DNA from: Moniliella sp. 'wahieum'
Lineage: Eukaryota
Assembly: GCA_003971905.1 (NCBI GenBank)
Contig: RSEE01000013.1
Span: 434,001-498,000, forward strand
Length of the DNA: 64,000 nt
Reading direction: 5' to 3'
Of this stretch, positions 1-64,000 are shown in pieces (the stretch's first letter is position 1; each line of letters starts with the position of its first letter). The notes under the pieces were generated by a model. The model saw only the letters and a program-made list of their open reading frames with translations. It was not told the DNA's origin and did no database searches. Position numbers and translations under genes: made by a program.

Positions 1-2293
1 ATTCGCAAGAACAACTCGGACTACTTTGAACAGAACTTGTTCCAATTTCTCCGCCAGACGATTATCGCTCACCAGCAAACCCTGGCCACCCGTCGATCAG
101 AACGTCCGGTACAGACGCCTTCTTGTGATTCATCTCCAGCGTTTCCTCCATACGCGGCTCCCTCGTCCAATCGGCCGATTCGGACGACTTATCGCCCGAG
201 GAGGTAATAGAAATGGACCAGGTGATGCGGCAGGCAGCTCAAGAGATGGGGATCGTGCACTTTGGACCTTTTGCGCTCCGTCTCATTGCGCCTCCATGAT
301 TTGCAGAGAATTGTGCTCCTTCCTCATCAGAGGGTGGGCCTGGAGGAAACCTCGTCTATGGAGGGCATGGGTGACCAAGCCGAGTCTACCTCTCCCACCG
401 GGGGGTGCTGACGATACCCTGCTCTTGAAGGCGAGTGCCACTAGCCTTTGACGATGGAGCGATACCGGGTGTGCGAACTTTACGCCGAGCTTCTGCACTG
501 CTCCAACATGGCTCTCCTCAACCGTCCCCCGGTTCCGGACCGCAGTATGATCCCATCACGGGTCTCTGCAGGGCGGCCTTGATGGGTTCCAGTCCTTGAC
601 CGATGCCCTCAACATGGCCCACTCTGACTCGGACGTTCAAATTGAGGAAGCGCCTTCAATGCTTCAAGAAGATAGTTTGACTTTCGTCGAGGCGACCACA
701 CCTCTGTGCGCACTACCAACCTAGCATCTCCCTCGTCTTCGGTTGCCCGAGGCACCTCCTTCTCGACAGATGGCCCATCATCTCCGAGAGTGGGAAGAAT
801 CGACGGTTTGGAACGACTGCCCCGCCGGGTACTGAAGAGACCAAACCAGTTTCGTATGAGGGGCTTATCTGGGACCACCGCCTAGCTCTCCGAGCACGGC
901 TCAAATCCATTTCGGTCCCTGTGCCCGACGGGTTGGTTGTTGGGGATTTGCTCAAGGAGCGCTTCATCTCCTGGGCGTGCCCAATACGCTTCTTGATCTC
1001 TTCTTCATTTACCCGTGGAACAATCTGCTACAACGTGGTATATGACGTCGTGCAGCAGTGCTTCAATACGCGTCTGACTGCCAGCCCGGTGGACCAGGAG
1101 GAGGGGGACCCCCCAAGCCCCTTGAGAACGAGCAGCCAGCATCCTCGAATGGGTTTGGCCATTTTGGCCCGGACCTGAGGCCTATTCCGCACGGACAGTA
1201 CAACCGTGCCCTGGCCTTGGAACTTTTAGGCAAAGCAGACCTTTGTGGGCTAATAGTCCACGGTCACAAGGTCAATGACATTTCTGAAGCGGGGCCCGCA
1301 GGATGCGGTTAGGCTTTATGGGGCATCTCAACCTGATCGCCGATGAAGTGGTCAAGGCGTTGCAAAAGTATCCACGTTCGCTGGGTGTGCCATTGAGGGA
1401 GGAATATGGCATCACCCGTCATTCTTCCGAGTGGCATTCTCTGGTGCAGAAGCTTCGTATGGCCCAAGGACCCGCAGAATTAGCCGGCCCATGTCCCACG
1501 GTCCCGGCTCAATGTCGAGTGACTTTGAGGAAGAGGAGCTGGAGCACTCATCCCAGGTCATTGGCTCCTTTGATGATTACGACGAAGCTGACGATGGCGT
1601 CGCATGGGCCGCTAATGTTCGTCGACAACATTCTGCCGCGACTGCTTGGCGTACCCGTCGCACGGAGGGTGAGGCCGATGGGGCAGAGGGGTACCGAGAC
1701 CCCTTCTCCGACCCCATGACCGCGGCAGACTGGGACGCCGAATTTCAACAAAAACGCAAGAACAAGATGAACGTAACGCTGCCTTCCAAAACCGTATTTC
1801 TTCCGATGGATCGACGAGCGAAAGCGAGGAGAGTCTGTCGGATGACACCTCGTCCGATTCGGATGAGGATGGCTATGCCCCGTTTGTCGACCTCCTAAAC
1901 CCTCGTGCCCGGGCCAGTGTCTTGCTCCGCCAACAGCGTCAATCGCACATGGCCCCTGAACCGGCTCCTCGTCCCCTCTCGCCCGTGGGCACCTCCCCAT
2001 CTTGATTCCTCGCCCCCACCGTCGTCGGTCGTCAGCGACCAGTTCGTCGGGTTCGAGTCTTGAGTTGGTGGGCTGATCCCCACTCCCCACTGGGGCCAGG
2101 GGTGGACCGCGAATCGACTGTGGATGTACGTGCGGGACCCCCTTGCCACCTGACCAAAGCTGATATTTTGTTACAGGACCACGGTGCTTTAGTCCGGACA
2201 TTCGACCAGGGTCTGGAGCCAAGACGAATCCAAGTCCCATTAGACGATGTGGCGCTCGCCTTGTCAGAAGCCCAACACATGGCCCTCTCCTGA
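1..2293 (+). CDS. SIT4 phosphatase-associated protein (SAPS / Sap155-185-190 family), 5' part outside the window, frameshifted
   Basis: Frame 1 starts IRKNNSDYFEQNLF. ERYRVCELYAELLHCSNMALLN reads at ~455-522 and RLGFMGHLNLIADEVVKAL at ~1306. An acidic low-complexity C-terminus follows. The 3' end is approximate. Confidence 0.85.
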
Positions 2294-2979
2294 AAGGTTG
2301 GCCCTGGGATGAAGCCGATGTGGCTCACCTCCTCAGAGGGCTTTTATCTATTTTCTCATGTTATCCTTCTGCTTCGCGTGGCGATCTAGGCGATACGCCG
2401 CTACCGTTCCTGGCGGCGGCCTGATCTCATCTTGATGCAGATCTGTCTGGGCTAGGCTTCAAAATGTACAGCGCCAGCTTTATGATAAGCGCGAGACCAA
2501 CAGTCGACGTCGACATATCACTTGGAGAGAAGGGGAAATTCCGCATGGGCTCTCAATCATTCCTTCTCGGTTGCCTCCCAGCTGCCCAAGTTGATATGTT
2601 CTGCGTCGAAAGTACAAGGACGGGGAGGCAACCAATGCCCCTTCCCACCAAGAAATAGGGGCCCGGAAGGCCACGAGGGGCATGTCGGAGATACTCAAGC
2701 GCGGAGGAGCAAGGCCGGGAGGGGGGCATGGGCGATAATTTTGTAGCAAAACTCAAAGCATGAGAGCTGCGTCGCCGGCATGGGCTCGAGACACTCCAAA
2801 ACCCATATACGCACAAGCCAGCACTACACCTACCCATCTACCCAGTGGAGGTAATGCCACTCGACTGGGGACTTCTGACAGAACCGATCTTCTAATCTGA
2901 ACCGGGTATACTAAACAGAAACAAGAGTATGACCATAACACATGGAATTTTCGGGAATGGAAAGGTAAGTGCAGTCCAC

Positions 2980-3784
2980 TTAAGCCTCGACGGGAGCAGC
3001 CGGCCGTACAGCCTCGGGAGCGATGGCGGCAGTTGGGGGCGCAAGGTAGGACACCGAAGAGGGCTGGGTAACCTCGACCTCGGCCTTGGGCTCGAGAATG
3101 GTGACGGCGTCGGGAAGGGGGAAAGGCTTGCCAGCGCGGCCAGTGGGGTCCCACGCATGCATGATCTTGACCTTGATGCCAAGCACACCCTGCTTCATCA
3201 GCACGTGGCGAACAGCAATGTCGACATAGTCCTTGTGGGGCTGGCCAGTGTGGATCATGAAGCCGTCAGTGAACTTCATCGCCTTGGCACGAGCGGCACG
3301 CAGCTTGCCCGAAACAATGACCTCGCAGCCCTTGGCGCCCGACTCCATCACGTAGCGGAGCACACCGTACGCAGCACGGCGCACGGCAAGACCGCCAAGC
3401 AGCTTGAAGCGGAGCGACTCGCATTGAGCCGTAGCGTGCAGGCCACGGTTCTCAATCTTTCGGCGTAGAGCTCGAGCGAGTTGTCCGGAAGCGGAAGCGC
3501 TTCTGGACGAGCGCGGTGAGCTCGCGAATGCGGCGGCCACGCTCACCGAGCACGAGCTGAGTGTGGGTGGCGGGATGATGATCTCAGTCGTAGCCTGGGT
3601 CACCCGGATCTCGCAGCCCGAGTAGCCCTCCTCCGAGAGCTCGCGGGTGAAGAACTCGTTGGTTCGGCGGCGAAAACGCCGTCAGCGACAAACTGAGGAA
3701 ACCCCCGGTCAGAATCAGCACCTCGCTTCGATATCGGGGAGGTATACACACCTTACGCGCCTTGGAGCCGACAACGTTGGGCAT
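2980..3784 (-). CDS. RPS3: 40S ribosomal protein S3 (uS3); one intron at 3751-3693; frameshifts in the 5' half
   Basis: [18 protein letters not shown] after splicing GTGTGT..GCTGAT..CAG. C-terminal half reads [62 protein letters not shown]...[10 protein letters not shown]. Confidence 0.98.
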
Positions 3785-3859
3785 ATGATGCTTGGTGAAG
3801 GGTGTGACACGATCGACTGCGTCGCTGAATCTGTGCTTGCCTAACGTCAACTACTGGTA

Positions 3860-3883
3860 GGTAGGGTTGGGAATAACCCTACC
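3860..3883. promoter_or_regulatory. Perfect 9-bp inverted repeat GGTAGGGTT-N6-AACCCTACC upstream of RPS3; Homol-E/telobox-like ribosomal-protein promoter element
   Basis: Arms at 3860-3868 and 3875-3883, about 75 bp upstream of the RPS3 ATG. Resembles the fission-yeast Homol E element (AGGGTAGGGT). Confidence 0.5.
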
Positions 3884-3884
3884 A

Positions 3885-4560
3885 TATCGTTGGCGCTTGC
3901 CGCAGCAGGGTAAGTTTTGCTTGCGATTGCAGTAGGCTGAACGTTTCATGTTTCAGCTGTCGCTTAAATTGGGATGCAAGCAAGCTCGCCTGACGAGTTT
4001 TTCCATCCACCACGACTAGCTGGTAAGTCTGCCACTCTGCACAGGCTGGGATGACAGGGCAGGAAAGATCGCGTCATCGCATCTAAGCGCCCACTTAACT
4101 GGCACCTCCACGTTGATTCAAGGCTTGCTTCCTTTCCAGGAGGCGGGCATTGATGCCGTTACTCTGGATTCTGAGCCGTCATTGCGTGCACACCTGATTA
4201 TGACGAAAGCGACTAACCTTATTGTTTTGTCATGCAGAATCCCATCTCTCCGCACGAGATCCACCTGTTTGTGTCAGCATTGCCAGTCCATTACACCCCT
4301 GTTGAGCCTTAAGAGCACTGTACCGGTCCTCCTTACCCTTTGTTGCCTCGGGCAAGGATTGGGTAAGGGTCAAGGACGGCGGCCACCCCACCTTGGTGAG
4401 GGTGGCCGTAAAAGACGGTCAGCACTTGTGTCATACTCAACAAGACGAACGTCCGTCTGGATTTGCTTGCCCTTGTGGCGGCGCTCTGGGCCCACGTGAT
4501 TTTGCTCTTGAGCTGGTCAACTCATGGGCCTGGGCGCCTGTGCAAGTCCTTCGGCACATT
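3885..4560 (+). ncRNA. Putative spliced non-coding snoRNA host transcript, divergent from RPS3 (ends uncertain)
   Basis: Two canonical introns: 3910-3956 (GTAAGT..GCTGAAC..TTTCAG) and 4023-4237 (GTAAGT..GACTAAC..TGCAG). The exons give no recognisable protein. Confidence 0.55.
4044..4177 (+). ncRNA. Candidate intronic box C/D snoRNA, family not identified
   Basis: Terminal GGCT/AGCC complementarity, box C-like GGGATGA (4048-4054), box D CTGA (4171-4174), internal 11-bp hairpin (4123-4148). Lies ~35 nt upstream of the branch point in an oversized intron. Confidence 0.55.
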
Positions 4561-4985
4561 TCATCGATGAATTTGCTGTACATTACTTTGAAGATACAAA
4601 CAGTAGCAGTAGGTGTAAAGGTGACGCCCTCGAGACGTAGCATGAAGTAGGAAGATCTTGTGTGGCTCCTCCCGGCCTGATGCATGATGCATGATGGATG
4701 GTGGGGCCGCTGAGGCTCCAGCCTGTAACCTTCTGGAGCTCTTGTGGGTGCGGCAACTCAAGCAGATACCAAATGGGGACAACGGCAGGGTTACGTAAGC
4801 GGCGCCGTTGCCTTGGCTTTTCGGCGCCCTGGCCCGCCTGGCCAGCCCGATTGGGTCGAAAGCGGTGGCGCGCTAGCCGCGAGCAGCTCAGAATTCGATC
4901 AACGTATCGACACGTGCCTGCCAGGTGCGCAAGAGAGAGGCTTCCGCCTGCGTCCGCTCTGTCCTTTTCCAGCGTCCCCCCCTCC

Positions 4986-6561
4986 ATGTCGGCCAAGCCT
5001 AAAGGCGTGGGCGTTAAGCCGCGTCCTGGCCCCCAGCGCTCGACCAAGGCGCTCGGAAAACTCAAGATCTTGCCTGATGGAGCGGACGTTTCCGACAGCT
5101 CGCAGCCGCAGCCCCAACTCCGCGACACTAACCTGTCGCCCGACGATGATAGCAGCGACGACCAGGACGACAATGACGACTGTCAGAGCAGCAGGCCTTC
5201 CTCGATCGCATCCCAGAGGGTTCCATGCGTCGCGATGCCCGCCGCCTGACTCGCAAGGCCCGAGCGGAGCTCCCTCGTGTTACTGCTTATTCCACGGCAA
5301 CCTCCTATCGCATGAACGATCTTGTTTCCTGGCTCACGCGCGCAAGACGACCCACCAGACCAACCCGATGACATTCGACGAGTGTGTCTATTCCACCTAC
5401 ACGTACAAATATGCAAGATCTCATTGTGGGTGCCAATAAGCCTCATCCCCACGCTGCACCCATGCCCAGTTTGGATGACCGTCAGCCACCCCGGCGTCCT
5501 CGTCCACCTCCCCGGCCTCCACGCACTGGCGATCTTCTGGGAATCCCAGAACTAAGCGAGGAAGCTGAGGCGGAGGCGGAGGCGGAAGCGGAAATGGAAG
5601 CTGACTTGGCGAACGAAATGAGCAAGTTCCGCAGTGGTCATGCGACCGATTCGGCTACCGAGAGTGGAACAGAACACGAGGCAAATGGCCTCGGCAATGG
5701 GCAGGCACGCGCTCTTGCGATGGCTAAGGCATCACAACAGGCCATCAAACAGGTGACGAGGAAGCGGGAGACCGTTTGGAACATGCGCGGCGCCGTCGCC
5801 GCGAGCGTTTCGCGGTCGACAACCATGTCCCCGAGGTCTTTTTTATGGAGTATGGAGCGGTGGTCATTTGGGGTATGACAGAGCAAGAGGAACATCGCTT
5901 GCTTCGGGAAATCCGGCGGTTTGAGGTGGAGCGTGCGGCACCAGATGACATTGAGTCGGAGGACCTGAACTGGTACTTGGCCGACTACTCCCGCATCTAC
6001 AATGATGTGATTACGCTGCGCAAGGGCAGCGGTATATGACCAACTTTCCTCTCGCATGCTCTGGCCCAGTCGACCAAGATCTCGTTTTTTGAGGGGGTGA
6101 TCGATAACACAATCGACTCAACCAAGGACATTCCTCAATCAATCGCGGAGAGTGGTACGATTGGACTGCCACCGAAGGACATTATGAAGCAGATCGGTCA
6201 TCTGTTCATCCTGCGTATGAATCTTCACCTTGTCGGCTCCATTGTCGACTCTCCCGAATCTTTTGGTCACAGCCGACTTGGAACCACTCTACTCGGCGGC
6301 TCGCTCCTACCTTGAATTCCCCAGCGAATCGACCTGCTCAACACGCGCGTGGAGGTGCTGCAAGACATGCTTCAATGCTGAAAGACCAGGTCAGCACAGT
6401 TCATTCGGAATGGCTGGAAATCATTGTCATTGTGCTCATTACCGGGGAGATTGTGCTTGGTTGCGCAACTAGTACGTTGATTCCTTTGTAATTGTTGCCG
6501 GTTCCGGATCCTGACCTCTTCCATGGCTCTTACAGTGTTCGTTGACCTATACTTTGAGTAA
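4986..6561 (+). CDS. RMD1: Rmd1/Sif2-like DUF155 protein; frameshifted; probable intron ~6472-6535
   Basis: PQRSTKALGKLKILP; VPEVFFMEYGAVVIWGMTEQEE; SRIYNDVITLR; SHALAQSTKISFFEGVIDNTI; IGHLFILRMNLHLVGSIVDSPE; C-terminal LEIIVIVLI transmembrane segment. Confidence 0.9.
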
Positions 6562-9012
6562 AGCAAGAGGCGAGTTATTACTTTCTGCTGTATACCTATC
6601 ACTTATCCCCCCCTACTCGCTTCTTGCCACATTTGACTTGTAAGCCGTGCATTTCGTGCCGGGCCCCGAAAGCGAGTTATGATGCTGGGCTCTGGCGCGA
6701 CTCTGTACCGGAAACAGGCGGCTGCGATGGGGGGCATCTCATTTCCAAACATCGACCTCTGGATGTGTTCGATCACTGTTGCCTTCGGGCGAAGAGTATA
6801 GGGAACTCTAGCGTGCGGCCATCGGCTGCTCGAGAGAGGATTCAGTTCGTATAGCCACTGGAGCCACTTGAGAAAATAGACGTGCATCAAATACCGCGGC
6901 GGCAACCGGAGCATAATGCCTGCGCCAACCCGCTCGATCGAGAACGATGCCGGTACAGCTGCCCCCTCCCACAAGTACCGCACATGAGGATGTTTTTCCT
7001 CTTCTCCCTCCTTCTTTGTTTCTTTATGCCCTGGCTATTTTCACGGTACAAAACCGGTCCTGCTGCAGATCAAGGTCCCAGAAATGCGCCTCCAGACGGA
7101 AGTGTAGGCGGCTGCAGGTGCGTGTCATGTAATTGCATATGGACACAGTCCTAATGTGCTGGTGCATCCTTTCCCATTTCCCAGCTTCTAATCATGAGGG
7201 GGTGCATGCAAGCTTGCATCCGAACCACCACCCCAGCGTCACAACATGGCGCATCCCTCTGCCTCCCCCGCCCCTCGCCGGCATCCGAGCCAGGTGGCGA
7301 ACACTGCCTCCCCGTCCCCTGGAGCCAACTCTTTCAGGGTGAGGAAGTCGCCATTGGCTTCGCCCTCAGCGGCCGCCTCCCATGTTGGTTCTGGCCAGCC
7401 TCATGATCCTGCATCTGCGTTGCACCAACAACCCACCCTCCCAGGGCGAAGCGAGCTCCTGCAATCGCTTTGCACTTGCTTTTTAACTTTCGACGACCCC
7501 AACGGCAGGAGGATGCCCATGCGATTCAAGCTGAAATGTATGCCTGCGGTGGAACAGCAACTCTCCCAGCAGTATCTTCATACGCGCCCTTCATTATGCT
7601 CCCGCTCTCTTGGGGCTCCAGAGCTATGCGTAAGACACTGACTCCCAATCATATGCAGGGAAAAGGAGCAGGCGACGGAATGGGACCACGTCGAAAAGGA
7701 AAGGGCTGAGGGTAGGTTTTTGGCATACGTTAATGCCCACGGCGCACTGTGGGACCCTTGGCTAACATCGCGTCGTCATATATGTGGCCGTTACCAGTTC
7801 CTCCGCAGGAGAAAGGCAGGAGATTGTCCTCATATGGAGGCTTACCCGAGGATGCAGTTGTCTCGGTGCCCGCAGAGATGGTTGTGGGGCTGGATACGTC
7901 ACGCTATTCGGTTTTGTCCAGTCAGCTCATCCGATGCCTCACGTAGAGATACCCCTTTGTTCAATGTGTCTCCCCGGCTTGATTTGGCGGGGCGTACCAC
8001 ACCACCCAAGCCATCCTCTGAGCGCAACTCGGCATCTACTGTTCTCACCTCACTTGCAGCTCTACCAAGCCCCGCCCCCCTCTCTCTCATGACTGTTTGG
8101 AGGCCCGGCCTACCTGTTGCGTCACTTCAAGGTAACCACCAGATCAACAAAGTGCATTCGAAGGGAAAGGGTGTCGATGCTGCTGTGTCTCATCCCCACC
8201 ATTGTCTTCTCAGTCCTCGACTGTCGAAACAGTTCAGGGAGGGGACACGCCACCGTCCATCATCAATGACCGAAGTGAAGAACTTAACTAGTACCTCAAC
8301 ACTCTCGCACTTCTTTCCCGTTGTGTGGTGCCCCCCCTTGTTGCAAGGATACCCGCCGCAAGAGTTTTCTACGAAAAAGAGAACACGCCACTCATCCTTG
8401 CCGGCACGGTTGTACGCAGAGGGAGAGGGGGTAATAGCCCCTCAGAACCAGTCCGATGCCTTTCCACTCAATCGCCTTCGGTCCCAAGCAATGTTAACAT
8501 CTGCCGAGGGAGGGATGGAGTACTTCTGTTGGGCTCATACCATCCGACCATCGTGCAGACCGGCGTGGTGCTGATTCCCAACTTTCTCGTAAGGCCAGCA
8601 CAGCGGAATCTCACCCATCCTCGTTTCCGAAGTGGTGGTTATCCCCTCTTCCTCTTCACCTCCACCTATGCCAGACCCTTGCCAGGCCGGTGTGTTGAAG
8701 CCGATGCATTTATATCAAGACCGAAACCGACGATGAACTGTTGCTCCCAGACTACCTCCCACCCTCTTTTGCACGCTTCTCTCTTGCTACCACTACAAGG
8801 ATCAATACCAGACCTGCAATTTCCCACTAATGTCCATTTATTGATGAGGGCATGGCCATTGGGACCAGCCAAGCCTCCATATACGTGTCGTCACCTGTCA
8901 TTGAATCGTGGTAAACAGCGTCCATTTTGCGCTCGGGAGGTGGTGAATGTATATATATAGCTGTGTGCTCTTGTCGTTGGGTCCGCACCGCTTTTGCCAT
9001 GTAGATGTGGCA

Positions 9013-9560
9013 TCAAGAGCTCGCCGGCTTGATCGTGAAGCGGGGGCTCTCGTTGCCGGAAGTCCCATCAGGTTGATAATGTAATCATCACGCTCTTTCA
9101 GGTCTGTAGGCAGAGTGACGGTAAAGTGGCCCTGGGTGTATGGCACTTTGGGTTGACCAGTTGCATCCCACAGGAGCCAGTTCAGGTTCTCTCCGCCCGA
9201 ATCGTCGTCCAACTGATAGCCCAATTTGATGGAGGCAACCGACATGTTTTGGGCTGCAGGCGGGATGTTGTCCGTCCCTGGGGAATCCCACAAGAAAAGC
9301 AGACATCGTCAGCATCTCTCATGGAAGCACAGCTGGAGAGAGAGAGATAGACAGAGATGGGGATATTTGACGTACCACTCCAGGTAGGGGCTTGCCAGCA
9401 TACGCCACCTGGCCCGCGTGCGGGGTGGTAACGGTGGGATCCCAGGAGATGCGCTTAACCATGTCGACGGAGGGCTTCATGGGCATTGCCGAAACGAGGG
9501 TGCTACCCAGGACAAGAACACTGCTAGAGTAGCGGCTGTGAGTTTGGAGGCGGCGAGCAT
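9013..9560 (-). CDS. Small secreted protein of a fungal family of unknown function; one intron ~9295-9374
   Basis: Signal-peptide-like MLAASKLTAATLAVFL, then KR-ISWDPTVTTP, WDSPG, GENLNWLL, VTLPTDLKERDDYIINLMG, and SGNESPRFTIK before TGA at 9015-9013. Confidence 0.7.
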
Positions 9561-9992
9561 GGTGTGGGCTTTGGCAAATATATCGAAGTGGTGGCAGGTG
9601 AGATAGGCGTCGGTAGGAAGGTTGTAGGACGGATGGGGTGGTGGTGGTGGGGGTGGTACGAGAGGGGGGGGGGGGGGGGGTCTTTTTATGCCCCCCACCC
9701 ACGCCGGAGCTCGAGGGATCGGGGGCTCTGCTGGTGGTTTCGCAGGGTCTGCATGGCCAGGGGTTATTCATCGCATATACTATTCTGAAGCGGTATATAT
9801 GTGCACCCCGGAGTTCCGGCGTGAACTGGTGCGTGCCCTTGGTGGTCGTCGCATGCGAGCAACAAAAGTCGGGGCCATGTCCTTCTGGCCACTGCACCCC
9901 ACGCTACCTCCTCATCCTACCTTGTTCCATCCCTGTCCTCGCCAAGCCGGGCAAGCGTGCTTTCATCAAAAGGTTCGGGCCAAGGGGAAGAG

Positions 9993-12900
9993 CTAGGTCA
10001 TGGCCAACTTGGAGTAGCTGGGCGGTGCCAACCGGCGCTTGATCGCCTTGATCGCGTACAGAGGGAAGGAGCTAATGGCAACGATCAAAGACACCTTCCA
10101 CAGGAACTGAAGGGTGAGGACGAAGCGCAAGTCGAAGAACTCGGGGAGGAATACAATGCTGATGCAGTAGAGCATGATTGTCGCAACCTCGGAAATCAGC
10201 ATGTAAAGGTGCCTGCCGAAGGGAAAGCATTCAGTTAGCATCCAAGGCGTGCCGTCAAGCAAGACGAGAGAAACGAACCAAGTAATTTCCACCAGCGCAA
10301 CCATGATGAGCTCGTTGAACACGAGCGCTGTGAAAAAATGGAGACAATGTTAAGGAACTCATTCTCAAACAATGCCAAGGAGGCGATCATGATGGCGCCG
10401 CCTTGGTAGATGGATATCATGAGCCACTCGGTGAACGTTTTGCTGGACAGAGACCGGCCCTTGGTCAAATCTTTGTACAGCTCGGGGTACATGAGTGACA
10501 TGTCCTCGCTCACATCCCGATCGAGCACAAGGGAGAAGACAGGTGCCATGGTGTAAATCGTAGCGTAGCCACCATTAGCCAGCCTTGGTAAAGCGCAATG
10601 GGGGCAAAGTAGAATATGGCACTGAAGACGGCTTGCATGACACTGATATCACCCTCGGTGAATGACAAACTGGGCGAGCTTGGAGCTGCGCTTATACGAG
10701 TTGCGCCCGTGCCAGACCAACAAGCGGGTGAGGTGGGAAAACTGGGTAAGGCTAAAATCGGCCGCTAAAGAGGCTTGCTTGCCTTCCTTGCCCACAATGC
10801 CCAGCCCCACATTGGCCGCCTGGATCATGGCCACATCGTTCCCACCATCGCCAATGCAACAGACCCGCTTCTGGGTAAAGTCCTTGATTAGACGCGCCAC
10901 GTCGGCTTTTTGCTGGGGACTACACCGGCATGCAACCACAGCACTGAGCTGAGTCGCCACCTCGATGAACTCGGTCGCCAACTGCGGGTGCTGGGGGGAG
11001 AGGAGCTGGTGTAAGCTATCGCCATCAATGACGAGGCAGCAATCCAGCTTGGTTCGAAGAATGGACAGAGCATCACGAGCGCCTGGGGTGGGAAGCTTTT
11101 GAACAGTGTGGATGTACTGATTACGTGCCACCAGGCGAGAGCTGATAGCAATACAAGTCGCCGTCTCGATCTTGTCACCAGTCAGCATCCAAATTTTGAT
11201 TCCACCATTGCGAAGGAGCTCGAGGTGGCCTTGACCCCCCCTGTAACTTATCCTCCACTCCTGTAAGGCCCAAGAGCTCCAGCTGATACTCCAGGTGCTG
11301 GGACACCACAGCAGCCATCGCCTCGTTGCGATCTTCGAGCTGCAATCGGGCTTGCTTGTAAGCAATTCAAACGATGCCCATGCTTCAGCACTAAGTTTCT
11401 TGCGACCGATAACTAGTGTGCGCAGACCGTCTCGGGCCATGTTTCCCGTCTCCTCATCCAGCCAATCGTTCTCCGCTACAATCTTGGTCATGACAACGTC
11501 GGCTCCTTCTGATAGAACGTCACTTCGCCCGAGCGCTCATCACGAATGACAATCCCATGCGTTTGCTCTCACTGCTGAAGGGGAATTTCGAGAATGCGGA
11601 AGCGGTAAAGCTGCCCGTTGCTGGCGGCCCGGAGTGCAAACTCGTCCGGTCACGGTACACCAGCGTGAGACCAATCTCGGTCCAGCGCACAATGGCCACC
11701 TCGTCTGGGGACGAAGCTTGGTACGTAATCTGGGGTTGTCCTCCCCTCTCCTCCTCCTTCCTCATCGTCCTCGATCACCGGTGTAACATTGTGGCAGAGA
11801 GCCAGGGCCAATGCAATGTCCTTGACACGCTGGCTCATATCGCGTCGGGCACGGGCACATAGTGCTGTCCTCCAGAGACAGAGCGATCTTGTTGTTTCTG
11901 GGCTGCCTTATTGCTCTTGCCTGGCCCGGCAGGTGCCTCGTCGAGTGCAAGAGCTTGCGCCAGTTGCGCAGCCACCTCATCAAACGCATCAAACCCATAA
12001 CTCATGTACCCAGGTGGAGCTTGCGTAACTCCATCTCGTTTTGAGTCAAGGTTCCTGTTTTGTCCGAAAGAAGATATTCGATCCTCCCCAACTCTCGGGT
12101 AAAGTGCTGGTTCGCACCACCGTCCCAGGAATGTCTGGGTCCGACATGATCTGTCGTGCATAGACCGTCTTGCCCATATCCAAGTTAACGCGGAGGGAGA
12201 TGGGAATGATACTGCTAAAGAGGATCAGGAAACGGAAAATATAGACCCCCACTCGCCCCGGAACCCATTGAAGGCAACCAAGGAAACGGAGAGGTAAATG
12301 TAACGCAAGCTAGGATTTTAGACAAGCGGTTGATCTCCAAGTCCAGCAGGCCCACTTTGGTTTCGGGATGGGACGTATTCATCACCGCTCGAGTTTCGCT
12401 ACCGTGTAGACGACCATACCGACCACACTGCCAGCCGCAAGGACCGTATTGGACCAGAGCATATTTTCCGCCGTCAGAGGCACCATCAGAGGATGAGGAC
12501 TCATGGCGATTGCGGACAGGGCGTTCGGCACCGGCTTGGCGCCCGGAGCTGTAGCCTCAATGTCCTCGCTAGCCGGCGTCCGAGCAAATCACTAGCCGAA
12601 GGATGCCTCGTTTCTACATGCGGGGCTGAACGGGGGAACTGGACAGAACCCGAATCACTCGTGTCGAGATCAGGATGGAGAGTAAAGTTGCCCACAAAGG
12701 TGTGAATGTCCTTGATGGGGGGCCGGCATAAAGGGAGGCGCGATCGGTAAGGGAAACGAGTTCATCATTGGTCATGCTTTGAGTGCACTCGACCGCCACA
12801 CGAAGTTTCCAATCCGTCTCGCCGTCCAGCTGGTCGGTGCGGATAAAGCACGTGCCTCCATCGGTACCATCATTCCCACTCTGCTCGACGCGTTCTCATG

Positions 12901-13945
12901 TTCGGCAGCCTTGACATCTGCCGCTTCTTGTGCCTCGTTTATCCGCAGCGGCGGCTCGGCCGTGTCGAGGTGGTCCAGCTCGTCGTCAAGAGCAAACTGC
13001 AGTTCTCCATCACCGGGAAGCCGTTGTACTGGGCCGGAGGAGATAGGCGCATCCGATTCAGCAGGAAGATGGTGAGACGCATGGTGGTCCCCGCTGGCGG
13101 TGCGAAGCAGTAGAAGATCAGTAGGAACGCGATCGTTCTTCTCAAGTACGACCAAGTCGCCCACCTTGAGCGCACTGCTGGGCACAGACAAAAAGGCCGC
13201 ATGGTCGTCATCTCCATCGGGAGGGAGTTGCACGCCACCAGATCGAGCCAAGCGCGCAGCAGCCTTGCGCGCCGACTTGGGCACCAAGCGGGCTGGGAGC
13301 AAGGTACGATATGGCTGGGAGTTGCTCTCCGCATCCCGGCGGTAGCGCCCCACATCGTCCAACGCCTCCTTTCCAATGGTCACGGCCAGAACAAATGAAA
13401 GGGGCGCAATGTAGGTGACCAAAAGCCAATCTTGAGCGCAGGGATGAACTGACTGAGAGCGACAAGCAAAAAGTACAGGTTGAAGAAGAACTTGAACTGC
13501 TCATAGAGGACGAGAGGAAAAAAGGTAAATATGTTGTACTTTTGATTGCACACAACGTTGCGCGCAAACGCCCCGTGCTTCTTGGTATACCCCTCGAGCG
13601 GCGCCACTGTGCGCCCAGTGGACAAGGAGCTGGGGCCGGGCTGGAAAAGACGCTGCCACCAGGGCGAAGGGCGGGACTTGGCTGCTGGACCATCGTCATC
13701 TGGGGCAACTGCCGCGAGAAGAGGGGAAGGAAGCGGGCGCATCTGGACGGGCCTTCCGCGCGAAGGTAGAGACGAATCAGGCGGGCGTCGGGATAGTTAG
13801 CGCCGCCATCAAGACGGTCGGTGCTTTGATCGGCCGAGGGGCCGAGCAGGCCAACACGTTCTTCGTCGTCGCTCAGGTCATCGTAGTGCGCCAAGGAGCG
13901 GCTTCGGCGATAGACTCCTCCATAGCCGCGTGGCGGCGAAGACAT
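9993..13945 (-). CDS. NEO1: P4-type ATPase, phospholipid flippase of the Neo1/ATP9 class; many frameshifts
   Basis: [70 protein letters not shown] at ~12045-12066; [75 protein letters not shown]. Confidence 0.97.
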
Positions 13946-14314
13946 GTCGGGGGGCGCCGGCGGGATGAGGGGTGGGGCGAAGCGGGGGGCCGGAGGGGTG
14001 GCGGCGATGGAGGCGAGGCTGGCAAGCGCGCAGCTGATCGGAACGGCGGCGCAGCCAGCAGCCAGCCGTTAATCAATCGCCTCTTTGTCGCAGCCACATG
14101 CAATGTTTCAAGTGACGCGCCCCTGCCTCACCCAGGCATCATGACCGCCACAGTTTGATTTCAGCCCGCTCAGCCGCCCAGCCGCCCAGCCTGGGCTGAC
14201 ATGCCCTGCATGGCCGGCTGCGCTCCACCCTCGCCCGAGACGGGCCCCATTGGCCGCATCGCCCCATCCCCTTTCCTCGCTACCACCACCTTCCTTTGCT
14301 CGGACCGAGTCACC

Positions 14315-15281
14315 ATGGGCTACGACTTTATCTCCGACGCCGCCGGCGCTGACAGTCTGCTCAGCAAATACGACACGTTTCTCTTTGACTGCGACGGAGT
14401 GCTCTGGTCCGGCTCGGACCACATCGCCGGCGCGGCGGACGCGCTGACCAAACTGCGCAACCGGCAAGCAGATCGTCTTTGTCACCAACAAGCATCCGTC
14501 TCGCGCGCCAAGTACATCCACAAGTTTGAAAAGATGGGCGTCGAGGCCAAGGTGGAGGAGATCGTATCGTCCGCCTACGCGGCGGCGGTGTATGTTGCGC
14601 GGGTTTTGAAGCTAGGCCAATCGGCGCGCCCCAAGGTCTATGTCCTGGGCATGGCTGGCATCGAGGATGAGTTGACCATCGAGGGCATTCCCTTCTGCGG
14701 TGGTACCGACCCTAAGGACAAGGCTTTCCTCCCCGAAGACGGCGATACCTGGGCGCCTCAACCATCCCGATGCGATTGACCCCGAGGTGGGGGCAGTGGT
14801 GTGCGGCATTGACTTGAATGTCAATTACATCAAGTTGGCAAGGCATACAAGCACGTTATGCGCGAGGGTACCCACTTCATTCTCACCAACGATGACTCCA
14901 CTTTCCCTGCCCTGGTGGGCCCTGGCCTGGTGCGGGCTCCATCTCGGCTCCCCTCCTTTCTCTACCAAGAAGACGCCAACCATCATTGGCAAGCCCCACC
15001 AGCCTATTCTTGATTCCATTCAGGCAGTGTGCGTCGTTGCCCTTTTTGTTTGTGCCTGTTTGCTAACTGGTAGTCTGCACAGGCACCCATTTGATCCCAA
15101 GCGTACTCTTTTCATTGGCGATCGCCTCGACACCGACATTGCCTTTGGTGCTCAGGCCGGCATTGATACCCTCATGGTACTGACTGGCATCTCCAGCAAG
15201 GCGGAGGTCGATGCGCCCGGGGCCGAAGTGGTCCCGACCTATATGGCTGACTCGCTCGCCTCGGCCCTTCACGTACAGTAA
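14315..15281 (+). CDS. PHO13: HAD-IIA p-nitrophenyl/phosphoglycolate phosphatase; intron ~15029-15082
   Basis: KYDTFLFDCDGVLWSG (motif I); EIVSSAYAAAVY; IIGKPHQP; LFIGDRLDTDIAFG; TLMVLTGIS. Confidence 0.92.
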
Positions 15282-15378
15282 TTTCTGTCCTTGGGTGTTG
15301 GTTAATCAATTCGTTGCGCCAGTAGGCTGCTATCGCTTGGGAAGATACGTGATGATGGTCGTAAAGTAGGAACTGGGG

Positions 15379-16798
15379 TCAAGTGAGCACCCGCCGGATT
15401 GCATCTCTTGCTTCCTCGCCAGGAAGACGGGCGATTTCAAGGTAATTGGGCAGGTGTCGACGTGCTCGAGGTGGTAAGGGCACACGAGTAGCAGAAAGCA
15501 TATCCGGACCGAAGTAGAGCTGGGTTGGCAATTGGGGTGCGGCCACAGAGTCCGCAGGCATTGTACAAAAGTGTCGCGGAGTGGTGGCCGCCCGGGCAAG
15601 AGCTTGAGGATGGACTAACGCATCTTCGCCTACGTCCTTTTCGTGCACCCCATCCCCCAGGACAGCCTTTACCATGGGGGTGACAAACCCGTCCATCGGC
15701 TCATATAAGACCCCATTGCCGTCCGGAAGCAAGGGTTTGGGTGGACCAAAGAGCGGGACATTGGATCCGTACCCCCCAACTCAATGCTCCTCCCTCCCCC
15801 GCCCAAATTGCCATCCGCCCCGCCGCTGCCTGTTCGCCGGCGGGGATTCCGAGCTGTACCACCATTCGAGGAACTTGAAGCCAAGATTGCCGCAGGAAGA
15901 AGGTATTTGAGCGATTCAAAAAGGCGTAAGGGAGGCTCGCAGGGCACGGCGCAGACCTTCCCTCGGATGTCGCACGAGGGATAGCAACTCCGAGATACCG
16001 CCATCAGGGAGGAACGATGCGGAGAGTTGGTCCTGCTCAAGGTTAGTTTACATCATTGCGGCAAAGGGAAAAGACTACACACTTGGTCGTCCGGGCCCAA
16101 CCGGCGAAGGTCGATTCGCATCCACTTAAACCATGGACGCCAGTGCGGCACGCGATCAAACAAGTAGGCCAGTGATAGATCAGAAGCCAGGCTTGGTACC
16201 CAACCTGCAGGTAAGGATAGCCGTGGTAGAACAACGACTTGAGCGTCGTTGTACACGTTCCCGTCTGGAACTGCTACTGGCGACAGTGGCGGGGCGTGGG
16301 AGGTGGCAAGGGAAGCGGGAGCTTCTGGGTCATGAACATCTTCATCTTCGTTATCGCCGAAGAGAACGTCATCGCTGGGTAAACCGCCGCCCATGCCTCC
16401 CATGCAGCATGGGCCTTAGCAGCCAGGTACGGCAGGCCAACGAGAAACAGGAGGGAGAGATTGATTTCGCGGGGCCGCAGTTGCTCATGCTTGAGCTGGG
16501 TGACGCGGGACTGATGGCTGTTGGCGTGAATGACACCAGGACGGCGGCGGCGCTTGAGGGAGTAAAAGTGCTCAGAAAAGGAGGCGCCCCAGGTCTTGAG
16601 GTAGTGGCGTCGACGAGGAAAGAGCGAGGGCGTACGCCTCGTCAAACTTGTTAGCCAGCCGAAGGAGCAGGCCAGCACGCCGCTGGGCCAGGAAACGACA
16701 ATGTAGCGGAGGGCTGGGCCAAGGAGCGAGCGGAGCTGCTCCGACGCGTACAACTCAAAGAAGGACGGCCGCAGCGGGTCGCCAGGCATGTCCGACAT
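15379..16798 (-). CDS. PEX12: Peroxin 12, RING peroxisomal import factor; frameshifted
   Basis: DPLRPSFFELYASEQLRSLLGPALRY; WGASFSEHFYSLKRRR; GLPYLAAKAH; ESLKYLLPAAI; C-terminal RING remnant (TCPITL) ending AIRRVLT*. Confidence 0.92.
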
Positions 16799-17145
16799 GG
16801 CGGTGGCGGTGTCAAGGTGGGGAGGCGGGGTGTGAGCTTCGAGCGTCGAGTGCTGCTGCTGCGACGGCTGTCCTGCCCGCCCCGCCTGCGGGTGCGTCTG
16901 AAACGGGATGGGATGGTGGTTTGCCCGGTGGGGGCGAATGCGGGGCACCGCCCTTCCGCCCAGGCGGAACCTCTGTCTTGGCGCCCCGCAGCCGACAGCA
17001 TTGCAACATTCAACGTTCAACATTGCCTCGGCCAGAAAAAAATCATCTGCTGCCTGCCGATCCGCACGCCAGCACCGTCGGCCATTGGTTCTTGGCCTGC
17101 GACTGCCTCGGCTGCTTCCTCCGCCTCCCCCCTTCTCTCCCCACC

Positions 17146-18252
17146 ATGGGCAGCTCCACAACCGACCGACGAGCATCTACTACCGCAGTCCAAGGCGGAT
17201 GGCTACCGTGCCCGCTCCGCCTACAAGCTGCTTCAGCTGGACGAGATGTACGGCTTCTTGGGCCGCCGCTCTCGCCACGCCGCCTCCGCCGTCTGGCACT
17301 TCCCCAGCGACGGCAGTGTGCCTGTGCGCAAACCACATGCTCGCGCCCTCGCCCCTACTCTGCCTGCCTCATCTTCTGCTGCCCTTCCCACCCCGACCTT
17401 TCCTTCGCCTGACTTGCCCGACTCGCCCGACTCGCCCCCTCCACGGAGAGCTGTGGACCTCTGTGCGGCGCCGGGCAGTTGGTCCCAAGTGCTCCGATCC
17501 CATCTCCCCGCCGAAGCAGCCATTGTATCGGTAGACTTGCAGGCCATGGCACCCATTCCCGGTGTGACTGAGGTGGGGCGACATCACTTCTCCCGCTACC
17601 GCCGCCGCGGTGGTCAACGCCCTGCAGCATCCCGATCTAGCTGGCGAAGCACCTCTCCCCACGGCACCGATGCCGATCTGCTCCTCGCTGATCTGGTTGT
17701 GTGCGATGGCGCACCGGATGTGACGGGGGTGCATGACCTGGACGAGTACTTGCACGCTCAATTGCTCCTGGCCGCCGTCCAGATTACCTTCCGGGTCTTA
17801 GCTTCCGGGGCACGTTTGTGGCTAAGGTATTTACCTTGCCCGATGAGTCGTCGGCCGGATTGCTGGCTTCCACCTCCACCGCTTCAGCCGGAACGGGGGA
17901 AGGCGTTCCGGGCACATCGGGGTTTCTCCTCAAACAGCAAATGCTGCCTTGGTTCGAACACGTTGACATTATCAAGCCCCGATCTTCCCGTCCCACCAGT
18001 GTCGAGCACTTCCTCGTCGCGCGCGGGTTCAAGCCCCCCACCCCTGGGCCCAACCTGCCTTCTACCCGCCGAGGAGCGGCATCGCATCGCAGAGTCTCTA
18101 CGGACGTACTTGGACACCCACCTCGACCACCCTAGCTCCCCGCCGCCCCCCTCAGCCAGCGACAAGGCGAGAGCACGGCGTTGCAATCGGCAATCGCGAT
18201 TACAGCCTGTGGGGATTTGTCGGCGTGGGATGCCCCTACGTCGGTGGCCTGA
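17146..18252 (+). CDS. TRM7: tRNA (C32/G34) 2'-O-ribose methyltransferase, FtsJ/RrmJ family; frameshifted
   Basis: GYRARSAYKLLQLDE; AVDLCAAPGSWSQVL; VDLQAMAPIPGV; ADLVVCDGAPDVTGVHDLDEY; KPRSSRPTSVEHFLVARGF; ACGDLSAWD near the stop. Confidence 0.92.
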
Positions 18253-18799
18253 CGCTCGGGATTCAGGTGTATGCCTGCATGACCTCAGTTTCGTGTGCCA
18301 TACTAAGCGCGGACATACACCGTGAAATGGATCTCTACAGAGAGGTCACTCCCGTCCTCTCGCACCTACACCTTGTTCTCTTTCATTAGCCCTGTCAGGC
18401 AAGCGGGGTTTGTAAGACCGGAGGAACCCAAGGGATTGGGTGAAGAACCTCTGGAAATGTAGAGCAATGCAATCGCGATGGTGGTGGTTTAGGTCTAAGC
18501 CTTGTGCCACACCTAGAGACAGGGGTTCAGACAAGCCTGAGTATACACGTGGAGGCTTCGGAGGACAAATCAGGGGTGAAGGGTGATGAGGCGCCTTGGC
18601 CTAAGTACGGGACCACGGGTCCCAACAGGGTTATCTGCCAAAGCCAGATGATCACGGCGTAACACAATACTTACTCGAGTCTAGTAGCTGCCTCAGTGCG
18701 TGAGCGGAGAAGTATTCGGAATGGAACGATGGGGAGGGGGGGCTGTGATCGTTACAAGCGGAAACATAAAAAAGGCGAGTGGGATGCGAAGGAAATAGA

Positions 18800-20053
18800 T
18801 AGTAGAAAGGGGGGTAGTAGCCGAAGAAAAGAGGTCTCACTTGGCCGCATCCGGAGGTCCTGTGCGTACATTGCCCAATCTTGCGGTGCCAGACCTCGTC
18901 ATTGTGCAGCAACCCGCCTCCCTGCGTGCATGAGCCACCGCGGTGGGATACGCTTCCCACCACCAGCGGTGGGTAACCTGATCCACATGCTCCCGCGCCT
19001 CGGGGGCGCGTCAGGATGGTCGTAGTCCCCTACCGCCCAAGGTTTTCTGGGGGAGCGTTTCACGTCAGAATCCAGAAACGGAGCGCGAAGAAAAGGAAGG
19101 AACATGGGACATACTGCAGAATGTAATGTACGTTGCGCACCGCCTCATCCGACCACATGGCTGGGTGACATTGGTACAGTGGTTTTGAGCGCATTGAACA
19201 CGTAGGGCAACACGGTGATCTGCCCACGAAACACTTTGGCGAGAAAATCTTGGTCGGGGAAATGGAAATGGGGCACGTCGGGATCGGTTTGGATCAATTC
19301 GGCCATCTCGTTCATCTTGGTCACCGAGGGATGCAGGATGACGAGACCACTGTTGATCAGATGGTAGGTTTCCGGACTGGACTCGGTCAGCTTGATCCCT
19401 GTGTGGGCGGCGGTAGATGCGTTTGTGGGGTAAAGGCACAGTTGGCGGGGACCCAGGTGGAAGGGTAGGACGCAATCTTGCGCGGGTTGCATGTACATGC
19501 CGAGCTGGCGGCGATGCCGATTTGGTCGGCAGGGCGATGCTCATCCTCCCCTGAAAGAGGGACAACCATGGCATCGTCGATATTCTGACGAACAAGCATA
19601 TCGGAATCAATCAATCCGACCCGATCATACTCTTCCAGTTCAAATGCACGTAGCTTGGTCCAGGCTTGGAGAAGCGTTCCTCCGCCATCGACTGTGGGCC
19701 ATCAAGAAGTAAGACTGTCAGGACGGTGCATTAAGACTAGGACAAAAGGCCGACGTACCTTGCCGACTTGCTTGGGAATCAGCGGCTCCACTTGTCGCAC
19801 AATCGCACCCAAATGATGGATACTGAGCGCGTTTCTTGTGATACATCCGGCGTGACCATAACAACGAGAGGGTATCGTGAGCCTGGCTGCTCCCCCAGCC
19901 CGTTGAGTAGACTGTAGGAAAACACCAGCAAACCAGGCAAGTAGTTGTCGGCTGTCAAAAGCGTAACCCAGGCCGCGGATCGACACTTGGTTTCTCCCGA
20001 ATCCACGGCTGCGGCCCCCGTCCTCTGCTTAGTGGCCAGCGCACCTAACACAT
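18800..20053 (-). CDS. Glycosyltransferase family 8 (glycogenin/galactinol-synthase-like); several introns; both ends approximate
   Basis: AWVTLLTADNYLPGLLV; YPLVVMVTPD; DSDMLVRQNID (DxD); ACTCNPRKIASYPSTWVPANCAFT; INSGLVILHPS; FPDQDFLA; LPYVFNALKT; KPW. Confidence 0.9.
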
Positions 20054-20259
20054 GAAAAAATCCGTGTGAGTACTAAAGCCAAGCGAATCAAGCTCGGGAA
20101 ACGATCCCGGCGATAACGTGCATGAGGGTATCAAACGCAAAACACAGGAGGGTTATATTTACCTAGGATTTGTGCTGTTCGGCACGTTTCACAATCCCAG
20201 CTGTAGAGGAGAGAGAAAAAGGTCAGAATTATTCGCTCAGAGGCAGGGTAGACCACTTA

Positions 20260-21358
20260 CTCCGTCACAATGCCGGCTGCCTTGGTGCGTTCCTCCATGA
20301 CTTCCTGCACGGCTCATGACGGTGATTTTTGAAGGTAACTAGCGTCTTGTCATCCGCCTTGACTTTCTTGTCAAACTCCACTGATCCCGCATACGACACA
20401 ACAGGGTCTTGGTCGCCATGGATGAGCAACAAGGGCAACTGCGGGGATAGTTTTTGTACTTATCGTTGAGCAAGTCCATCCCGTTGAGAAGCGGCCCGGC
20501 GATCGCGCGCAGAAAGACACTTTTTTCCATGTAAGGGTTTTTGAGTGCATCAGCCTGAATCACCGGATCAGAACTGAGGTCTTCGGGGAAATGGGATTGA
20601 CCCAGGGCATGTTGGGGAAGAACTTGAGCACACCTCTGCCACGGTCTGCACAATCCCGGGTGGCGGGCTGGTCACTTGAGCCAGGGCGCGGAGCCAATTA
20701 CGCCGGCCAAGCCCTCGGTGGTCGTGGGTGGGAGATAAGGGGAATCAGCTGGGCGTGTCCAGCACTCAGTGCCAGTTGACCACCCATGCTGTGGCCCATG
20801 AGAAAAAATGGACAACGCAGGGCCATACGTGTCATCCATACGCTTTGCGCTCGGCAAGGATAACCTGGTTCAGGTCTTGGAGCAACAGCTCGAGCGTTGA
20901 TTGGTGTGGTTTTCCTTCTTCCATGCGCCAGGCATACCCTTCTCTGCTGTGACACCATAGCCGCGCTGGTCATAACTGGTGACATATATGCCCTTGTCGG
21001 CAAAGACAGGGAGGATGTGGTCGTAACGGTAAATGTTCTCGTTGAATCCATGCTAGGATGGAGTGGGATGAATGGTGAGTGCCATGGCAGAGCGCGGGGG
21101 GGGGGGGCTAAGGACAACGGAATGCCAAGGACATACAACAAGCAGCAGGCCGCAACGGGAGGCGTCCCCTCGGCAACCTGGCAGGCACCCAGTGCTTGGT
21201 GAAGAGCTTGACGGGGGGGTGGGTGGCGGTGGTGACAAACTCTTCTTGGGTGGTACCGGGGTGGCGACGGGGACAAAGGGCACGTCGCGTGGGCGCTGCT
21301 CTGGCGGGAGGTGTGTGGTGTGGACAGAAGCAAGCGCTGCAGACGCTATGCGTCCCAC
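20260..21358 (-). CDS. Alpha/beta-hydrolase, monoglyceride lipase/lysophospholipase (Yju3-like); ends approximate
   Basis: KLFTKHWVP; IHGFNENIYRYDH and SYDQRGYG at ~20950-21050; FLMGHSMGG nucleophile elbow; LSSDP; LLIHGDQDPVVSY at ~20395-20435. Confidence 0.85.
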
Positions 21359-22893
21359 GGACGTCTCTCTGCAAGGAGCGCGGATGTAATGGGCTGCAAG
21401 GCCCGCTATTCTCTGGGTTCCACAATCTCCGACCCTCGATCACCGACCAGCATCGGCGTGCTGCTGCTGCTGCCTGCCTGCCCCGGCCATCCTGCCTATC
21501 CACGCGTGTTCCTGCCCGCCCGCCCTCCTTCCTCCGCGGCTTCCGGCCGTGCATCGGCATCAGTCATCGGTCATCATGCATCAGCGGTGCGTCATCTATG
21601 CATGCAACCAACGTCACGCGTCACCCATCCTTTGCGCACACCGCGCTTGGCGCCTGGTGTGATGCATGATGCATGCACCCCGAGATTTCCTTTCAGCGCA
21701 TCTGCTTCGGCCTTCGACGATAACGATAACCTCCGCATTCCGCCTCCCGCCGTTCCGCTCCTGGTGCCACCGTCGACTATGGCCGGCCGTCCTGGTTCGG
21801 GTGCCCAGCACGACGCTGGTGCCTCTGCTGGCCATCACTTCGACCCCTTCGTCTAGCGCCCAGGCAACGTGCTCTTTGTCAGGGGCACCTGCACACGTGG
21901 GCCGCACCATCGTCGCGTCATGCATCATTGACCCCATCATTTGCAAGCTGCTGGGATCGGAGACCAAAGGCCACAGCTTGTCCGGATGCAATGATTTATC
22001 TGTTCTTTGCATCCTGGCTCGCTGAGCCGACCACGCGTGCGCCGCAGATCCTTCTGGAATGGGTTGAATGGAAATACGGCTACGTGCGATCTTTACGCGT
22101 ACGGCGTGGTAGCGGCCGTCGCGATGGCCGCATGGGATGGTCCTATAGCATTTGGCGGCCAAATCAAATGTAGTCCACCTCTCTGTTTTTAGCCCTCTTA
22201 AAAGGTGTGACCAAAAGACGTCCTCTATGTCGGGGAAATGACCAGCTAAAGAGATGCATCAGGATCACGATACGGGCAGTGGTGGGACCATCGTCTTGCT
22301 CTGTGCGGTAGACCGACATGGCTTGTTCCAACGCGCGCATCTTGTGGGCGAGGGCCGAGGGTGGGGAGGAGGTGTCTTGTGGGGGGCTGATGTGGAGAGG
22401 CGTGAGGCTGAGGGCGTGAGGGCGTGAGGGGGAGCGTGAGCACGGGGTGATTGAATATTGAACGTTGAACATTCGGATGGCCCCACTGGGCTCGGACAAA
22501 CGCAGGCTGCCCAGGCGCCCAGGCCCTGGCCTGTGCACTGGCGTGCCGCGTGCTGCCAAACGGGGGTGGCCTGGTGGGGGCGTGGCACACTGCCCCTGTG
22601 GCGGCGCCACGCGCGCTTGCGCTCTGCTGCCTCGCCGCCGGCAGGCCAGACAGCGGCAGCAACGCACCACGCAGCAGACACCAGGCCACACCAGCTGCCA
22701 GCCTGGCCCATCGCCTTGGCTGTGTCGCCCCCGCCGCTCACCGCCCGCTGCGTCGTCCTTGCCTCTGCTCCCCATCTGGCTGCCATGCCCCCCCCCGGCC
22801 CTGTTCCTGCGCCCAGCATGCCCCCTCCGCCCGCCCGTGCGTCCTGCCTCCTGCCCTCTGTCTAACCCACGCCCACGCCCCGCGCCCTGCTGA

Positions 22894-24593
<1,700 letters not shown>

Positions 24594-25612
24594 TGAGGTA
24601 TTGTCTCGGCTCGACGGGCTCCAACCTACCAGGTGAGCGCATCTGTCTTGGCTCTGCGCTTCGTTATCGTTACCCCTTTGCCCGATCATATCCCCCCCCC
24701 CTCCTCTGAGTGCCCTTCCTTCAATCTCTATCTCCCTAGCAATCCCCAATCCCCATCCCCTCCCCATCTCCATTGTCAACACCCATTTCCAGTCCCTTTT
24801 TTGAAGCTTCATCAATGACTAGTTGGTAGACGTGTCGTAGTACGGAGAAGCGGTCGAACGAGCTGAGAAGGGCAAAGGATTGACGCGTAACGGGATATAT
24901 GGCTCGAGTAGGCGACCATTGCTGAGCGCCCAGGCTGAGAGTTGAGGTGCTGAGGTGAGGCAAGACGGTGGGCATTGCTGGGCCACTGCTGGACCCAAGC
25001 CCAGAGTGGCCGTATTCGGCCCGAGGCCTGAGCAGCACCTAAGCTGAGGTTGTGGTGGCTTGTTCCGACACAAGCTGATGAGTGTCTCTGAATCTGACCT
25101 GTGACCGACTGCGGAACAATGATTAATGAGGGCGTGGTCAGGATGGTGAGTTCAGAGTAAGGAGCGAGCGCAGCCTGAGCGCCTGAGGAGCACACCGCTG
25201 CTCCATAATGGAAAATGGAGTTGCTGCCGGAAATGCGGAGGAGGAGTAAGACGGAGAGTAGCTTAGCAGCCGCCAGCCTGGAAGACCATGACCCCATCTC
25301 GGCCACGCCCTGGTCCCACCTGGTGGAGTCGTCATCGTCGTCGCTCAACTCAAGGCACACGACAGAGGCAAACGTCAACCCGCGGCCCAGCCTAGCCCAG
25401 CTGGTGGCCAAGCGAACTGCCAGGTGCCCAGCCTCGGGCCTTCCTTCCGCATTGGGGCACCCTATGACGCAGACAGCCCCTGACACTGCCGCCAAGCCGC
25501 CGAGTAAGCCCTCAGGCACCCGTGCTGCCCCCGTGCCCAGCCCGGGGGGCTGCGGACGACGCGTGTGCTGCTGGCTCCTGGCTGCACTGCTGCGTTTTAC
25601 AACACTCGGCAT

Positions 25613-25637
25613 CCACCATCACCACCACCACCACCAC
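25613..25637 (+). repeat. (CAC)n microsatellite, about 8 units with one interruption
   Basis: ccaccatcaccaccaccaccaccac upstream of PTC1. Confidence 0.7.
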
Positions 25638-26080
25638 TCTGCCGCTTCCACATCCGCCCTCCCCGCATCCCGCGCCTTCCACCCCCCGCCCCCCGCCTTT
25701 CCCCCGTATCTCTTCTGCCGCCGCCCTACCTCCTCCTGATTCTCTCGCTGCCGCACACCCACCCGCGGCGCCGCCGCCGCGCCGTCTCTACCGACAGCTC
25801 AGATGCCATCCCCACCGCCTTGCCTGCCCATCCCCATCGCTCCGGTGTGCCCGCCGCGGCCTCTGGCGTGCATCCCCACACAGCCTCCCCCGCACCCCAA
25901 GATCCATCGCCTGCATCCTCAGCATCTGTCAGTCACCCTTTCCTGCCCCACCCGTCACTCTTCCTCCCCGCCATCCGCCTCGCTGCCCGTGATGCCTTCT
26001 TCACGCGAGCACCTAGAGGACAACGACACACGCCTCTCTCCGCCACTCACGCAGTGCTGCTGCCATTCGCACACATCCCA

Positions 26081-27430
26081 ATGGGTCTCCTCGCCTATCT
26101 AGCCGACCTCTCTCGATGGCAGCGCCGGGCCAGTACGGGGCGCGGCCCAAGCACTCCCTTCCACTGTCCCTTCCGCGTAGGCATAGTGGAAGACCGCAAC
26201 AAACGATGGCGCCGCACCATGGAGGACTCACACACATTTGTTTACGACTTTGGTGGGGTCCAAGGGCAAGGATTTTTTGGTCTGTACGATGGTCATGCGG
26301 GAAAAGCATCGGCAGAATGGTGTGGCAAATACCTGTACCAAGTACGTGGTCTCTCCTCTCTCTCTTTCCTTGGTCTGAAATTGACAATGAATTCGGCAGT
26401 ACCTACGAGAACATCTCATTCGTCACCCCAACGATTCGGTTCCCGACGTGCTCAACAATACTTTCCAAAGCGCTGACGTGGCACTGGCCGAGGTAGCAAA
26501 GGAAACTCGGACGTCGTCGGGTTGTACGCGGTGGCCTGCTACTTGCGCCTGGAAGATGCGAATGGGGTTCCTATTGCCGGACCTGGCTCGGGAGGGGTCA
26601 TGCCAGGCGAAACGGGGGCTGGGCCAAGCGTTCATAGGAGGTGCCTCGGTCCCCCCGCACATTGAGGGCTTTTCAACGGTTGCTGTAATCCGTACCGATC
26701 CCAATCCTTCGGCCATTGCGCCTGTTTCTGAGGTGGAGACCATCGGCGAGCCGAAACATCACCACGGGGGTCTGCTCTCCTCCCTTGCCGCCGCGCAGGA
26801 TTCCACCATCGACAACAGCGCACAGTCTCAATCAACGTGGCCTCGGGCAGCGACCCTGCCTCGTCCCCGGGCATTCACCATACCACAGGCGCAGCTTGCC
26901 TCACGACTCTCCCGATAGGACGACACCCCATTTGTTGAACCCTTCTCTGGTTGCGATCCCCTATCGCCGAATGTTGTACACGGCCAACGTTGGTGATGCC
27001 CGTGCGGTTCTCTCGCGGGGGAGGGCAGTGCGCCTGACGTACGACCACAAGGGCTCGGACCAGCAGGAAGTAGCGCGCATCAAGGAAGCCGGTGGGTTCG
27101 TGATGAACAATCGCGTGAATGGGGTCTTGGCGGTGACGCGCTCCTTGGGGGACAATAGCATGAAAGAGTTTGTCGTTGGCAATCCCTACACGACCGAGAC
27201 GGCGCTCGGGGACGAGGACGCGTTCTTGATTGTCGCATGCGATGGCCTGTGGGACGTACGTCGGACCAAGAAGCTGTGGACCTGATTCGGAACGTGGAAG
27301 ATGCTCAAGACGCAGCTCGCATTCTTCTCAAACACGCCCTTTCCAACTTTCCACCGACAACATCTCGGTCATGGTGATTCGGTTCAATGCCAAACCCGAT
27401 ACGGGCTTCGCTTCCCGTATTCTCTCGTGA
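26081..27430 (+). CDS. PTC1: Protein phosphatase 2C, Ptc1-like; intron ~26342-26398; long low-complexity insert
   Basis: [86 protein letters not shown]. Confidence 0.93.
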
Positions 27431-29096
27431 TTTCACGGCCTTTTGCGCTTTTTTTTTCTCGAACAGTGGTCATGCATCTCTTGTCCCAACCAATCCCCTT
27501 CACCTGCCCCCTTTTGTAACCCCGGTCTGCAACAACCTTCCTGTTCCTTTTCCTGATCCTTCCTTAGAGCCGGATTACTCCCCACATTGCCCCTTCTCCT
27601 TGAGGGGTGATGGTCTGGGCAGAGAGGCAGGTTATGCTTTCGCTTTAATTTCGCTTTCCTTTGGCTGCAGCACCCCTTTCCTCTTCGTTAAGGATTCGTC
27701 ATGGCGCTCCTGCGGCACGGCTGCATTTCCTCCTTCTTGTCTGCACACCCGACTGGATGCCATTCTCATGTTGTTACCACTCCCGCGACAGAGGAAGGGG
27801 GGTGGATGGGGATGGGGATGGGAAGTCGTACACCGACCCCTGGGATCGTCCTATCTCGGATGTGTGTTGGCAATGCGTCCGCCTCTACGAGAGGGTTCCG
27901 CGGGGGTGGGGGGAGGGGCGCACGGTCCGTGCCCTATGTAACGTTCAACGTTCAACGTTCGCTGCCACGAGGCATTGGCTGCTAGGTCGGGCGAGCTGAT
28001 CATCCCGATCATCAGCTACATCGGCGCATCAGCTGATCCATCCCCCCCCACTCAATTGAAGAGTAGCTGATAACTTCGACCCTATCGCACTCCTACAGTC
28101 TGGTAGTCTTGAACCATGTTCTTCTTGTACGCTTCACCTTTTCCCACTGCCCTTCCTCCCGCTGGTGCCCCCCCGCATATGGCATCCTTTCGACGACCGC
28201 AACATATAGTAGCTTGGAGCGGGTGCATGTGCCTGCATGCATGGATGCGGCCACCATCTCGAACTACTTTAGTGGGGAGGCTTGACATCACCAGTGACTA
28301 GTGACTAGTGGCGGTCACTAGGTCCCACGGGGCCCAGCTTGCTCCCGAACGATAGACGATAGGCTTGCTTGCGATAGTCGATAGATGGCATGACCTGGCG
28401 AGCACACTGGGTCTGTGCACCAGGCGAGGGGGAGATGGTGCAGCAGGACGTGTAGTAAGTATATACGTCAATTGCCTGCGAACGCTGTGAACGTTGAACG
28501 TTGAACAGCGGGGGGTTACGCCGGTTAAATGTGGTTAAGCGACGCACCCAGCGGGTCTCGGCCTTGGTTGGACCAGATTCGGGCTGGGGAAGGCTGGAGA
28601 TGGTGCAAGCTAGCCGGAGGGGCCTCCGCGGGGCTTGCAAGGTATGTAGATCGCAGCTTGGAGCTCTCAGAAAGCTTGAGGCGTACAGGCCTGGGGCCTT
28701 GAGGGTTGGCCGGTTAGAGGCCGCTGGGGAACCAGAGAGGGCCGACCCACGCTCTTGTGCTGCCAAGTGCTACTCGCCCCAGGAGCAAAAGGAGGCCTGC
28801 ACGGTCCATCTACGCACGGTCCGTCAAGCGTCAGCACGCCAGTACTTGCGAGACGCAGACTGAGTACCGAGTGCTGAGCGGACGCAGGCGGAGATGTGTG
28901 AAGCGTGATGACACTGGGGGGCACCGTCGAACCCAGATACAGGCTGCTTACGTAGCGAACCGGCCACCCACTCTCTGGCCCCTATCCCCGAAAAGCCCGC
29001 TGTTCTGCCTTATAAGATCCGCATCCGCATCAGCAACGGCAATTCACACGCTTGCGCTCCCTCCCGCCTCTGCCCTGCCCCCGCACCTCCACCAGC

Positions 29097-30145
29097 ATGC
29101 CTCACCTTCCTCCGCAACTCAAGTCGCTCGTGCTCTCACCCACCTTTGCAGGTGGCCGCCTGGCCAAGCCGCTGCAGCCGCCCAAGGCGGCTGTGCTCAC
29201 CAAGCTCTTCCAGGACGTCGAAAGCTCCGCAAGCAAGCAAGGTCTCGGCTGGGGCGAATGGCTGTCGATCACGACCGCCAGCCTGTTTACTCTCGACTCG
29301 CCCGGATCGCTCCAGGCGCTGCACAAGTTCTCCGCACCTCCAGCCTGGAAATCGAGGAGCGCACAGCGCGCGCCTCCTTGACCCGCGAGGTGGGCCTCAA
29401 GTGCATTGGGTTTGTTGGCATCCCCAAGGTCATCAACAACCTTGCCGCTCTCCGCAAGGCAGTCGAGACGGACGCCGAGCTGGTCTCGAAGCTCTCCCTT
29501 GAACCTCGCAGGTAGGTCTTTTTTCCGTTCCGTGTACCCCCCCCCCCCCCCCCGAGGCTGGGAATGCGCTGCTAACGTTTACCTTTCTCAGGCGCGTGAC
29601 AAAGGACAACATTGGCTTGGTCAACAAGTCGGCGTACGGGTTGTGGGACAACATTTACACCCCGCTTTCGGAGCGGCTGATTGATGTGCTCAAGAACAGT
29701 CATCCCGATCTGCCCGTGTTTATCATTGAGAACGAGTATGGTCCGCTGTTTGCCTCGCCCGGCTCGTTCCATGATCCCGCTCTGCCCGAACCGGCGTGGG
29801 ACGTGAACCGGCTGCGTACCTCGCTGGTTGCCATCTCGGCACTGCGGTCGCAAGGCGGTGTGGGCCCGCAGGTCACGTCGCATATTTGGGGGCTGCTCAA
29901 GGCCAAACCCTCCATCTCGTCCCAGGACGTGAACAAGGAAGGGTTGGAATGGCTCACGTCGGAAGAGGGGCAGAATGGGTGGTCAAGACGGTCGACCAGG
30001 TATGTGTCCATCGTGCATCCTATGTGTGGAACAAGGCAAGTCAGAACTGACTGTGGAACTGCGGATTTGACCAGATTGCCGAGGTGGTCGACGGTACCCA
30101 GAGGCCGAGCGGGAGCCCAAACCTGCGCCCAAGCCCAAGCTGTAA
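29097..30145 (+). CDS. AhpD/carboxymuconolactone-decarboxylase-like fungal protein (Pxp2-like); introns ~29512-29591 and ~30000-30074
   Basis: REVGLKCIGFVGIPKVINNL; LWDNIYTPLSERL; SHPDLPVFIIENEYGPLF; RLRTSLVAISALRSQGGVGPQVTSHIWGLLKA. The last exon ends KPKL*. Confidence 0.75.
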
Positions 30146-31039
30146 TAGGAGCATTATCTCGTGGGCGAACGTACTGCCTGTATCCAGTGGTCTGCACTAC
30201 AATAGCGACTGTTCTTGTTGATTATCGAACACCCTCGGCGTAACCCGAATAGAGTGGGACTTGTAGTGGGCATTATAGAAGCACAAGCGAACGAAGACAA
30301 GCAATCTCTCAGTGGAGACGTTATACTGAACGCACTTGAAGGCCTGGGGTAAAGCAACTCGATCAAGACGAGTGCACCCTCTCCGCCAGGCTCTGCCACG
30401 TCCATAGACCTTTGCAGTTGAACGTTCGTTGAACTCAACGTTGAGAAAACCAGCAGATAGACCGGGGAGGATACGTGCGGTAGGTAAATCATCCTCTTGT
30501 GGTACCTGCAGTAAACCAGGTAGACCACGGTAAACCGCCATTCTGCTGGCACCGAATTTATCCGACAGCTGGCACAGCAATAGGTACGTCTTCACGCGTG
30601 ACGGTCATGCGTGACTCCATCTACTCCTTGCGCTTTTGGCTCGTGCGCAGGACCGCAGTGACCGGTGACCGGTGACCCAAAGTCTTTTAATCGATAAGGC
30701 CGTCACATGTCACACCGTGACGAGCACAATTTCTATGTAGCAACGCTGAAGGGCGCACGCCATTCCCTCGTCCTCCACCTACACCGCACGTTGCAACAGT
30801 GCATGAACAGCTTGACCACCTTGGTCAGCTTGACGGAATGGGTGAGAAGCACGGTTTTGGTTTGGTTTGTCCTTGAACTCAAGGAGAAAAAAAATACAAC
30901 GATAAAAAACAAGGCAAACGAGACGGTAGTAACTGCGACTAGTAGAGAGCACTGTTGGCAACAAAGGATGAAACCGATGACAAGCCACTGGTGGCCATAT
31001 GGTTGGCCTTGGACCCTCGCATACCTGTTTTGGCCATGC

Positions 31040-32103
31040 TCAAAACCCTTGGTGAGCAGCGAGGTACTCGTAGACGGGCATGTTGAGTCTGACACGGTCG
31101 AGAGGTTAGCCGCTAGCGAGAATGAGATGGTGGGGAAGGCACAGCGTAGAGAACGTACCGAATCGCGTCATGTACTTCAGGGGGCAAATCGAGCTTTTTG
31201 GCATCCTTGGCAGCAGCGCCCGCGTCGGTCCGAAAGCCAGTCGATTGCTCTGCAACGGCGTGGTAGGACCCCCACTTGGCAAACTCTGCAGTGGCATTTT
31301 CGCTGGCCGGTTGGCCGGTCCCTGGTTCGTTGGCCTTGGGCGAAGCGCGGGTGGCTTCCCACTGAAGCATACCCTCCTCAAAGGGAATCCCTACGGCAGT
31401 ACAGTACGCGCGCACTGTTTCGTCAGGATGTTGGAGCAGAGCTGCGGCGTCAATCAAAGGGTAGTGACTTTGCTTGGGGGACGAAGAAGCAGAGCGGTTG
31501 TACTCTGACCTGGGGTTGGTCAAATACGCATACAGAATGGCCTGTTCCTTGTACCCAGCTTCGGCCGGGTCAAAGTATTCAAACCCAGCTGCACCATCTT
31601 GACAGCATTTGAAGTACGATGGAACCCCCTTTTCTGGGGTACGGATGAGGAACGTGTGCTTGAACTTGTGCAACAGTTCGTTGGGAACAACAGTTGGGTT
31701 GGCCACGACGCGCGAGGCAAAATCAGGTGCCAGAGAGCCATCGGGTTCGATGTAACTGTCATCGGTGTGTCGGTAGCTGCCGTCAGCGGCTTGGCGCCAG
31801 GAGACAGTTGGTACTCCTCCCTTGTGCATGGTACACACGCGACTGGGGGTGCAACTTGGCCAGCGTCGAGGTAGGGAAGATGTACTGGGCCATGTCTTTG
31901 ACAAACACAAAGCGTTTTCCTTCCTTCTGTTGGTTGGCACCGCGACCCATTGCGTTTGTTCCGTCAGCCACACCAGCAAGCGTGTCGAGAAGGGTTGCCT
32001 GCACATCACTGTGATCCTTCTCAATCGAAGCCCGGGAGAAGCGGAGGCATTGGCGCTGCTGGCCCCAGTAGAATGCATCGCCCAAGGGCTCGTGGTACGT
32101 GAT

Positions 32104-32136
<33 letters not shown>

Positions 32137-32193
32137 TGCGGTAGAGCAGCTGCGCGGGTGGCACCAGATAATGATGGACTCCAAGACAGGCAT
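31040..32193 (-). CDS. Sulfotransferase-like P-loop protein (family resembling the N-terminal domain of BCAT-like proteins); intron ~31090-31157
   Basis: IWCHPRSCSTAFERAFMQR; HEPLGDAFY; FVKDMAQY; HTFLIRTP; FDPAEAGY; LIDAAALLQHP; IPFEEGMLQW; QSTGF. The last exon reads NMPVYEYL. Confidence 0.85.
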
Positions 32194-33655
32194 GGCGAGG
32201 GAGAGAAGGGGGAGCAGGAGTTTGGCGTCCAGGGGTGGGGTGCGGGGTGCGGGAAGGATGTTGGTCCGACTCGATGGCAAGGAGGATATACAAATGTCGG
32301 CTTTTATACTGGCAGCAGGGCAAAATGGTCTGAATGTGCCCGGAGAAATGTGGGGTTGCAGCCGAGAGCTGCACTGCAGGAGTGTGCATGCGGCACAGTA
32401 GGGCACAGCAGGGCATCGCCTGGCATCGCACGGGCCCGCAGAAGCGAGACGGCTTAATTTGAGGCTTAGAGCTTCAAGCTTCAGGCTGAAGCTCTGAAGC
32501 CTCACTAGCACTAGCACTCAAGCTCCAAGCTTCAAGCCTAAAAAACTTACGGTCTGCATGTAAGGCCCAAAGCCCTAAGGCCTAGCCACTAGCCAGTACC
32601 AGGAGCAAGTCGTAACCTGAATTAAACCAGTTACTAGGTACTGTTACCATGTTACCGGGGTACATGTGGTAAGGCGGTCGCACTGCTATAAACAAGTTGG
32701 TTCAATCAAAACCTGGATGCAGCCCAAGACAGACCAGATGCCCGGACGACCGGTGATGGATGTCATGCATGTCACGCATCATGCACATCATGCGTCATGC
32801 GCTGGAAGCACTTGCCACGCAGCCAAGGCAGAGCGACGCATCATGCTTCCTGCATCATGCATCATGTGTCACATGTCACATGTCACACGTCATGCATCAG
32901 GTATCATGCATCAGGCATCATGCACCAAGTAGTGAGTGCGGAGTACTAATGGCTAGCTTGACTTAGCTAGTGCCTCAGACTGACGCATAAGGCCGAGGTC
33001 TATTAGGCCGGTCACCGGTCAGCGCCGGTCAGCAGTGATCTCAGCTGGTTAATAGGGTCACTAGGTCACTAGGTCACTGGTCGCCAAAAGCGGTGGAGGA
33101 TGCGCACGTGACCGCATGACCAGTAAAACTAGTAAAGCTCCTCATGGGCCTCATGCATCATGCATCATGGGCCTCATGCCTCGCCCTGCCCTGCTCTGTC
33201 TTGTGAGGCCGCCAGATCACAGGTACACCTTCCTTGCACGGCGATCGACCATCCCGAAAATGGTCCAGCAAGCGGCAACAGGCGGCAACGTCAACGTCGT
33301 CAGCGTCAACCCTCAAATCCCCAATCAAGCTTCAAGCTTCAAGAGGCAGTTCATCGCTCATTAATTTCATTAACGTCCAACTTGAACATTCATCGAATTC
33401 ATCGCTTCAAGCTTCGGCTTCAGCTTCAGCTTGCCCATGCTCAGCCGAGCGCTCACTTGAAGATCGGCATCGACTCGGTTGCACCGATTGCTGCATCCCA
33501 GCGCATGCCGTTGTGCTGTTTGCCACACGCCCCCACTCGAACCTCTGGGCTGAGCTCAGCCGATGGGAGATCACTCGATCACGACACCATAGCAACCATC
33601 ATCCGCCTCAACGAGTCCGACCTACCCTGGTCCACTCAGTCTTTCGACCACCATC

Positions 33656-34126
33656 ATGGCCACCACCCAACATTTCTCCGGGGATGACAACTCTGCTCCC
33701 CACACACTTCCTACCGATGACGGAGAATGCGCCGAGGAGACACATGCCCTTCTCGCCACTCCCAAAGAATTCTCCCCGGCTACTCTCCCCGCCTCGTCTC
33801 GTCCGAGGGCGGAAGAAGCAGAGCCTGTCTACACAGAGGAATTGCCTTGGTTCATTGCCTACTTTTTCTACGACAATGGCGAGGGAGGAGTGCGGGTTGT
33901 ACGCGCCGTCTTGGCCGCTGCCGTCTTCTTCACCATTGCCCTGACCTTGACCATCGGGTTGGTCTGTGTCCGCCACGGTCATGCCCATCCCGCATTCGAG
34001 CTCTGGCTCCCTTCTTTCCTGCGCTCCACGCGTCCCAACTCCTCCAGCGCCTCTGCCTCTTCTCTCTTGCCTACTGCAACCACGCATCTTCTCGCTGCCG
34101 GCGGTGGCCCCACCACAGCGGCGTAA
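33656..34126 (+). CDS. Hypothetical single-pass membrane protein, 156 aa
   Basis: Intact ATG ORF with an acidic N-terminus, a hydrophobic segment AVLAAAVFFTIALTLTIGLVCV and a Ser/Thr-rich tail. No family recognised. Confidence 0.5.
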   Translation: MATTQHFSGDDNSAPHTLPTDDGECAEETHALLATPKEFSPATLPASSRPRAEEAEPVYTEELPWFIAYFFYDNGEGGVRVVRAVLAAAVFFTIALTLTIGLVCVRHGHAHPAFELWLPSFLRSTRPNSSSASASSLLPTATTHLLAAGGGPTTAA

Positions 34127-34341
34127 ATTTTCTGGCCAGTCGCCCCATCGACTCTCGAACCACTGGAAGCAATACGTTCCTGGGCAATGCAGGCACCCTT
34201 GTTCGCCTTCCAAGATTCCTTTTCTTCTAGAACTACGCCGACCCACTTCGTCGCTGCCATTCACTCGCTGTTGTTCATATTTCTTCATACATGTACTCCC
34301 AACTGATGGATCGCCTGTGTGATAGTGGCCAACGTATCCAA

Positions 34342-35134
34342 TCATTCGTCCATATCAAAGCTTAGCCCCTTGCCACTCTTCTTGATCTCTTTACGAGCCG
34401 CCTGGTTTTTCTTTTTTCTCGTAGCCGATTTCGGTGGTGCCGCGCTGGCCACCTCACGAGCCAGACGTTCTTTCGCTTTGGCCTTATCCCGAGGATCCTC
34501 CTCTTCAATCAGAACGCGTTTGGCCAGCGTGCTATCTTGAGGCTTGGAGGGAGTAGCTTTACGCTCTGCAATCAATGCACGTACCCCGTCCATTCCGTCT
34601 TTGGGATGGGTGTCCATACGCGGGACTTTGCGCGTCTCCTCGGCTTGGCCTACGGGCACTGCACGTCGTTTAGCTCGTACGGCAGCTCCTGGTAAGCCTG
34701 CTTGCGCACGGGAATTGGATGGTGGTTCAGGTGTTGGGGCGATGTCGGAAGCTGAAGCTGATGCGGGGGATGGAAGTCAGTCAAAGGAGCCACCACATTG
34801 ATGGGAGGGGCGCAGCAGAGGTGGAAGACATACGTTGGGAAGTAGATTGACCGTGGGAGATCTGGCGAGCCTCCTCGCGAGTGAGGTGCTTCTTTTCATC
34901 CAATACCACTACATGTGCATTGTGCCAGTCCTCCTCGTCATCCGAGTCAGGCAAGAGCCCATCGTCGCGAGACGGGCCGGAGGATCTGATACCTAACGCA
35001 TCGTCCCACTCGGACCGAGCAGGAGCGGGCTGTACCTTGTCTTTGAAAGCTTGGAGGAACTTTGGTACAGGAGCAGCCTGGAACTCGAGATGCTTGGCTT
35101 GACGAGCGTTGAGTTTGGGTGATGGCGGCGCCAT
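34342..35134 (-). CDS. DUF4604 / KIAA1143-like protein; frameshifted
   Basis: LEFQAAPVPKFLQAFK; acidic DSDDEED then AHVVVLDEKKHLTREE; basic tail ending KGLSFDMDE*. Confidence 0.7.
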
Positions 35135-35463
35135 GGGAGGAGGAAGTTGGTGGAAATGGAGGCCTCGACCAAGTGGAGCTCACTGAGGACCCTGAGTACA
35201 CTGCGTATGATGATCGATGAACGTATCCACCCCATCTACCTTGTGTTCAATGTTCAATGTTCTGGCCACGTTTCAAATTCCAGTGCTGATACGGCGGAAC
35301 GTTCCCCCTGATTCCGCCCGGGTGGAGAGTGGAGTCACATGGCGGGACACTGCCCCCGTGCATGGAACACTTTCTCTTCTTCCTTTTTTTTTCTGGGCGC
35401 ACGTGGTCCATAAGAGGAGCGGGCGTCTGGTCTTTTCTGCCCAACCACCCTATCCTCCCCACC

Positions 35464-36927
35464 ATGTCCTTTGGCAAGCTCTACGGCGGCAACCCCGACT
35501 TCACCCGTGTCTGGCGCATCCGCGCCGCCGCCAAGGTGGCCGGCCTCGACATCGAGTTCGTTCCCACCAAGCTTGGCGTGGACACCAAGACGCCCGAGTT
35601 CCTTGCCCTGAACCCGCAGGCAAGGTCCCCGTCTGGCACGGTGCTGACGGCTTTGTCCTCACCGAGTCGCGTGCCATCGCTATTTACTGTACGTTCTTCT
35701 CTTCCATCCTTTCCCTCCCGACAGCGATGATGTGTTCTTCGGAACAGTTATCCCTGGCTAAATGGTGGCGTTGGTAGCCACCGCGTCGTGTCGAAACCAC
35801 TTGCACAAAATGTGGCTGAGCTGTACACGGGAGGAAAGACCAATTAAACAATCACAAGGGTACTGACGTTGATTGTCGTTTGTCGCTAGTCGCCTCGCTC
35901 GCTAAGAACGCCAAGCTGCTTGGCAACGATGAGGCTACCTCGGCGCTCATCACGTCGTGGGTTGAGTGGGCTGATGACGAGGTGCTCAACAAGGCCATCT
36001 CGATCTGCTACCCCAAGTGGAACCTTGTGCCCTACTTCAAGCCGCTCGACACGCTCCAGCGTGAGGGCCTTGCCAAGTCGCTCTCTTACCTCGAGAAGAC
36101 CCTGGCCAAGAAGACCTTCCTTGTTGGCCACCGCCTGACTCTGGCCGACATTGTCGTCGCTGGCAACCTGCAGTTCATCTTCACCTCCATCTACGGTGCC
36201 GAGACGCGTGCGACCTACCCCCACGGTTCGCTACTTCAACACGGTGCTGAACCTGCCTGCGCTTAAGGAGGTTGCCCCGACCGAGGCGCTGCTCGCCGAG
36301 GACTACAAGTTCTCTGTCCCTAAGAAGGAGAAGGCGCCCAAGGCTGCCCCCGCCCCGGCTGCCCCCAAGAAGGAGAAGGCCGCTCCTAAGCCTGCTGAGG
36401 ATGACGAGGAGCCCGTGAAGGAGGCCCCTAAGCCTAAGAACCCTCTGGACTTGCTGCCCAAGTCGTCGTTTGTCAACGATGACTGGAAGCGTGTCTACTC
36501 GAACCAGGACACCAAGACCCAGGCCATCCCCTGGTTCTACCAGAACTTTGACTGGGAGGGCTGGTCCATTGTCAAGTTCCGCTTCAGGTACCCCGAGGAC
36601 CTGACGGCCATCTTTATGAGCTCCAACCTGATTGGCGGGTTCTTCAACCGTCTCGAGGCCAGCCGCAAGTACTTGATGGGCACGGGTGGTGTGTTTGGCG
36701 AGGCGAACGACTCGGAGATCCAGGGTGTGTTTATCCTCCGTGGCCAGGACTGGAAGCCCGTCCTGAGCGTTGCGCCCGACATTGAGTCGTACGAGATCAC
36801 CCCTCTCGACGTGCGCAACAACGAGGAGGACAAGAAGTACTTTGAGGGCATGCTCGAGTGGGAGCTTTCTGTCCCCTCGCGCGCAGGCAAGCCCCTGGCT
36901 TACCAGGATGGCAAGGTGCTCAAGTAA
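35464..36927 (+). CDS. TEF4: Translation elongation factor 1B gamma; intron 35689-35889
   Basis: GST-like N-domain (MSFGKLYG, DGFVLTESRAIAIY, TFLVGHRLTLADI), Lys/Ala/Pro linker, and EF1G domain (PKNPLDLLPKSSF, DDWKRVYSNQDT, FMSSNLIGGFFNRLEASRKY). Confidence 0.97.
35721..35824 (+). ncRNA. snR38: Intronic box C/D snoRNA snR38 (guide for LSU rRNA Gm2815, yeast numbering)
   Basis: Perfect terminal stem ACAGC/GCTGT. Box C-like ATGATGT at 35727-35733. Guide CAGTTATCCCTG (35745-35756) is complementary to LSU rRNA CAGGGAUAACUG and is followed by D'-like CTAA. Box D CTGA at 35816-35819. Yeast snR38 has the same host gene. Confidence 0.9.
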
Positions 36928-37208
36928 ACTGCGAGCGCTTACGTCGACATCAACCTGAATTTATGCATCATGGGTTGTCCCTTTTACATTGGCGAGGAAA
37001 GGTGCTAGAACAATTATCGTATCTGTTGCTATAGGACCACGAGGCCAAATGAGATGAAAGGGGCAGAGGACAGCAAGAATTGATGAATTGGTTCGACATT
37101 CTGAACGAGACATTGGTTACTGGGTTGGGGACAGAGCCCGAACTATACTGTGATGATCGATGTAGAGAGAAGCCTGAGGGCCCGAGCCCAGCAAAACGCG
37201 AAACGGAT

Positions 37209-38983
37209 TTAGACCTTGCGCTGCTTGGTACTGCGGCCCTCCAACTCGTCTTCTTCGTCCTCATCCACCACCGTCGTCGCACGGGCACGAGAGGAAGTGT
37301 GAGAGTGCCCGCTGCCGACTGTCGCCCCACTCGGCACGGGGCTCGATGCCGGCTCCTCGATCGCGACTGGCGTTTGGATGGGAAGGCCGGCTCCGAATCC
37401 CGTGGCACTCTTGGCCAGGCGGGAGGGTGGGCTGGTCCGAGACCGAAGCCGAGCGCTCAAACAAAAAGCCTCCGTCGTCCTTGGCCGCTTCGTCCACGGA
37501 CGATGGAGGAGGTTGGTCTGACACTGGTGCCGGGGGCTCAAACACAAGTTCTCTCTCGTACTTGGATGGGTCGTCGCCAGAACGTTCAAAGAGGAAGCTG
37601 GGGCCGCCCTTGCTTGGTACATTGTAGGTATTGTCACCCACCGTTCCATCATCCATACCACGACGCCCGGAAGAGGACCCGAGGCGGTAGTCTCGCCCTG
37701 GCCCGGCTGCAGTCGGGCCCGGAGGATTTCCTGCGCAAGCCAATTGAGCCCCGCTCTTCCTCATCATCCTCGTCGGACGTCGGAGTCTGAGCGGGTGCCA
37801 CGCCCGTGGAGGGGGAAGGCGAGTCGTGCCGCACAAAGTGGCGGGGAAGACGGGTGGGCACGGGAGCAGGCACAAAGGGCACTTGCTCAGGAGGGTCTCG
37901 GGCGAAAGAAGTTGCCACGTACCCGGCGCCTCCATCTCCAGATCCTCCTCTGGCTGGGCATCGTCCCCTCGTCCTCCGACGCCGACGTGCCAGCATAAGA
38001 AGGCGAGACAAACAGAGACCGATTGGCGTTCCGCGTCGCGGCTGCGCTCTGCAGCGGTGCATAGAACGCATCCCCACGAGGGAAGGAGAGGTACTTGAGC
38101 CCCGGAATCGCTTCCGCGTCCTGAGGAGCCGCAGATAGCAGCTCTGGTGCCGGGGGGGAGCATCCGCCTCCGCCTCAGCACGCTGCTGCAGGAAGGAGAG
38201 AGAAGACCCGGCCAGGCTTGGCGGTACGGAGCATCTTGCAGCTGGAGCTTGGGGCGCACAGGACGGTCGGATGGCACCTCGGCATACTCGTCGTAACCTT
38301 GTCCTGCCTGGTGCATTTCGTTCCACGGGATTGAGACGCTTGCTGCGCGTAGGAAGCAAACGCACGGTCCGGGTCGGCAAAAAGAAGCCCGCCCAGCCGG
38401 TTGGCCCAACGAGGGTACTTCAGCGTACTCGTCGTACCCACTGCGTGGCACCTGGGCCAAAGTCGGGTTGGCTTGGCCGGCTTGACGGTTCAAGAGCGGC
38501 TAGAGCAGCATCATATGTATTTGCCTCGTCCAAGTCGGTCTCGGGGGCGTAGGAGTCCGGGTGGAGCATGTAAGGGAATGTTGTCGTACACGGGCTCGGC
38601 CGGAAGCGCATTGAGCAAGAGCTCCCGCCGTCCCAGCGCATCGAGCACCGCCTCTTCCTGAGCCAGGGCAAAGACGAGCTGCGCCAGCTCCTTCTCCGAC
38701 TCCATCTCGGCCAAGGCTTGGGCCCGAGCCTCCTGCTCGGCCTGTTCACGGGCGTGTTCGATCGCGGCTTGGAAGACAGCCTCGACAATCGCCTGGCCTG
38801 GAGCTCGGCCTGGCGGCGTACTTCGGCTTCGGCACGTGCCTGTGCGGCCGCAACGAGGGCGAGGTGTTGGTCGACGAGGTAGAGCAGCGTGCGCGGGTCG
38901 TCGCACACCTCGGCCACCTCGGTGGGGGTTTGGGCGGGCGGCGCGTCGGCCCAGTCGTCGGCGATGAAGATTTGCAGGGACAT
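37209..38983 (-). CDS. Hypothetical low-complexity protein with an N-terminal coiled coil and internal peptide repeats; frameshifted
   Basis: MSLQIFIADDWADAPP start, Ala/Glu/Gln helical stretch, GYDEYAEVPS twice, FLFERS..VSDQP twice, ending DEDEEDELEGRSTKQRKV*. Confidence 0.6.
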
Positions 38984-39565
38984 GAGGAGGGGCAGTGGGG
39001 CGGTGGAGGGAGGCGGGGCGGTGGGCGAGAGGAAATGCGAAGGAAATGCGAGAGAAGTGCAAGAGCGGGAGGAATGCGAACGGAAATGAGCGAAAAGGTG
39101 CGAGTGGGGACCCGTGTAAGACCACTTGTGTGCTGGGCCTGCGTGGCCTCAGCGCCTCAGCGCCCTCGGCCTCAGCGCAGTCCGTGGGACATCACTAGGC
39201 CCGTCTCACTGGTCACGCGTCGCGTCACTGCCCGCGCCAGCCCGCTCACATGCGCTCACACCGCGACGGAGGCGCGGGCGTTCGGGTTTCGCTTCCGCCT
39301 CGGCTGCAGGCCACTGCATGACGTAGCTCAGCCCAGCACCAGCCCATGCAACCCTACCACCTGCGCACGTAAGCAGGCGTTGACCTGCACGTCCGTGTGC
39401 GTGGGCATCCATCGTCCCGCTCAGCGGGCGCTCAGAGCTCAGATCTCAATCTCCGCTCCCAGCGCGCCCCAGCACCAGCTGCTTCTGCGCCGAGTGGCGC
39501 TGCTGCACCACCGACAGCACCACTCGACACGACACGAGCCACCCTCTGCCACCCCTCTGCCCGCG

Positions 39566-40615
39566 ATGGCCAACCCCTCCAACGCCTACATCATCGCCAA
39601 CATCCTCCAGGACGCCCAGGAGCTGCGCGACCGCCGCGCCCTGACCCAGTCCGCCTATACCGCCATCACCACCCCGCTCAAGTCCCACCAAGCCCTTGCT
39701 GACCCCTACCTCTCCACCCCGGGCGGACACGCTCCCCCGCTCGGTGCCTCCCCCGCCCCTGCCACCGCCACCGTTGCAAGTGCCGGTGCCAGTCCTTATG
39801 CCCAAGCCGCCCCTCCTGCCACTTTCTCCGCCCCCCCCACCGCCGCAGCTAGCCCGCCGGCCGATCCCGCTGCCGACCAAGACGCTCGGCCCTCGGTGGC
39901 CGCGCTAACTGCCCGCCTGGCTGGGCATACGTCCCCCCACCCCGGCGCCGCTGTTGGCGGCGCACGGAGCGCGAGTGGCCTGCCCAAACGCGCTCCGCCC
40001 CCTGCGCCAGCCAAGAGTCCTGCCGGGCCCAGCGAGAGCGAGAAGGGAGAGCGAGCACGGGCGCTGTGGGACTACAAGCCGACGGCTGACGACGAGCTGG
40101 GCTTTGGCAAAGGAGATGTGATCTTGGTGGTGGAGCGGACGACGGAAGATTGGTGGAAAGGGCATCGGGTAGGTGCAGTGGGCCAAGAGGCGGGACCGGT
40201 TGTTCCCAGCCAACTATGTAGAGATGATCCAGGCCCCCCTCCTGCCAAGGAAAAAGACCGCCGCCGGCCTATGGCGCAGCAACGGGCTCCAGTGCGTACG
40301 GCGCACAGAATGGTCCTGCCTCCACCTATGGTGCTCCTCCGCCCACGGGAGTAGGCTATGGAGGCTACCAGCCCTATGGCGCCCCCCCAGCCGGGGGAGG
40401 GTATGGTGCGCCGGCGCCGGCTCGTCCGGTGCCTGCCTTTCAAAGCGCGTACGGCAGCCGGGCTCGACCCTGCTCCCAATGCCCCGACTCCCGACGAGGC
40501 TCGCAACGCACGCAAGGAGAAGGTATCCAAAGCGTTGAACTCCAACGTGGGCCGTGCCGCCGTTGGTGGCGCGGCGTTTGGAGCAGCGGCGGGCATCGTG
40601 GGCAGTATTTTCTAA
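39566..40615 (+). CDS. SH3-domain protein, Lsb1/Pin3-like
   Basis: ARALWDYKPTADDELGFGKGDVILVVERTTEDWWKG..LFPANYVE. Pro/Ala-rich linkers. C-terminus GRAAVGGAAFGAAAGIVGSIF*. Confidence 0.85.
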
Positions 40616-41159
40616 TGCGCCCACCCAAGATCAGTTTCGATGGACTCTCTTGTTTGGCCTGGCTTAGGCCAGCGGGTGCGCGGGCTTGCTTCTTCTGTAT
40701 ACATCCTTTCCATCGTTGGGACGCAGGACACCTTGTGCGTTCAATGGACTTTGTGCATCTTTATTGCCAGAATTCCGGATGGTTTCATCCGGGGGAGCGA
40801 GCTGGCCTGGGGGGGAGGGGGGTTGCAGACGGAGGGACCTAACTGGTGTATTAGTTTGACTTCTTAGCTGATGATCTCGAGAGTTCGAGATCTCGGAGTA
40901 AACGGGAGCTCTCCGCGTCGATGGTGGTGGAATGCCAAATCACGAGGTGGAGCGGAGAGCGGAGACCGGAGACGGTGACGGGAGAAGGGAGTAGATGGTG
41001 ACCAAAAGGAACTTGCTGGAGAACCGGGATAAGCGGGGGGGAGGTCCATACACGTGTGTATGAGAATGTGTATCGTATCACCCATGCAGGGCGAAAAAAA
41101 AGCGAGGCAAATGAATAGGGAGGGGGGACGCCGGGGATTTTTCACGAGTCATACCGACC

Positions 41160-42961
41160 TACCTAGCCGAATACGGGTAGGAGAAGAAAAAGAGCATGTC
41201 GGACAGGTGGTAGGGGGAGTCGGAATAGGTTAAAGTGGAGCCCGACGGGGTTCGATGGGGTGAAGAGGCGGGCCCATAGGGGCGGCTGCAGTCCGCGGGG
41301 ATAAAGCGCCGGGAGCGGGAAAGGGACGGGCAAAGTCGCTGTCCCCAGGGGGAGGAGGGGCGCAGGGGAAGGGAGAGAGCTTGTGAGGCCATCACGCAGG
41401 TGACCGCCAGTACTTGGCAACCCCCCCCTGGGGGAGGAAGAGCAATGTGGAGGGGCTCGTAGGGGAGCGCAGTGCTGGCGTAAGTGCCAAGGGCGAGACA
41501 GGGGTTACCAGTCCCCCGGCGATTCCTCCGTGCGCATGGCCTGGACCCGAAGGAGCGAGGTGTTGAGAGGAATGAGAAGAATTTGGACCAGGTTGGTTGC
41601 GACCAATAAGGGGCGTCATGCTGTGGGTTTGGTTGGAGGGTTGGCCCAGGGGAGGGTAGGGGTCGGATGACAGTTTGTGTTCAAAGAGAGATACAGAGAA
41701 GGAAGTATTGCGGCTGGGGAGCATGGTTGAACCTGAGGACAAGGTCGAAGGTCCCGAAGATCCACGCGACGGTGCGTCGGATTCGGAGGGTTGCACCTCG
41801 TACATGCCACTCATAGGGACCCGTTCGAAATTGGGGTGGGACGAAGCCAATCGACCTGTTTCCTCGGCTCCCACTGGCGTAGGGAACCATAGACTCTGGT
41901 TAGGGGAAAGGGAGGGGGTATTGGAACTGTACCCTTGTGCCATCCATGATGCTTGGGAAGGATTGCCCTCTGTGGGAAAGGACCACCGCTGCTGGTCCAG
42001 AGACCAAGGATCTTGCCGGCCTTCCTGCAACTCCCGCCCATTGCCCGGTCCAGTACGGTGGGAAGCCAGCCGCAGCGGAGGGAATGGGAAAGGATCGTAG
42101 GCGCCTCCTGCTGCCTCCCTAGTCAGCTCTGAGGAAGAGGGAGAGGGACCCTCCCTCTCAATTCGAGAGGGTGAAACGTGTTGGAAGGGAGGGGCGCAGG
42201 GTAAGGGCAAGGGTCCATTTGTGGTGTCGGTACGTGGTGGTTGGGCTGAGCGGGGGAAAAGGGGATAGGAGGACCGAGATTGCTGCTGATGGTCAACGGA
42301 GCTCTGAGCTCGGCGTGTGCGTTGACGGTGCTTGAGGGAAGGGATTTCCAATCCAGCTGCTTGGTAGGCGGCCCGTTCTTTACTGAATTTGTTAATGATG
42401 CATAGAGGCAAGAGATCAGTACATGAACGTGAGAGTAAAGGGCACAGAGAGATCAAAAGCACGCCTTGGAAGGGGGTCCCCGACGCATCAAAACGTCCGA
42501 TCTGGTGCACTTTCGTCCCAAGTGAGCGCATCGCCCGCAAATCGGCATTTTGCGGTCACATTTCGTTTTCCTTTTCAAAACGTAATCGGGTGAGCGATGC
42601 TCATGCTCATGGGCACAGAGAGAGAGAAGAAAGGGCGTGGAAGGAAAGGAAAGAGGAGGGGGGGGGGGGAAGGAGAGAGACGTACCTGCGTCGGCAACTG
42701 TCGCAAGCCGGGTTTCCCTCTACGAAGAGCCGCTGCGGCGGCGCAAATTCTCAAGCGCGAGCATGGTCTGTCAAGGCTGTCCCCTGGACGGGGCAAGCCA
42801 GAGGAGTGGTTGTCGGAAAGAGCTGGGTCGCCCTCCGTAACTTCCTTGGTGCCATTCGGGGGCTCCTGTACTCGGATGAGGAGCGAGGGCACAGGATGAG
42901 TGGATGGAGACGTCCAATAGGGCGGATAGGCAGACTGGCCCGGCGGACGAGGGGGCGGCAT
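41160..42961 (-). CDS. Zn(II)2Cys6 (Gal4-type) transcription factor; zinc cluster split by intron 42685-42571; 3' end uncertain
   Basis: Splicing GTACGT..AAG gives ACDSCRRR|KTKCDRKMPICGRCAHLGRKC (CX2CX6CX6CX2CX6C). The rest is Ser/Pro-rich. Confidence 0.88.
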
Positions 42962-43299
42962 GAGTCGGGACCCTATAAGTTAGCAGGCGGGAGTGGGCGG
43001 GGGAGGATGGAAGAAGGGCGAACGGATCTGTCTGTGGGGGAATGCGCACAGTCCACAGAAACGAAAGCCGTCCAAGAGAAAGATGTGGGGTGCACTCCGG
43101 TAGCCGTGTGTGCTGGACGCTGTGGCCCTGGGGATGGGGAGGGAGGATGGGGATAAAGGAAAGAAGGAATGAACAGAATGCCGGAGCCTTTTCCCTGTAG
43201 TGGAAAGGGCAAAGTGGGAGCAAAGAATGCCGAAGGAGCAACGCAAGGTTTTGAGAGAGAGTGGTTCCAACTGTTGTACGTGAGGCGCGCTGGTGGCAA

Positions 43300-46200
43300 A
43301 TAAGAGAGACCCCCCAGACTGACTAGGTTGCCACCGCGGGGGGGAAATTTATCCCCCTGTGGAACACCACGTCACATCCCAGTTTGCGCATGCTCGTCCT
43401 CTATCCTTTACCGTCATGCCGGGGACGCGCAGCAGGCACACGGTTGCAATGACGCTGCGAAGATGCATCTGCATGATGCGTGAGGCGTGAGGGGCGTCAG
43501 GCCTGTGGCCAGCCCGAGGGTACTGCCTGCTACTGCATGGTGTGGCATGGTGTGGGAAGCTCTCAGCGGCATGTTTGGGACGAACGGATAAGGAGGAAAG
43601 ACTCAACTCAGTATACTCGCTACTTTCCGTATATACTCAGTACGCAACGTCTCAACGTCCCACGTCCAACGTTCAACGTTCAGCTCACTCGGCACTACAC
43701 AGCTCTAAGGATAGCATAGTACATTGTGGTGCCCACAACCCCGGCACTATACTAGCCCCAAAGTGAGGAACGCACCGGGACGAGGGGGCTCCAGTCACGA
43801 TATAGCCACAGTGTACTGAGAGCAAGCCCTCGGCTTGGGTAGACATATCACATGGCGTTTTATTGTTCCTTTCGGAAGAGGTGCCGCGCAGTGGGACCTT
43901 GTGCGGGGCTGCAATGCCGCGCTGCTGCCGCTTGGGCCAGGATGTGTCAAGCGCACCAGCTTAGCGCTAAGCTGGTGCGCCAGGAGGCAGACAGGTGGCA
44001 ACACGGAATCGAGAAGGAGCGAGTGGGAAGGCGGGCGAGCGTTCAGTCTCTGGACACACCGAGCGCCAAGAGCAACCCGGCCACTTGTCGAGCACCAGCT
44101 GGGTGTGCAACGCGTATGGCCGACGAGACGCTGCGCCCACGGGCGTCGCCGGGTGATAGCAACGGGGCCAGAGGAGGGGACAAGTGACTCCTCGAGTGGC
44201 TAGTGCTAGTGACCAGTGAATAGTGAAGCTTGGAGCTGGTGGCTAGTTGCCGGAACGAACAACTAGCATACCGTTTGCATTGCATTGCGTTGGGGTGCGG
44301 TGCTGCGCTGCCAGGTACCGCACAATATTGCATTTGGGTTGCCCGCAGCAGGCGGCAGGCGGCGCACCCATCATGCATCATGCACCAACGTTTCTCGGTT
44401 CAATTGTGCACAGTCCTTTTACAAGACTGCCTGGCCAGGCAAAGCCAGGCAGGAGGGGGCAGTGGCCCGTGGGCGAGACAGCAGAGCAAGTAATGCCATT
44501 CGATCGTCGGGCCCATCGCGGGGTGGGGGTGGCAGAGCGCACCAGAGGGGGCAGCAGGCGGCAGCCGTGGCCAGGAGGGCCATGTGCATACACGGGCCAT
44601 CCGTGGTACCTGGCTGGAGCATTTCCAGCGCCCAGCCCCGCTCAGCCGCTGATGTGCTCAGCCACTCATGTACATACACCATGCATTATCCATCAGTACT
44701 CAGTGCATCAGGTCGTCCCGCGTCACTGATCCCGCGATCATCGATCATCGGACTGCGGAACACACATGGCCGCCCTAGTGCTCCATCCGACGAACGATTG
44801 GGGCTCGGCGCTCGATGCGCTCGATGAGCTCGATGGGCGATGGGCGCTGGGCCATGGGCCATGGGCCATGGGCGATGATCGATGGACGATGGGCTATGGG
44901 CGATGGTCGATGAGATCACTGAGCAGTGGGTTAATGGATGTGGCTGCTGGGTGCTGGGGGCGTGTTGGCCATGAAGCCGGCCAGCAAAGGCAGTCGTTGC
45001 CGACACCATCCGTGAGCGATATCAACGTTACGCGTTACGTTAGAAAGGCAGGGTGTACATACGCCCATGGCCGAAGAATGCGCATGTGGCATGTGCATGG
45101 GAGCTGGCGCGAGGAGGCCTGAGGGCATCAATCATTGATATTCGCTTCCGATCACGGCTCACCGATCACTAATCATTAATCATTAATCATTAATCATACA
45201 TCACATCATGCATCATGCAATCATGTGTGCCACGCATCACGCATCATGTATCATGCATCACTAGTCACTGGGCGCACCATCCCCGAATCCATCATCGAAA
45301 TCTACATGTCGGGTGTCGAAAATTGAAATCCATGCCGAAGACACGGTTCCTGCCAACACCGATTCCACACTGGTGTACAAGCCATGTGTGGGATGTGCCA
45401 CTCGCCGACCCTTCGGATTGCCCGGCTCCGTCGTAGGCCGTATATCATTACGTGAGTCACACGTCACACGTCACACGTCATTAGTTACTAGTTACTAAAT
45501 ATTAATTACTAGTTGCTAGATCACTAGCCCCACGCACTCAAAGACTTTGTCACATGCGAATATGTACACTTGCTCCCGCACGCCGCACGGTGCACGACTC
45601 TCCTAAATTCAAAGCGCTAAAACCGCTGAGCCTCAGATCTCTGATCTCAGAGCCATGGCTGAGCGCACTGAGCGCTCGCTGAGGGCGCTAAGCCGAAGAT
45701 TCTGTGTGATCGATGATCTTTGAAATTTGAAGTTTAAAGTCGAAGCGACATGTCGAAAAGTAATGTTTAAATTTTAATCCCCGTCCATGTCACTATCCGC
45801 AGCCACCAGTCGCTACGTATCCTCTCCTTTTTCGCAGAAAGCACGCCGAGTCGGGCTTAAGACCATGGGGCTTTTGGATTGTGTTCGGAGTAGCAGCCTG
45901 AGGCCTCAGCCTGAGGCCTGATGCGTATGAGTGCGTGCGCGCTCAGCTTGAGTAGCGCTAAGCTTAGCCTGAGCGTGTGACAGTGACATGTCAGTGACCT
46001 GTGACATGCGGGGTCTGAGATTTGAGGGCCTAAGGACTAAGGAGATAGCAGGAAGCAAGTGGGGCGAGTGTTCGCTTTAAGGTACCGGTACCCTCGCCTT
46101 TTTCGACTTGGAATTACTCCTGTACACTCTTTGTTCTTCAGCCTGCGTCGTACCTTCATTCATACTGTCGGATGAGGTCGATGAGGCTAACATTTCTGGC

Positions 46201-49200
46201 TGGAATCGCCAGAGTCGCCGGCACCCCCCTCAATCAGATATCGTGCTTTACTAAGCGCTAATGCCGGCCATGGGCCTGGTTACTAGTTACTAGCCGGTTA
46301 CTTGGCCAGTCCGGAACGAAAGTGATTCTAGCTGCCGTGCGGCGTCGAGTACCACACTGAGAACCAAAGAGGACTCGTACTCAATATTCAAAGTTCAACT
46401 TGCAAAACAAGTACCCTGTTGCATCTTGTTGTGTGGCCAAAAAGAAAACCTGTGACTCTTGTGGCTTGGGGAAAGGGTTTGATTTGGAACTTCGTTCTTA
46501 CTATATCTACTTGTACAGATGCATGCTGCGCGCTACGCATGATCGGTGATCGGAACCTAATAACGATGATCGATGATCGATATCCTCAGGTACTTAGTAC
46601 TTACTTATTCGCGAGGGAGCGTGTGACATGTGACATGACATGTGACAATAGTTATTGTTACTTGTGACGCGTGACACAACGATTGACATGACAAGCCCGC
46701 ATCGCCCTGCCTCAGCATCCACGCCAAGTAAGAGTGCTCTCAGTTCTTAGTTGCTCAGCCCTGAGTATCTCAGTGCTAAAGCTGGCTGAGCCTCAGCGGC
46801 TCAACGGCAGCACGCACTCTTGGCCGGCTCCGCTCTCAACTCCGCCATCGGACATCATCGATCAGCGATCAGGTGCAGAACCAGGCCGATTGTATTCCTG
46901 ACAGAGTATCGAGTACTGAGTTACTGAGTTCTGATTAATGAACTGATTTCTGACCTCTTCTGGGATGTGGGATCTGGGCTCAGCGACAGCACGCGCTCGG
47001 CGCTCAGCCTGAGCGCTCACTGGCATCATGTCTCGCACCAGATGTTCAGCCACTGTAGAAGATAACTGCGTCAACGTGTCAACTTCAGTGCCGTATTACT
47101 TCTTCTTCTAGCGGGCTGGCTTTCCGGAGAGCTAAAGGCGGTGAGGCTGGTGACGCGGGTGATGCGTGACGGTACCAGGGAGGCCGCCTGAGGCCTCAGC
47201 CTGAGGCTTCAACCTTCAACTTGAAGCATGAGAGATGCAGGTGTAATATGCAACAGAATGGAATCAATGCGCCGAGATCAACACAATGCACCGGTGTGCG
47301 CGCCACCCGTGAAGTGTGATACGTGTGGCATATGTCATGCATCATGCATCATGTGAAATGGCGCAGCCATCAGTGCGTCAGTGCATGAGCGCTCAGCCCA
47401 ACATTCTTTACCTTTTGCGTATAGCACTCCGCCGTGGCGCGTGACGCGTGACGCGTGAACCGCACGTTTCCGGCTCAAACACCGGGGGCCGCAGGGTTCT
47501 TCGACCTCGTCAAGCGTGACGTCGCGGGTCATGCATTATATCGATTTCGATCATCGATCACCGATCACCAGTCATCATATGCTACCGGAGACTATCATTA
47601 TAGCACTTGGCACTTCGATGCATAAGGCCTAAGGGTACTTGGTAGGGGTTGACTCGTCGTTAACTACTAACTAGCTGTCAAAGTCTTGTGAAGCTGTAAA
47701 GCTTAAAATGCTAACCAATAACTAGAACAAGTACGCAGTAACTAGTAACTGCTGCTGGGAAAAAGTAACTCGCAAAACTATTGTAACTCGTACTCAACAG
47801 TTCTTCTGGCCCCGTCGCTGTTTCGCCGAAAGAGGGAATGTGGAGAGCTAGCACATGCTGCCCTCAGATATTGAACGTCAACGTGTCAACGTTCAACGTT
47901 GCCGCGTGACGCGCGACCGTACGGCGTATATTTTTACTCACGTTTTACCGCGTTGCTGTGGGTTAGCTGGTGGGTTACCGGTACCGGTTGGCGGGTCTGC
48001 TATCTTAGTCATATGTTACCGGTTCCAGCGTTATACGTGTTACAGGCTACCGCGGAGGGAGCATGTGTCCAGCGCTCACTGACACTTGTCTTTCACGGAG
48101 TGCTCTCCTACCTATCCGACTTCAAGCTCTTTTCACTATACGCTTCAAGCTTCAAGCTGGCTTTTCAAGCTTCAGTGAGGCTCAAGAGCGCGCCCACTGC
48201 TTCCCGCTTGAAGCTGAACCACGAAGCCTGAAGAACCGCCTGACCCTTGAACCTTGTTGGAACTCACAGCGCTCAGGGCTCATTATTCATTGAAGATATT
48301 GAAGCTTGAAGCTGAGAGCCCCAGCTGGAAGAAGTTCTTGTAGCTGGGGATACGGATGGACTTGAAGCTTAATTCATCATCATGTTGCATGTGAAGTCGG
48401 TAGGCGACCAGATATATGAGCGAGAATCCATATTCAACGTTACACTTCAATTCAGTACTTTATTCCCTCCTCAGGCGTAGGAGTTCCGTTGTTTTTGCTT
48501 CTGTTTTCCTTGTTCGGCATCCAAGCTCTGCCTAGCCCCTGGCGGCGACTCTTGGCTGCTGTTGATGCATGATGTACATCTGTACAGGCGTTGCTAGCTG
48601 GATTATATATAGTTGACCACACCACCACCAGATTGCATCTCCTTCGAGCTCGAGGGCCATCAAGACTTCAGGTCTCATCACATTCAACCTGTTGCCCTGG
48701 GACTGCTGTTAGTGGCACTTCCCTATAGTTATAGAGATTTGGTCGAATAGACTTTTGGCCTGCGCCGCACTCCCACATGGCGCCTCCACTTTGTTCCAAT
48801 TGTGATCAAAAGTGCCGCACGTGTGTATAGTAGGCACCGCTGGCGCATTCCTCTCTGTTCTTCCTTATCACCGCAACCTATTTTGCTCAACTCGTTACGC
48901 GTTACCGGTTACCCCATTCTCGCTCATCTGCTTCTAATTGCTCAGACCCCGACGTCTGCCTGCCGTAGTACGTCGCTACACAAAAACGTTCCACGACGTT
49001 AATCCCAAATGATCGATACGCGATCGATCTCGATGAGATCTCGATCATCGAGCGATCCGGATCGGCGTACATCCTTGAAGAACTTCAAGCTTAGCTCCAC
49101 GCCTGTGGCTTTGAAGCTCTGAGATCTGAAGCCTGAGTTACTGAGTACTGACTCAGTCTGAGTAGTCTGGGTACTGTGAATTAGTTGCTAGTTACAGCTC

Positions 49201-49540
49201 AGACTGAATATTGGGTACTGATGGTATTGAGCGCGTCACGCGCAACTCCATCACCTTTGGTCACCGGTCAGGGGTTCTTGACATCCACTTTCAATATTCA
49301 ACGGCCGCAGCGCGCGCGTGTGGGTTGGTCCAGGTTGGTCCGCTTTTTGCCAGACACGATGAATGATTAATGGGGCATGGTGCATGGTGCATGTGTATGG
49401 TGCACTCAGCCTGAGGCTGAGGTGGAGGGTGTGTGATTCTGAGGCGCGGGGCAGCAGGCTCTGAGACGACAATGTGCATGTCACATGTCACTGTCATATG
49501 TCACGGGCCCTGGGGCAGGGGGGTTTAAGCGCTAAGCCTT
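43300..49540. repeat. Gene-poor region dense in short palindromic period-7 repeats (A-NNNN-T hexamer + 1 nt)
   Basis: (ATTAAT-C)x3 at 45175-45195, (ATCGAT-G)x2 at 46569-46581, (ACGCGT-G)x2 at 47444-47457, ACGCGT-T-ACCGGT-T at 48897-48910. No credible ORF. Confidence 0.8.
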
Positions 49541-51292
49541 TTAGTGTAAATGGGATACATTTACAATCTCTTGATGAAGACCGTCACGGAGTCGACTCCT
49601 AAGGGTATGGTCGCTCTTGGGAGGCTTGTTGGTGCATCCGAAAACGTTGCCAGGGACAAGGATATAATAGGCCTCTCGACGTAATAGCAGGGGCGACTCT
49701 CCTTTTGAGTGGCGAGAGAGGCTGCGCAGGAACCCCAGGGCAATATAGTAAAAAACGTGTCTAAGAAAGGTATTCATATCCTCCGGGACGGGAAACGGGG
49801 TTAGGGAAGACAACGTTACCCGAACAAGGACTGCAGAGCCGGAACCGGGATGGGAGCTGAGACTGAAGTAGGCTGGGACTGAATGTGGAGGACGAGAGAG
49901 AAATGATGGGGAGATGGTTGTTCTATTCCGGGAAGAAGATTCTTAACAGAGGAACGATACGGAGAGAAAGGGGGGGGTCGGACGGAAGACATGATTACGA
50001 TGAAATGGTATGACATGCTAGTGTATTTACAATCACGCCAACACTGAAAGCTTCACGGATTGGATACGGTCTATAAAGCCGAACACTGAGCGGCTGATAA
50101 AAGCTGAAGCTGTGGAGATGGGAAGATAAGAGGTGAAGAGGCGGCGGAGAGCAGAGGAGGCAACTATAAGAGAACAGAGAGAGTTATCAGTATACCGTAT
50201 ATGCTTTAGAGAAGACGGGAGCTAAAAGACGTCCACGGATCATGGATAGAAACCACGAACACATTGCTTTCAAGGCATTGCTGGGGAGACTAAAGGGAAA
50301 AAGCACAGCACTGGAGAGGGAGAACGGGGGGCCCGGTAGACGGGACTGAGGAGCAGTCACCACAAGGCAGTCTGTCTCGGGGAGGGAACCATGAAGCGAA
50401 AGCAGACTCGCAGGACTGAGTTCCCGATTAGGACGAAGCGTGGGTAAAAACAAAACCAAGGGACGACTGTCGTCGCCACGGATTCGCAGGTCGATGGGCG
50501 CTCGCGCCACCGGACACGGTGTGGTCATACGCACAGTCGGTGGGAATGTGTGTGTGATGTGAGGCTCAGGCGTTATGTGCACCGTGAAGTGCACATGATG
50601 GTCCTCGTGGGTGATGCAATCGCGATACTAGTAGTATAGTGGTGCTGGTGGCGCTCTAAGCCAACCACCCAACACCACCCTTCATTCAGAGAGGGACATC
50701 AAGCAGTCACAGCCGCCACCAGACCTGGCTTCGGATCAGAGAAGGCAGAAGGAAGAAAACATTGGGGCTGCTGGGTTAAGGAAGGACTGCAGGGACCTTG
50801 GCCTATAACGAACACATGAAGCCAGGCTGTTGTGACCAAGAAGAGAGACAAGTCATCGCGGGTTCGATTAACGATTCCCATTCGAGGGCCTTTCTTTTTT
50901 CCGGAGTACGCCTGATCATTCAATCTGTGTTGCCACTTCTCCCATGCCAGGCTCGTGAGGAGATGATATAGTTTCCCAAAAGAGAGAGAGATCCTCTGCA
51001 GCATTGGCCCTATTGCATGCCACTTGCCGCCCTCGTATCTATATTGTGCGCATTTAATTACGCCCCAGGTTTGCCTCTCCCTCATTTCTGCTCGCTTTCC
51101 TCAATTCGATGTTCCCTTTATGTCCGTGGTTGTGATCAGCTCCATATTTTTTGAGACAGTTGCAGCCATTGATTGCGGCCACTTGGACACGGCGCAACAC
51201 AGTTCTGTGTTCAACATGTTCAACATCCAAAAGCCATAAACAAGTGTTGTGCGCTGGCTCAGGGGAGAGCGGACAAGCGACAAAGAGTCAAA

Positions 51293-53834
51293 TTATAGAT
51301 TAGTTCGCCTCCTCTCGTCCTCTTCCTCATCAACATTATCCCCATCAGTGTTGGTGACAGCCTTGCCCTGTACCGTACCACTCATTGGCTTCCTCTTTTT
51401 GCCCTTCTTCTTTTTCTTCCCCGCCGAAGAGATCTCAGCCTGGTCGGTAGCCATCCGCTGACGGAACTGTTCGGCGCGGGAAAGGGGTTTGGTCGGGAGA
51501 GGCAATACGGTGCCATCTACCAGCCCGTCAACGTTGGCAGCAGCCACGGCCGACATGGCTTCGATTTGGAACATCATGTCCCGGTTTAGATCCTTCTGCT
51601 CTGCCAGATCAGCCGCGTTTTGAGCCAATTGGGAACGCAGTGTGCTCGTCTCAGCCTCAGCGACACGCAAGTTGGCTGCGCTGAGCGCTGTAGTGAGCGC
51701 CCGTTCTTGAGCTAGCTTGTCTGCAACCTCGGCCGCCCGATGCGATTGCCTCTCTACCTCCTGAAGTGCTTGCTCCTTTGCCAACGCAGCATTCGTTGCG
51801 CCTTCCTGAGCCTGTTCAAGCAGTTGGCCCAAGTTTTCATGTCGTTCTTGGAGTTCGATCAGATCCTGTTGCGCCGCAAACGCACGTTGCTCGCCTCTTG
51901 ACTGCGGCGCAGCTCAGATCGAAGTGCTGCCTCGTAGTATCTCCGCTGCTTGTCAAGTTGCGAGGAAAGGAGGTAAGAAAATTCGAGTCCAACCGACTCA
52001 AGCTTCTTGGCCGCCGCGGCCTCACCAGATCCATCGCCTTCGCACCGTCCTGCGGCCGCCATGAGCACCGCTTGGGTAGCCGACGCATCCGCCTCGGCCT
52101 CAGCTTTAGCCGCTGCGGCGAACCGCGGACGCGGCGGCATTCGCCAGGATACTCCACCCTTAGGCCCGCTCGTCGTTCCTGTCGAAAGTTCCACCAGACC
52201 GCCATTGTTTTGGGTGCGCAGAAGCCGGTGGACATAGCGGTCTTCGGTGTAGTCCCATACTCGCTGAGTATCGAGTTCGAGCGAGTACCGGTGGCCCGAA
52301 ACTTGGTAATGTGCATGCGCATGGGCGGCGCTGTACCGCCCGCACCCTACTGCCGCACAAAGAAGGCAGACCCACAAGTCGTCCGAGGTGCCGCAGGAAA
52401 CACACCGTGCCGATGCCTGGGCGCGCCATTGGGGCCCGAAGTAACTGCACACGGGGCAGCGGCTGGCACCCCACCGACTGAGGCAGGCACAGTGGAAAGT
52501 GTGTTGGCAAGGGATGGTCATCAAGCCCGAGATACTCGCATCGAGTCGCTCCAGACAGACGGCACATGTTGGCAGCTCTTGCAGTCCTACTGTTACTGCC
52601 CCGCCCACAGGAGGATCAGGATCAAAGCGGGAGGGATGCGGGGGAAGCCCGGCGGCGGCATGCTGCCGCGGACGAGGCATTGCCCCCGGTACGTGACCTG
52701 TATGGGAAATGGTCACGCTGGTCACATAGACCACTTGGCAAATTTCGCTGGGACGGAGAGCGCTGTAGGGCTGCCCATGAAAAAGCTTGTAAACTCCTCT
52801 GCATCGTCCGCATCTCGGAATTTGAGTAACACGATTGCTCGGTTGGGCAGTGTCTCTCTGCAGAAGTTAGCTTTGGTTCATATAGTGGAGAAGGGAGAAA
52901 CGTACCGGATCATGCGCAGGTGACTGATAGCGCCCACGGCCGGCTCAACAAACTCAAGAAAATCGGAGGCAGTCATCGTGGCAGGCACAGCCAAGACGGC
53001 GAGGATGGTGCCCATCTCCTCCGCTGCTGAGGGGAGCAGGAGGAGTGGGTTGGGTCGGGTCCCGGCATCCTGGTCGGCATCGACCCGATCACGAAACAGA
53101 TGAACGACGCCAAACGTCACGTCCGTTGATCCCTTAGTAAAAGAGTCGGAAGATGGGCATGTGGTGAAGGGGAGGCCACATCGTGTGATGCTGAACGTGC
53201 TCTGGGGTGGAACGCAGCCAATGGGCCTTGTGGGGCATCTGACGAGGAACGGTTGCTCTCGCTCGAGGAGCTCTCCGCCGCATCAGCAAACTCGATCTGG
53301 ATCGGACCAAAGCGCAGGTCGACGGAGGATGCAGGGGAGGGCGAGGGGGGGCGGCGTCAAGGTTGTGTATGGTGTTCTCCTCTGCCGATGCGAGCGACTG
53401 AGCGATGTCCGACAACGGAGGAGGGACCTGCGAATCCCCGTAAAGCGGGATACCGGCAAGCTGAGTCATGGCGCGGTGCCTGAGCCACGTGCTTGCGGTG
53501 GCGAGACGGTGTGAGGTGGGAGCCAAACGGGCGGGGAGGGGTGAAAGAGGGGTGGATCGCCAGCAGGGGTACAAAATATGTGCCTTCACGACGCAGGGCA
53601 TCCAGCTCAGCGTCCCAGTCGGGGGGAGAGCAGAGCTTGCTGCTACTGGCGCGCTGCCCGGGCTGTTCTCGTACAAGTCATGTGGACCCGGTATGCTGGA
53701 CCAGCGCCGGGGGGGAGGTGTGGAGGCCGGGGCGGAGGCGCGTGTGTGCGACGGGAAGAGTGAGCCGAGCGTGCCAAGGGGGCTGCGCCGGGGGGTCTAG
53801 AGGGAGACGAGGTGGATGCGGGGGTGCGCGACAT
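51293..53834 (-). CDS. ETP1: BRAP2/IMP-family RING and ZnF-UBP ubiquitin ligase; intron ~52860-52905; start approximate
   Basis: TFGVVHLFRD; ILAVLAVPATMTASDFLEFV (BRAP2 domain); ELPTCAVCLERLDASISGL..CQHTFHCACLSRW..CPVC (RING-H2); LWVCLLCAAVGCGRY..HAHAHY..TQRVWDY (ZnF-UBP); coiled coil with DLAEQ. Confidence 0.93.
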
Positions 53835-54030
53835 GACGAGGGTGGCGAAATAATACGATGAGAAGTGGTGGCGGCGGCGGTGGCGAAACGTTAACGAGGC
53901 AGCCTAGGCTGCGGCCAACTGCCGCAAATTGGATATGGTTGATGGATCATCGATCAGGCAACCCCCGACGTGCGCTTACGTCGGGGCCCTCTGCGCGGGA
54001 GTGTCGCATGTCGCGGTGGCTTGCCACATA

Positions 54031-54065
54031 TGACGTCATGTGGCACGTGCCATGCGCCCCACGTG
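54031..54065. promoter_or_regulatory. CRE (TGACGTCA) plus two CACGTG E-boxes in the ETP1/DED1 divergent promoter
   Basis: TGACGTCA at 54031-54038; CACGTG at 54044-54049 and 54060-54065. Confidence 0.45.
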
Positions 54066-54167
54066 ACGCAGACGCCGCTTGCTGCGGACGCGCCGGGGGC
54101 TGCGCCAATTAACACTGCCCCTCGCTGCCGCCCAATCGCATCCTATCCCCTCCTTTCACTTCCGGAC

Positions 54168-56229
<2,062 letters not shown>

Positions 56230-57491
56230 GATTCTCTTTTTTCCTTCATTTCTCTGTACCGACCTCCATCTCTCTCTCTAATGGGAGGGTATTTCCTCTC
56301 ATGGACACCATCAGTATTTGTATGGCCTCCATGGTGTCAGTCCGTGCGAGCACAGGCGACACATTCTATACTATGTTGGCCCTCCTCACAGTATCAACCA
56401 CACACAGAGAGGGGCTTTTCTCCTTTTTGGTCCCACTATATTACCATCATACGCCCCTGTGGGTATATACCCTAAACTTGGGACCCCACTTATGTCCCTC
56501 TCCTGATCGGTCTCTTTTGGACTTGTGGGGGCAACAATCCATTGGTTTTCTTTGTTAACAATGCCGTCTCTCTCTTCTATACTATAGGGATACACAGGGG
56601 ACCCGTATCGCCCGAATTGCGTTCACGCTGGAAGCATGGCCAGATGAAATCATGTGTCACTGCACGACCCTGCGGCCGAATTGGCGTGTGACGGTTAATA
56701 CAAGTCTTCCATTTCAAGGGAGGAGAAAGCGCGGTGTTGGTGGCCTGACAGGAGCATCGACCTGAAAAGAGGGATAGCCAAGGACACATCCCGCTGAGAT
56801 GTAATCATAGAATATGGCCTCCCTCTGTGTTTTGTTGTGGCGCCTGATTCTACTCTGGTGACTGATAGTACGAAAATCCATTCTCTCCCAAAAACCGGAT
56901 GAGTACGAGTGGTTACGAATAGCCTCTGGTGTGGTATAGACGTACTGTGAGAGCGATAGACAATAGGAAGATGATATCATCCTGAAAATTCTCGACCTTC
57001 ACAAGATCGGCAACGTTGGCCAGGAAGGAGGACTCGCGCCACTCACGTTCCCGCGGACATTGTGAGGCTACGGCTTATGAGCTGATGGCCAGTCCCATGA
57101 GCCCTCCGCTGTTCAGCCTAAAACCTGTTCTGTTTTCCCAGCCTGGTGCTTCCAATCGCACGGATTGGCACGCGTTGTACGTTCGGCTGCTGTTATATTG
57201 GTCGTTGGGTAGACGGTGCGGTGCGCCGGTGTGGGAGGGGGAGGCGGGGGTCGGGCTTCACGCTGATGTGGTCGGAAGAAGCATGTGAACAATTGTACCA
57301 CCGGCAGGCTCTGCGCTCTGGATCCGGTTGTTCGAATGGCGGTCGGACCCGCCGGCGGAGTTGCGCTGGCAATTCCGCCTGCCGCCCCGCTGAGCTGAGC
57401 GGCTGACAATTCTTCCCGTCCGGCGCCCGTCTGCTTCTCCGTAAAGTGCTGCCCACCGCATACGCCCACCGCCAGAGTCGGTCTGCTGGCC

Positions 57492-58925
57492 ATGTCCGCT
57501 GCTCTCCGCTTCGCTCGGCCTGCGCTCCGAGCGCCCGCCACGCCCTCTTGGCCGCCCGCCCTGGCCTGCGCCGTGCCCGGCCGCTGCTCCCCTTGGGCTT
57601 GCTCTCCACCGCACCCGCCCTACTGCTACGGCCCTGCCCGCTCTTGGCCTGGGCACCCTGGGCGCCCCCCTAGTCCCTGGCGCCCGTGCCTTCTCCCTCT
57701 GGCCCTTTGGAAAGTCCAAGGCCCCCGAATCCGAAGCAGTTTGCAGCTGCTCCGGCTGATTCCACCCCAGCGACGAGCGAGGCGGCCGCAGGCGAACCCC
57801 TTTCCTCCGCCGTGGGGGATGCGGTCGAGTCCAGTGCTGGTTCGGCGCCCGAGGTGGCTGCAGCGGCAACCGATGCTGCTACTGCTGCACCCGAGACAGT
57901 GAGTGAGGCAGTGGCTCAGGTGGCGGAGGCGTTGCCCGCCGTGGGCACTGCTGTGCCGGGGGGAGTTTGCTGCGGCGGGCTGCCGAATGGGTACTTGACT
58001 GTGCCTTACTGCCAAGAGTTTCTGGAGTGGCTCGCCGTCTCGACGGGCATGCCATGGTGGGTGGTGATCTTGGGTGTGTCGGTGGCGATTCGGGGTGCCT
58101 TGCTTCCCCTCACGATTTGGGGGAGCGCATGTCGATCACGCTGAACAATGTCCAGCCCAAGATGAAGGCCCTGATGGCCGAGTACAGCTATGCCAAGAAG
58201 CCAACGACCATGCTACGCTGCAAAATCAGGTGCGCGACTGCAGGCGCTACTTACTGCCAACAACATCACCGCCACCACTGCGTTCAAGGCAATGATTCCC
58301 TCCTTCTTGCCAATCCCCGTCTTTGCTACGCTCTTTTTTGCTGTCAACGGCATTGCCAAGGCGGGCCTTGCCTCGATGAGCTACGGTGGCTTGTGTGTGG
58401 ATTCCTGACCTGACCCAGCCGGACCCATACGTATTGCTTCCTATCCTCACCTCAGCCTCGCAGCTCTTGTCCATGGAGCTTTCACGGCAGGTGCAGCCCA
58501 AGGACGAGAACACTCAGCAAAAATTCATGAAGACAGCGTTCCGAATCGGCTGTGCGTGTCGCCGCTGCTGATCAAGAATTGGCCTTCAGGTGTACTGTTG
58601 GTCTGGGCGGTGAATGCGGTGCTGGGTGCGCTGCAGGCTTACGCCCTGCAGCACCCCAGAGCCATCAAGTACTTCGGTCTGCCCAAGCGTGCCGTTGATA
58701 CGCGACCAGTCAACAGCTCTGAAAATACCAAGAGCTTCCTGGAGAAGGGGAAGGACAAGATTATGGGCCTGTTTACCAAGGACCGGGGCATCGTGGTGCG
58801 AGAACGCCAGGCGCAGGAGAGCAGCGCAGTCTGCAAAGCGCCGCGCTGCTCTCGAGCGCTTGGCACCTTCTTCCGGCTTGGCTGGGTCCCGTAACCCTCG
58901 GCGCCCGCCGGCAGGCAAGAAGTAA
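57492..58925 (+). CDS. OXA1: Mitochondrial inner-membrane insertase, YidC/Oxa1 family; frameshifted
   Basis: Arg/Ala/Leu-rich presequence MSAALRFARPALRA; LEWLAVSTGMPWWVVI..IRGALLPL; NNVQPKMKAL; WIPDLTQPDPYVLLPIL; WPSGVLLVW. Confidence 0.85.
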
Positions 58926-60992
58926 CCGCCATAGTCTCAGGTCCCAATGCACACTTATGCTCAAGACCCTCGCCGTGGTTCGAAGTATGCTCACTGCACT
59001 GTACGACCAAGTTCCTTCCATGCTGTTCCACCCGCTTACAAGACAAGTAGGAGTCGAGCACCGAAGCCTGTGCAGTAAGAAATTATCCTTTACCCCAGGG
59101 GAATGCTCGGTCCCTATAGCGCCACAGATTTCGCCGTGGGGAGGGCCTTAGCTACAGAGACGTGTTCACCTGCCTTTTTCTCTTGATTCGGCTGTTCAGG
59201 ACGCAAATCTGTGTTCAGTGCATCCGCACGCATAGAGAGACGGACAGAGAGGCGCGGATGTAGTAGTAGCTGCGTTAGTGCGAAGAGTGGGGGCATCATC
59301 CCATCGTTCCCCTGGTACCGGCAGTGCATGGGAGTGGGGAGTAGGATGAATCAGCCTTTGGTGGTGGGAGTCGAAGCTGTAGCTGTAGCTGATCATTGCA
59401 GCAGCAGCGTTGTGATGTTGACAACAACAGACAATCGGTTGTTTTTGAAAGCACCTGCTGGCGTTCGACGATGCCGCAAAGTACTATGATAATGCGGTTG
59501 GGCTGATGAAGTGGATGTCCTTATTAGCGAAGTCCCGGCCCCAGGGGTATGGATGGTGCTGGTTGGCTGGCAGTGCACCAATAGAGCGGGGTAGTGGGGG
59601 TCGGGCAACGATTGGGGCCGAGAAGGGAGCTAGGGTAACCGGTAATGATACCTGACTGGGCACACAGAGAGGTAATGACGGGAATGGCGGACAGGTGGGC
59701 AAATGCGAAAAGCCTGGAGGCTCTGCTTGACATTTGAAGCCCCAAGTTGAGCTGGTTGGCAGTACCAGGCGGCCCCGTTCCGCCTCTGTTCCGCCTCCGA
59801 GGTGCCTTCCCTTGATTAGCCTGATTGCATCCACGCCATCTCTTCCCCTGCCTTGTTCGTCTCCCACAAATACACTCGCCTGGGTGAGTGGGAAAGGGGC
59901 ACTGTCCGGCTCTGCCCCCTTGCCCTAGCCTGCTTTTCAAATTTCTAACGCTTAGCCTGAGAGCGCTGAGGCTCAGCGCAGCAGCTGGACACTACTCAGA
60001 CTGAGCACTAAGAGTTACTCCGAAGCGTGAAGCTTGAAGCTTGAAGGTTCGGTTTGACGTTAGTAACTGAGTAGTGAGTAATGAGTACTACTGAGTACCG
60101 AGTAAACGTGAAGCTTTAAGCTCTTCAAGCGTCCCGCCCGCTTCAGCTTTGCAAGGAGCATTGAAGTTCACATCCGGTAACCCGGCCCACATACTGATCA
60201 CCTACCGAGTCACCGGGTCAAATCGACAGCCAAACGGCCGTTAAAAACAAAACAAGTCCATTCGTCGATGATCGATGACGATGAGATGATGTCGATGACG
60301 CACATGATGTCCAGGGAGTGGTCCGCGAATGAATTTCTGCTGCTGCAAGGATGCGAACTACCCAAAAGAACATGCCCCACAGAGACAAGTTGCTACGCCT
60401 GTGGTCCTCATTCCGCGGCATACTACACGCATACTCTTCGGTGTAGGAATGCTCCTCAGGAAAGCTCAGGCCTCAGGATGAGAGCCACAGGCACCCTCAT
60501 TTATTCGTAAGATCACAGGCAAACAGCATGAAACCAAGTCCACCTCTCTCTCTACTGTCCCAGGTTGCTGAGAGGTGTTATAGGGAACAGGCTTCAGAGC
60601 GTTAAGCCCCACGTCTGAATCACAGTACACGGTAAATTAGATGGATGGGGACACAATTTTGTTGTACAGGTGAAGATGGAGCATGGGATGACCGGATGGG
60701 ACACAAGAGAGAGGAAAAAGTGATCCAGTGGCAAAGATGGAAGAATGGAGCAGGGAAGGCGCGGCGAGAGTCAATAGAGATGGGCGAGAAATGCAAAGGT
60801 GACAGCAAGGAGAACCTGGACCACTGGATATGCCAAGAGTTGATGGTGACGACGGGGTAGATGTGGCTAATGGGTGCCAACAAGCGAGGCCGTATAGCGG
60901 TGGGAAGAAGAGAGGGGGGAAAGAGAGAGAGAGAGCCAATCAAGGCAGTAGACGCCAGTGCCAATACAAGAAAGAGCACGAAGAACAGACTG

Positions 60993-62070
60993 TCACCTGC
61001 CCGCCATAGGCAGATCCAGCATCTCATCTGGGCAGAAGGGGCGGTACGTTCACCGCCTTCGACCAAATCGGACCAACTGAGTTTTTCGCCTGCAAGGATC
61101 AGGCGGGCACCAGCATGATACTGGCCCAGGAGCACAGCATAGAGGGAACGAAGGTGCTGGTTGACGCGCCACAGGCGCTGCTGCACAATCCGCGCCTCTC
61201 ATCTTCTGATCCTCGTCCACGGCAAACAAGGCGTCCTCGACGACCAAATGAGCGGTCTTGCCTTGGTCAGCAAGGTGCTGGGCACGAGTTTCAGAGTTTG
61301 CTCTTCGAGGAGGAGGGAAAGGCGGGGAGGAACGGCCATGGCCTTGACGCCCCGATCGCCAGGAAGAACGCCGCTCAGTGGTTGCAATCTCGGTGCAGTG
61401 AAAGACGATACGATGGCTGCGGGAATTAGTTGGTCAGACTCAAGCGGGAGAAAGGGAAGGATGAAGTGAACGTACCCATTGGGGCCCTTGGCGTGCTTAG
61501 CAACATTGTGGGTGCAGCGCGCACAAGGAGACACGACATTGTAGCCAACCACTGACCCGCACCCATTGCATCCCAAGGTCTGGGTCAGGCAGTTGCAAGT
61601 CCGTTCCTTGGCCGGAGGCTCGTATCCGCACTCGTCGCCAAGCAGCGTATCGGGGTGGTAGATGGGACTGCAGTTGGCGGGCATTGCGTCGGTACTGAAG
61701 AGCGTAACATGAGGCTTGAGCAGAAGAACCGCCTTCATGCCCCGGTCGGTGAAGAAGGTAGAGCAATGCGCGCAGCGGACGATATAAACTGTCTGCCGCA
61801 TGCCAGCCTTCTCATTACTGGAGATGGGGCGCTGGTGGATACTGGGGTTGGAGGGGACCGAACGCTGGGCAGGCGGTGAGGGCAAGGGGGGGCGAAACGT
61901 TTCCGGGCGGGAGGGGCATGTCGTACAGCGTGGAGAGCGAGGAACTGACCGAGGCAGAGACGAGGGGCGGAGGGGAGGCGCGCGCCTGTTGGAGCCAAGG
62001 GGTGGCGAGATTGTCGTCGTAGCAGGGCGGAAAGTGAGCGGTGGATGCTGCATCGCAAGCTGGATGCCAT
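60993..62070 (-). CDS. FAM72-family Cys-rich (Yippee-like) protein; intron near 61400-61474
   Basis: VYIVRCAHCSTFFTDRGMKAVLLLKPHVTLFSTDAMP; RTCNCLTQTLGCNGCGSVVGYNVVSPCARC. Probable end MAGR* at 60993. Confidence 0.85.
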
Positions 62071-62685
62071 GGAAGGAGAGTTGAGCTAGTGATGGAAGTT
62101 GGAGAAGAAGGAGAATGCATGGCAGACGACGGGGGGGTTATATGAGGAAAAAGGTAGTTACTATCAGGGAGGAAGGGGCTGTGCAAACCAAGCCTATGCA
62201 GCCACGAGCGTCACGCATGACGACACACACACGATCAGCGATCCGCAATCAGCGATCAGCTGCCGACTATCCTCCACTGGCTCGGCCAGTGCCTTTCTGC
62301 TGCCGGTCGCAGCGGCATTTCACACGTTGGATGTCACATGTCACATGCCGCACGTCACAGGCATCACACGTCAGATCTCAGGATCTCAGAATCGAATCTG
62401 AGACACAATGCAGTGACTGGGAGCTTGGCTCTGCTCAGCCTGAGCGCTGAGGCTCAGCCCTCCCTCGTCTGCTCCCGGGGGAATCGCCACGAGAGACAGC
62501 ACTCAAGCCGAGGGCCGAGCAGTCGGTCCAGTGCCTCGGATCATCGATCACTCGATCACTACTCGTAACGCGTAACTTGAGGGCGTTGCAGATTCCAGGA
62601 GGACCACAAAAGCACCCGAGAAGCCAATAATGTGACGTGCTGAAAAGTATAGTCACCTCACTTCACCTATGGACACGAGGAATGC

Positions 62686-62730
62686 ATGGTGTATGGTGTA
62701 TGGTGGGTGTATGGTGTATGGTGTATGGTG
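62686..62730 (+). repeat. (ATGGTGT)n heptamer tandem repeat, about 6 units with one interruption
   Basis: atggtgt atggtgt atggtgg gtgt atggtgt atggtgt atggtg. Confidence 0.85.
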
Positions 62731-64000
62731 CACTTTGTTCCATAACAGCAGTGCTGCACTAAGCCTTATGCCGCTTTTTCCGAACGTGTACAACAGTGCC
62801 GGCGGTTTGCCCTAGGAGGCTAGTGGTTGCCCATTGCTGCCTGGGGCTACTTCAGGCTACTCCCTGGATTCATGACATCATGCATAGGACGTCCGCGTTA
62901 CTGAACCTTCATCGACTTCATCGATCATCATTAACACATGCATCATGCATCATTAATCATTATCATTAATCATTCTTGAAGCTAAAATTAGTCGCCAGTC
63001 TCAGTTCACCCTATTCTTAGTTTCTCATTTCCTCCGCATGGTGGCTGTGGCATGTCCCCATGTCATGCATCACACATCATACATCACTCATGACTGTCAC
63101 CTGTTGCGCATCTGCATCACCGGCCACCGCACATTGGTCACCGGCCCTTGGTCCCCGTTTTGCTTGTTCCACATAGTGTGTGCATAATGTTTGTCACACA
63201 ACGGCATCTTCACACTTCATCACATGGGCCTCTGAAGTATTACTGAAAGTAGGGAGAAATAACACAGAAGCGCTGCAATTCTGTGACTGGTAACCAGTAA
63301 CGGTAAGCGGTAAGCGGTAGCCACCCTCTGTATCCACCATCTTTCTCGGCCTCCCGTGCCACATGCCTCCTGCGTTATCCTTTCGCGTAGACTCGTGTCG
63401 GGCTATGGAAAAGATGATCCGACGATCAACGTCCAACCTTCTCATGATTTTCCCTCTCTCTTTTCGGCGATTTCAAGAAGCTGCCATACCATATTGGATG
63501 GAATAAGCCTTCGGTTTTTACCATCAACAGTAGCGCCAACACAGAGCATTAAAAAAGCTAAGGTATTATACAACGACTCTTCTGTAAATTGGGTACTTAT
63601 CTTCCATCTCTTTCCTCTAACTATGCATTATACAGTGGTATAGCAAAGTACAGCGCATCAGGGCCGGCGAGGGCATGTATAATACATGTGTTGTGCGCAT
63701 ATACTCTTCTCAGGTCTCCCACAACGTCTCTCGTCATCCGTTTGTCACGCAGTTCTTCTCGGCCGTTGTCACTGTGTTCTATATTATGCATGCAGGGTAT
63801 ATGGAGTAACTAGTAATGACGCGTTGGATTACCCGCTCTGCGCACTTTGATCTACATATCTACATGAATACTTATCCCCTCCCTGCGGCCCATACGGGCT
63901 TCCGGGCCTAGTGTCAAAGGCTTCAAGCTCCAAGCTTAATGAGCGCTGAGCTTCGAAGTCCCAAGCGTCTGTTGACATGGACTTGAAAGAGGCACACAAG

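Follow-up and report, generated by a model that had tools for sequence, protein, structure and literature searches.

How do short palindromes of ever-changing sequence come to be strung together, seven bases apart, between the genes of a fungal chromosome? The stretch analysed here, a 64-kb sequence from Moniliella sp. 'wahieum' (the window), had been described in a first-pass annotation as carrying intergenic chains of hexamers of the form A-NNNN-T, each followed by one spacer base and joined to the next through TNA. All nine of the examples that it named were found where it had placed them. Exact tandem duplications of at least two units were counted in the 64-kb window at periods 6 (57), 7 (73), 8 (11) and 9 (5); the 73 at period 7 against 11 at period 8 show that the chains are real. 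Among the 73 period-7 repeats, 39 contained a 6-bp palindrome and 36 had the form A-NNNN-T plus one spacer base, which is expected of about 2.7% if all heptamers are assumed to be equally likely. The autocorrelation at lag 7 that the annotation had called for was elevated for every TNA triplet, from 4.0-fold for TGA through 5.9-fold for TCA and 7.6-fold for TTA to 9.7-fold for TAA.

The annotation had also named, as evidence against its grammar, a lack of enrichment of TNA-centred palindromes over those centred on ANT, GNC or CNG. Against a background of 30 dinucleotide shuffles the TNA centres were enriched. Palindromic 7-mers with a TNA centre numbered 314 (188±14 in shuffles), and the ANT, CNG and GNC centres stood at 0.92–1.02 times the shuffled value; for 9-mers the TNA centre gave 106 (49±6 in shuffles) and the GNC centre was weakly raised (114 vs 89±10). 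Hexamer palindromes of the A..T class were observed 308 times compared with 174±14 in shuffles, and the C..G, G..C and T..A classes at 0.84–1.02 times. Pairs of TNA triplets separated by four bases were more frequent (n=284) than pairs at other spacings (96–175). The intervening tetramer was palindromic in 114 of these 284 (40% vs about 6%), with 15 of the 16 possible palindromic tetramers in use. When both triplets had the same N, 97 of 186 pairs were palindromic (52%), compared with 48 of 689 (7%) in a control of 547 kb of metagenome contigs, mostly unrelated. One period-7 array of 80 bp, at 44831-44912, contains no TNA at all. The dyad axis every 3.5 bp that had been remarked on is present; it adds no further fact, because a palindrome plus a spacer entails dyads at that step.

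The units lie between genes, often in divergent-promoter regions. Only 2 of the 97 palindromic same-N units fall inside ORFs with Pfam support, in keeping with the scarcity in coding sequence noted at first pass; the density of palindromic TNA-4-TNA is 0.13 per kb in these ORFs (15.2 kb) and 1.95 per kb elsewhere, so that units are about 15 times rarer in them. The bins from 44 to 50 kb hold 47 of the 97 (about 8 per kb), and the 62–64 kb bin holds 12. The principal features are as follows, in window coordinates and without strand assignment.

4678..4696: TGA + TGCA array, 2.7 units, between RPS3 on the minus strand and an ORF on the plus strand
22450..22473: mixed chain, three TGA 7 bases apart, tetramers ATAT then ACGT
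27940..27960: AACGTTC three times, exact
30658..30677: TGA + CCGG array, 2.9 units
32777..32792: CATCATG as a 7-base direct repeat on either side of CA, a period-9 variant
32838..32924: in a divergent intergenic region, ten TCA at exact 7-base steps, with 5 palindromes among the 9 variable tetramers
33017..33033: compound joint, 7 bases between two TCA
39244..39260: second compound joint, like that at 33017..33033, CATG + GCGC with a one-base overlap
43400..49600: gene-poor stretch without a Pfam-supported ORF, with chains at 45152-45260, 47438-47458 and 48893-48913
48893..48913: mixed chain CGTTACGCGTTACCGGTTACC, three TTA, tetramers CGCG and CCGG
60028..60046: TGA + AGCT array, 2.7 units
62232..63400: array-rich region upstream of a minus-strand gene with a YPEH2ZP domain

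The minimal unit proved to be a 12-mer, TNAxy + y'x' + TNAxy, in which a direct repeat with identical N encloses two bases reverse-complementary to the adjoining flank. This form occurred 103 times on both strands together, compared with 0.15 in block shuffles. N was identical in neighbouring TNAs in 97 of the 114 palindromic cases, and there were only 9–10 perfect 10-bp palindromes; the duplication is therefore direct and not inverted. The lengths of exact period-7 runs peaked at 12 and 19 (5+7k), not at 10. In the repeated 5-mer, the third base was A in 118 of 134 cases, with T preceding in 103 of the 118. Same-N direct repeats at the joint measured 5 bases in 103 instances, 6 in 11 and 7 in 6 (both strands; shuffles gave at most 0.15), and 7-bp duplications lacking a palindrome were found 11 times (0.6 expected). 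The 7-bp target that these repeats imply has T at position 3 and A at position 5, and no further base preference was found. Two or three cases have direct repeats of 8 bases, so the length of 7 is not sharply bounded.

The two extra bases are added on one side. Overhangs of (0,2) and (2,0) were seen 15 and 9 times, compared with 4 for (1,1) and 5 for (0,0). The 68 isolated units showed where these bases come from: in 50 of them a flank dinucleotide and its reverse complement made up the tetramer, compared with about 9 when flanks were permuted. Of the 68, 21 fitted the left flank alone, 16 the right flank alone, 13 both flanks and 18 no flank (3.7, 3.6, 1.5 and 59 with permuted flanks), so that 37 of the 68 have one-sided, flank-derived palindromes where about 7 would arise by chance. 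These counts support, in its essentials, one candidate put forward in the first-pass annotation, a TNA-centred mutational process that copies the flanks in inverted orientation through the opening of hairpins made by a nuclease or transposase cut.

The same rule fitted all four mixed chains inspected. In the chain at 22450..22473 the left flank, AT, accounts for the first tetramer, ATAT, and the right flank, AC, for the second, ACGT; at 48893..48913, CGCG derives from the left flank CG and CCGG from the right flank CC. Along chains, neighbouring units keep the TNA constant and differ in their palindromes. The less common joints were heterogeneous, in small numbers. The extra base of the period-8 variants was identical to the flanking base in 11 of 11, and 6 of 13 period-9 variants had a full 7-base direct repeat enclosing two inverted bases. 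At 32777..32792 the inner CA is the reverse complement of the last two bases of CATCATG. Two joints retain both predicted overhangs with a one-base overlap (0.06 expected); in that at 33017..33033 the right-flank palindrome GCGC comes first and the left-flank CCGG last. By our estimate, about a third of real units seem to have decayed.

The sequence pattern leads us, with moderate confidence, to regard the units as scars of excision, left by a cut-and-paste transposon that forms hairpins and targets 7 bp centred on TNA, and expanded afterwards through repeated visits or slippage. From the observed sequence rule and its statistics we infer the transposon, the hairpin, the position of its opening and the joining pathway. 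The element would insert into a staggered 7-bp target, nnTNAnn, duplicating those seven bases, and its excision would leave both flanking ends capped as hairpins. A host nuclease would then nick each hairpin about two bases off the tip, creating a 4-base self-complementary overhang in which the last two bases of the flank are joined by P nucleotides, their reverse complement. End joining would usually retain one overhang and lose the other, for a net gain of seven bases comprising TNA, a 4-base palindrome set by one flank, and TNA with the same N. Each scar would restore the target, so that chains would form through repeated visits, and slippage or tandem duplication mediated by microhomology may contribute to their growth. 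Scars would survive only where seven additional bases are tolerated, that is, in intergenic DNA and often in divergent promoters.

Three marks of an excision footprint are present in the window, namely two copies of the target site around the joint, palindromic nucleotides copied from the adjoining flank and, in small numbers, heterogeneous joints, and the units match what a target-site duplication plus P nucleotides would look like. The structure at 32777..32792 has the form expected from two intact 7-bp target-site copies with two P nucleotides, and the period-8, period-9 and double-overhang variants are those expected from variable end processing. Hairpin excision by Ac/Ds, in fungi as elsewhere, is recognized by palindromic insertions that originate in the flanking DNA, and enzymes of the Pso2/Artemis type open the excision hairpins (PMC5873905, PMC5499845, PMC4561436).

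Several observations count against the footprint reading. Outside the Pfam-supported ORFs the units number about 2 per kb, a very high density for footprints; the few 8-base direct repeats blur the length of 7; the palindromes are even, unlike those of Ac/Ds; the 18 isolated units noted above fit neither flank; and the array at 44831-44912 lacks TNA. In a rice excision catalogue, clean duplications made up 8 of 94 excisions (PMC4423477), and the scars listed there vary far more than those of the window. The 64-kb window, from which all the evidence comes, yielded no element, no transposase ORF of at least 110 aa and no inverted terminal repeat accompanied by a TNA-centred duplication of 7 bp; nor did we find nnTNAnn described as the target of any transposon family. 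If the units are indeed such scars, transposon footprints fill the intergenic DNA of a basidiomycete fungus.

The same repair scars might be made with no mobile element, by a host-encoded or domesticated hairpin-forming nuclease that cuts accessible TNA, for example in promoters. Hairpin-capped ends alone suffice for the flank-copy rule, no element lies within the 64-kb window, and the scars are highly uniform, dense and clustered between genes, often in divergent promoters. However, direct repeats of 5–7 bases at both ends would seem to require that a staggered cut be filled in before the hairpins form; insertion followed by excision would yield such repeats, and a single cutting event would not obviously do so. 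No candidate gene was found in the 64-kb window, and we know of no such fungal enzyme, mating-type switching nucleases excepted. We regard this explanation as unlikely, and give the same low weight to its variant in which a hairpin-forming transposase kept by the host regularly breaks TNA in open promoter DNA, for example at meiosis or another life-cycle stage. Were that variant true, scars of programmed break and repair would write much of the intergenic sequence of the lineage, and some would since have been co-opted as promoter elements.

Replication slippage or microhomology-mediated tandem duplication could act alone, with self-complementary units favoured through lagging-strand hairpins. 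Microbial tandem duplications are reported to be mainly microhomology-mediated (bioRxiv 10.64898/2026.02.28.708716), run lengths of 5+7k would be the outcome of duplication between 5-base microhomology arms, and homogeneous arrays of three to four units are present. Such processes could extend a 12-mer with 5-base arms to arrays of 19 and 26 bases, as the length peaks suggest. They leave the birth of the 12-mer unexplained, however, and neither make inverted flank copies nor have any specificity for TNA or period 7; the one-sided flank palindromes, 37 where about 7 are due to chance, exceed expectation, and the same two-base inverted copy recurs in the period-8 and period-9 variants. Hairpin stability would favour C..G and G..C hexamers equally or more, yet only the A..T class is enriched; there is no enrichment at other periods, and adjacent units share their TNA yet differ in palindrome. 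A microsatellite produced by ordinary slippage would be independent of its flanks, and the isolated units and mixed chains are not. Slippage as the sole cause is improbable; as the first-pass annotation held, neither it nor a single transcription-factor motif is sufficient for the origin of the units, and slippage can account for later growth.

Less probable again is a selected promoter or chromatin grammar in which arrays of short palindromes are bound by a dimeric or shape-reading protein, the second candidate of the annotation. The units do lie in intergenic, often promoter, DNA, TNA is constant along chains as tetramers vary, and some hexamers, such as ACGCGT, resemble known fungal sites. 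But nearly every possible tetramer is used, no base preference was found beyond the T and the A, and, by estimate, roughly one real unit in three seems to have decayed. The two adjoining bases predict the tetramer, which is a rule of copying and not of recognition; because neighbouring bases dictate the symmetric sequence, selection by a symmetry-reading protein is without support.

The annotation had suggested PIF/Harbinger transposases as the agent of flank copying. Their footprints could comprise a 3-bp TNA duplication plus four bases, two remaining from either inverted terminal repeat, and 3+4 does give 7; mPing accepts TNA with a free middle base as its target and duplication, with a 3-base stagger (PMC4561436). 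The direct repeats here span 5–7 bases and not 3, and the tetramer, in its 15 forms, is derived from the flank and not from a fixed element end. Excision by PIF, Pong and mPing is usually precise, through overhangs derived from the target-site duplication (PMC4561436), whereas scars are abundant here, and the 64-kb window yielded no TNA-flanked element with inverted repeats. This agent is very improbable; what stands of the earlier interpretation is the flank-copying process, without PIF/Harbinger and without the chromatin protein. An artefact of assembly, polishing or base calling is scarcely credible, given that the units avoid coding sequence, obey a detailed flank rule and have counterparts of the same type in the independent metagenome contigs L032, L045 and L053, of which one is clearly fungal.

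Period-7 tandem arrays between genes are shared with the intergenic heptamers of bacteria and archaea (Xanthomonas, cyanobacterial STRR; PMC4692102), and a metagenome scan returned mostly contigs of this bacterial type, such as L043, which carries a bacterial nuo operon. The bacterial arrays differ in consisting of long runs of a single unit per family, often as inverted pairs, and in lacking the rule of TNA plus flank-derived palindrome (7% palindromic in the pooled control).

Among basidiomycete transposons, 7-bp duplications are made by hAT7 of the Pucciniales (rusts) and Kyakuja of the Agaricomycotina (PMC12730594), which thus share with the window both phylum and duplication length. Among named sequences, the EF1-gamma of the host, a basidiomycete, best matches those of Ustilaginomycotina, at 50–57% identity, and of other Basidiomycota, and period 7 dominates in the window. 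hAT7 groups with hAT elements of the Ac/Tam3 type, a superfamily that excises via flank hairpins; Kyakuja has CA..TG termini and no inverted repeats (PMC12730594). The window's lineage is nearer Ustilaginomycotina, from which the text available of PMC12730594 does not report either element; that text gives no target consensus for them and no account of how Kyakuja cuts DNA, and no element or transposase of either type was found in the 64-kb window.

Ac-type hAT elements make 8-bp duplications, compared with the TNA-centred 7 bp of the window, where exact period-8 duplications are few. Their consensus is nTnnnnAn. Like the units described here, Ac/Ds footprints in plants, budding yeast and Candida albicans keep both target-site copies, contain short P-nucleotide palindromes copied from the flanks via a hairpin intermediate, and have heterogeneous joints of which a few forms dominate (PMC5873905, PMC4561436). 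The Ac/Ds palindromes have as their centre the complement of the element-adjacent base (PMC5873905), whereas the form enriched in the window is even; odd, Ac-type joints were not enriched over permuted flanks (5 vs 2.5, 9 vs 4.2 and 1 vs 1.2). Unlike Ac/Ds footprints, the scars are strung into chains and fill the DNA between genes.

V(D)J coding joints, produced by the Transib-related RAG recombinase, differ from the units in being somatic and without a target-site duplication, and RAG/Transib duplications are of 5 bp. The opening proposed for the units, a nick two bases 3′ of the hairpin tip that gives a 4-base overhang, is that of Artemis, the opener of hairpins in V(D)J joining. Artemis is named as a hairpin opener in PMC5499845. 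The joints share with the units an even palindrome of about two bases per side, which in the units would likewise come from the off-centre opening of a flank hairpin.

The first-pass annotation had described, in many intergenic regions, period-7 chains of 6-bp palindromes that begin with A and end with T, each followed by a spacer base and joined through T-N-A. This observation is confirmed. All nine of the examples cited were found in place, and autocorrelation at lag 7 was raised 4- to 10-fold for TAA, TTA, TCA and TGA. Period 7 accounted for 73 exact tandem duplications in the window and period 6 for 57, as opposed to 11 for period 8 and 5 for period 9; a 6-bp palindrome was present in 39 of the 73 period-7 repeats, and the A-NNNN-T form with its spacer in 36. 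Compared with 30 dinucleotide shuffles, A..T hexamer palindromes were in excess (308 versus 174 ± 14), the other three outer pairs remaining at about 1x, as were TNA-centred odd palindromes of 7 (314 versus 188 ± 14) and 9 nucleotides (106 versus 49 ± 6). After correction for composition only TNA was in excess, with the other three centres at about 1x. The highest-order Markov k-mer enrichment diluted the signal too far to be of use.

We define a same-N pair as two TNA trinucleotides with identical middle bases, separated by a tetramer, and a unit as such a pair with a palindromic tetramer. The tetramer was palindromic in 52% of same-N pairs in the window; in metagenome contigs totalling 547 kb, most of them unrelated, the share was 7%. 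The scarcity in coding sequence also held, units being approximately 15 times rarer inside Pfam-supported ORFs. Outside these ORFs their density was about 2 per kb, rising to about 8 per kb over one 6-kb stretch; the 44-50 kb bins contained 47 of the 97 units, nearly half. Positions 43400-49600, approximately 6 kb, are without a Pfam-supported ORF amid otherwise tightly packed genes.

TNA pairs were found 284 times at a spacing of four bases, versus 96-175 times at other spacings, and the intervening tetramer was palindromic in 114 of the 284. Middle bases were identical in 97 of these 114 pairs (CC 49, GG 31, AA 10, TT 7), while the fully palindromic arrangement, with middle bases C and G, was found nine times. 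Thus the TNA is duplicated directly, not as a mirror image. All but one of the 16 palindromic tetramers were represented. Exact period-7 matches around units peaked at a length of 12 bases, with a second peak at 19, and not at 10. The two extra bases lay on one side, (0,2) in 15 cases and (2,0) in nine, versus (1,1) in four and (0,0) in five. The 12-base peak, together with these one-sided extra bases, therefore indicates a minimal unit consisting of TNAxy, the reverse complement of xy, and TNAxy again. This arrangement occurred 103 times on both strands, versus 0.15 in block shuffles. Within the 5-mer that is repeated, A stood third in 118 of 134 cases, with T preceding in 103 of the 118.

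Each of the 186 same-N pairs was classified by comparison with its own flanks and, as a control, with permuted ones, and the test was then restricted to the 68 palindromic units without an in-phase palindromic neighbour. Among these isolated units the tetramer matched the left flank only in 21, the right only in 16, both in 13 and neither in 18; the corresponding values with permuted flanks were 3.7, 3.6, 1.5 and 59. Chains in which the tetramer changes show the same dependence on the flanks:

48893, mixed chain CGTTACGCGTTACCGGTTACC: CGCG from left flank CG, CCGG from right flank CC
22450, mixed chain with tetramers ATAT and ACGT: flanks AT and AC, respectively
45258 and 62949, ends of chains that obey the flank rule of the mixed chains

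The targets deduced from these flanks had a preference for T and A only, and no further base preference. Five of the ten perfect 10-bp palindromes also fitted the flank rule.

Joints of other lengths were also present. At period 8, all 11 cases kept the 2-base inverted copy, and the extra base was without exception identical to the one adjoining the other TNA. Among 13 candidates at period 9, six contained a full 7-base direct repeat around the two inverted bases. Direct repeats extended 0, 1, 2, 3 and 4 bases beyond the minimal unit in 103, 11, 6, 2 and 0 cases. At 33019 and 39246 both flank-derived palindromes were present with a 1-base overlap (two joints versus 0.06 expected). Retention of both overhangs is the more likely reading of these joints, the alternative being an 8-base repeat; as they can be read in either way, the upper bound of 7 on the duplication length is not sharp. 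Duplications of 7 bp whose tetramer was not palindromic (plain duplications) were found 11 times versus 0.6 expected.

As read from the sequence, the combination of a short, directly duplicated target with a zero-loop inverted copy from the adjoining flank apparently is a classical target-site duplication plus P nucleotides, that is, the reverse complement of flank end bases left by a hairpin opened off-centre. Insertion into a 7-bp target pqTNAxy would duplicate those 7 bp, and excision would leave both flanks sealed as hairpins. Opening of each hairpin two bases 3′ of its tip, the geometry of Artemis, would then give two 4-base self-complementary overhangs. Retention of one overhang would yield a period-7 unit of the left-flank or right-flank class, and retention of both with overlap would yield compound joints. 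Periods 8 and 9 would follow if one end were opened at the tip, and plain duplications if both were. Such a target would account for all observed classes, and its symmetry about N would suit a dimeric transposase. Chains would lengthen by repeated visits because every scar recreates the target, and a target that was already palindromic would give homogeneous chains. Passages of PMC4561436, PMC5873905 and PMC5499845 attribute palindromic footprint nucleotides to hairpins at broken ends, opened by host enzymes (Pso2 in yeast) before end joining, and describe flank hairpins formed by hAT, Transib, RAG1 and a MULE.

We consider it very probable that the units are scars of repair, produced by an insertion process that copies flanks, and neither selected motifs nor products of slippage alone. 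That this process was excision of a transposon, leaving a duplication of 7 bp centred on TNA and P nucleotides of 2 bases, seems on balance slightly the better supposition. Further copies may come from slippage or microhomology-mediated duplication, with which chain lengths of 5+7k are consistent. The first-pass annotation had offered two explanations. TNA-centred copying of flanking bases in inverted orientation is borne out by the flank rule, although PIF/Harbinger as its agent is not; a symmetry-reading chromatin protein found no support. Fold-back or template switching at a fork predicts TNA, ANT, CNG and GNC centres alike, whereas only TNA is in excess. With a 5-bp Transib-like duplication TNA would lie at one edge or the other; plain duplications of period 5 were not enriched. 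Both models were dropped, as was one of 3-bp duplications with remnants of element ends.

Several observations count against transposon footprints. No element or transposase was found in the window, 18 isolated units match neither flank, the density and uniformity of the scars far exceed those described in passages of the rice catalogue (PMC4423477), and the evidence comes from one 64-kb window. A long period-7 array without TNA, at 44831-44912, is a further objection. This 80-bp array contains about 12 copies of CGATGGG/CCATGGG with 84% matches, and a period-9 run of three copies of GCGCTCGAT leads into it (44808-44912 in all). Its exact core, 44848-44873, chains CCATGG palindromes with a G spacer, which makes the array the only clear departure from the TNA rule.

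The window holds other repeats too. The period-13 unit GCCTGAGGCCTCA is present twice at both 45894-45921 and 47186-47215, 1.3 kb apart; a perfect 10-bp palindrome alternates in it with a 9-bp odd palindrome, and TGA and TCA are inverted. These repeats may be longer palindromic tracts that share their origin with the period-7 units. At 47438-47458 three ACGCGT hexamers stand at 7-base spacing. In yeasts the cell-cycle box has this sequence, and by analogy the scar array could work as a ready-made promoter element. A degenerate period-7 array of GGTAAGC/GGTAACC at 63289-63323 resembles a run of words like 5′ splice sites and differs in type from the TNA-palindrome arrays. A G17 homopolymer occupies 9664-9680, and a C17 homopolymer 29537-29553.

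The window is eukaryotic DNA with 57% G+C. Its genes are ordinary multi-exon housekeeping genes, namely RPS3, a Neo1-type P4-ATPase, Pex2/12, FtsJ, a protein kinase, PP2C, EF1-gamma and BRAP2, as well as those for an SH3 protein, a DEAD-box helicase and a YPEH2ZP-domain protein. The top named matches of the EF1-gamma exon were Ustilaginomycotina (Malassezia, Ustilago and Tilletia, 50-57% identity), followed by other Basidiomycota, and one unnamed protein matched at 76%. These matches indicate a basidiomycete host of a poorly sampled lineage. A search of the window for inverted terminal repeats with 3-bp duplications gave 51 chance-like matches, none with TNA, and nnTNAnn 7-bp duplications with inverted termini matching at least 10 of 12 gave none. 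None of the 25 inverted pairs inspected, the longest among 77, resembled an element, and Pfam detected no transposase domain in 225 ORFs of at least 110 aa.

A metagenome scan with three TCATGCA units returned 118 loci, most of which were unrelated or were heptamer arrays of bacteria. Other units of the TNA-palindrome type were found at low density on a few contigs only (L032, which is fungal, L045, L053, L018 and L051), with no transposase in the 76 ORFs scanned of 106 of at least 120 aa on unit-bearing contigs. The 8.1-kb contig L032 carries an intron-split fungalysin M36 gene, Ras-family genes and PAP2; besides a TGATGCA array it contains two units with a palindrome derived from one flank only, which hints that the grammar is present in other fungi too. 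That independent contigs bear units of the same type speaks against an artefact and suggests that the units are more widely distributed, though the evidence is thin. The 277-kb contig of L043 is bacterial (nuo operon, Por secretion tail); the 20 kb covered contain 22 exact period-7 repeats, including GAATATT-type units at several loci. It exemplifies the bacterial intergenic heptamer class and was retrieved only through one shared unit.

If the proposed origin is correct, excision scars make up a visible share of the window's intergenic DNA, with the element itself absent from the window. They would form an unusually clean natural record of fungal hairpin opening and end joining, covering P-nucleotide length, overhang choice and microhomology use, and would offer a concrete route by which footprints seed microsatellites and supply promoters with short palindromes. 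As an annotation signature, TNAxy + rc(xy) + TNAxy would flag earlier cut-and-paste activity in genomes that today appear transposon-free. The scars would implicate a transposon family, or else a domesticated nuclease, whose 7-bp target is centred on TNA.

Full-text searches found no description of period-7 TNA-palindrome chains in fungal intergenic DNA, and no family or nuclease with such a target in the text covered, passages of PMC12730594 included. These passages give 7-bp duplications for hAT7 of rust fungi and Kyakuja of Agaricomycotina, so that this length is not exotic among basidiomycetes. Ac-type excision produces palindromes of odd length whose centre is the complement of the adjoining base; this form was not enriched in the window, and the Ac-type model was dropped. 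The chemistry therefore looks nearer to nicking at the exact border, of the RAG/Transib type.

Follow-up and report, generated by a model that had tools for sequence, protein, structure and literature searches.

Chains of different palindromic hexamers joined in one 7-base register were flagged at three places in the window (the whole 64-kb stretch of DNA that was analysed), and they raise the question of whether their symmetry is actively created or maintained, as a preliminary description had proposed, or whether another process sets palindromes at this spacing. The chains prove to be pieces of a lattice that is specific to the lineage and lies in non-coding basidiomycete nuclear DNA. Its rule is a T-N-A, a self-complementary tetramer (N4) and the same T-N-A again, with a period of exactly 7. 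The lattice is striking and apparently has not been described before; the whole analysis rests on this single window, and the sample is small. The window is nearest to the Ustilaginomycotina, and its nuclear genes with introns include RPS3, EF1-gamma, a kinase and PP2C.

The flagged mixed chains

The three strings quoted in the preliminary description were recovered exactly at 22451-22470, 48897-48911 and 62938-62958, and their neighbouring units differ, as had been stated, by two complementary central bases. However, each chain runs on in register into a non-palindromic unit that had been omitted. Site 1 (22451-22474) is TGA-anchored; the quoted string TTG-AATATT-G-AACGTT-G-AA is followed by the non-palindromic unit AACATT, giving N4 of ATAT, ACGT and ACAT, and TRF placed the repeat at 22450-22473 with a period of 7, 3.4 copies and 82% matches. 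At site 2 (48895-48914), anchored at TTA, the string ACGCGT-T-ACCGGT-T-A is followed by ACCCCA, giving N4 of CGCG, CCGG and CCCC; the register is lost after CCCC because an A replaces the expected T, and no TRF row was obtained at score 30. Site 3 (62937-62974) is anchored at TCA, and after ATGCAT-C-ATGCAT-C-ATTAAT-C it continues with a 6-base ATTATC, ATTAAT and ATTCTT (N4 of TGCA, TGCA and TTAA, then the 6-base unit, TTAA and TTCT), with TRF rows at 62937-62953 and 62949-62974.

Adjacent different palindromic N4 between TNA anchors were found in four chains, each of which uses one spacer base. Since only 0-0.15 such mixed chains were expected from Markov simulations of orders 1, 3 and 5 (40 each), they are not due to chance when set against random sequence. 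A looser count of palindromic hexamers gave no excess, as the 21 pairs of different hexamers found 7 apart lie within the 13-32 obtained for all palindromic-hexamer pairs at other distances from 1 to 29; among the hexamer classes, only A-N4-T units sharing their spacer stood out (5 pairs). Among same-spacer chains of three TNA with differing N4, both N4 were palindromic in 4, one in 20 and neither in 10. The variant neighbour of a palindromic unit was itself palindromic in 4/24 cases against a base rate of 6%, which is borderline (p = 0.052), and at even Hamming distance in 4/13 against 11% (p = 0.048). Under independent N4 symmetry 9.2 mixed palindromic pairs were expected and 4 were observed (p = 0.03); five times as many neighbours (20 vs 4) combine a palindrome with a non-palindrome. 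The mixed chains had been put forward as the best evidence for the pattern, a weight that four cases with these counts do not bear.

A compensated double change had also been read into these chains, but none is needed at site 1, where single transitions lead stepwise from AACGTT through AACATT to AATATT, beginning with one at a CpG. The window is slightly short of CpG (observed/expected 0.85), and CA/TG stands at 1.17. As the two strands of a palindrome share their context, context-dependent mutation tends to hit both mirror positions, and compensated-looking changes are therefore favoured by context alone. The mixed chains lend weak support to maintained symmetry, and are most likely junctions between unit types combined with ordinary point decay rather than drifting units held in symmetry.

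The T-N-A rule and its seven-base period

N4 was palindromic in 114/284 (40%) of the TNA-N4-TNA sites in the 64-kb window and, once identical tandem neighbours were removed, in 71/226 (31%). Palindromic tetramers make up 6% window-wide (binomial p ~1e-31 for the excess at TNA sites), and for the other 15 anchor types of the form XnY the fraction was 3-7%, TnA being the only one of the 16 to be enriched. The fraction without identical tandem copies, a check called for in the preliminary description, is thus well above chance level, and its view that the pattern is a rule and not merely a set of independent simple repeats was borne out. In Markov-simulated sequence such palindromic sites numbered 7.2-7.6 (orders 1 and 3) or 20 (order 5). 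Two unrelated metagenome contigs, which are distant matches only (37% identity; 69% over 29 residues), were used as negative controls and had a palindromic N4 in 0/8 and 0/16 sites, indicating that the lattice is not general to eukaryotic DNA.

The period is specific. Exact tandem duplications of 7-mers numbered 73 vs 3.8 simulated, compared with 57 vs 13 for 6-mers and 11 vs 1.4 for 8-mers. Symmetry of the gap between paired TNA was enriched at lag 7 (the 114/284 sites) and was at or near chance at lags 5 and 8-12; the single other enrichment, at lag 6, was confined to complementary spacers. A second recurrent palindrome, of 9 bases and of the TCA-GSC-TGA type, was noted among those lag-6 pairs, 32/57 being symmetric where chance gives 25%. 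Direct repeats around a reverse-complement filler were likewise enriched mainly at lag 7, where a 5-base repeat with a 2-base filler occurred 17 and 16 times vs 1.9 simulated each, with diffuse boundaries and N not complemented; the same test at lags 8 and 9 found 0-1 occurrences. A palindromic hexamer plus one base accounts for 39/73 of the tandem units, against 10.9% by chance, and 36 of these 39 are A-N4-T. On reading the list by eye, we judged every TNA-containing tandem 7-mer that is not palindromic to lie a single base away from a palindrome.

The middle base N of the spacer is copied directly: among the 114 palindromic sites it is the same on both sides in 97, complementary in 10 and neither in 7, and N therefore behaves like a target duplication. 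It is C or G in 80 of the 97 same-spacer sites, and the strand polarity of C/G spacers by region was not significant (adjacent loci the same in 32/56, p = 0.20). The tetramer is arbitrary, 15/16 palindromic tetramers occurring as N4, which makes a single protein-recognised motif or a single transposon end unlikely; its first base is T in 40 sites, C in 29, A in 26 and G, the rarest, in 19.

Symmetry resides primarily in the N4 palindrome. Symmetry was limited to N4 in 27 of the 114 sites, extended to the left flank in 29 and to the right flank in 32, and included all three in 26, whereas among the 170 sites with a non-palindromic N4 a flanking odd palindrome was kept in 19 and 20, slightly above the ~11 expected by chance, the left flank alone accounting for 16 and the right flank alone for 17. 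Symmetry is far better kept in N4 than in the flanking dinucleotides. A derivation of the 12-base sites from decaying 14-base duplications was considered and rejected, as it predicts equal numbers of flank-only and N4-plus-one-flank sites. The reverse arrangement, an intact odd palindrome around a chimeric N4 at a junction, was seen in 3 cases. A solitary TNA in repeat-rich stretches is the centre of an odd palindrome with arms of at least 3 in 16.8% of cases, vs 6-9% at other centres, and such a site may be either a target or a remnant.

The limits of the repeats are less regular. At 48 isolated sites the period continued for 0, 1, 2, 3 and 4 bases in 11, 10, 14, 6 and 7 cases on the left and in 18, 8, 10, 1 and 11 on the right, and it continues one base into the flank in 68% of sites per side, the sides being independent. 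A hand tally of 72 array ends placed 15 at a TNA edge, 15 at an N4 edge and 18 at an N4 centre. In the same kind of tally, strand asymmetry was noted for TNAxy(y'x'TNAxy)n (6 vs 0 for the mirror form) and for (N4 TNA)n (6 vs 0), numbers too small to interpret.

Folding energy was calculated as 0 kcal/mol for a single 10-mer, as -0.7 to -3.2 kcal/mol for arrays of 2-4 units, with shuffles doing equally well, and as 0, -0.4 and -3.5 kcal/mol for the three flagged sites. Hairpin stability as the cause of the symmetry was rejected, since folds of 0 to -3.5 kcal/mol do not beat those of shuffled sequence. In the full-text literature covered (subscription journals lay outside the coverage) no TNA-anchored palindromic seven-base lattice was described in a fungal nuclear genome; the palindromes of the form (A)n-TATA-(T)n reported from Fusarium mitochondria (PMC7218506) differ from the present lattice.

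Islands, arrays and the search for transposons

The motifs are located between genes and in gene-free islands, and exact lag-7 segments of at least 11 nt cover 21-28% of three gene-free stretches. The first, at 44500-49600, is saturated with the lattice: 28% of it lies in such segments (3.8% expected), and the 2-kb bins at 44-50 kb hold 18+23+13 = 54 of the 114 palindromic sites in the window. Lag-7 identity over 44000-50500 was 0.353, with neighbouring lags at ~0.25-0.26, and no tRNA, Rfam or Pfam match was found in the island. A second island of the same kind (62000-64000) reaches the end of the window, with 12 sites in the last 2-kb bin, a lag-7 identity of 0.342 and 21% coverage (3.1% expected). 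The third stretch (32400-33500) is intergenic, with a lag-7 identity of 0.364 and 27% coverage (5.2% expected). Where identity at lag 7 reaches 0.35, it is no more than 0.28 at lag 14, from which it follows that most units have a single partner.

The longest mixed array (32834-32925) consists, in the odd phase, of three CATCATG units, three TGTCACA units and decayed CATCATG units; its junction N4, TGTG, is a non-palindromic chimera, and TRF assigned 32838-32924 a period of 7 with 12.4 copies and 63% matches. At 45165-45260 an array of four ATTAATC units (4.0 exact copies at 45170-45197) passes into ATGCATC units and then ACTAGT, and units of the TTAA type adjoin units of the TGCA type at two loci, 45.2 kb and 62.9 kb. 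A further period-7 array at 44831-44912, with 11.7 copies of CGATGGG/CCATGGG, has no TNA anchor, and not all local seven-base arrays therefore obey the TNA rule.

Searches of the window for mobile elements found no inverted-repeat pairs (at least 9 nt, 24-4000 bp apart) flanked by a TNA duplication, no dispersed repeats by self-BLAST, no transposase-type Pfam family among 226 ORF queries (stop-to-stop, at least 110 aa; 104 + 14 + 108, one ORF entered twice) and no tRNA or Rfam family as a possible target. With no dispersed repeats and no transposase domain, the islands are not transposon graveyards.

Origin of the lattice

The explanation that we favour, tentatively and with somewhat less than even confidence, is that the lattice is the scar left by repeated mutational events, each of which lengthens a T-N-A site by 7 bases. 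A T-N-A site would be cut with a 3-base stagger, the type of cut that PIF/Harbinger-type nucleases make; both T-N-A copies would be kept on repair, and four bases copied one strand from the other would end up between them. Copying of this kind would allow any tetramer, yet would nearly always make it self-complementary. Re-hits at the same spot or slippage would then give short arrays, and dense build-up would give kilobase-sized gene-free islands. The rule with its restriction to TNA and to period 7, the directly copied N, the arbitrary N4, the lack of hairpin energy and the absence of recognisable transposons in the window are observations, whereas the break, its stagger and a filler made by strand copying are inferred. 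A precedent for the anchor is provided by PIF/Harbinger (Tourist) elements, whose duplication, according to the relevant passages of PMC4561436, also consists of two directly repeated T-N-A triplets, the middle base being free but identical on both sides.

Several points count against such a scar. A 3-base duplication with a 4-base filler predicts arrays that start and end at TNA, whereas the boundaries are diffuse. The passages on PIF/Harbinger excision in PMC4561436 describe it as normally precise and scarless; no nuclease gene or transposon was seen in the window, and no empty allele; opening of a hairpin at a TNA end would, by our own derivation, yield T-N'-N'-A and not an arbitrary palindrome; and the origin of the filler is unexplained in chemical detail. 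Chains of at least 2 units number 14 among 99, too many for random re-hits, so that slippage or a strong hot-spot would be needed in addition. A more specific version of the +7 scar, possible but doubtful, is an unrecognised insertional process in a fungal nuclear genome, driven by strand-copying repair and by a nuclease specific for T-N-A, which might be a domesticated enzyme of the PIF/Harbinger type; each hit would lengthen the DNA by 7 bases, a duplicated TNA plus an arbitrary self-complementary tetramer.

Known systems share single features with the lattice. PIF/Harbinger duplications resemble it as set out above, but here only 4 self-complementary bases lie between the repeats, with no element and no transposase in the window, and the middle base is mostly C or G (80/97 same-spacer sites), whereas the usual PIF duplications are TAA or TTA. 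Footprints of mariner/Stowaway elements, as described in PMC4561436, are also palindromic and of fixed length, since the duplication and a few terminal bases of each inverted end stay behind. Their duplication is TA and each family has one fixed end, in contrast to TNA and 15 cores in the lattice. Sleeping-Beauty-type excision likewise leaves the duplication and a few bases of both inverted ends, and differs from the lattice in the same way. The hAT, Transib and V(D)J P-nucleotide footprints share with the lattice the arbitrary palindromes, which arise in them by hairpin copying of flanking DNA, and the 5-base repeat with 2-base filler (17 and 16 vs 1.9) fits the hAT/Transib hairpin scheme formally. 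However, hAT/Transib duplications are of 8 or 5 bases with footprints of variable length, while the length added here is fixed at 7, and a hairpin through TNA would complement N, as is seen in only 10 sites against 97 with an unchanged N. Yeast mitochondrial GC clusters are short palindromic inserts, single or tandem, with a 2-3 base duplication (PMC4478555, in a passage citing Weiller 1989). They are mitochondrial, 30-40 bases or longer and form a true hairpin, whereas the lattice is nuclear and unstructured with a 4-base core. The same differences hold for the 'ultra-short invasive elements' of Podospora mitochondria, reportedly described by Koll et al. in 1996 as small palindromic insertions flanked by a target duplication of 2-3 bases. 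The bacterial heptamer repeats (cyanobacterial STRR, Xanthomonas GGGNATC) show an unexplained period-7 excess in non-coding DNA, but they occur in prokaryotes, where each genome has one fixed unit or a few, and the abstract of PMC4692102 mentions no palindromic-unit rule.

Ordinary slippage, by which chance TNA-palindrome-TNA proto-repeats would expand as microsatellites and solitary sites and mixed chains would be decayed arrays, is unlikely, though it agrees with a good number of observations: short tandem duplications are 4-8 fold above Markov expectation at all sizes from 6 upwards, array boundaries are diffuse, long imperfect arrays are present (12.4 copies at 32838-32924 and 11.7 copies at 44831-44912), the 20/24 non-palindromic variant neighbours match decay, and site 1 is a single-transition series. 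It does not explain why TNA is the one anchor type used out of 16, and the palindromic cores (39/73 vs 10.9%) are unaccounted for, the unit sequence being constrained. It also predicts equality where flank-only remnants (16 and 17) were found to be fewer than N4-plus-one-flank sites (29 and 32), and it is opposed by the fall in identity from 0.35 at lag 7 to 0.28 at lag 14 and by units that have no hairpin energy to promote it. Active maintenance of symmetry, in which strand-switch (quasi-palindrome) correction, for instance, would carry a change from one half of N4 over to the other, is improbable. The better preservation of N4 than of the flanking dinucleotides, the TTAA-type units beside TGCA-type units at 45.2 kb and 62.9 kb and the proportions of palindromic variants (4/24 vs 6%, p = 0.052; 4/13 vs 11% at even Hamming distance, p = 0.048) are in its favour; against it, 20/24 variant neighbours are non-palindromic, mixed pairs fall short of expectation (4 vs 9.2, p = 0.03), the reverse junctions with intact odd palindromes and a chimeric N4 also occur (3 cases), a palindrome of 4-6 bases is unable to self-pair (0 kcal/mol), and shared strand context already favours mirror-image mutations.

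We give little credence to excision footprints of TNA-duplicating cut-and-paste transposons of the PIF/Harbinger-like type that would leave two terminal bases per inverted end in the mariner style, even though the architecture is exactly duplication + xy + y'x' + duplication, N is copied directly in 97/114 sites and the added length is fixed at 7. The 15 N4 would require ~15 families with different termini. A first base x = G is usual for PIF-type ends, yet G is the rarest (19). No TNA-flanked inverted-repeat pair of at least 9 nt, transposase domain (226 ORF queries) or dispersed repeat was found in the window, and the continuation of the period into the flanks is not predicted. The passages of PMC4561436 cut both ways, since mariner/Stowaway scars keep the duplication and terminal bases and PIF-type duplications are T-N-A, but PIF-type excision is normally precise. 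A selected function, with the arrays bound by a dimeric protein or the islands serving as structural DNA, is very improbable: the location between genes and in gene-free islands, the dyad symmetry with a free central base and the second 9-base palindrome of the TCA-GSC-TGA type (32/57 vs 25%) would suit it, but 'any self-complementary tetramer' cannot be read by a protein, yet 15/16 are used, a density of 21-28% in gene-free stretches is far above regulatory needs, and there is no hairpin energy.

Even if only biased slippage were at work, the lattice would still represent an unusual constraint on expandable units. Should the insertion by a T-N-A-specific nuclease be true, repeated hits would build kilobase-scale gene-free DNA from nothing, and no self-propagating 'element' yet known would, in effect, be as short as the inserted unit. 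As a mutational scar, the lattice would document to the single base how a break is made and repaired, with a stagger of 3 bases, a templated filler of 4 and a constant gain of 7, a reaction of which no description in fungi was found in the full-text literature (subscription journals outside the coverage). The sites would then be highly polymorphic markers and a test bed for the origin of short palindromes in eukaryotic DNA and, because 21-28% of three gene-free stretches is exactly seven-base periodic, a gene-dense fungal genome could grow non-coding DNA without transposon copies.

Palindromic cores between T-N-A anchors

Sites with two T-N-A anchors around a four-base core (TNA-N4-TNA; period 7, spacer base N) numbered 284 in the window, and N4 was palindromic in 114 of them (40%). 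When tandem copies were excluded by dropping sites whose N4 equalled the previous or next in-register 4-mer, 71 of 226 (31%) were palindromic against a window-wide rate of 6.0% for palindromic tetramers, so the check proposed in the preliminary description gave a value clearly away from chance. The other 15 XnY anchors carried palindromic N4 in 3.3-7.1% of cases, order-1, order-3 and order-5 Markov simulations yielded 7.6, 7.2 and 20 palindromic sites, and two unrelated eukaryote-like metagenome contigs showed nothing comparable (palindromic in 0/8 and 0/16). N4 was palindromic in 97/186 sites whose two spacers matched and in 17/98 whose spacers differed; the 114 palindromic sites thus comprised 97 with identical spacers, 10 with complementary ones and 7 with some other combination. 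Fifteen of the 16 palindromic tetramers were used, most commonly TGCA (20), TCGA (13) and AGCT (12), with TATA absent. Symmetry as described was confined to gap 4, gaps 2 and 5-9 being at or near chance.

A second, weaker motif was seen at gap 3, where pairs of TNA at a distance of 6 bases and with complementary spacers were symmetric in 32/57 cases (25% by chance) and formed 9-base odd palindromes, TCA-GSC-TGA or TGA-GSC-TCA (window 20550, 32481, 45906, 47004, 47196, 49406, 62435 and others), several of which reach 15-19 bases (e.g. 45901-45919, 47000-47016, 59963-59979). At 43951-43980 a TNA-GCGC-TN'A site with complementary spacers forms the centre of a perfect 30-base palindrome, whose fold of -15.8 kcal/mol (z = -4.8) no shuffle equals. 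This palindrome may be an inverted-copy equivalent of the lattice, i.e. of T-N-A repeated every seven bases around self-complementary N4.

Each site was classified by a palindromic N4 (E) and by whether the left (L) or right (R) seven-mer, comprising two bases, TNA and two bases, was an odd palindrome. This gave 27 sites with E only, 29 with E+L, 32 with E+R, 26 with all three, 16 with L only, 17 with R only, 3 with L+R and 134 with none. Among the 170 non-E sites, L occurred in 19 and R in 20 (including the three L+R cases) against about 11 expected, and the L-only and R-only classes were slightly above chance, no more. Decay of 14-base duplications was rejected as the source, because mutations would then strike N4 as often as a flank, and L-only should equal E+R, and R-only E+L; both fall short, which makes the palindromic N4 the primary symmetric element. 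On each side, independently of the other, 68% of sites keep the period at the first flanking base, period continuation at the 48 sites lacking a further in-register TNA is spread over 0-4 bases, and array ends concentrate at both TNA edges and the N4 centre (hand tally). These features thus make the boundaries unlike one simple target duplication. Among arrays of at least 14 nt read on the + strand, TNAxy(y'x'TNAxy)n and (N4 TNA)n each accounted for 6 and their mirror arrangements for 0, which gives the array ends a strand-asymmetric look, on small numbers.

Genomic setting and the seven-base excess

The window lacks long bacterial-type ORFs. Stop-to-stop ORFs contained exons for ribosomal protein S3, P4-ATPase, HAD hydrolases, Pex2/12, FtsJ, a protein kinase, PP2C, EF1-gamma, an SH3 protein, a BRAP2-type RING protein and a DEAD-box helicase. 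The EF1-gamma exon matches basidiomycetes, the best named (52-57% identity) being Malassezia, Tilletia, Tilletiaria and Ustilago and the best of the others reaching 76%; the window is nuclear DNA of a basidiomycete with no close relative among the named matches. Its G+C content is 57%, with observed/expected ratios of 0.64 for TA, 0.85 for CG and 1.17 for CA/TG, and homopolymer runs of 17 G (9664-9680) and 17 C (29537-29553) are present.

Palindromic sites clustered at 44-50 kb (54 of 114), 30-34 kb (17) and 60-64 kb (17). In site-rich stretches lag-7 identity, between positions 7 bases apart, was 0.34-0.36 versus about 0.25 at neighbouring lags, and lag-14 identity was 0.28-0.30. Exact lag-7 segments of at least 11 nt covered 28% of 44.5-49.6 kb, 21% of 62-64 kb and 27% of 32.4-33.5 kb (expected 3-5%), and about 4.4-4.8% of the genic parts, near expectation. 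Two gene-free islands, 44500-49600 and 62000-64000, lie inside an otherwise gene-dense 64 kb; their G+C is about 51%, they gave no Pfam, Rfam or tRNA match, and neither transposons nor RNA genes or dispersed repeats could be recognised in them.

Compared with order-3 Markov simulations, exact tandem duplications numbered 57 (simulated 13) for unit size 6, 73 (3.8) for size 7 and 11 (1.4) for size 8. Of the seven-base units, 39/73 consisted of one base added to a palindromic hexamer (10.9% expected by chance), with the A-N4-T form in 36/39. Palindromic hexamer pairs at distance 7 numbered 43 (13-32 at other distances from 1 to 29), comprising 22 identical pairs (19/22 A-N4-T, hand count) and 21 different ones, the latter showing no excess. 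A period-7 array at 44831-44912 (CGATGGG/CCATGGG, 11.7 copies) has no TNA anchor; in its CCATGG-G units the hexamer is palindromic and the outer pair is C..G.

Mixed chains

The strings quoted in the preliminary description, in which different palindromic units share a 7-bp register, were found exactly at 22451-22470, 48897-48911 and 62938-62958, and each lies in a short period-7 array: TTGAATA/TTGAACG/TTGAACA (TRF 22450-22473, 3.4 copies), GTTACGC/GTTACCG/GTTACCC, and ATGCATC twice followed by ATTAATC, ATTATC, ATTAATC and ATTCTTG. The account was accurate but selective, as a non-palindromic unit follows the quoted ones at all three (AACATT; ACCCCA; a 6-base unit and later ATTCTT). An 8-base GGCGTGAG array (4.2 copies, 22399-22430) in a G-rich stretch adjoins the first chain upstream.

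Among 50 same-spacer chains of three TNAs, N4 was identical in 16 (11 palindromic) and differed in 34, of which 4 had both cores palindromic, 20 one and 10 neither. Variant neighbours of a palindromic unit were palindromic in 4/24 against the 6% base rate (p = 0.052), and at even Hamming distance in 4/13 versus 1/9 (p = 0.048). The 4 both-palindromic mixed chains fall below the 9.2 expected under independent N4 symmetry at the chain rate (deficit p = 0.03), and true symmetry maintenance, as the chains had first been read, appears improbable. All three compensated pairs are the identical base change on both strands of the palindrome, and context-dependent mutation favours such compensated-looking pairs because a palindrome offers the same context on both strands; the cores of the first chain can be ordered by single changes, ACGT - ACAT - ATAT, the initial one being a CpG transition. 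Unit type also switches at the other dyad with a chimeric N4 in three cases, as at 32862, where CATCATG units meet TGTCACA units and N4 is non-palindromic. The chains are thus real, but the strongest evidence for a rule is the palindromic N4 rate with tandem neighbours removed, not the chains, which had been ranked first.

Origin of the symmetry and nearest known systems

Symmetry serving structure was ruled out by absent folding energy: predicted values were 0 kcal/mol for the 10-mer, -0.7 to -3.2 kcal/mol for arrays, no better than shuffles, and 0, -0.4 and -3.5 kcal/mol for the three quoted chains. No protein can specify 'any self-complementary tetramer', so the symmetry must come from strand copied off strand, and putative selected binding sites are regarded as highly improbable. 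T-N-A with identical N resembles the 3-base T-N-A target duplication made by PIF/Harbinger-type enzymes, as described in PMC4561436. The pattern of direct repeat plus reverse-complement filler is clear only at lag 7, and the constant +7 length speaks for a reaction of high precision, not for ragged end-joining. Strand-copied symmetry, duplication-like T-N-A and the fixed +7 therefore favour, tentatively and with less than even confidence, repeated scarring by break and repair at T-N-A sites, assisted by slippage. A break and its repair at a T-N-A site would leave a scar, N4 symmetry would arise from copying one strand off the other, and such events would be repeated with slippage assisting.

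Against the break-and-repair scar count the diffuse boundaries, a filler not derivable from a simple hairpin at the TNA end, the normally scarless PIF excision (PMC4561436), and the finding of neither a transposable element nor a nuclease gene in the window. Biased slippage, which would produce the seven-base duplications, is rather unlikely as the explanation, and footprints carrying transposon end bases are given little weight; the remaining probability lies with explanations outside those listed.

Among known systems the lattice comes nearest to the duplications of PIF/Harbinger elements, to footprints of mariner and hAT type, to the mobile palindromic clusters in fungal mitochondria (PMC4478555) and to bacterial heptamer repeats (PMC4692102); each has one or two features in common and fails in others. 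The full-text literature covered, with most subscription journals outside its scope, held no account of such a lattice in a fungal nuclear genome. On the evidence of one 64-kb window, and with the mechanism a proposal, the lattice is rated as belonging with short templated scars or tandem repeats.
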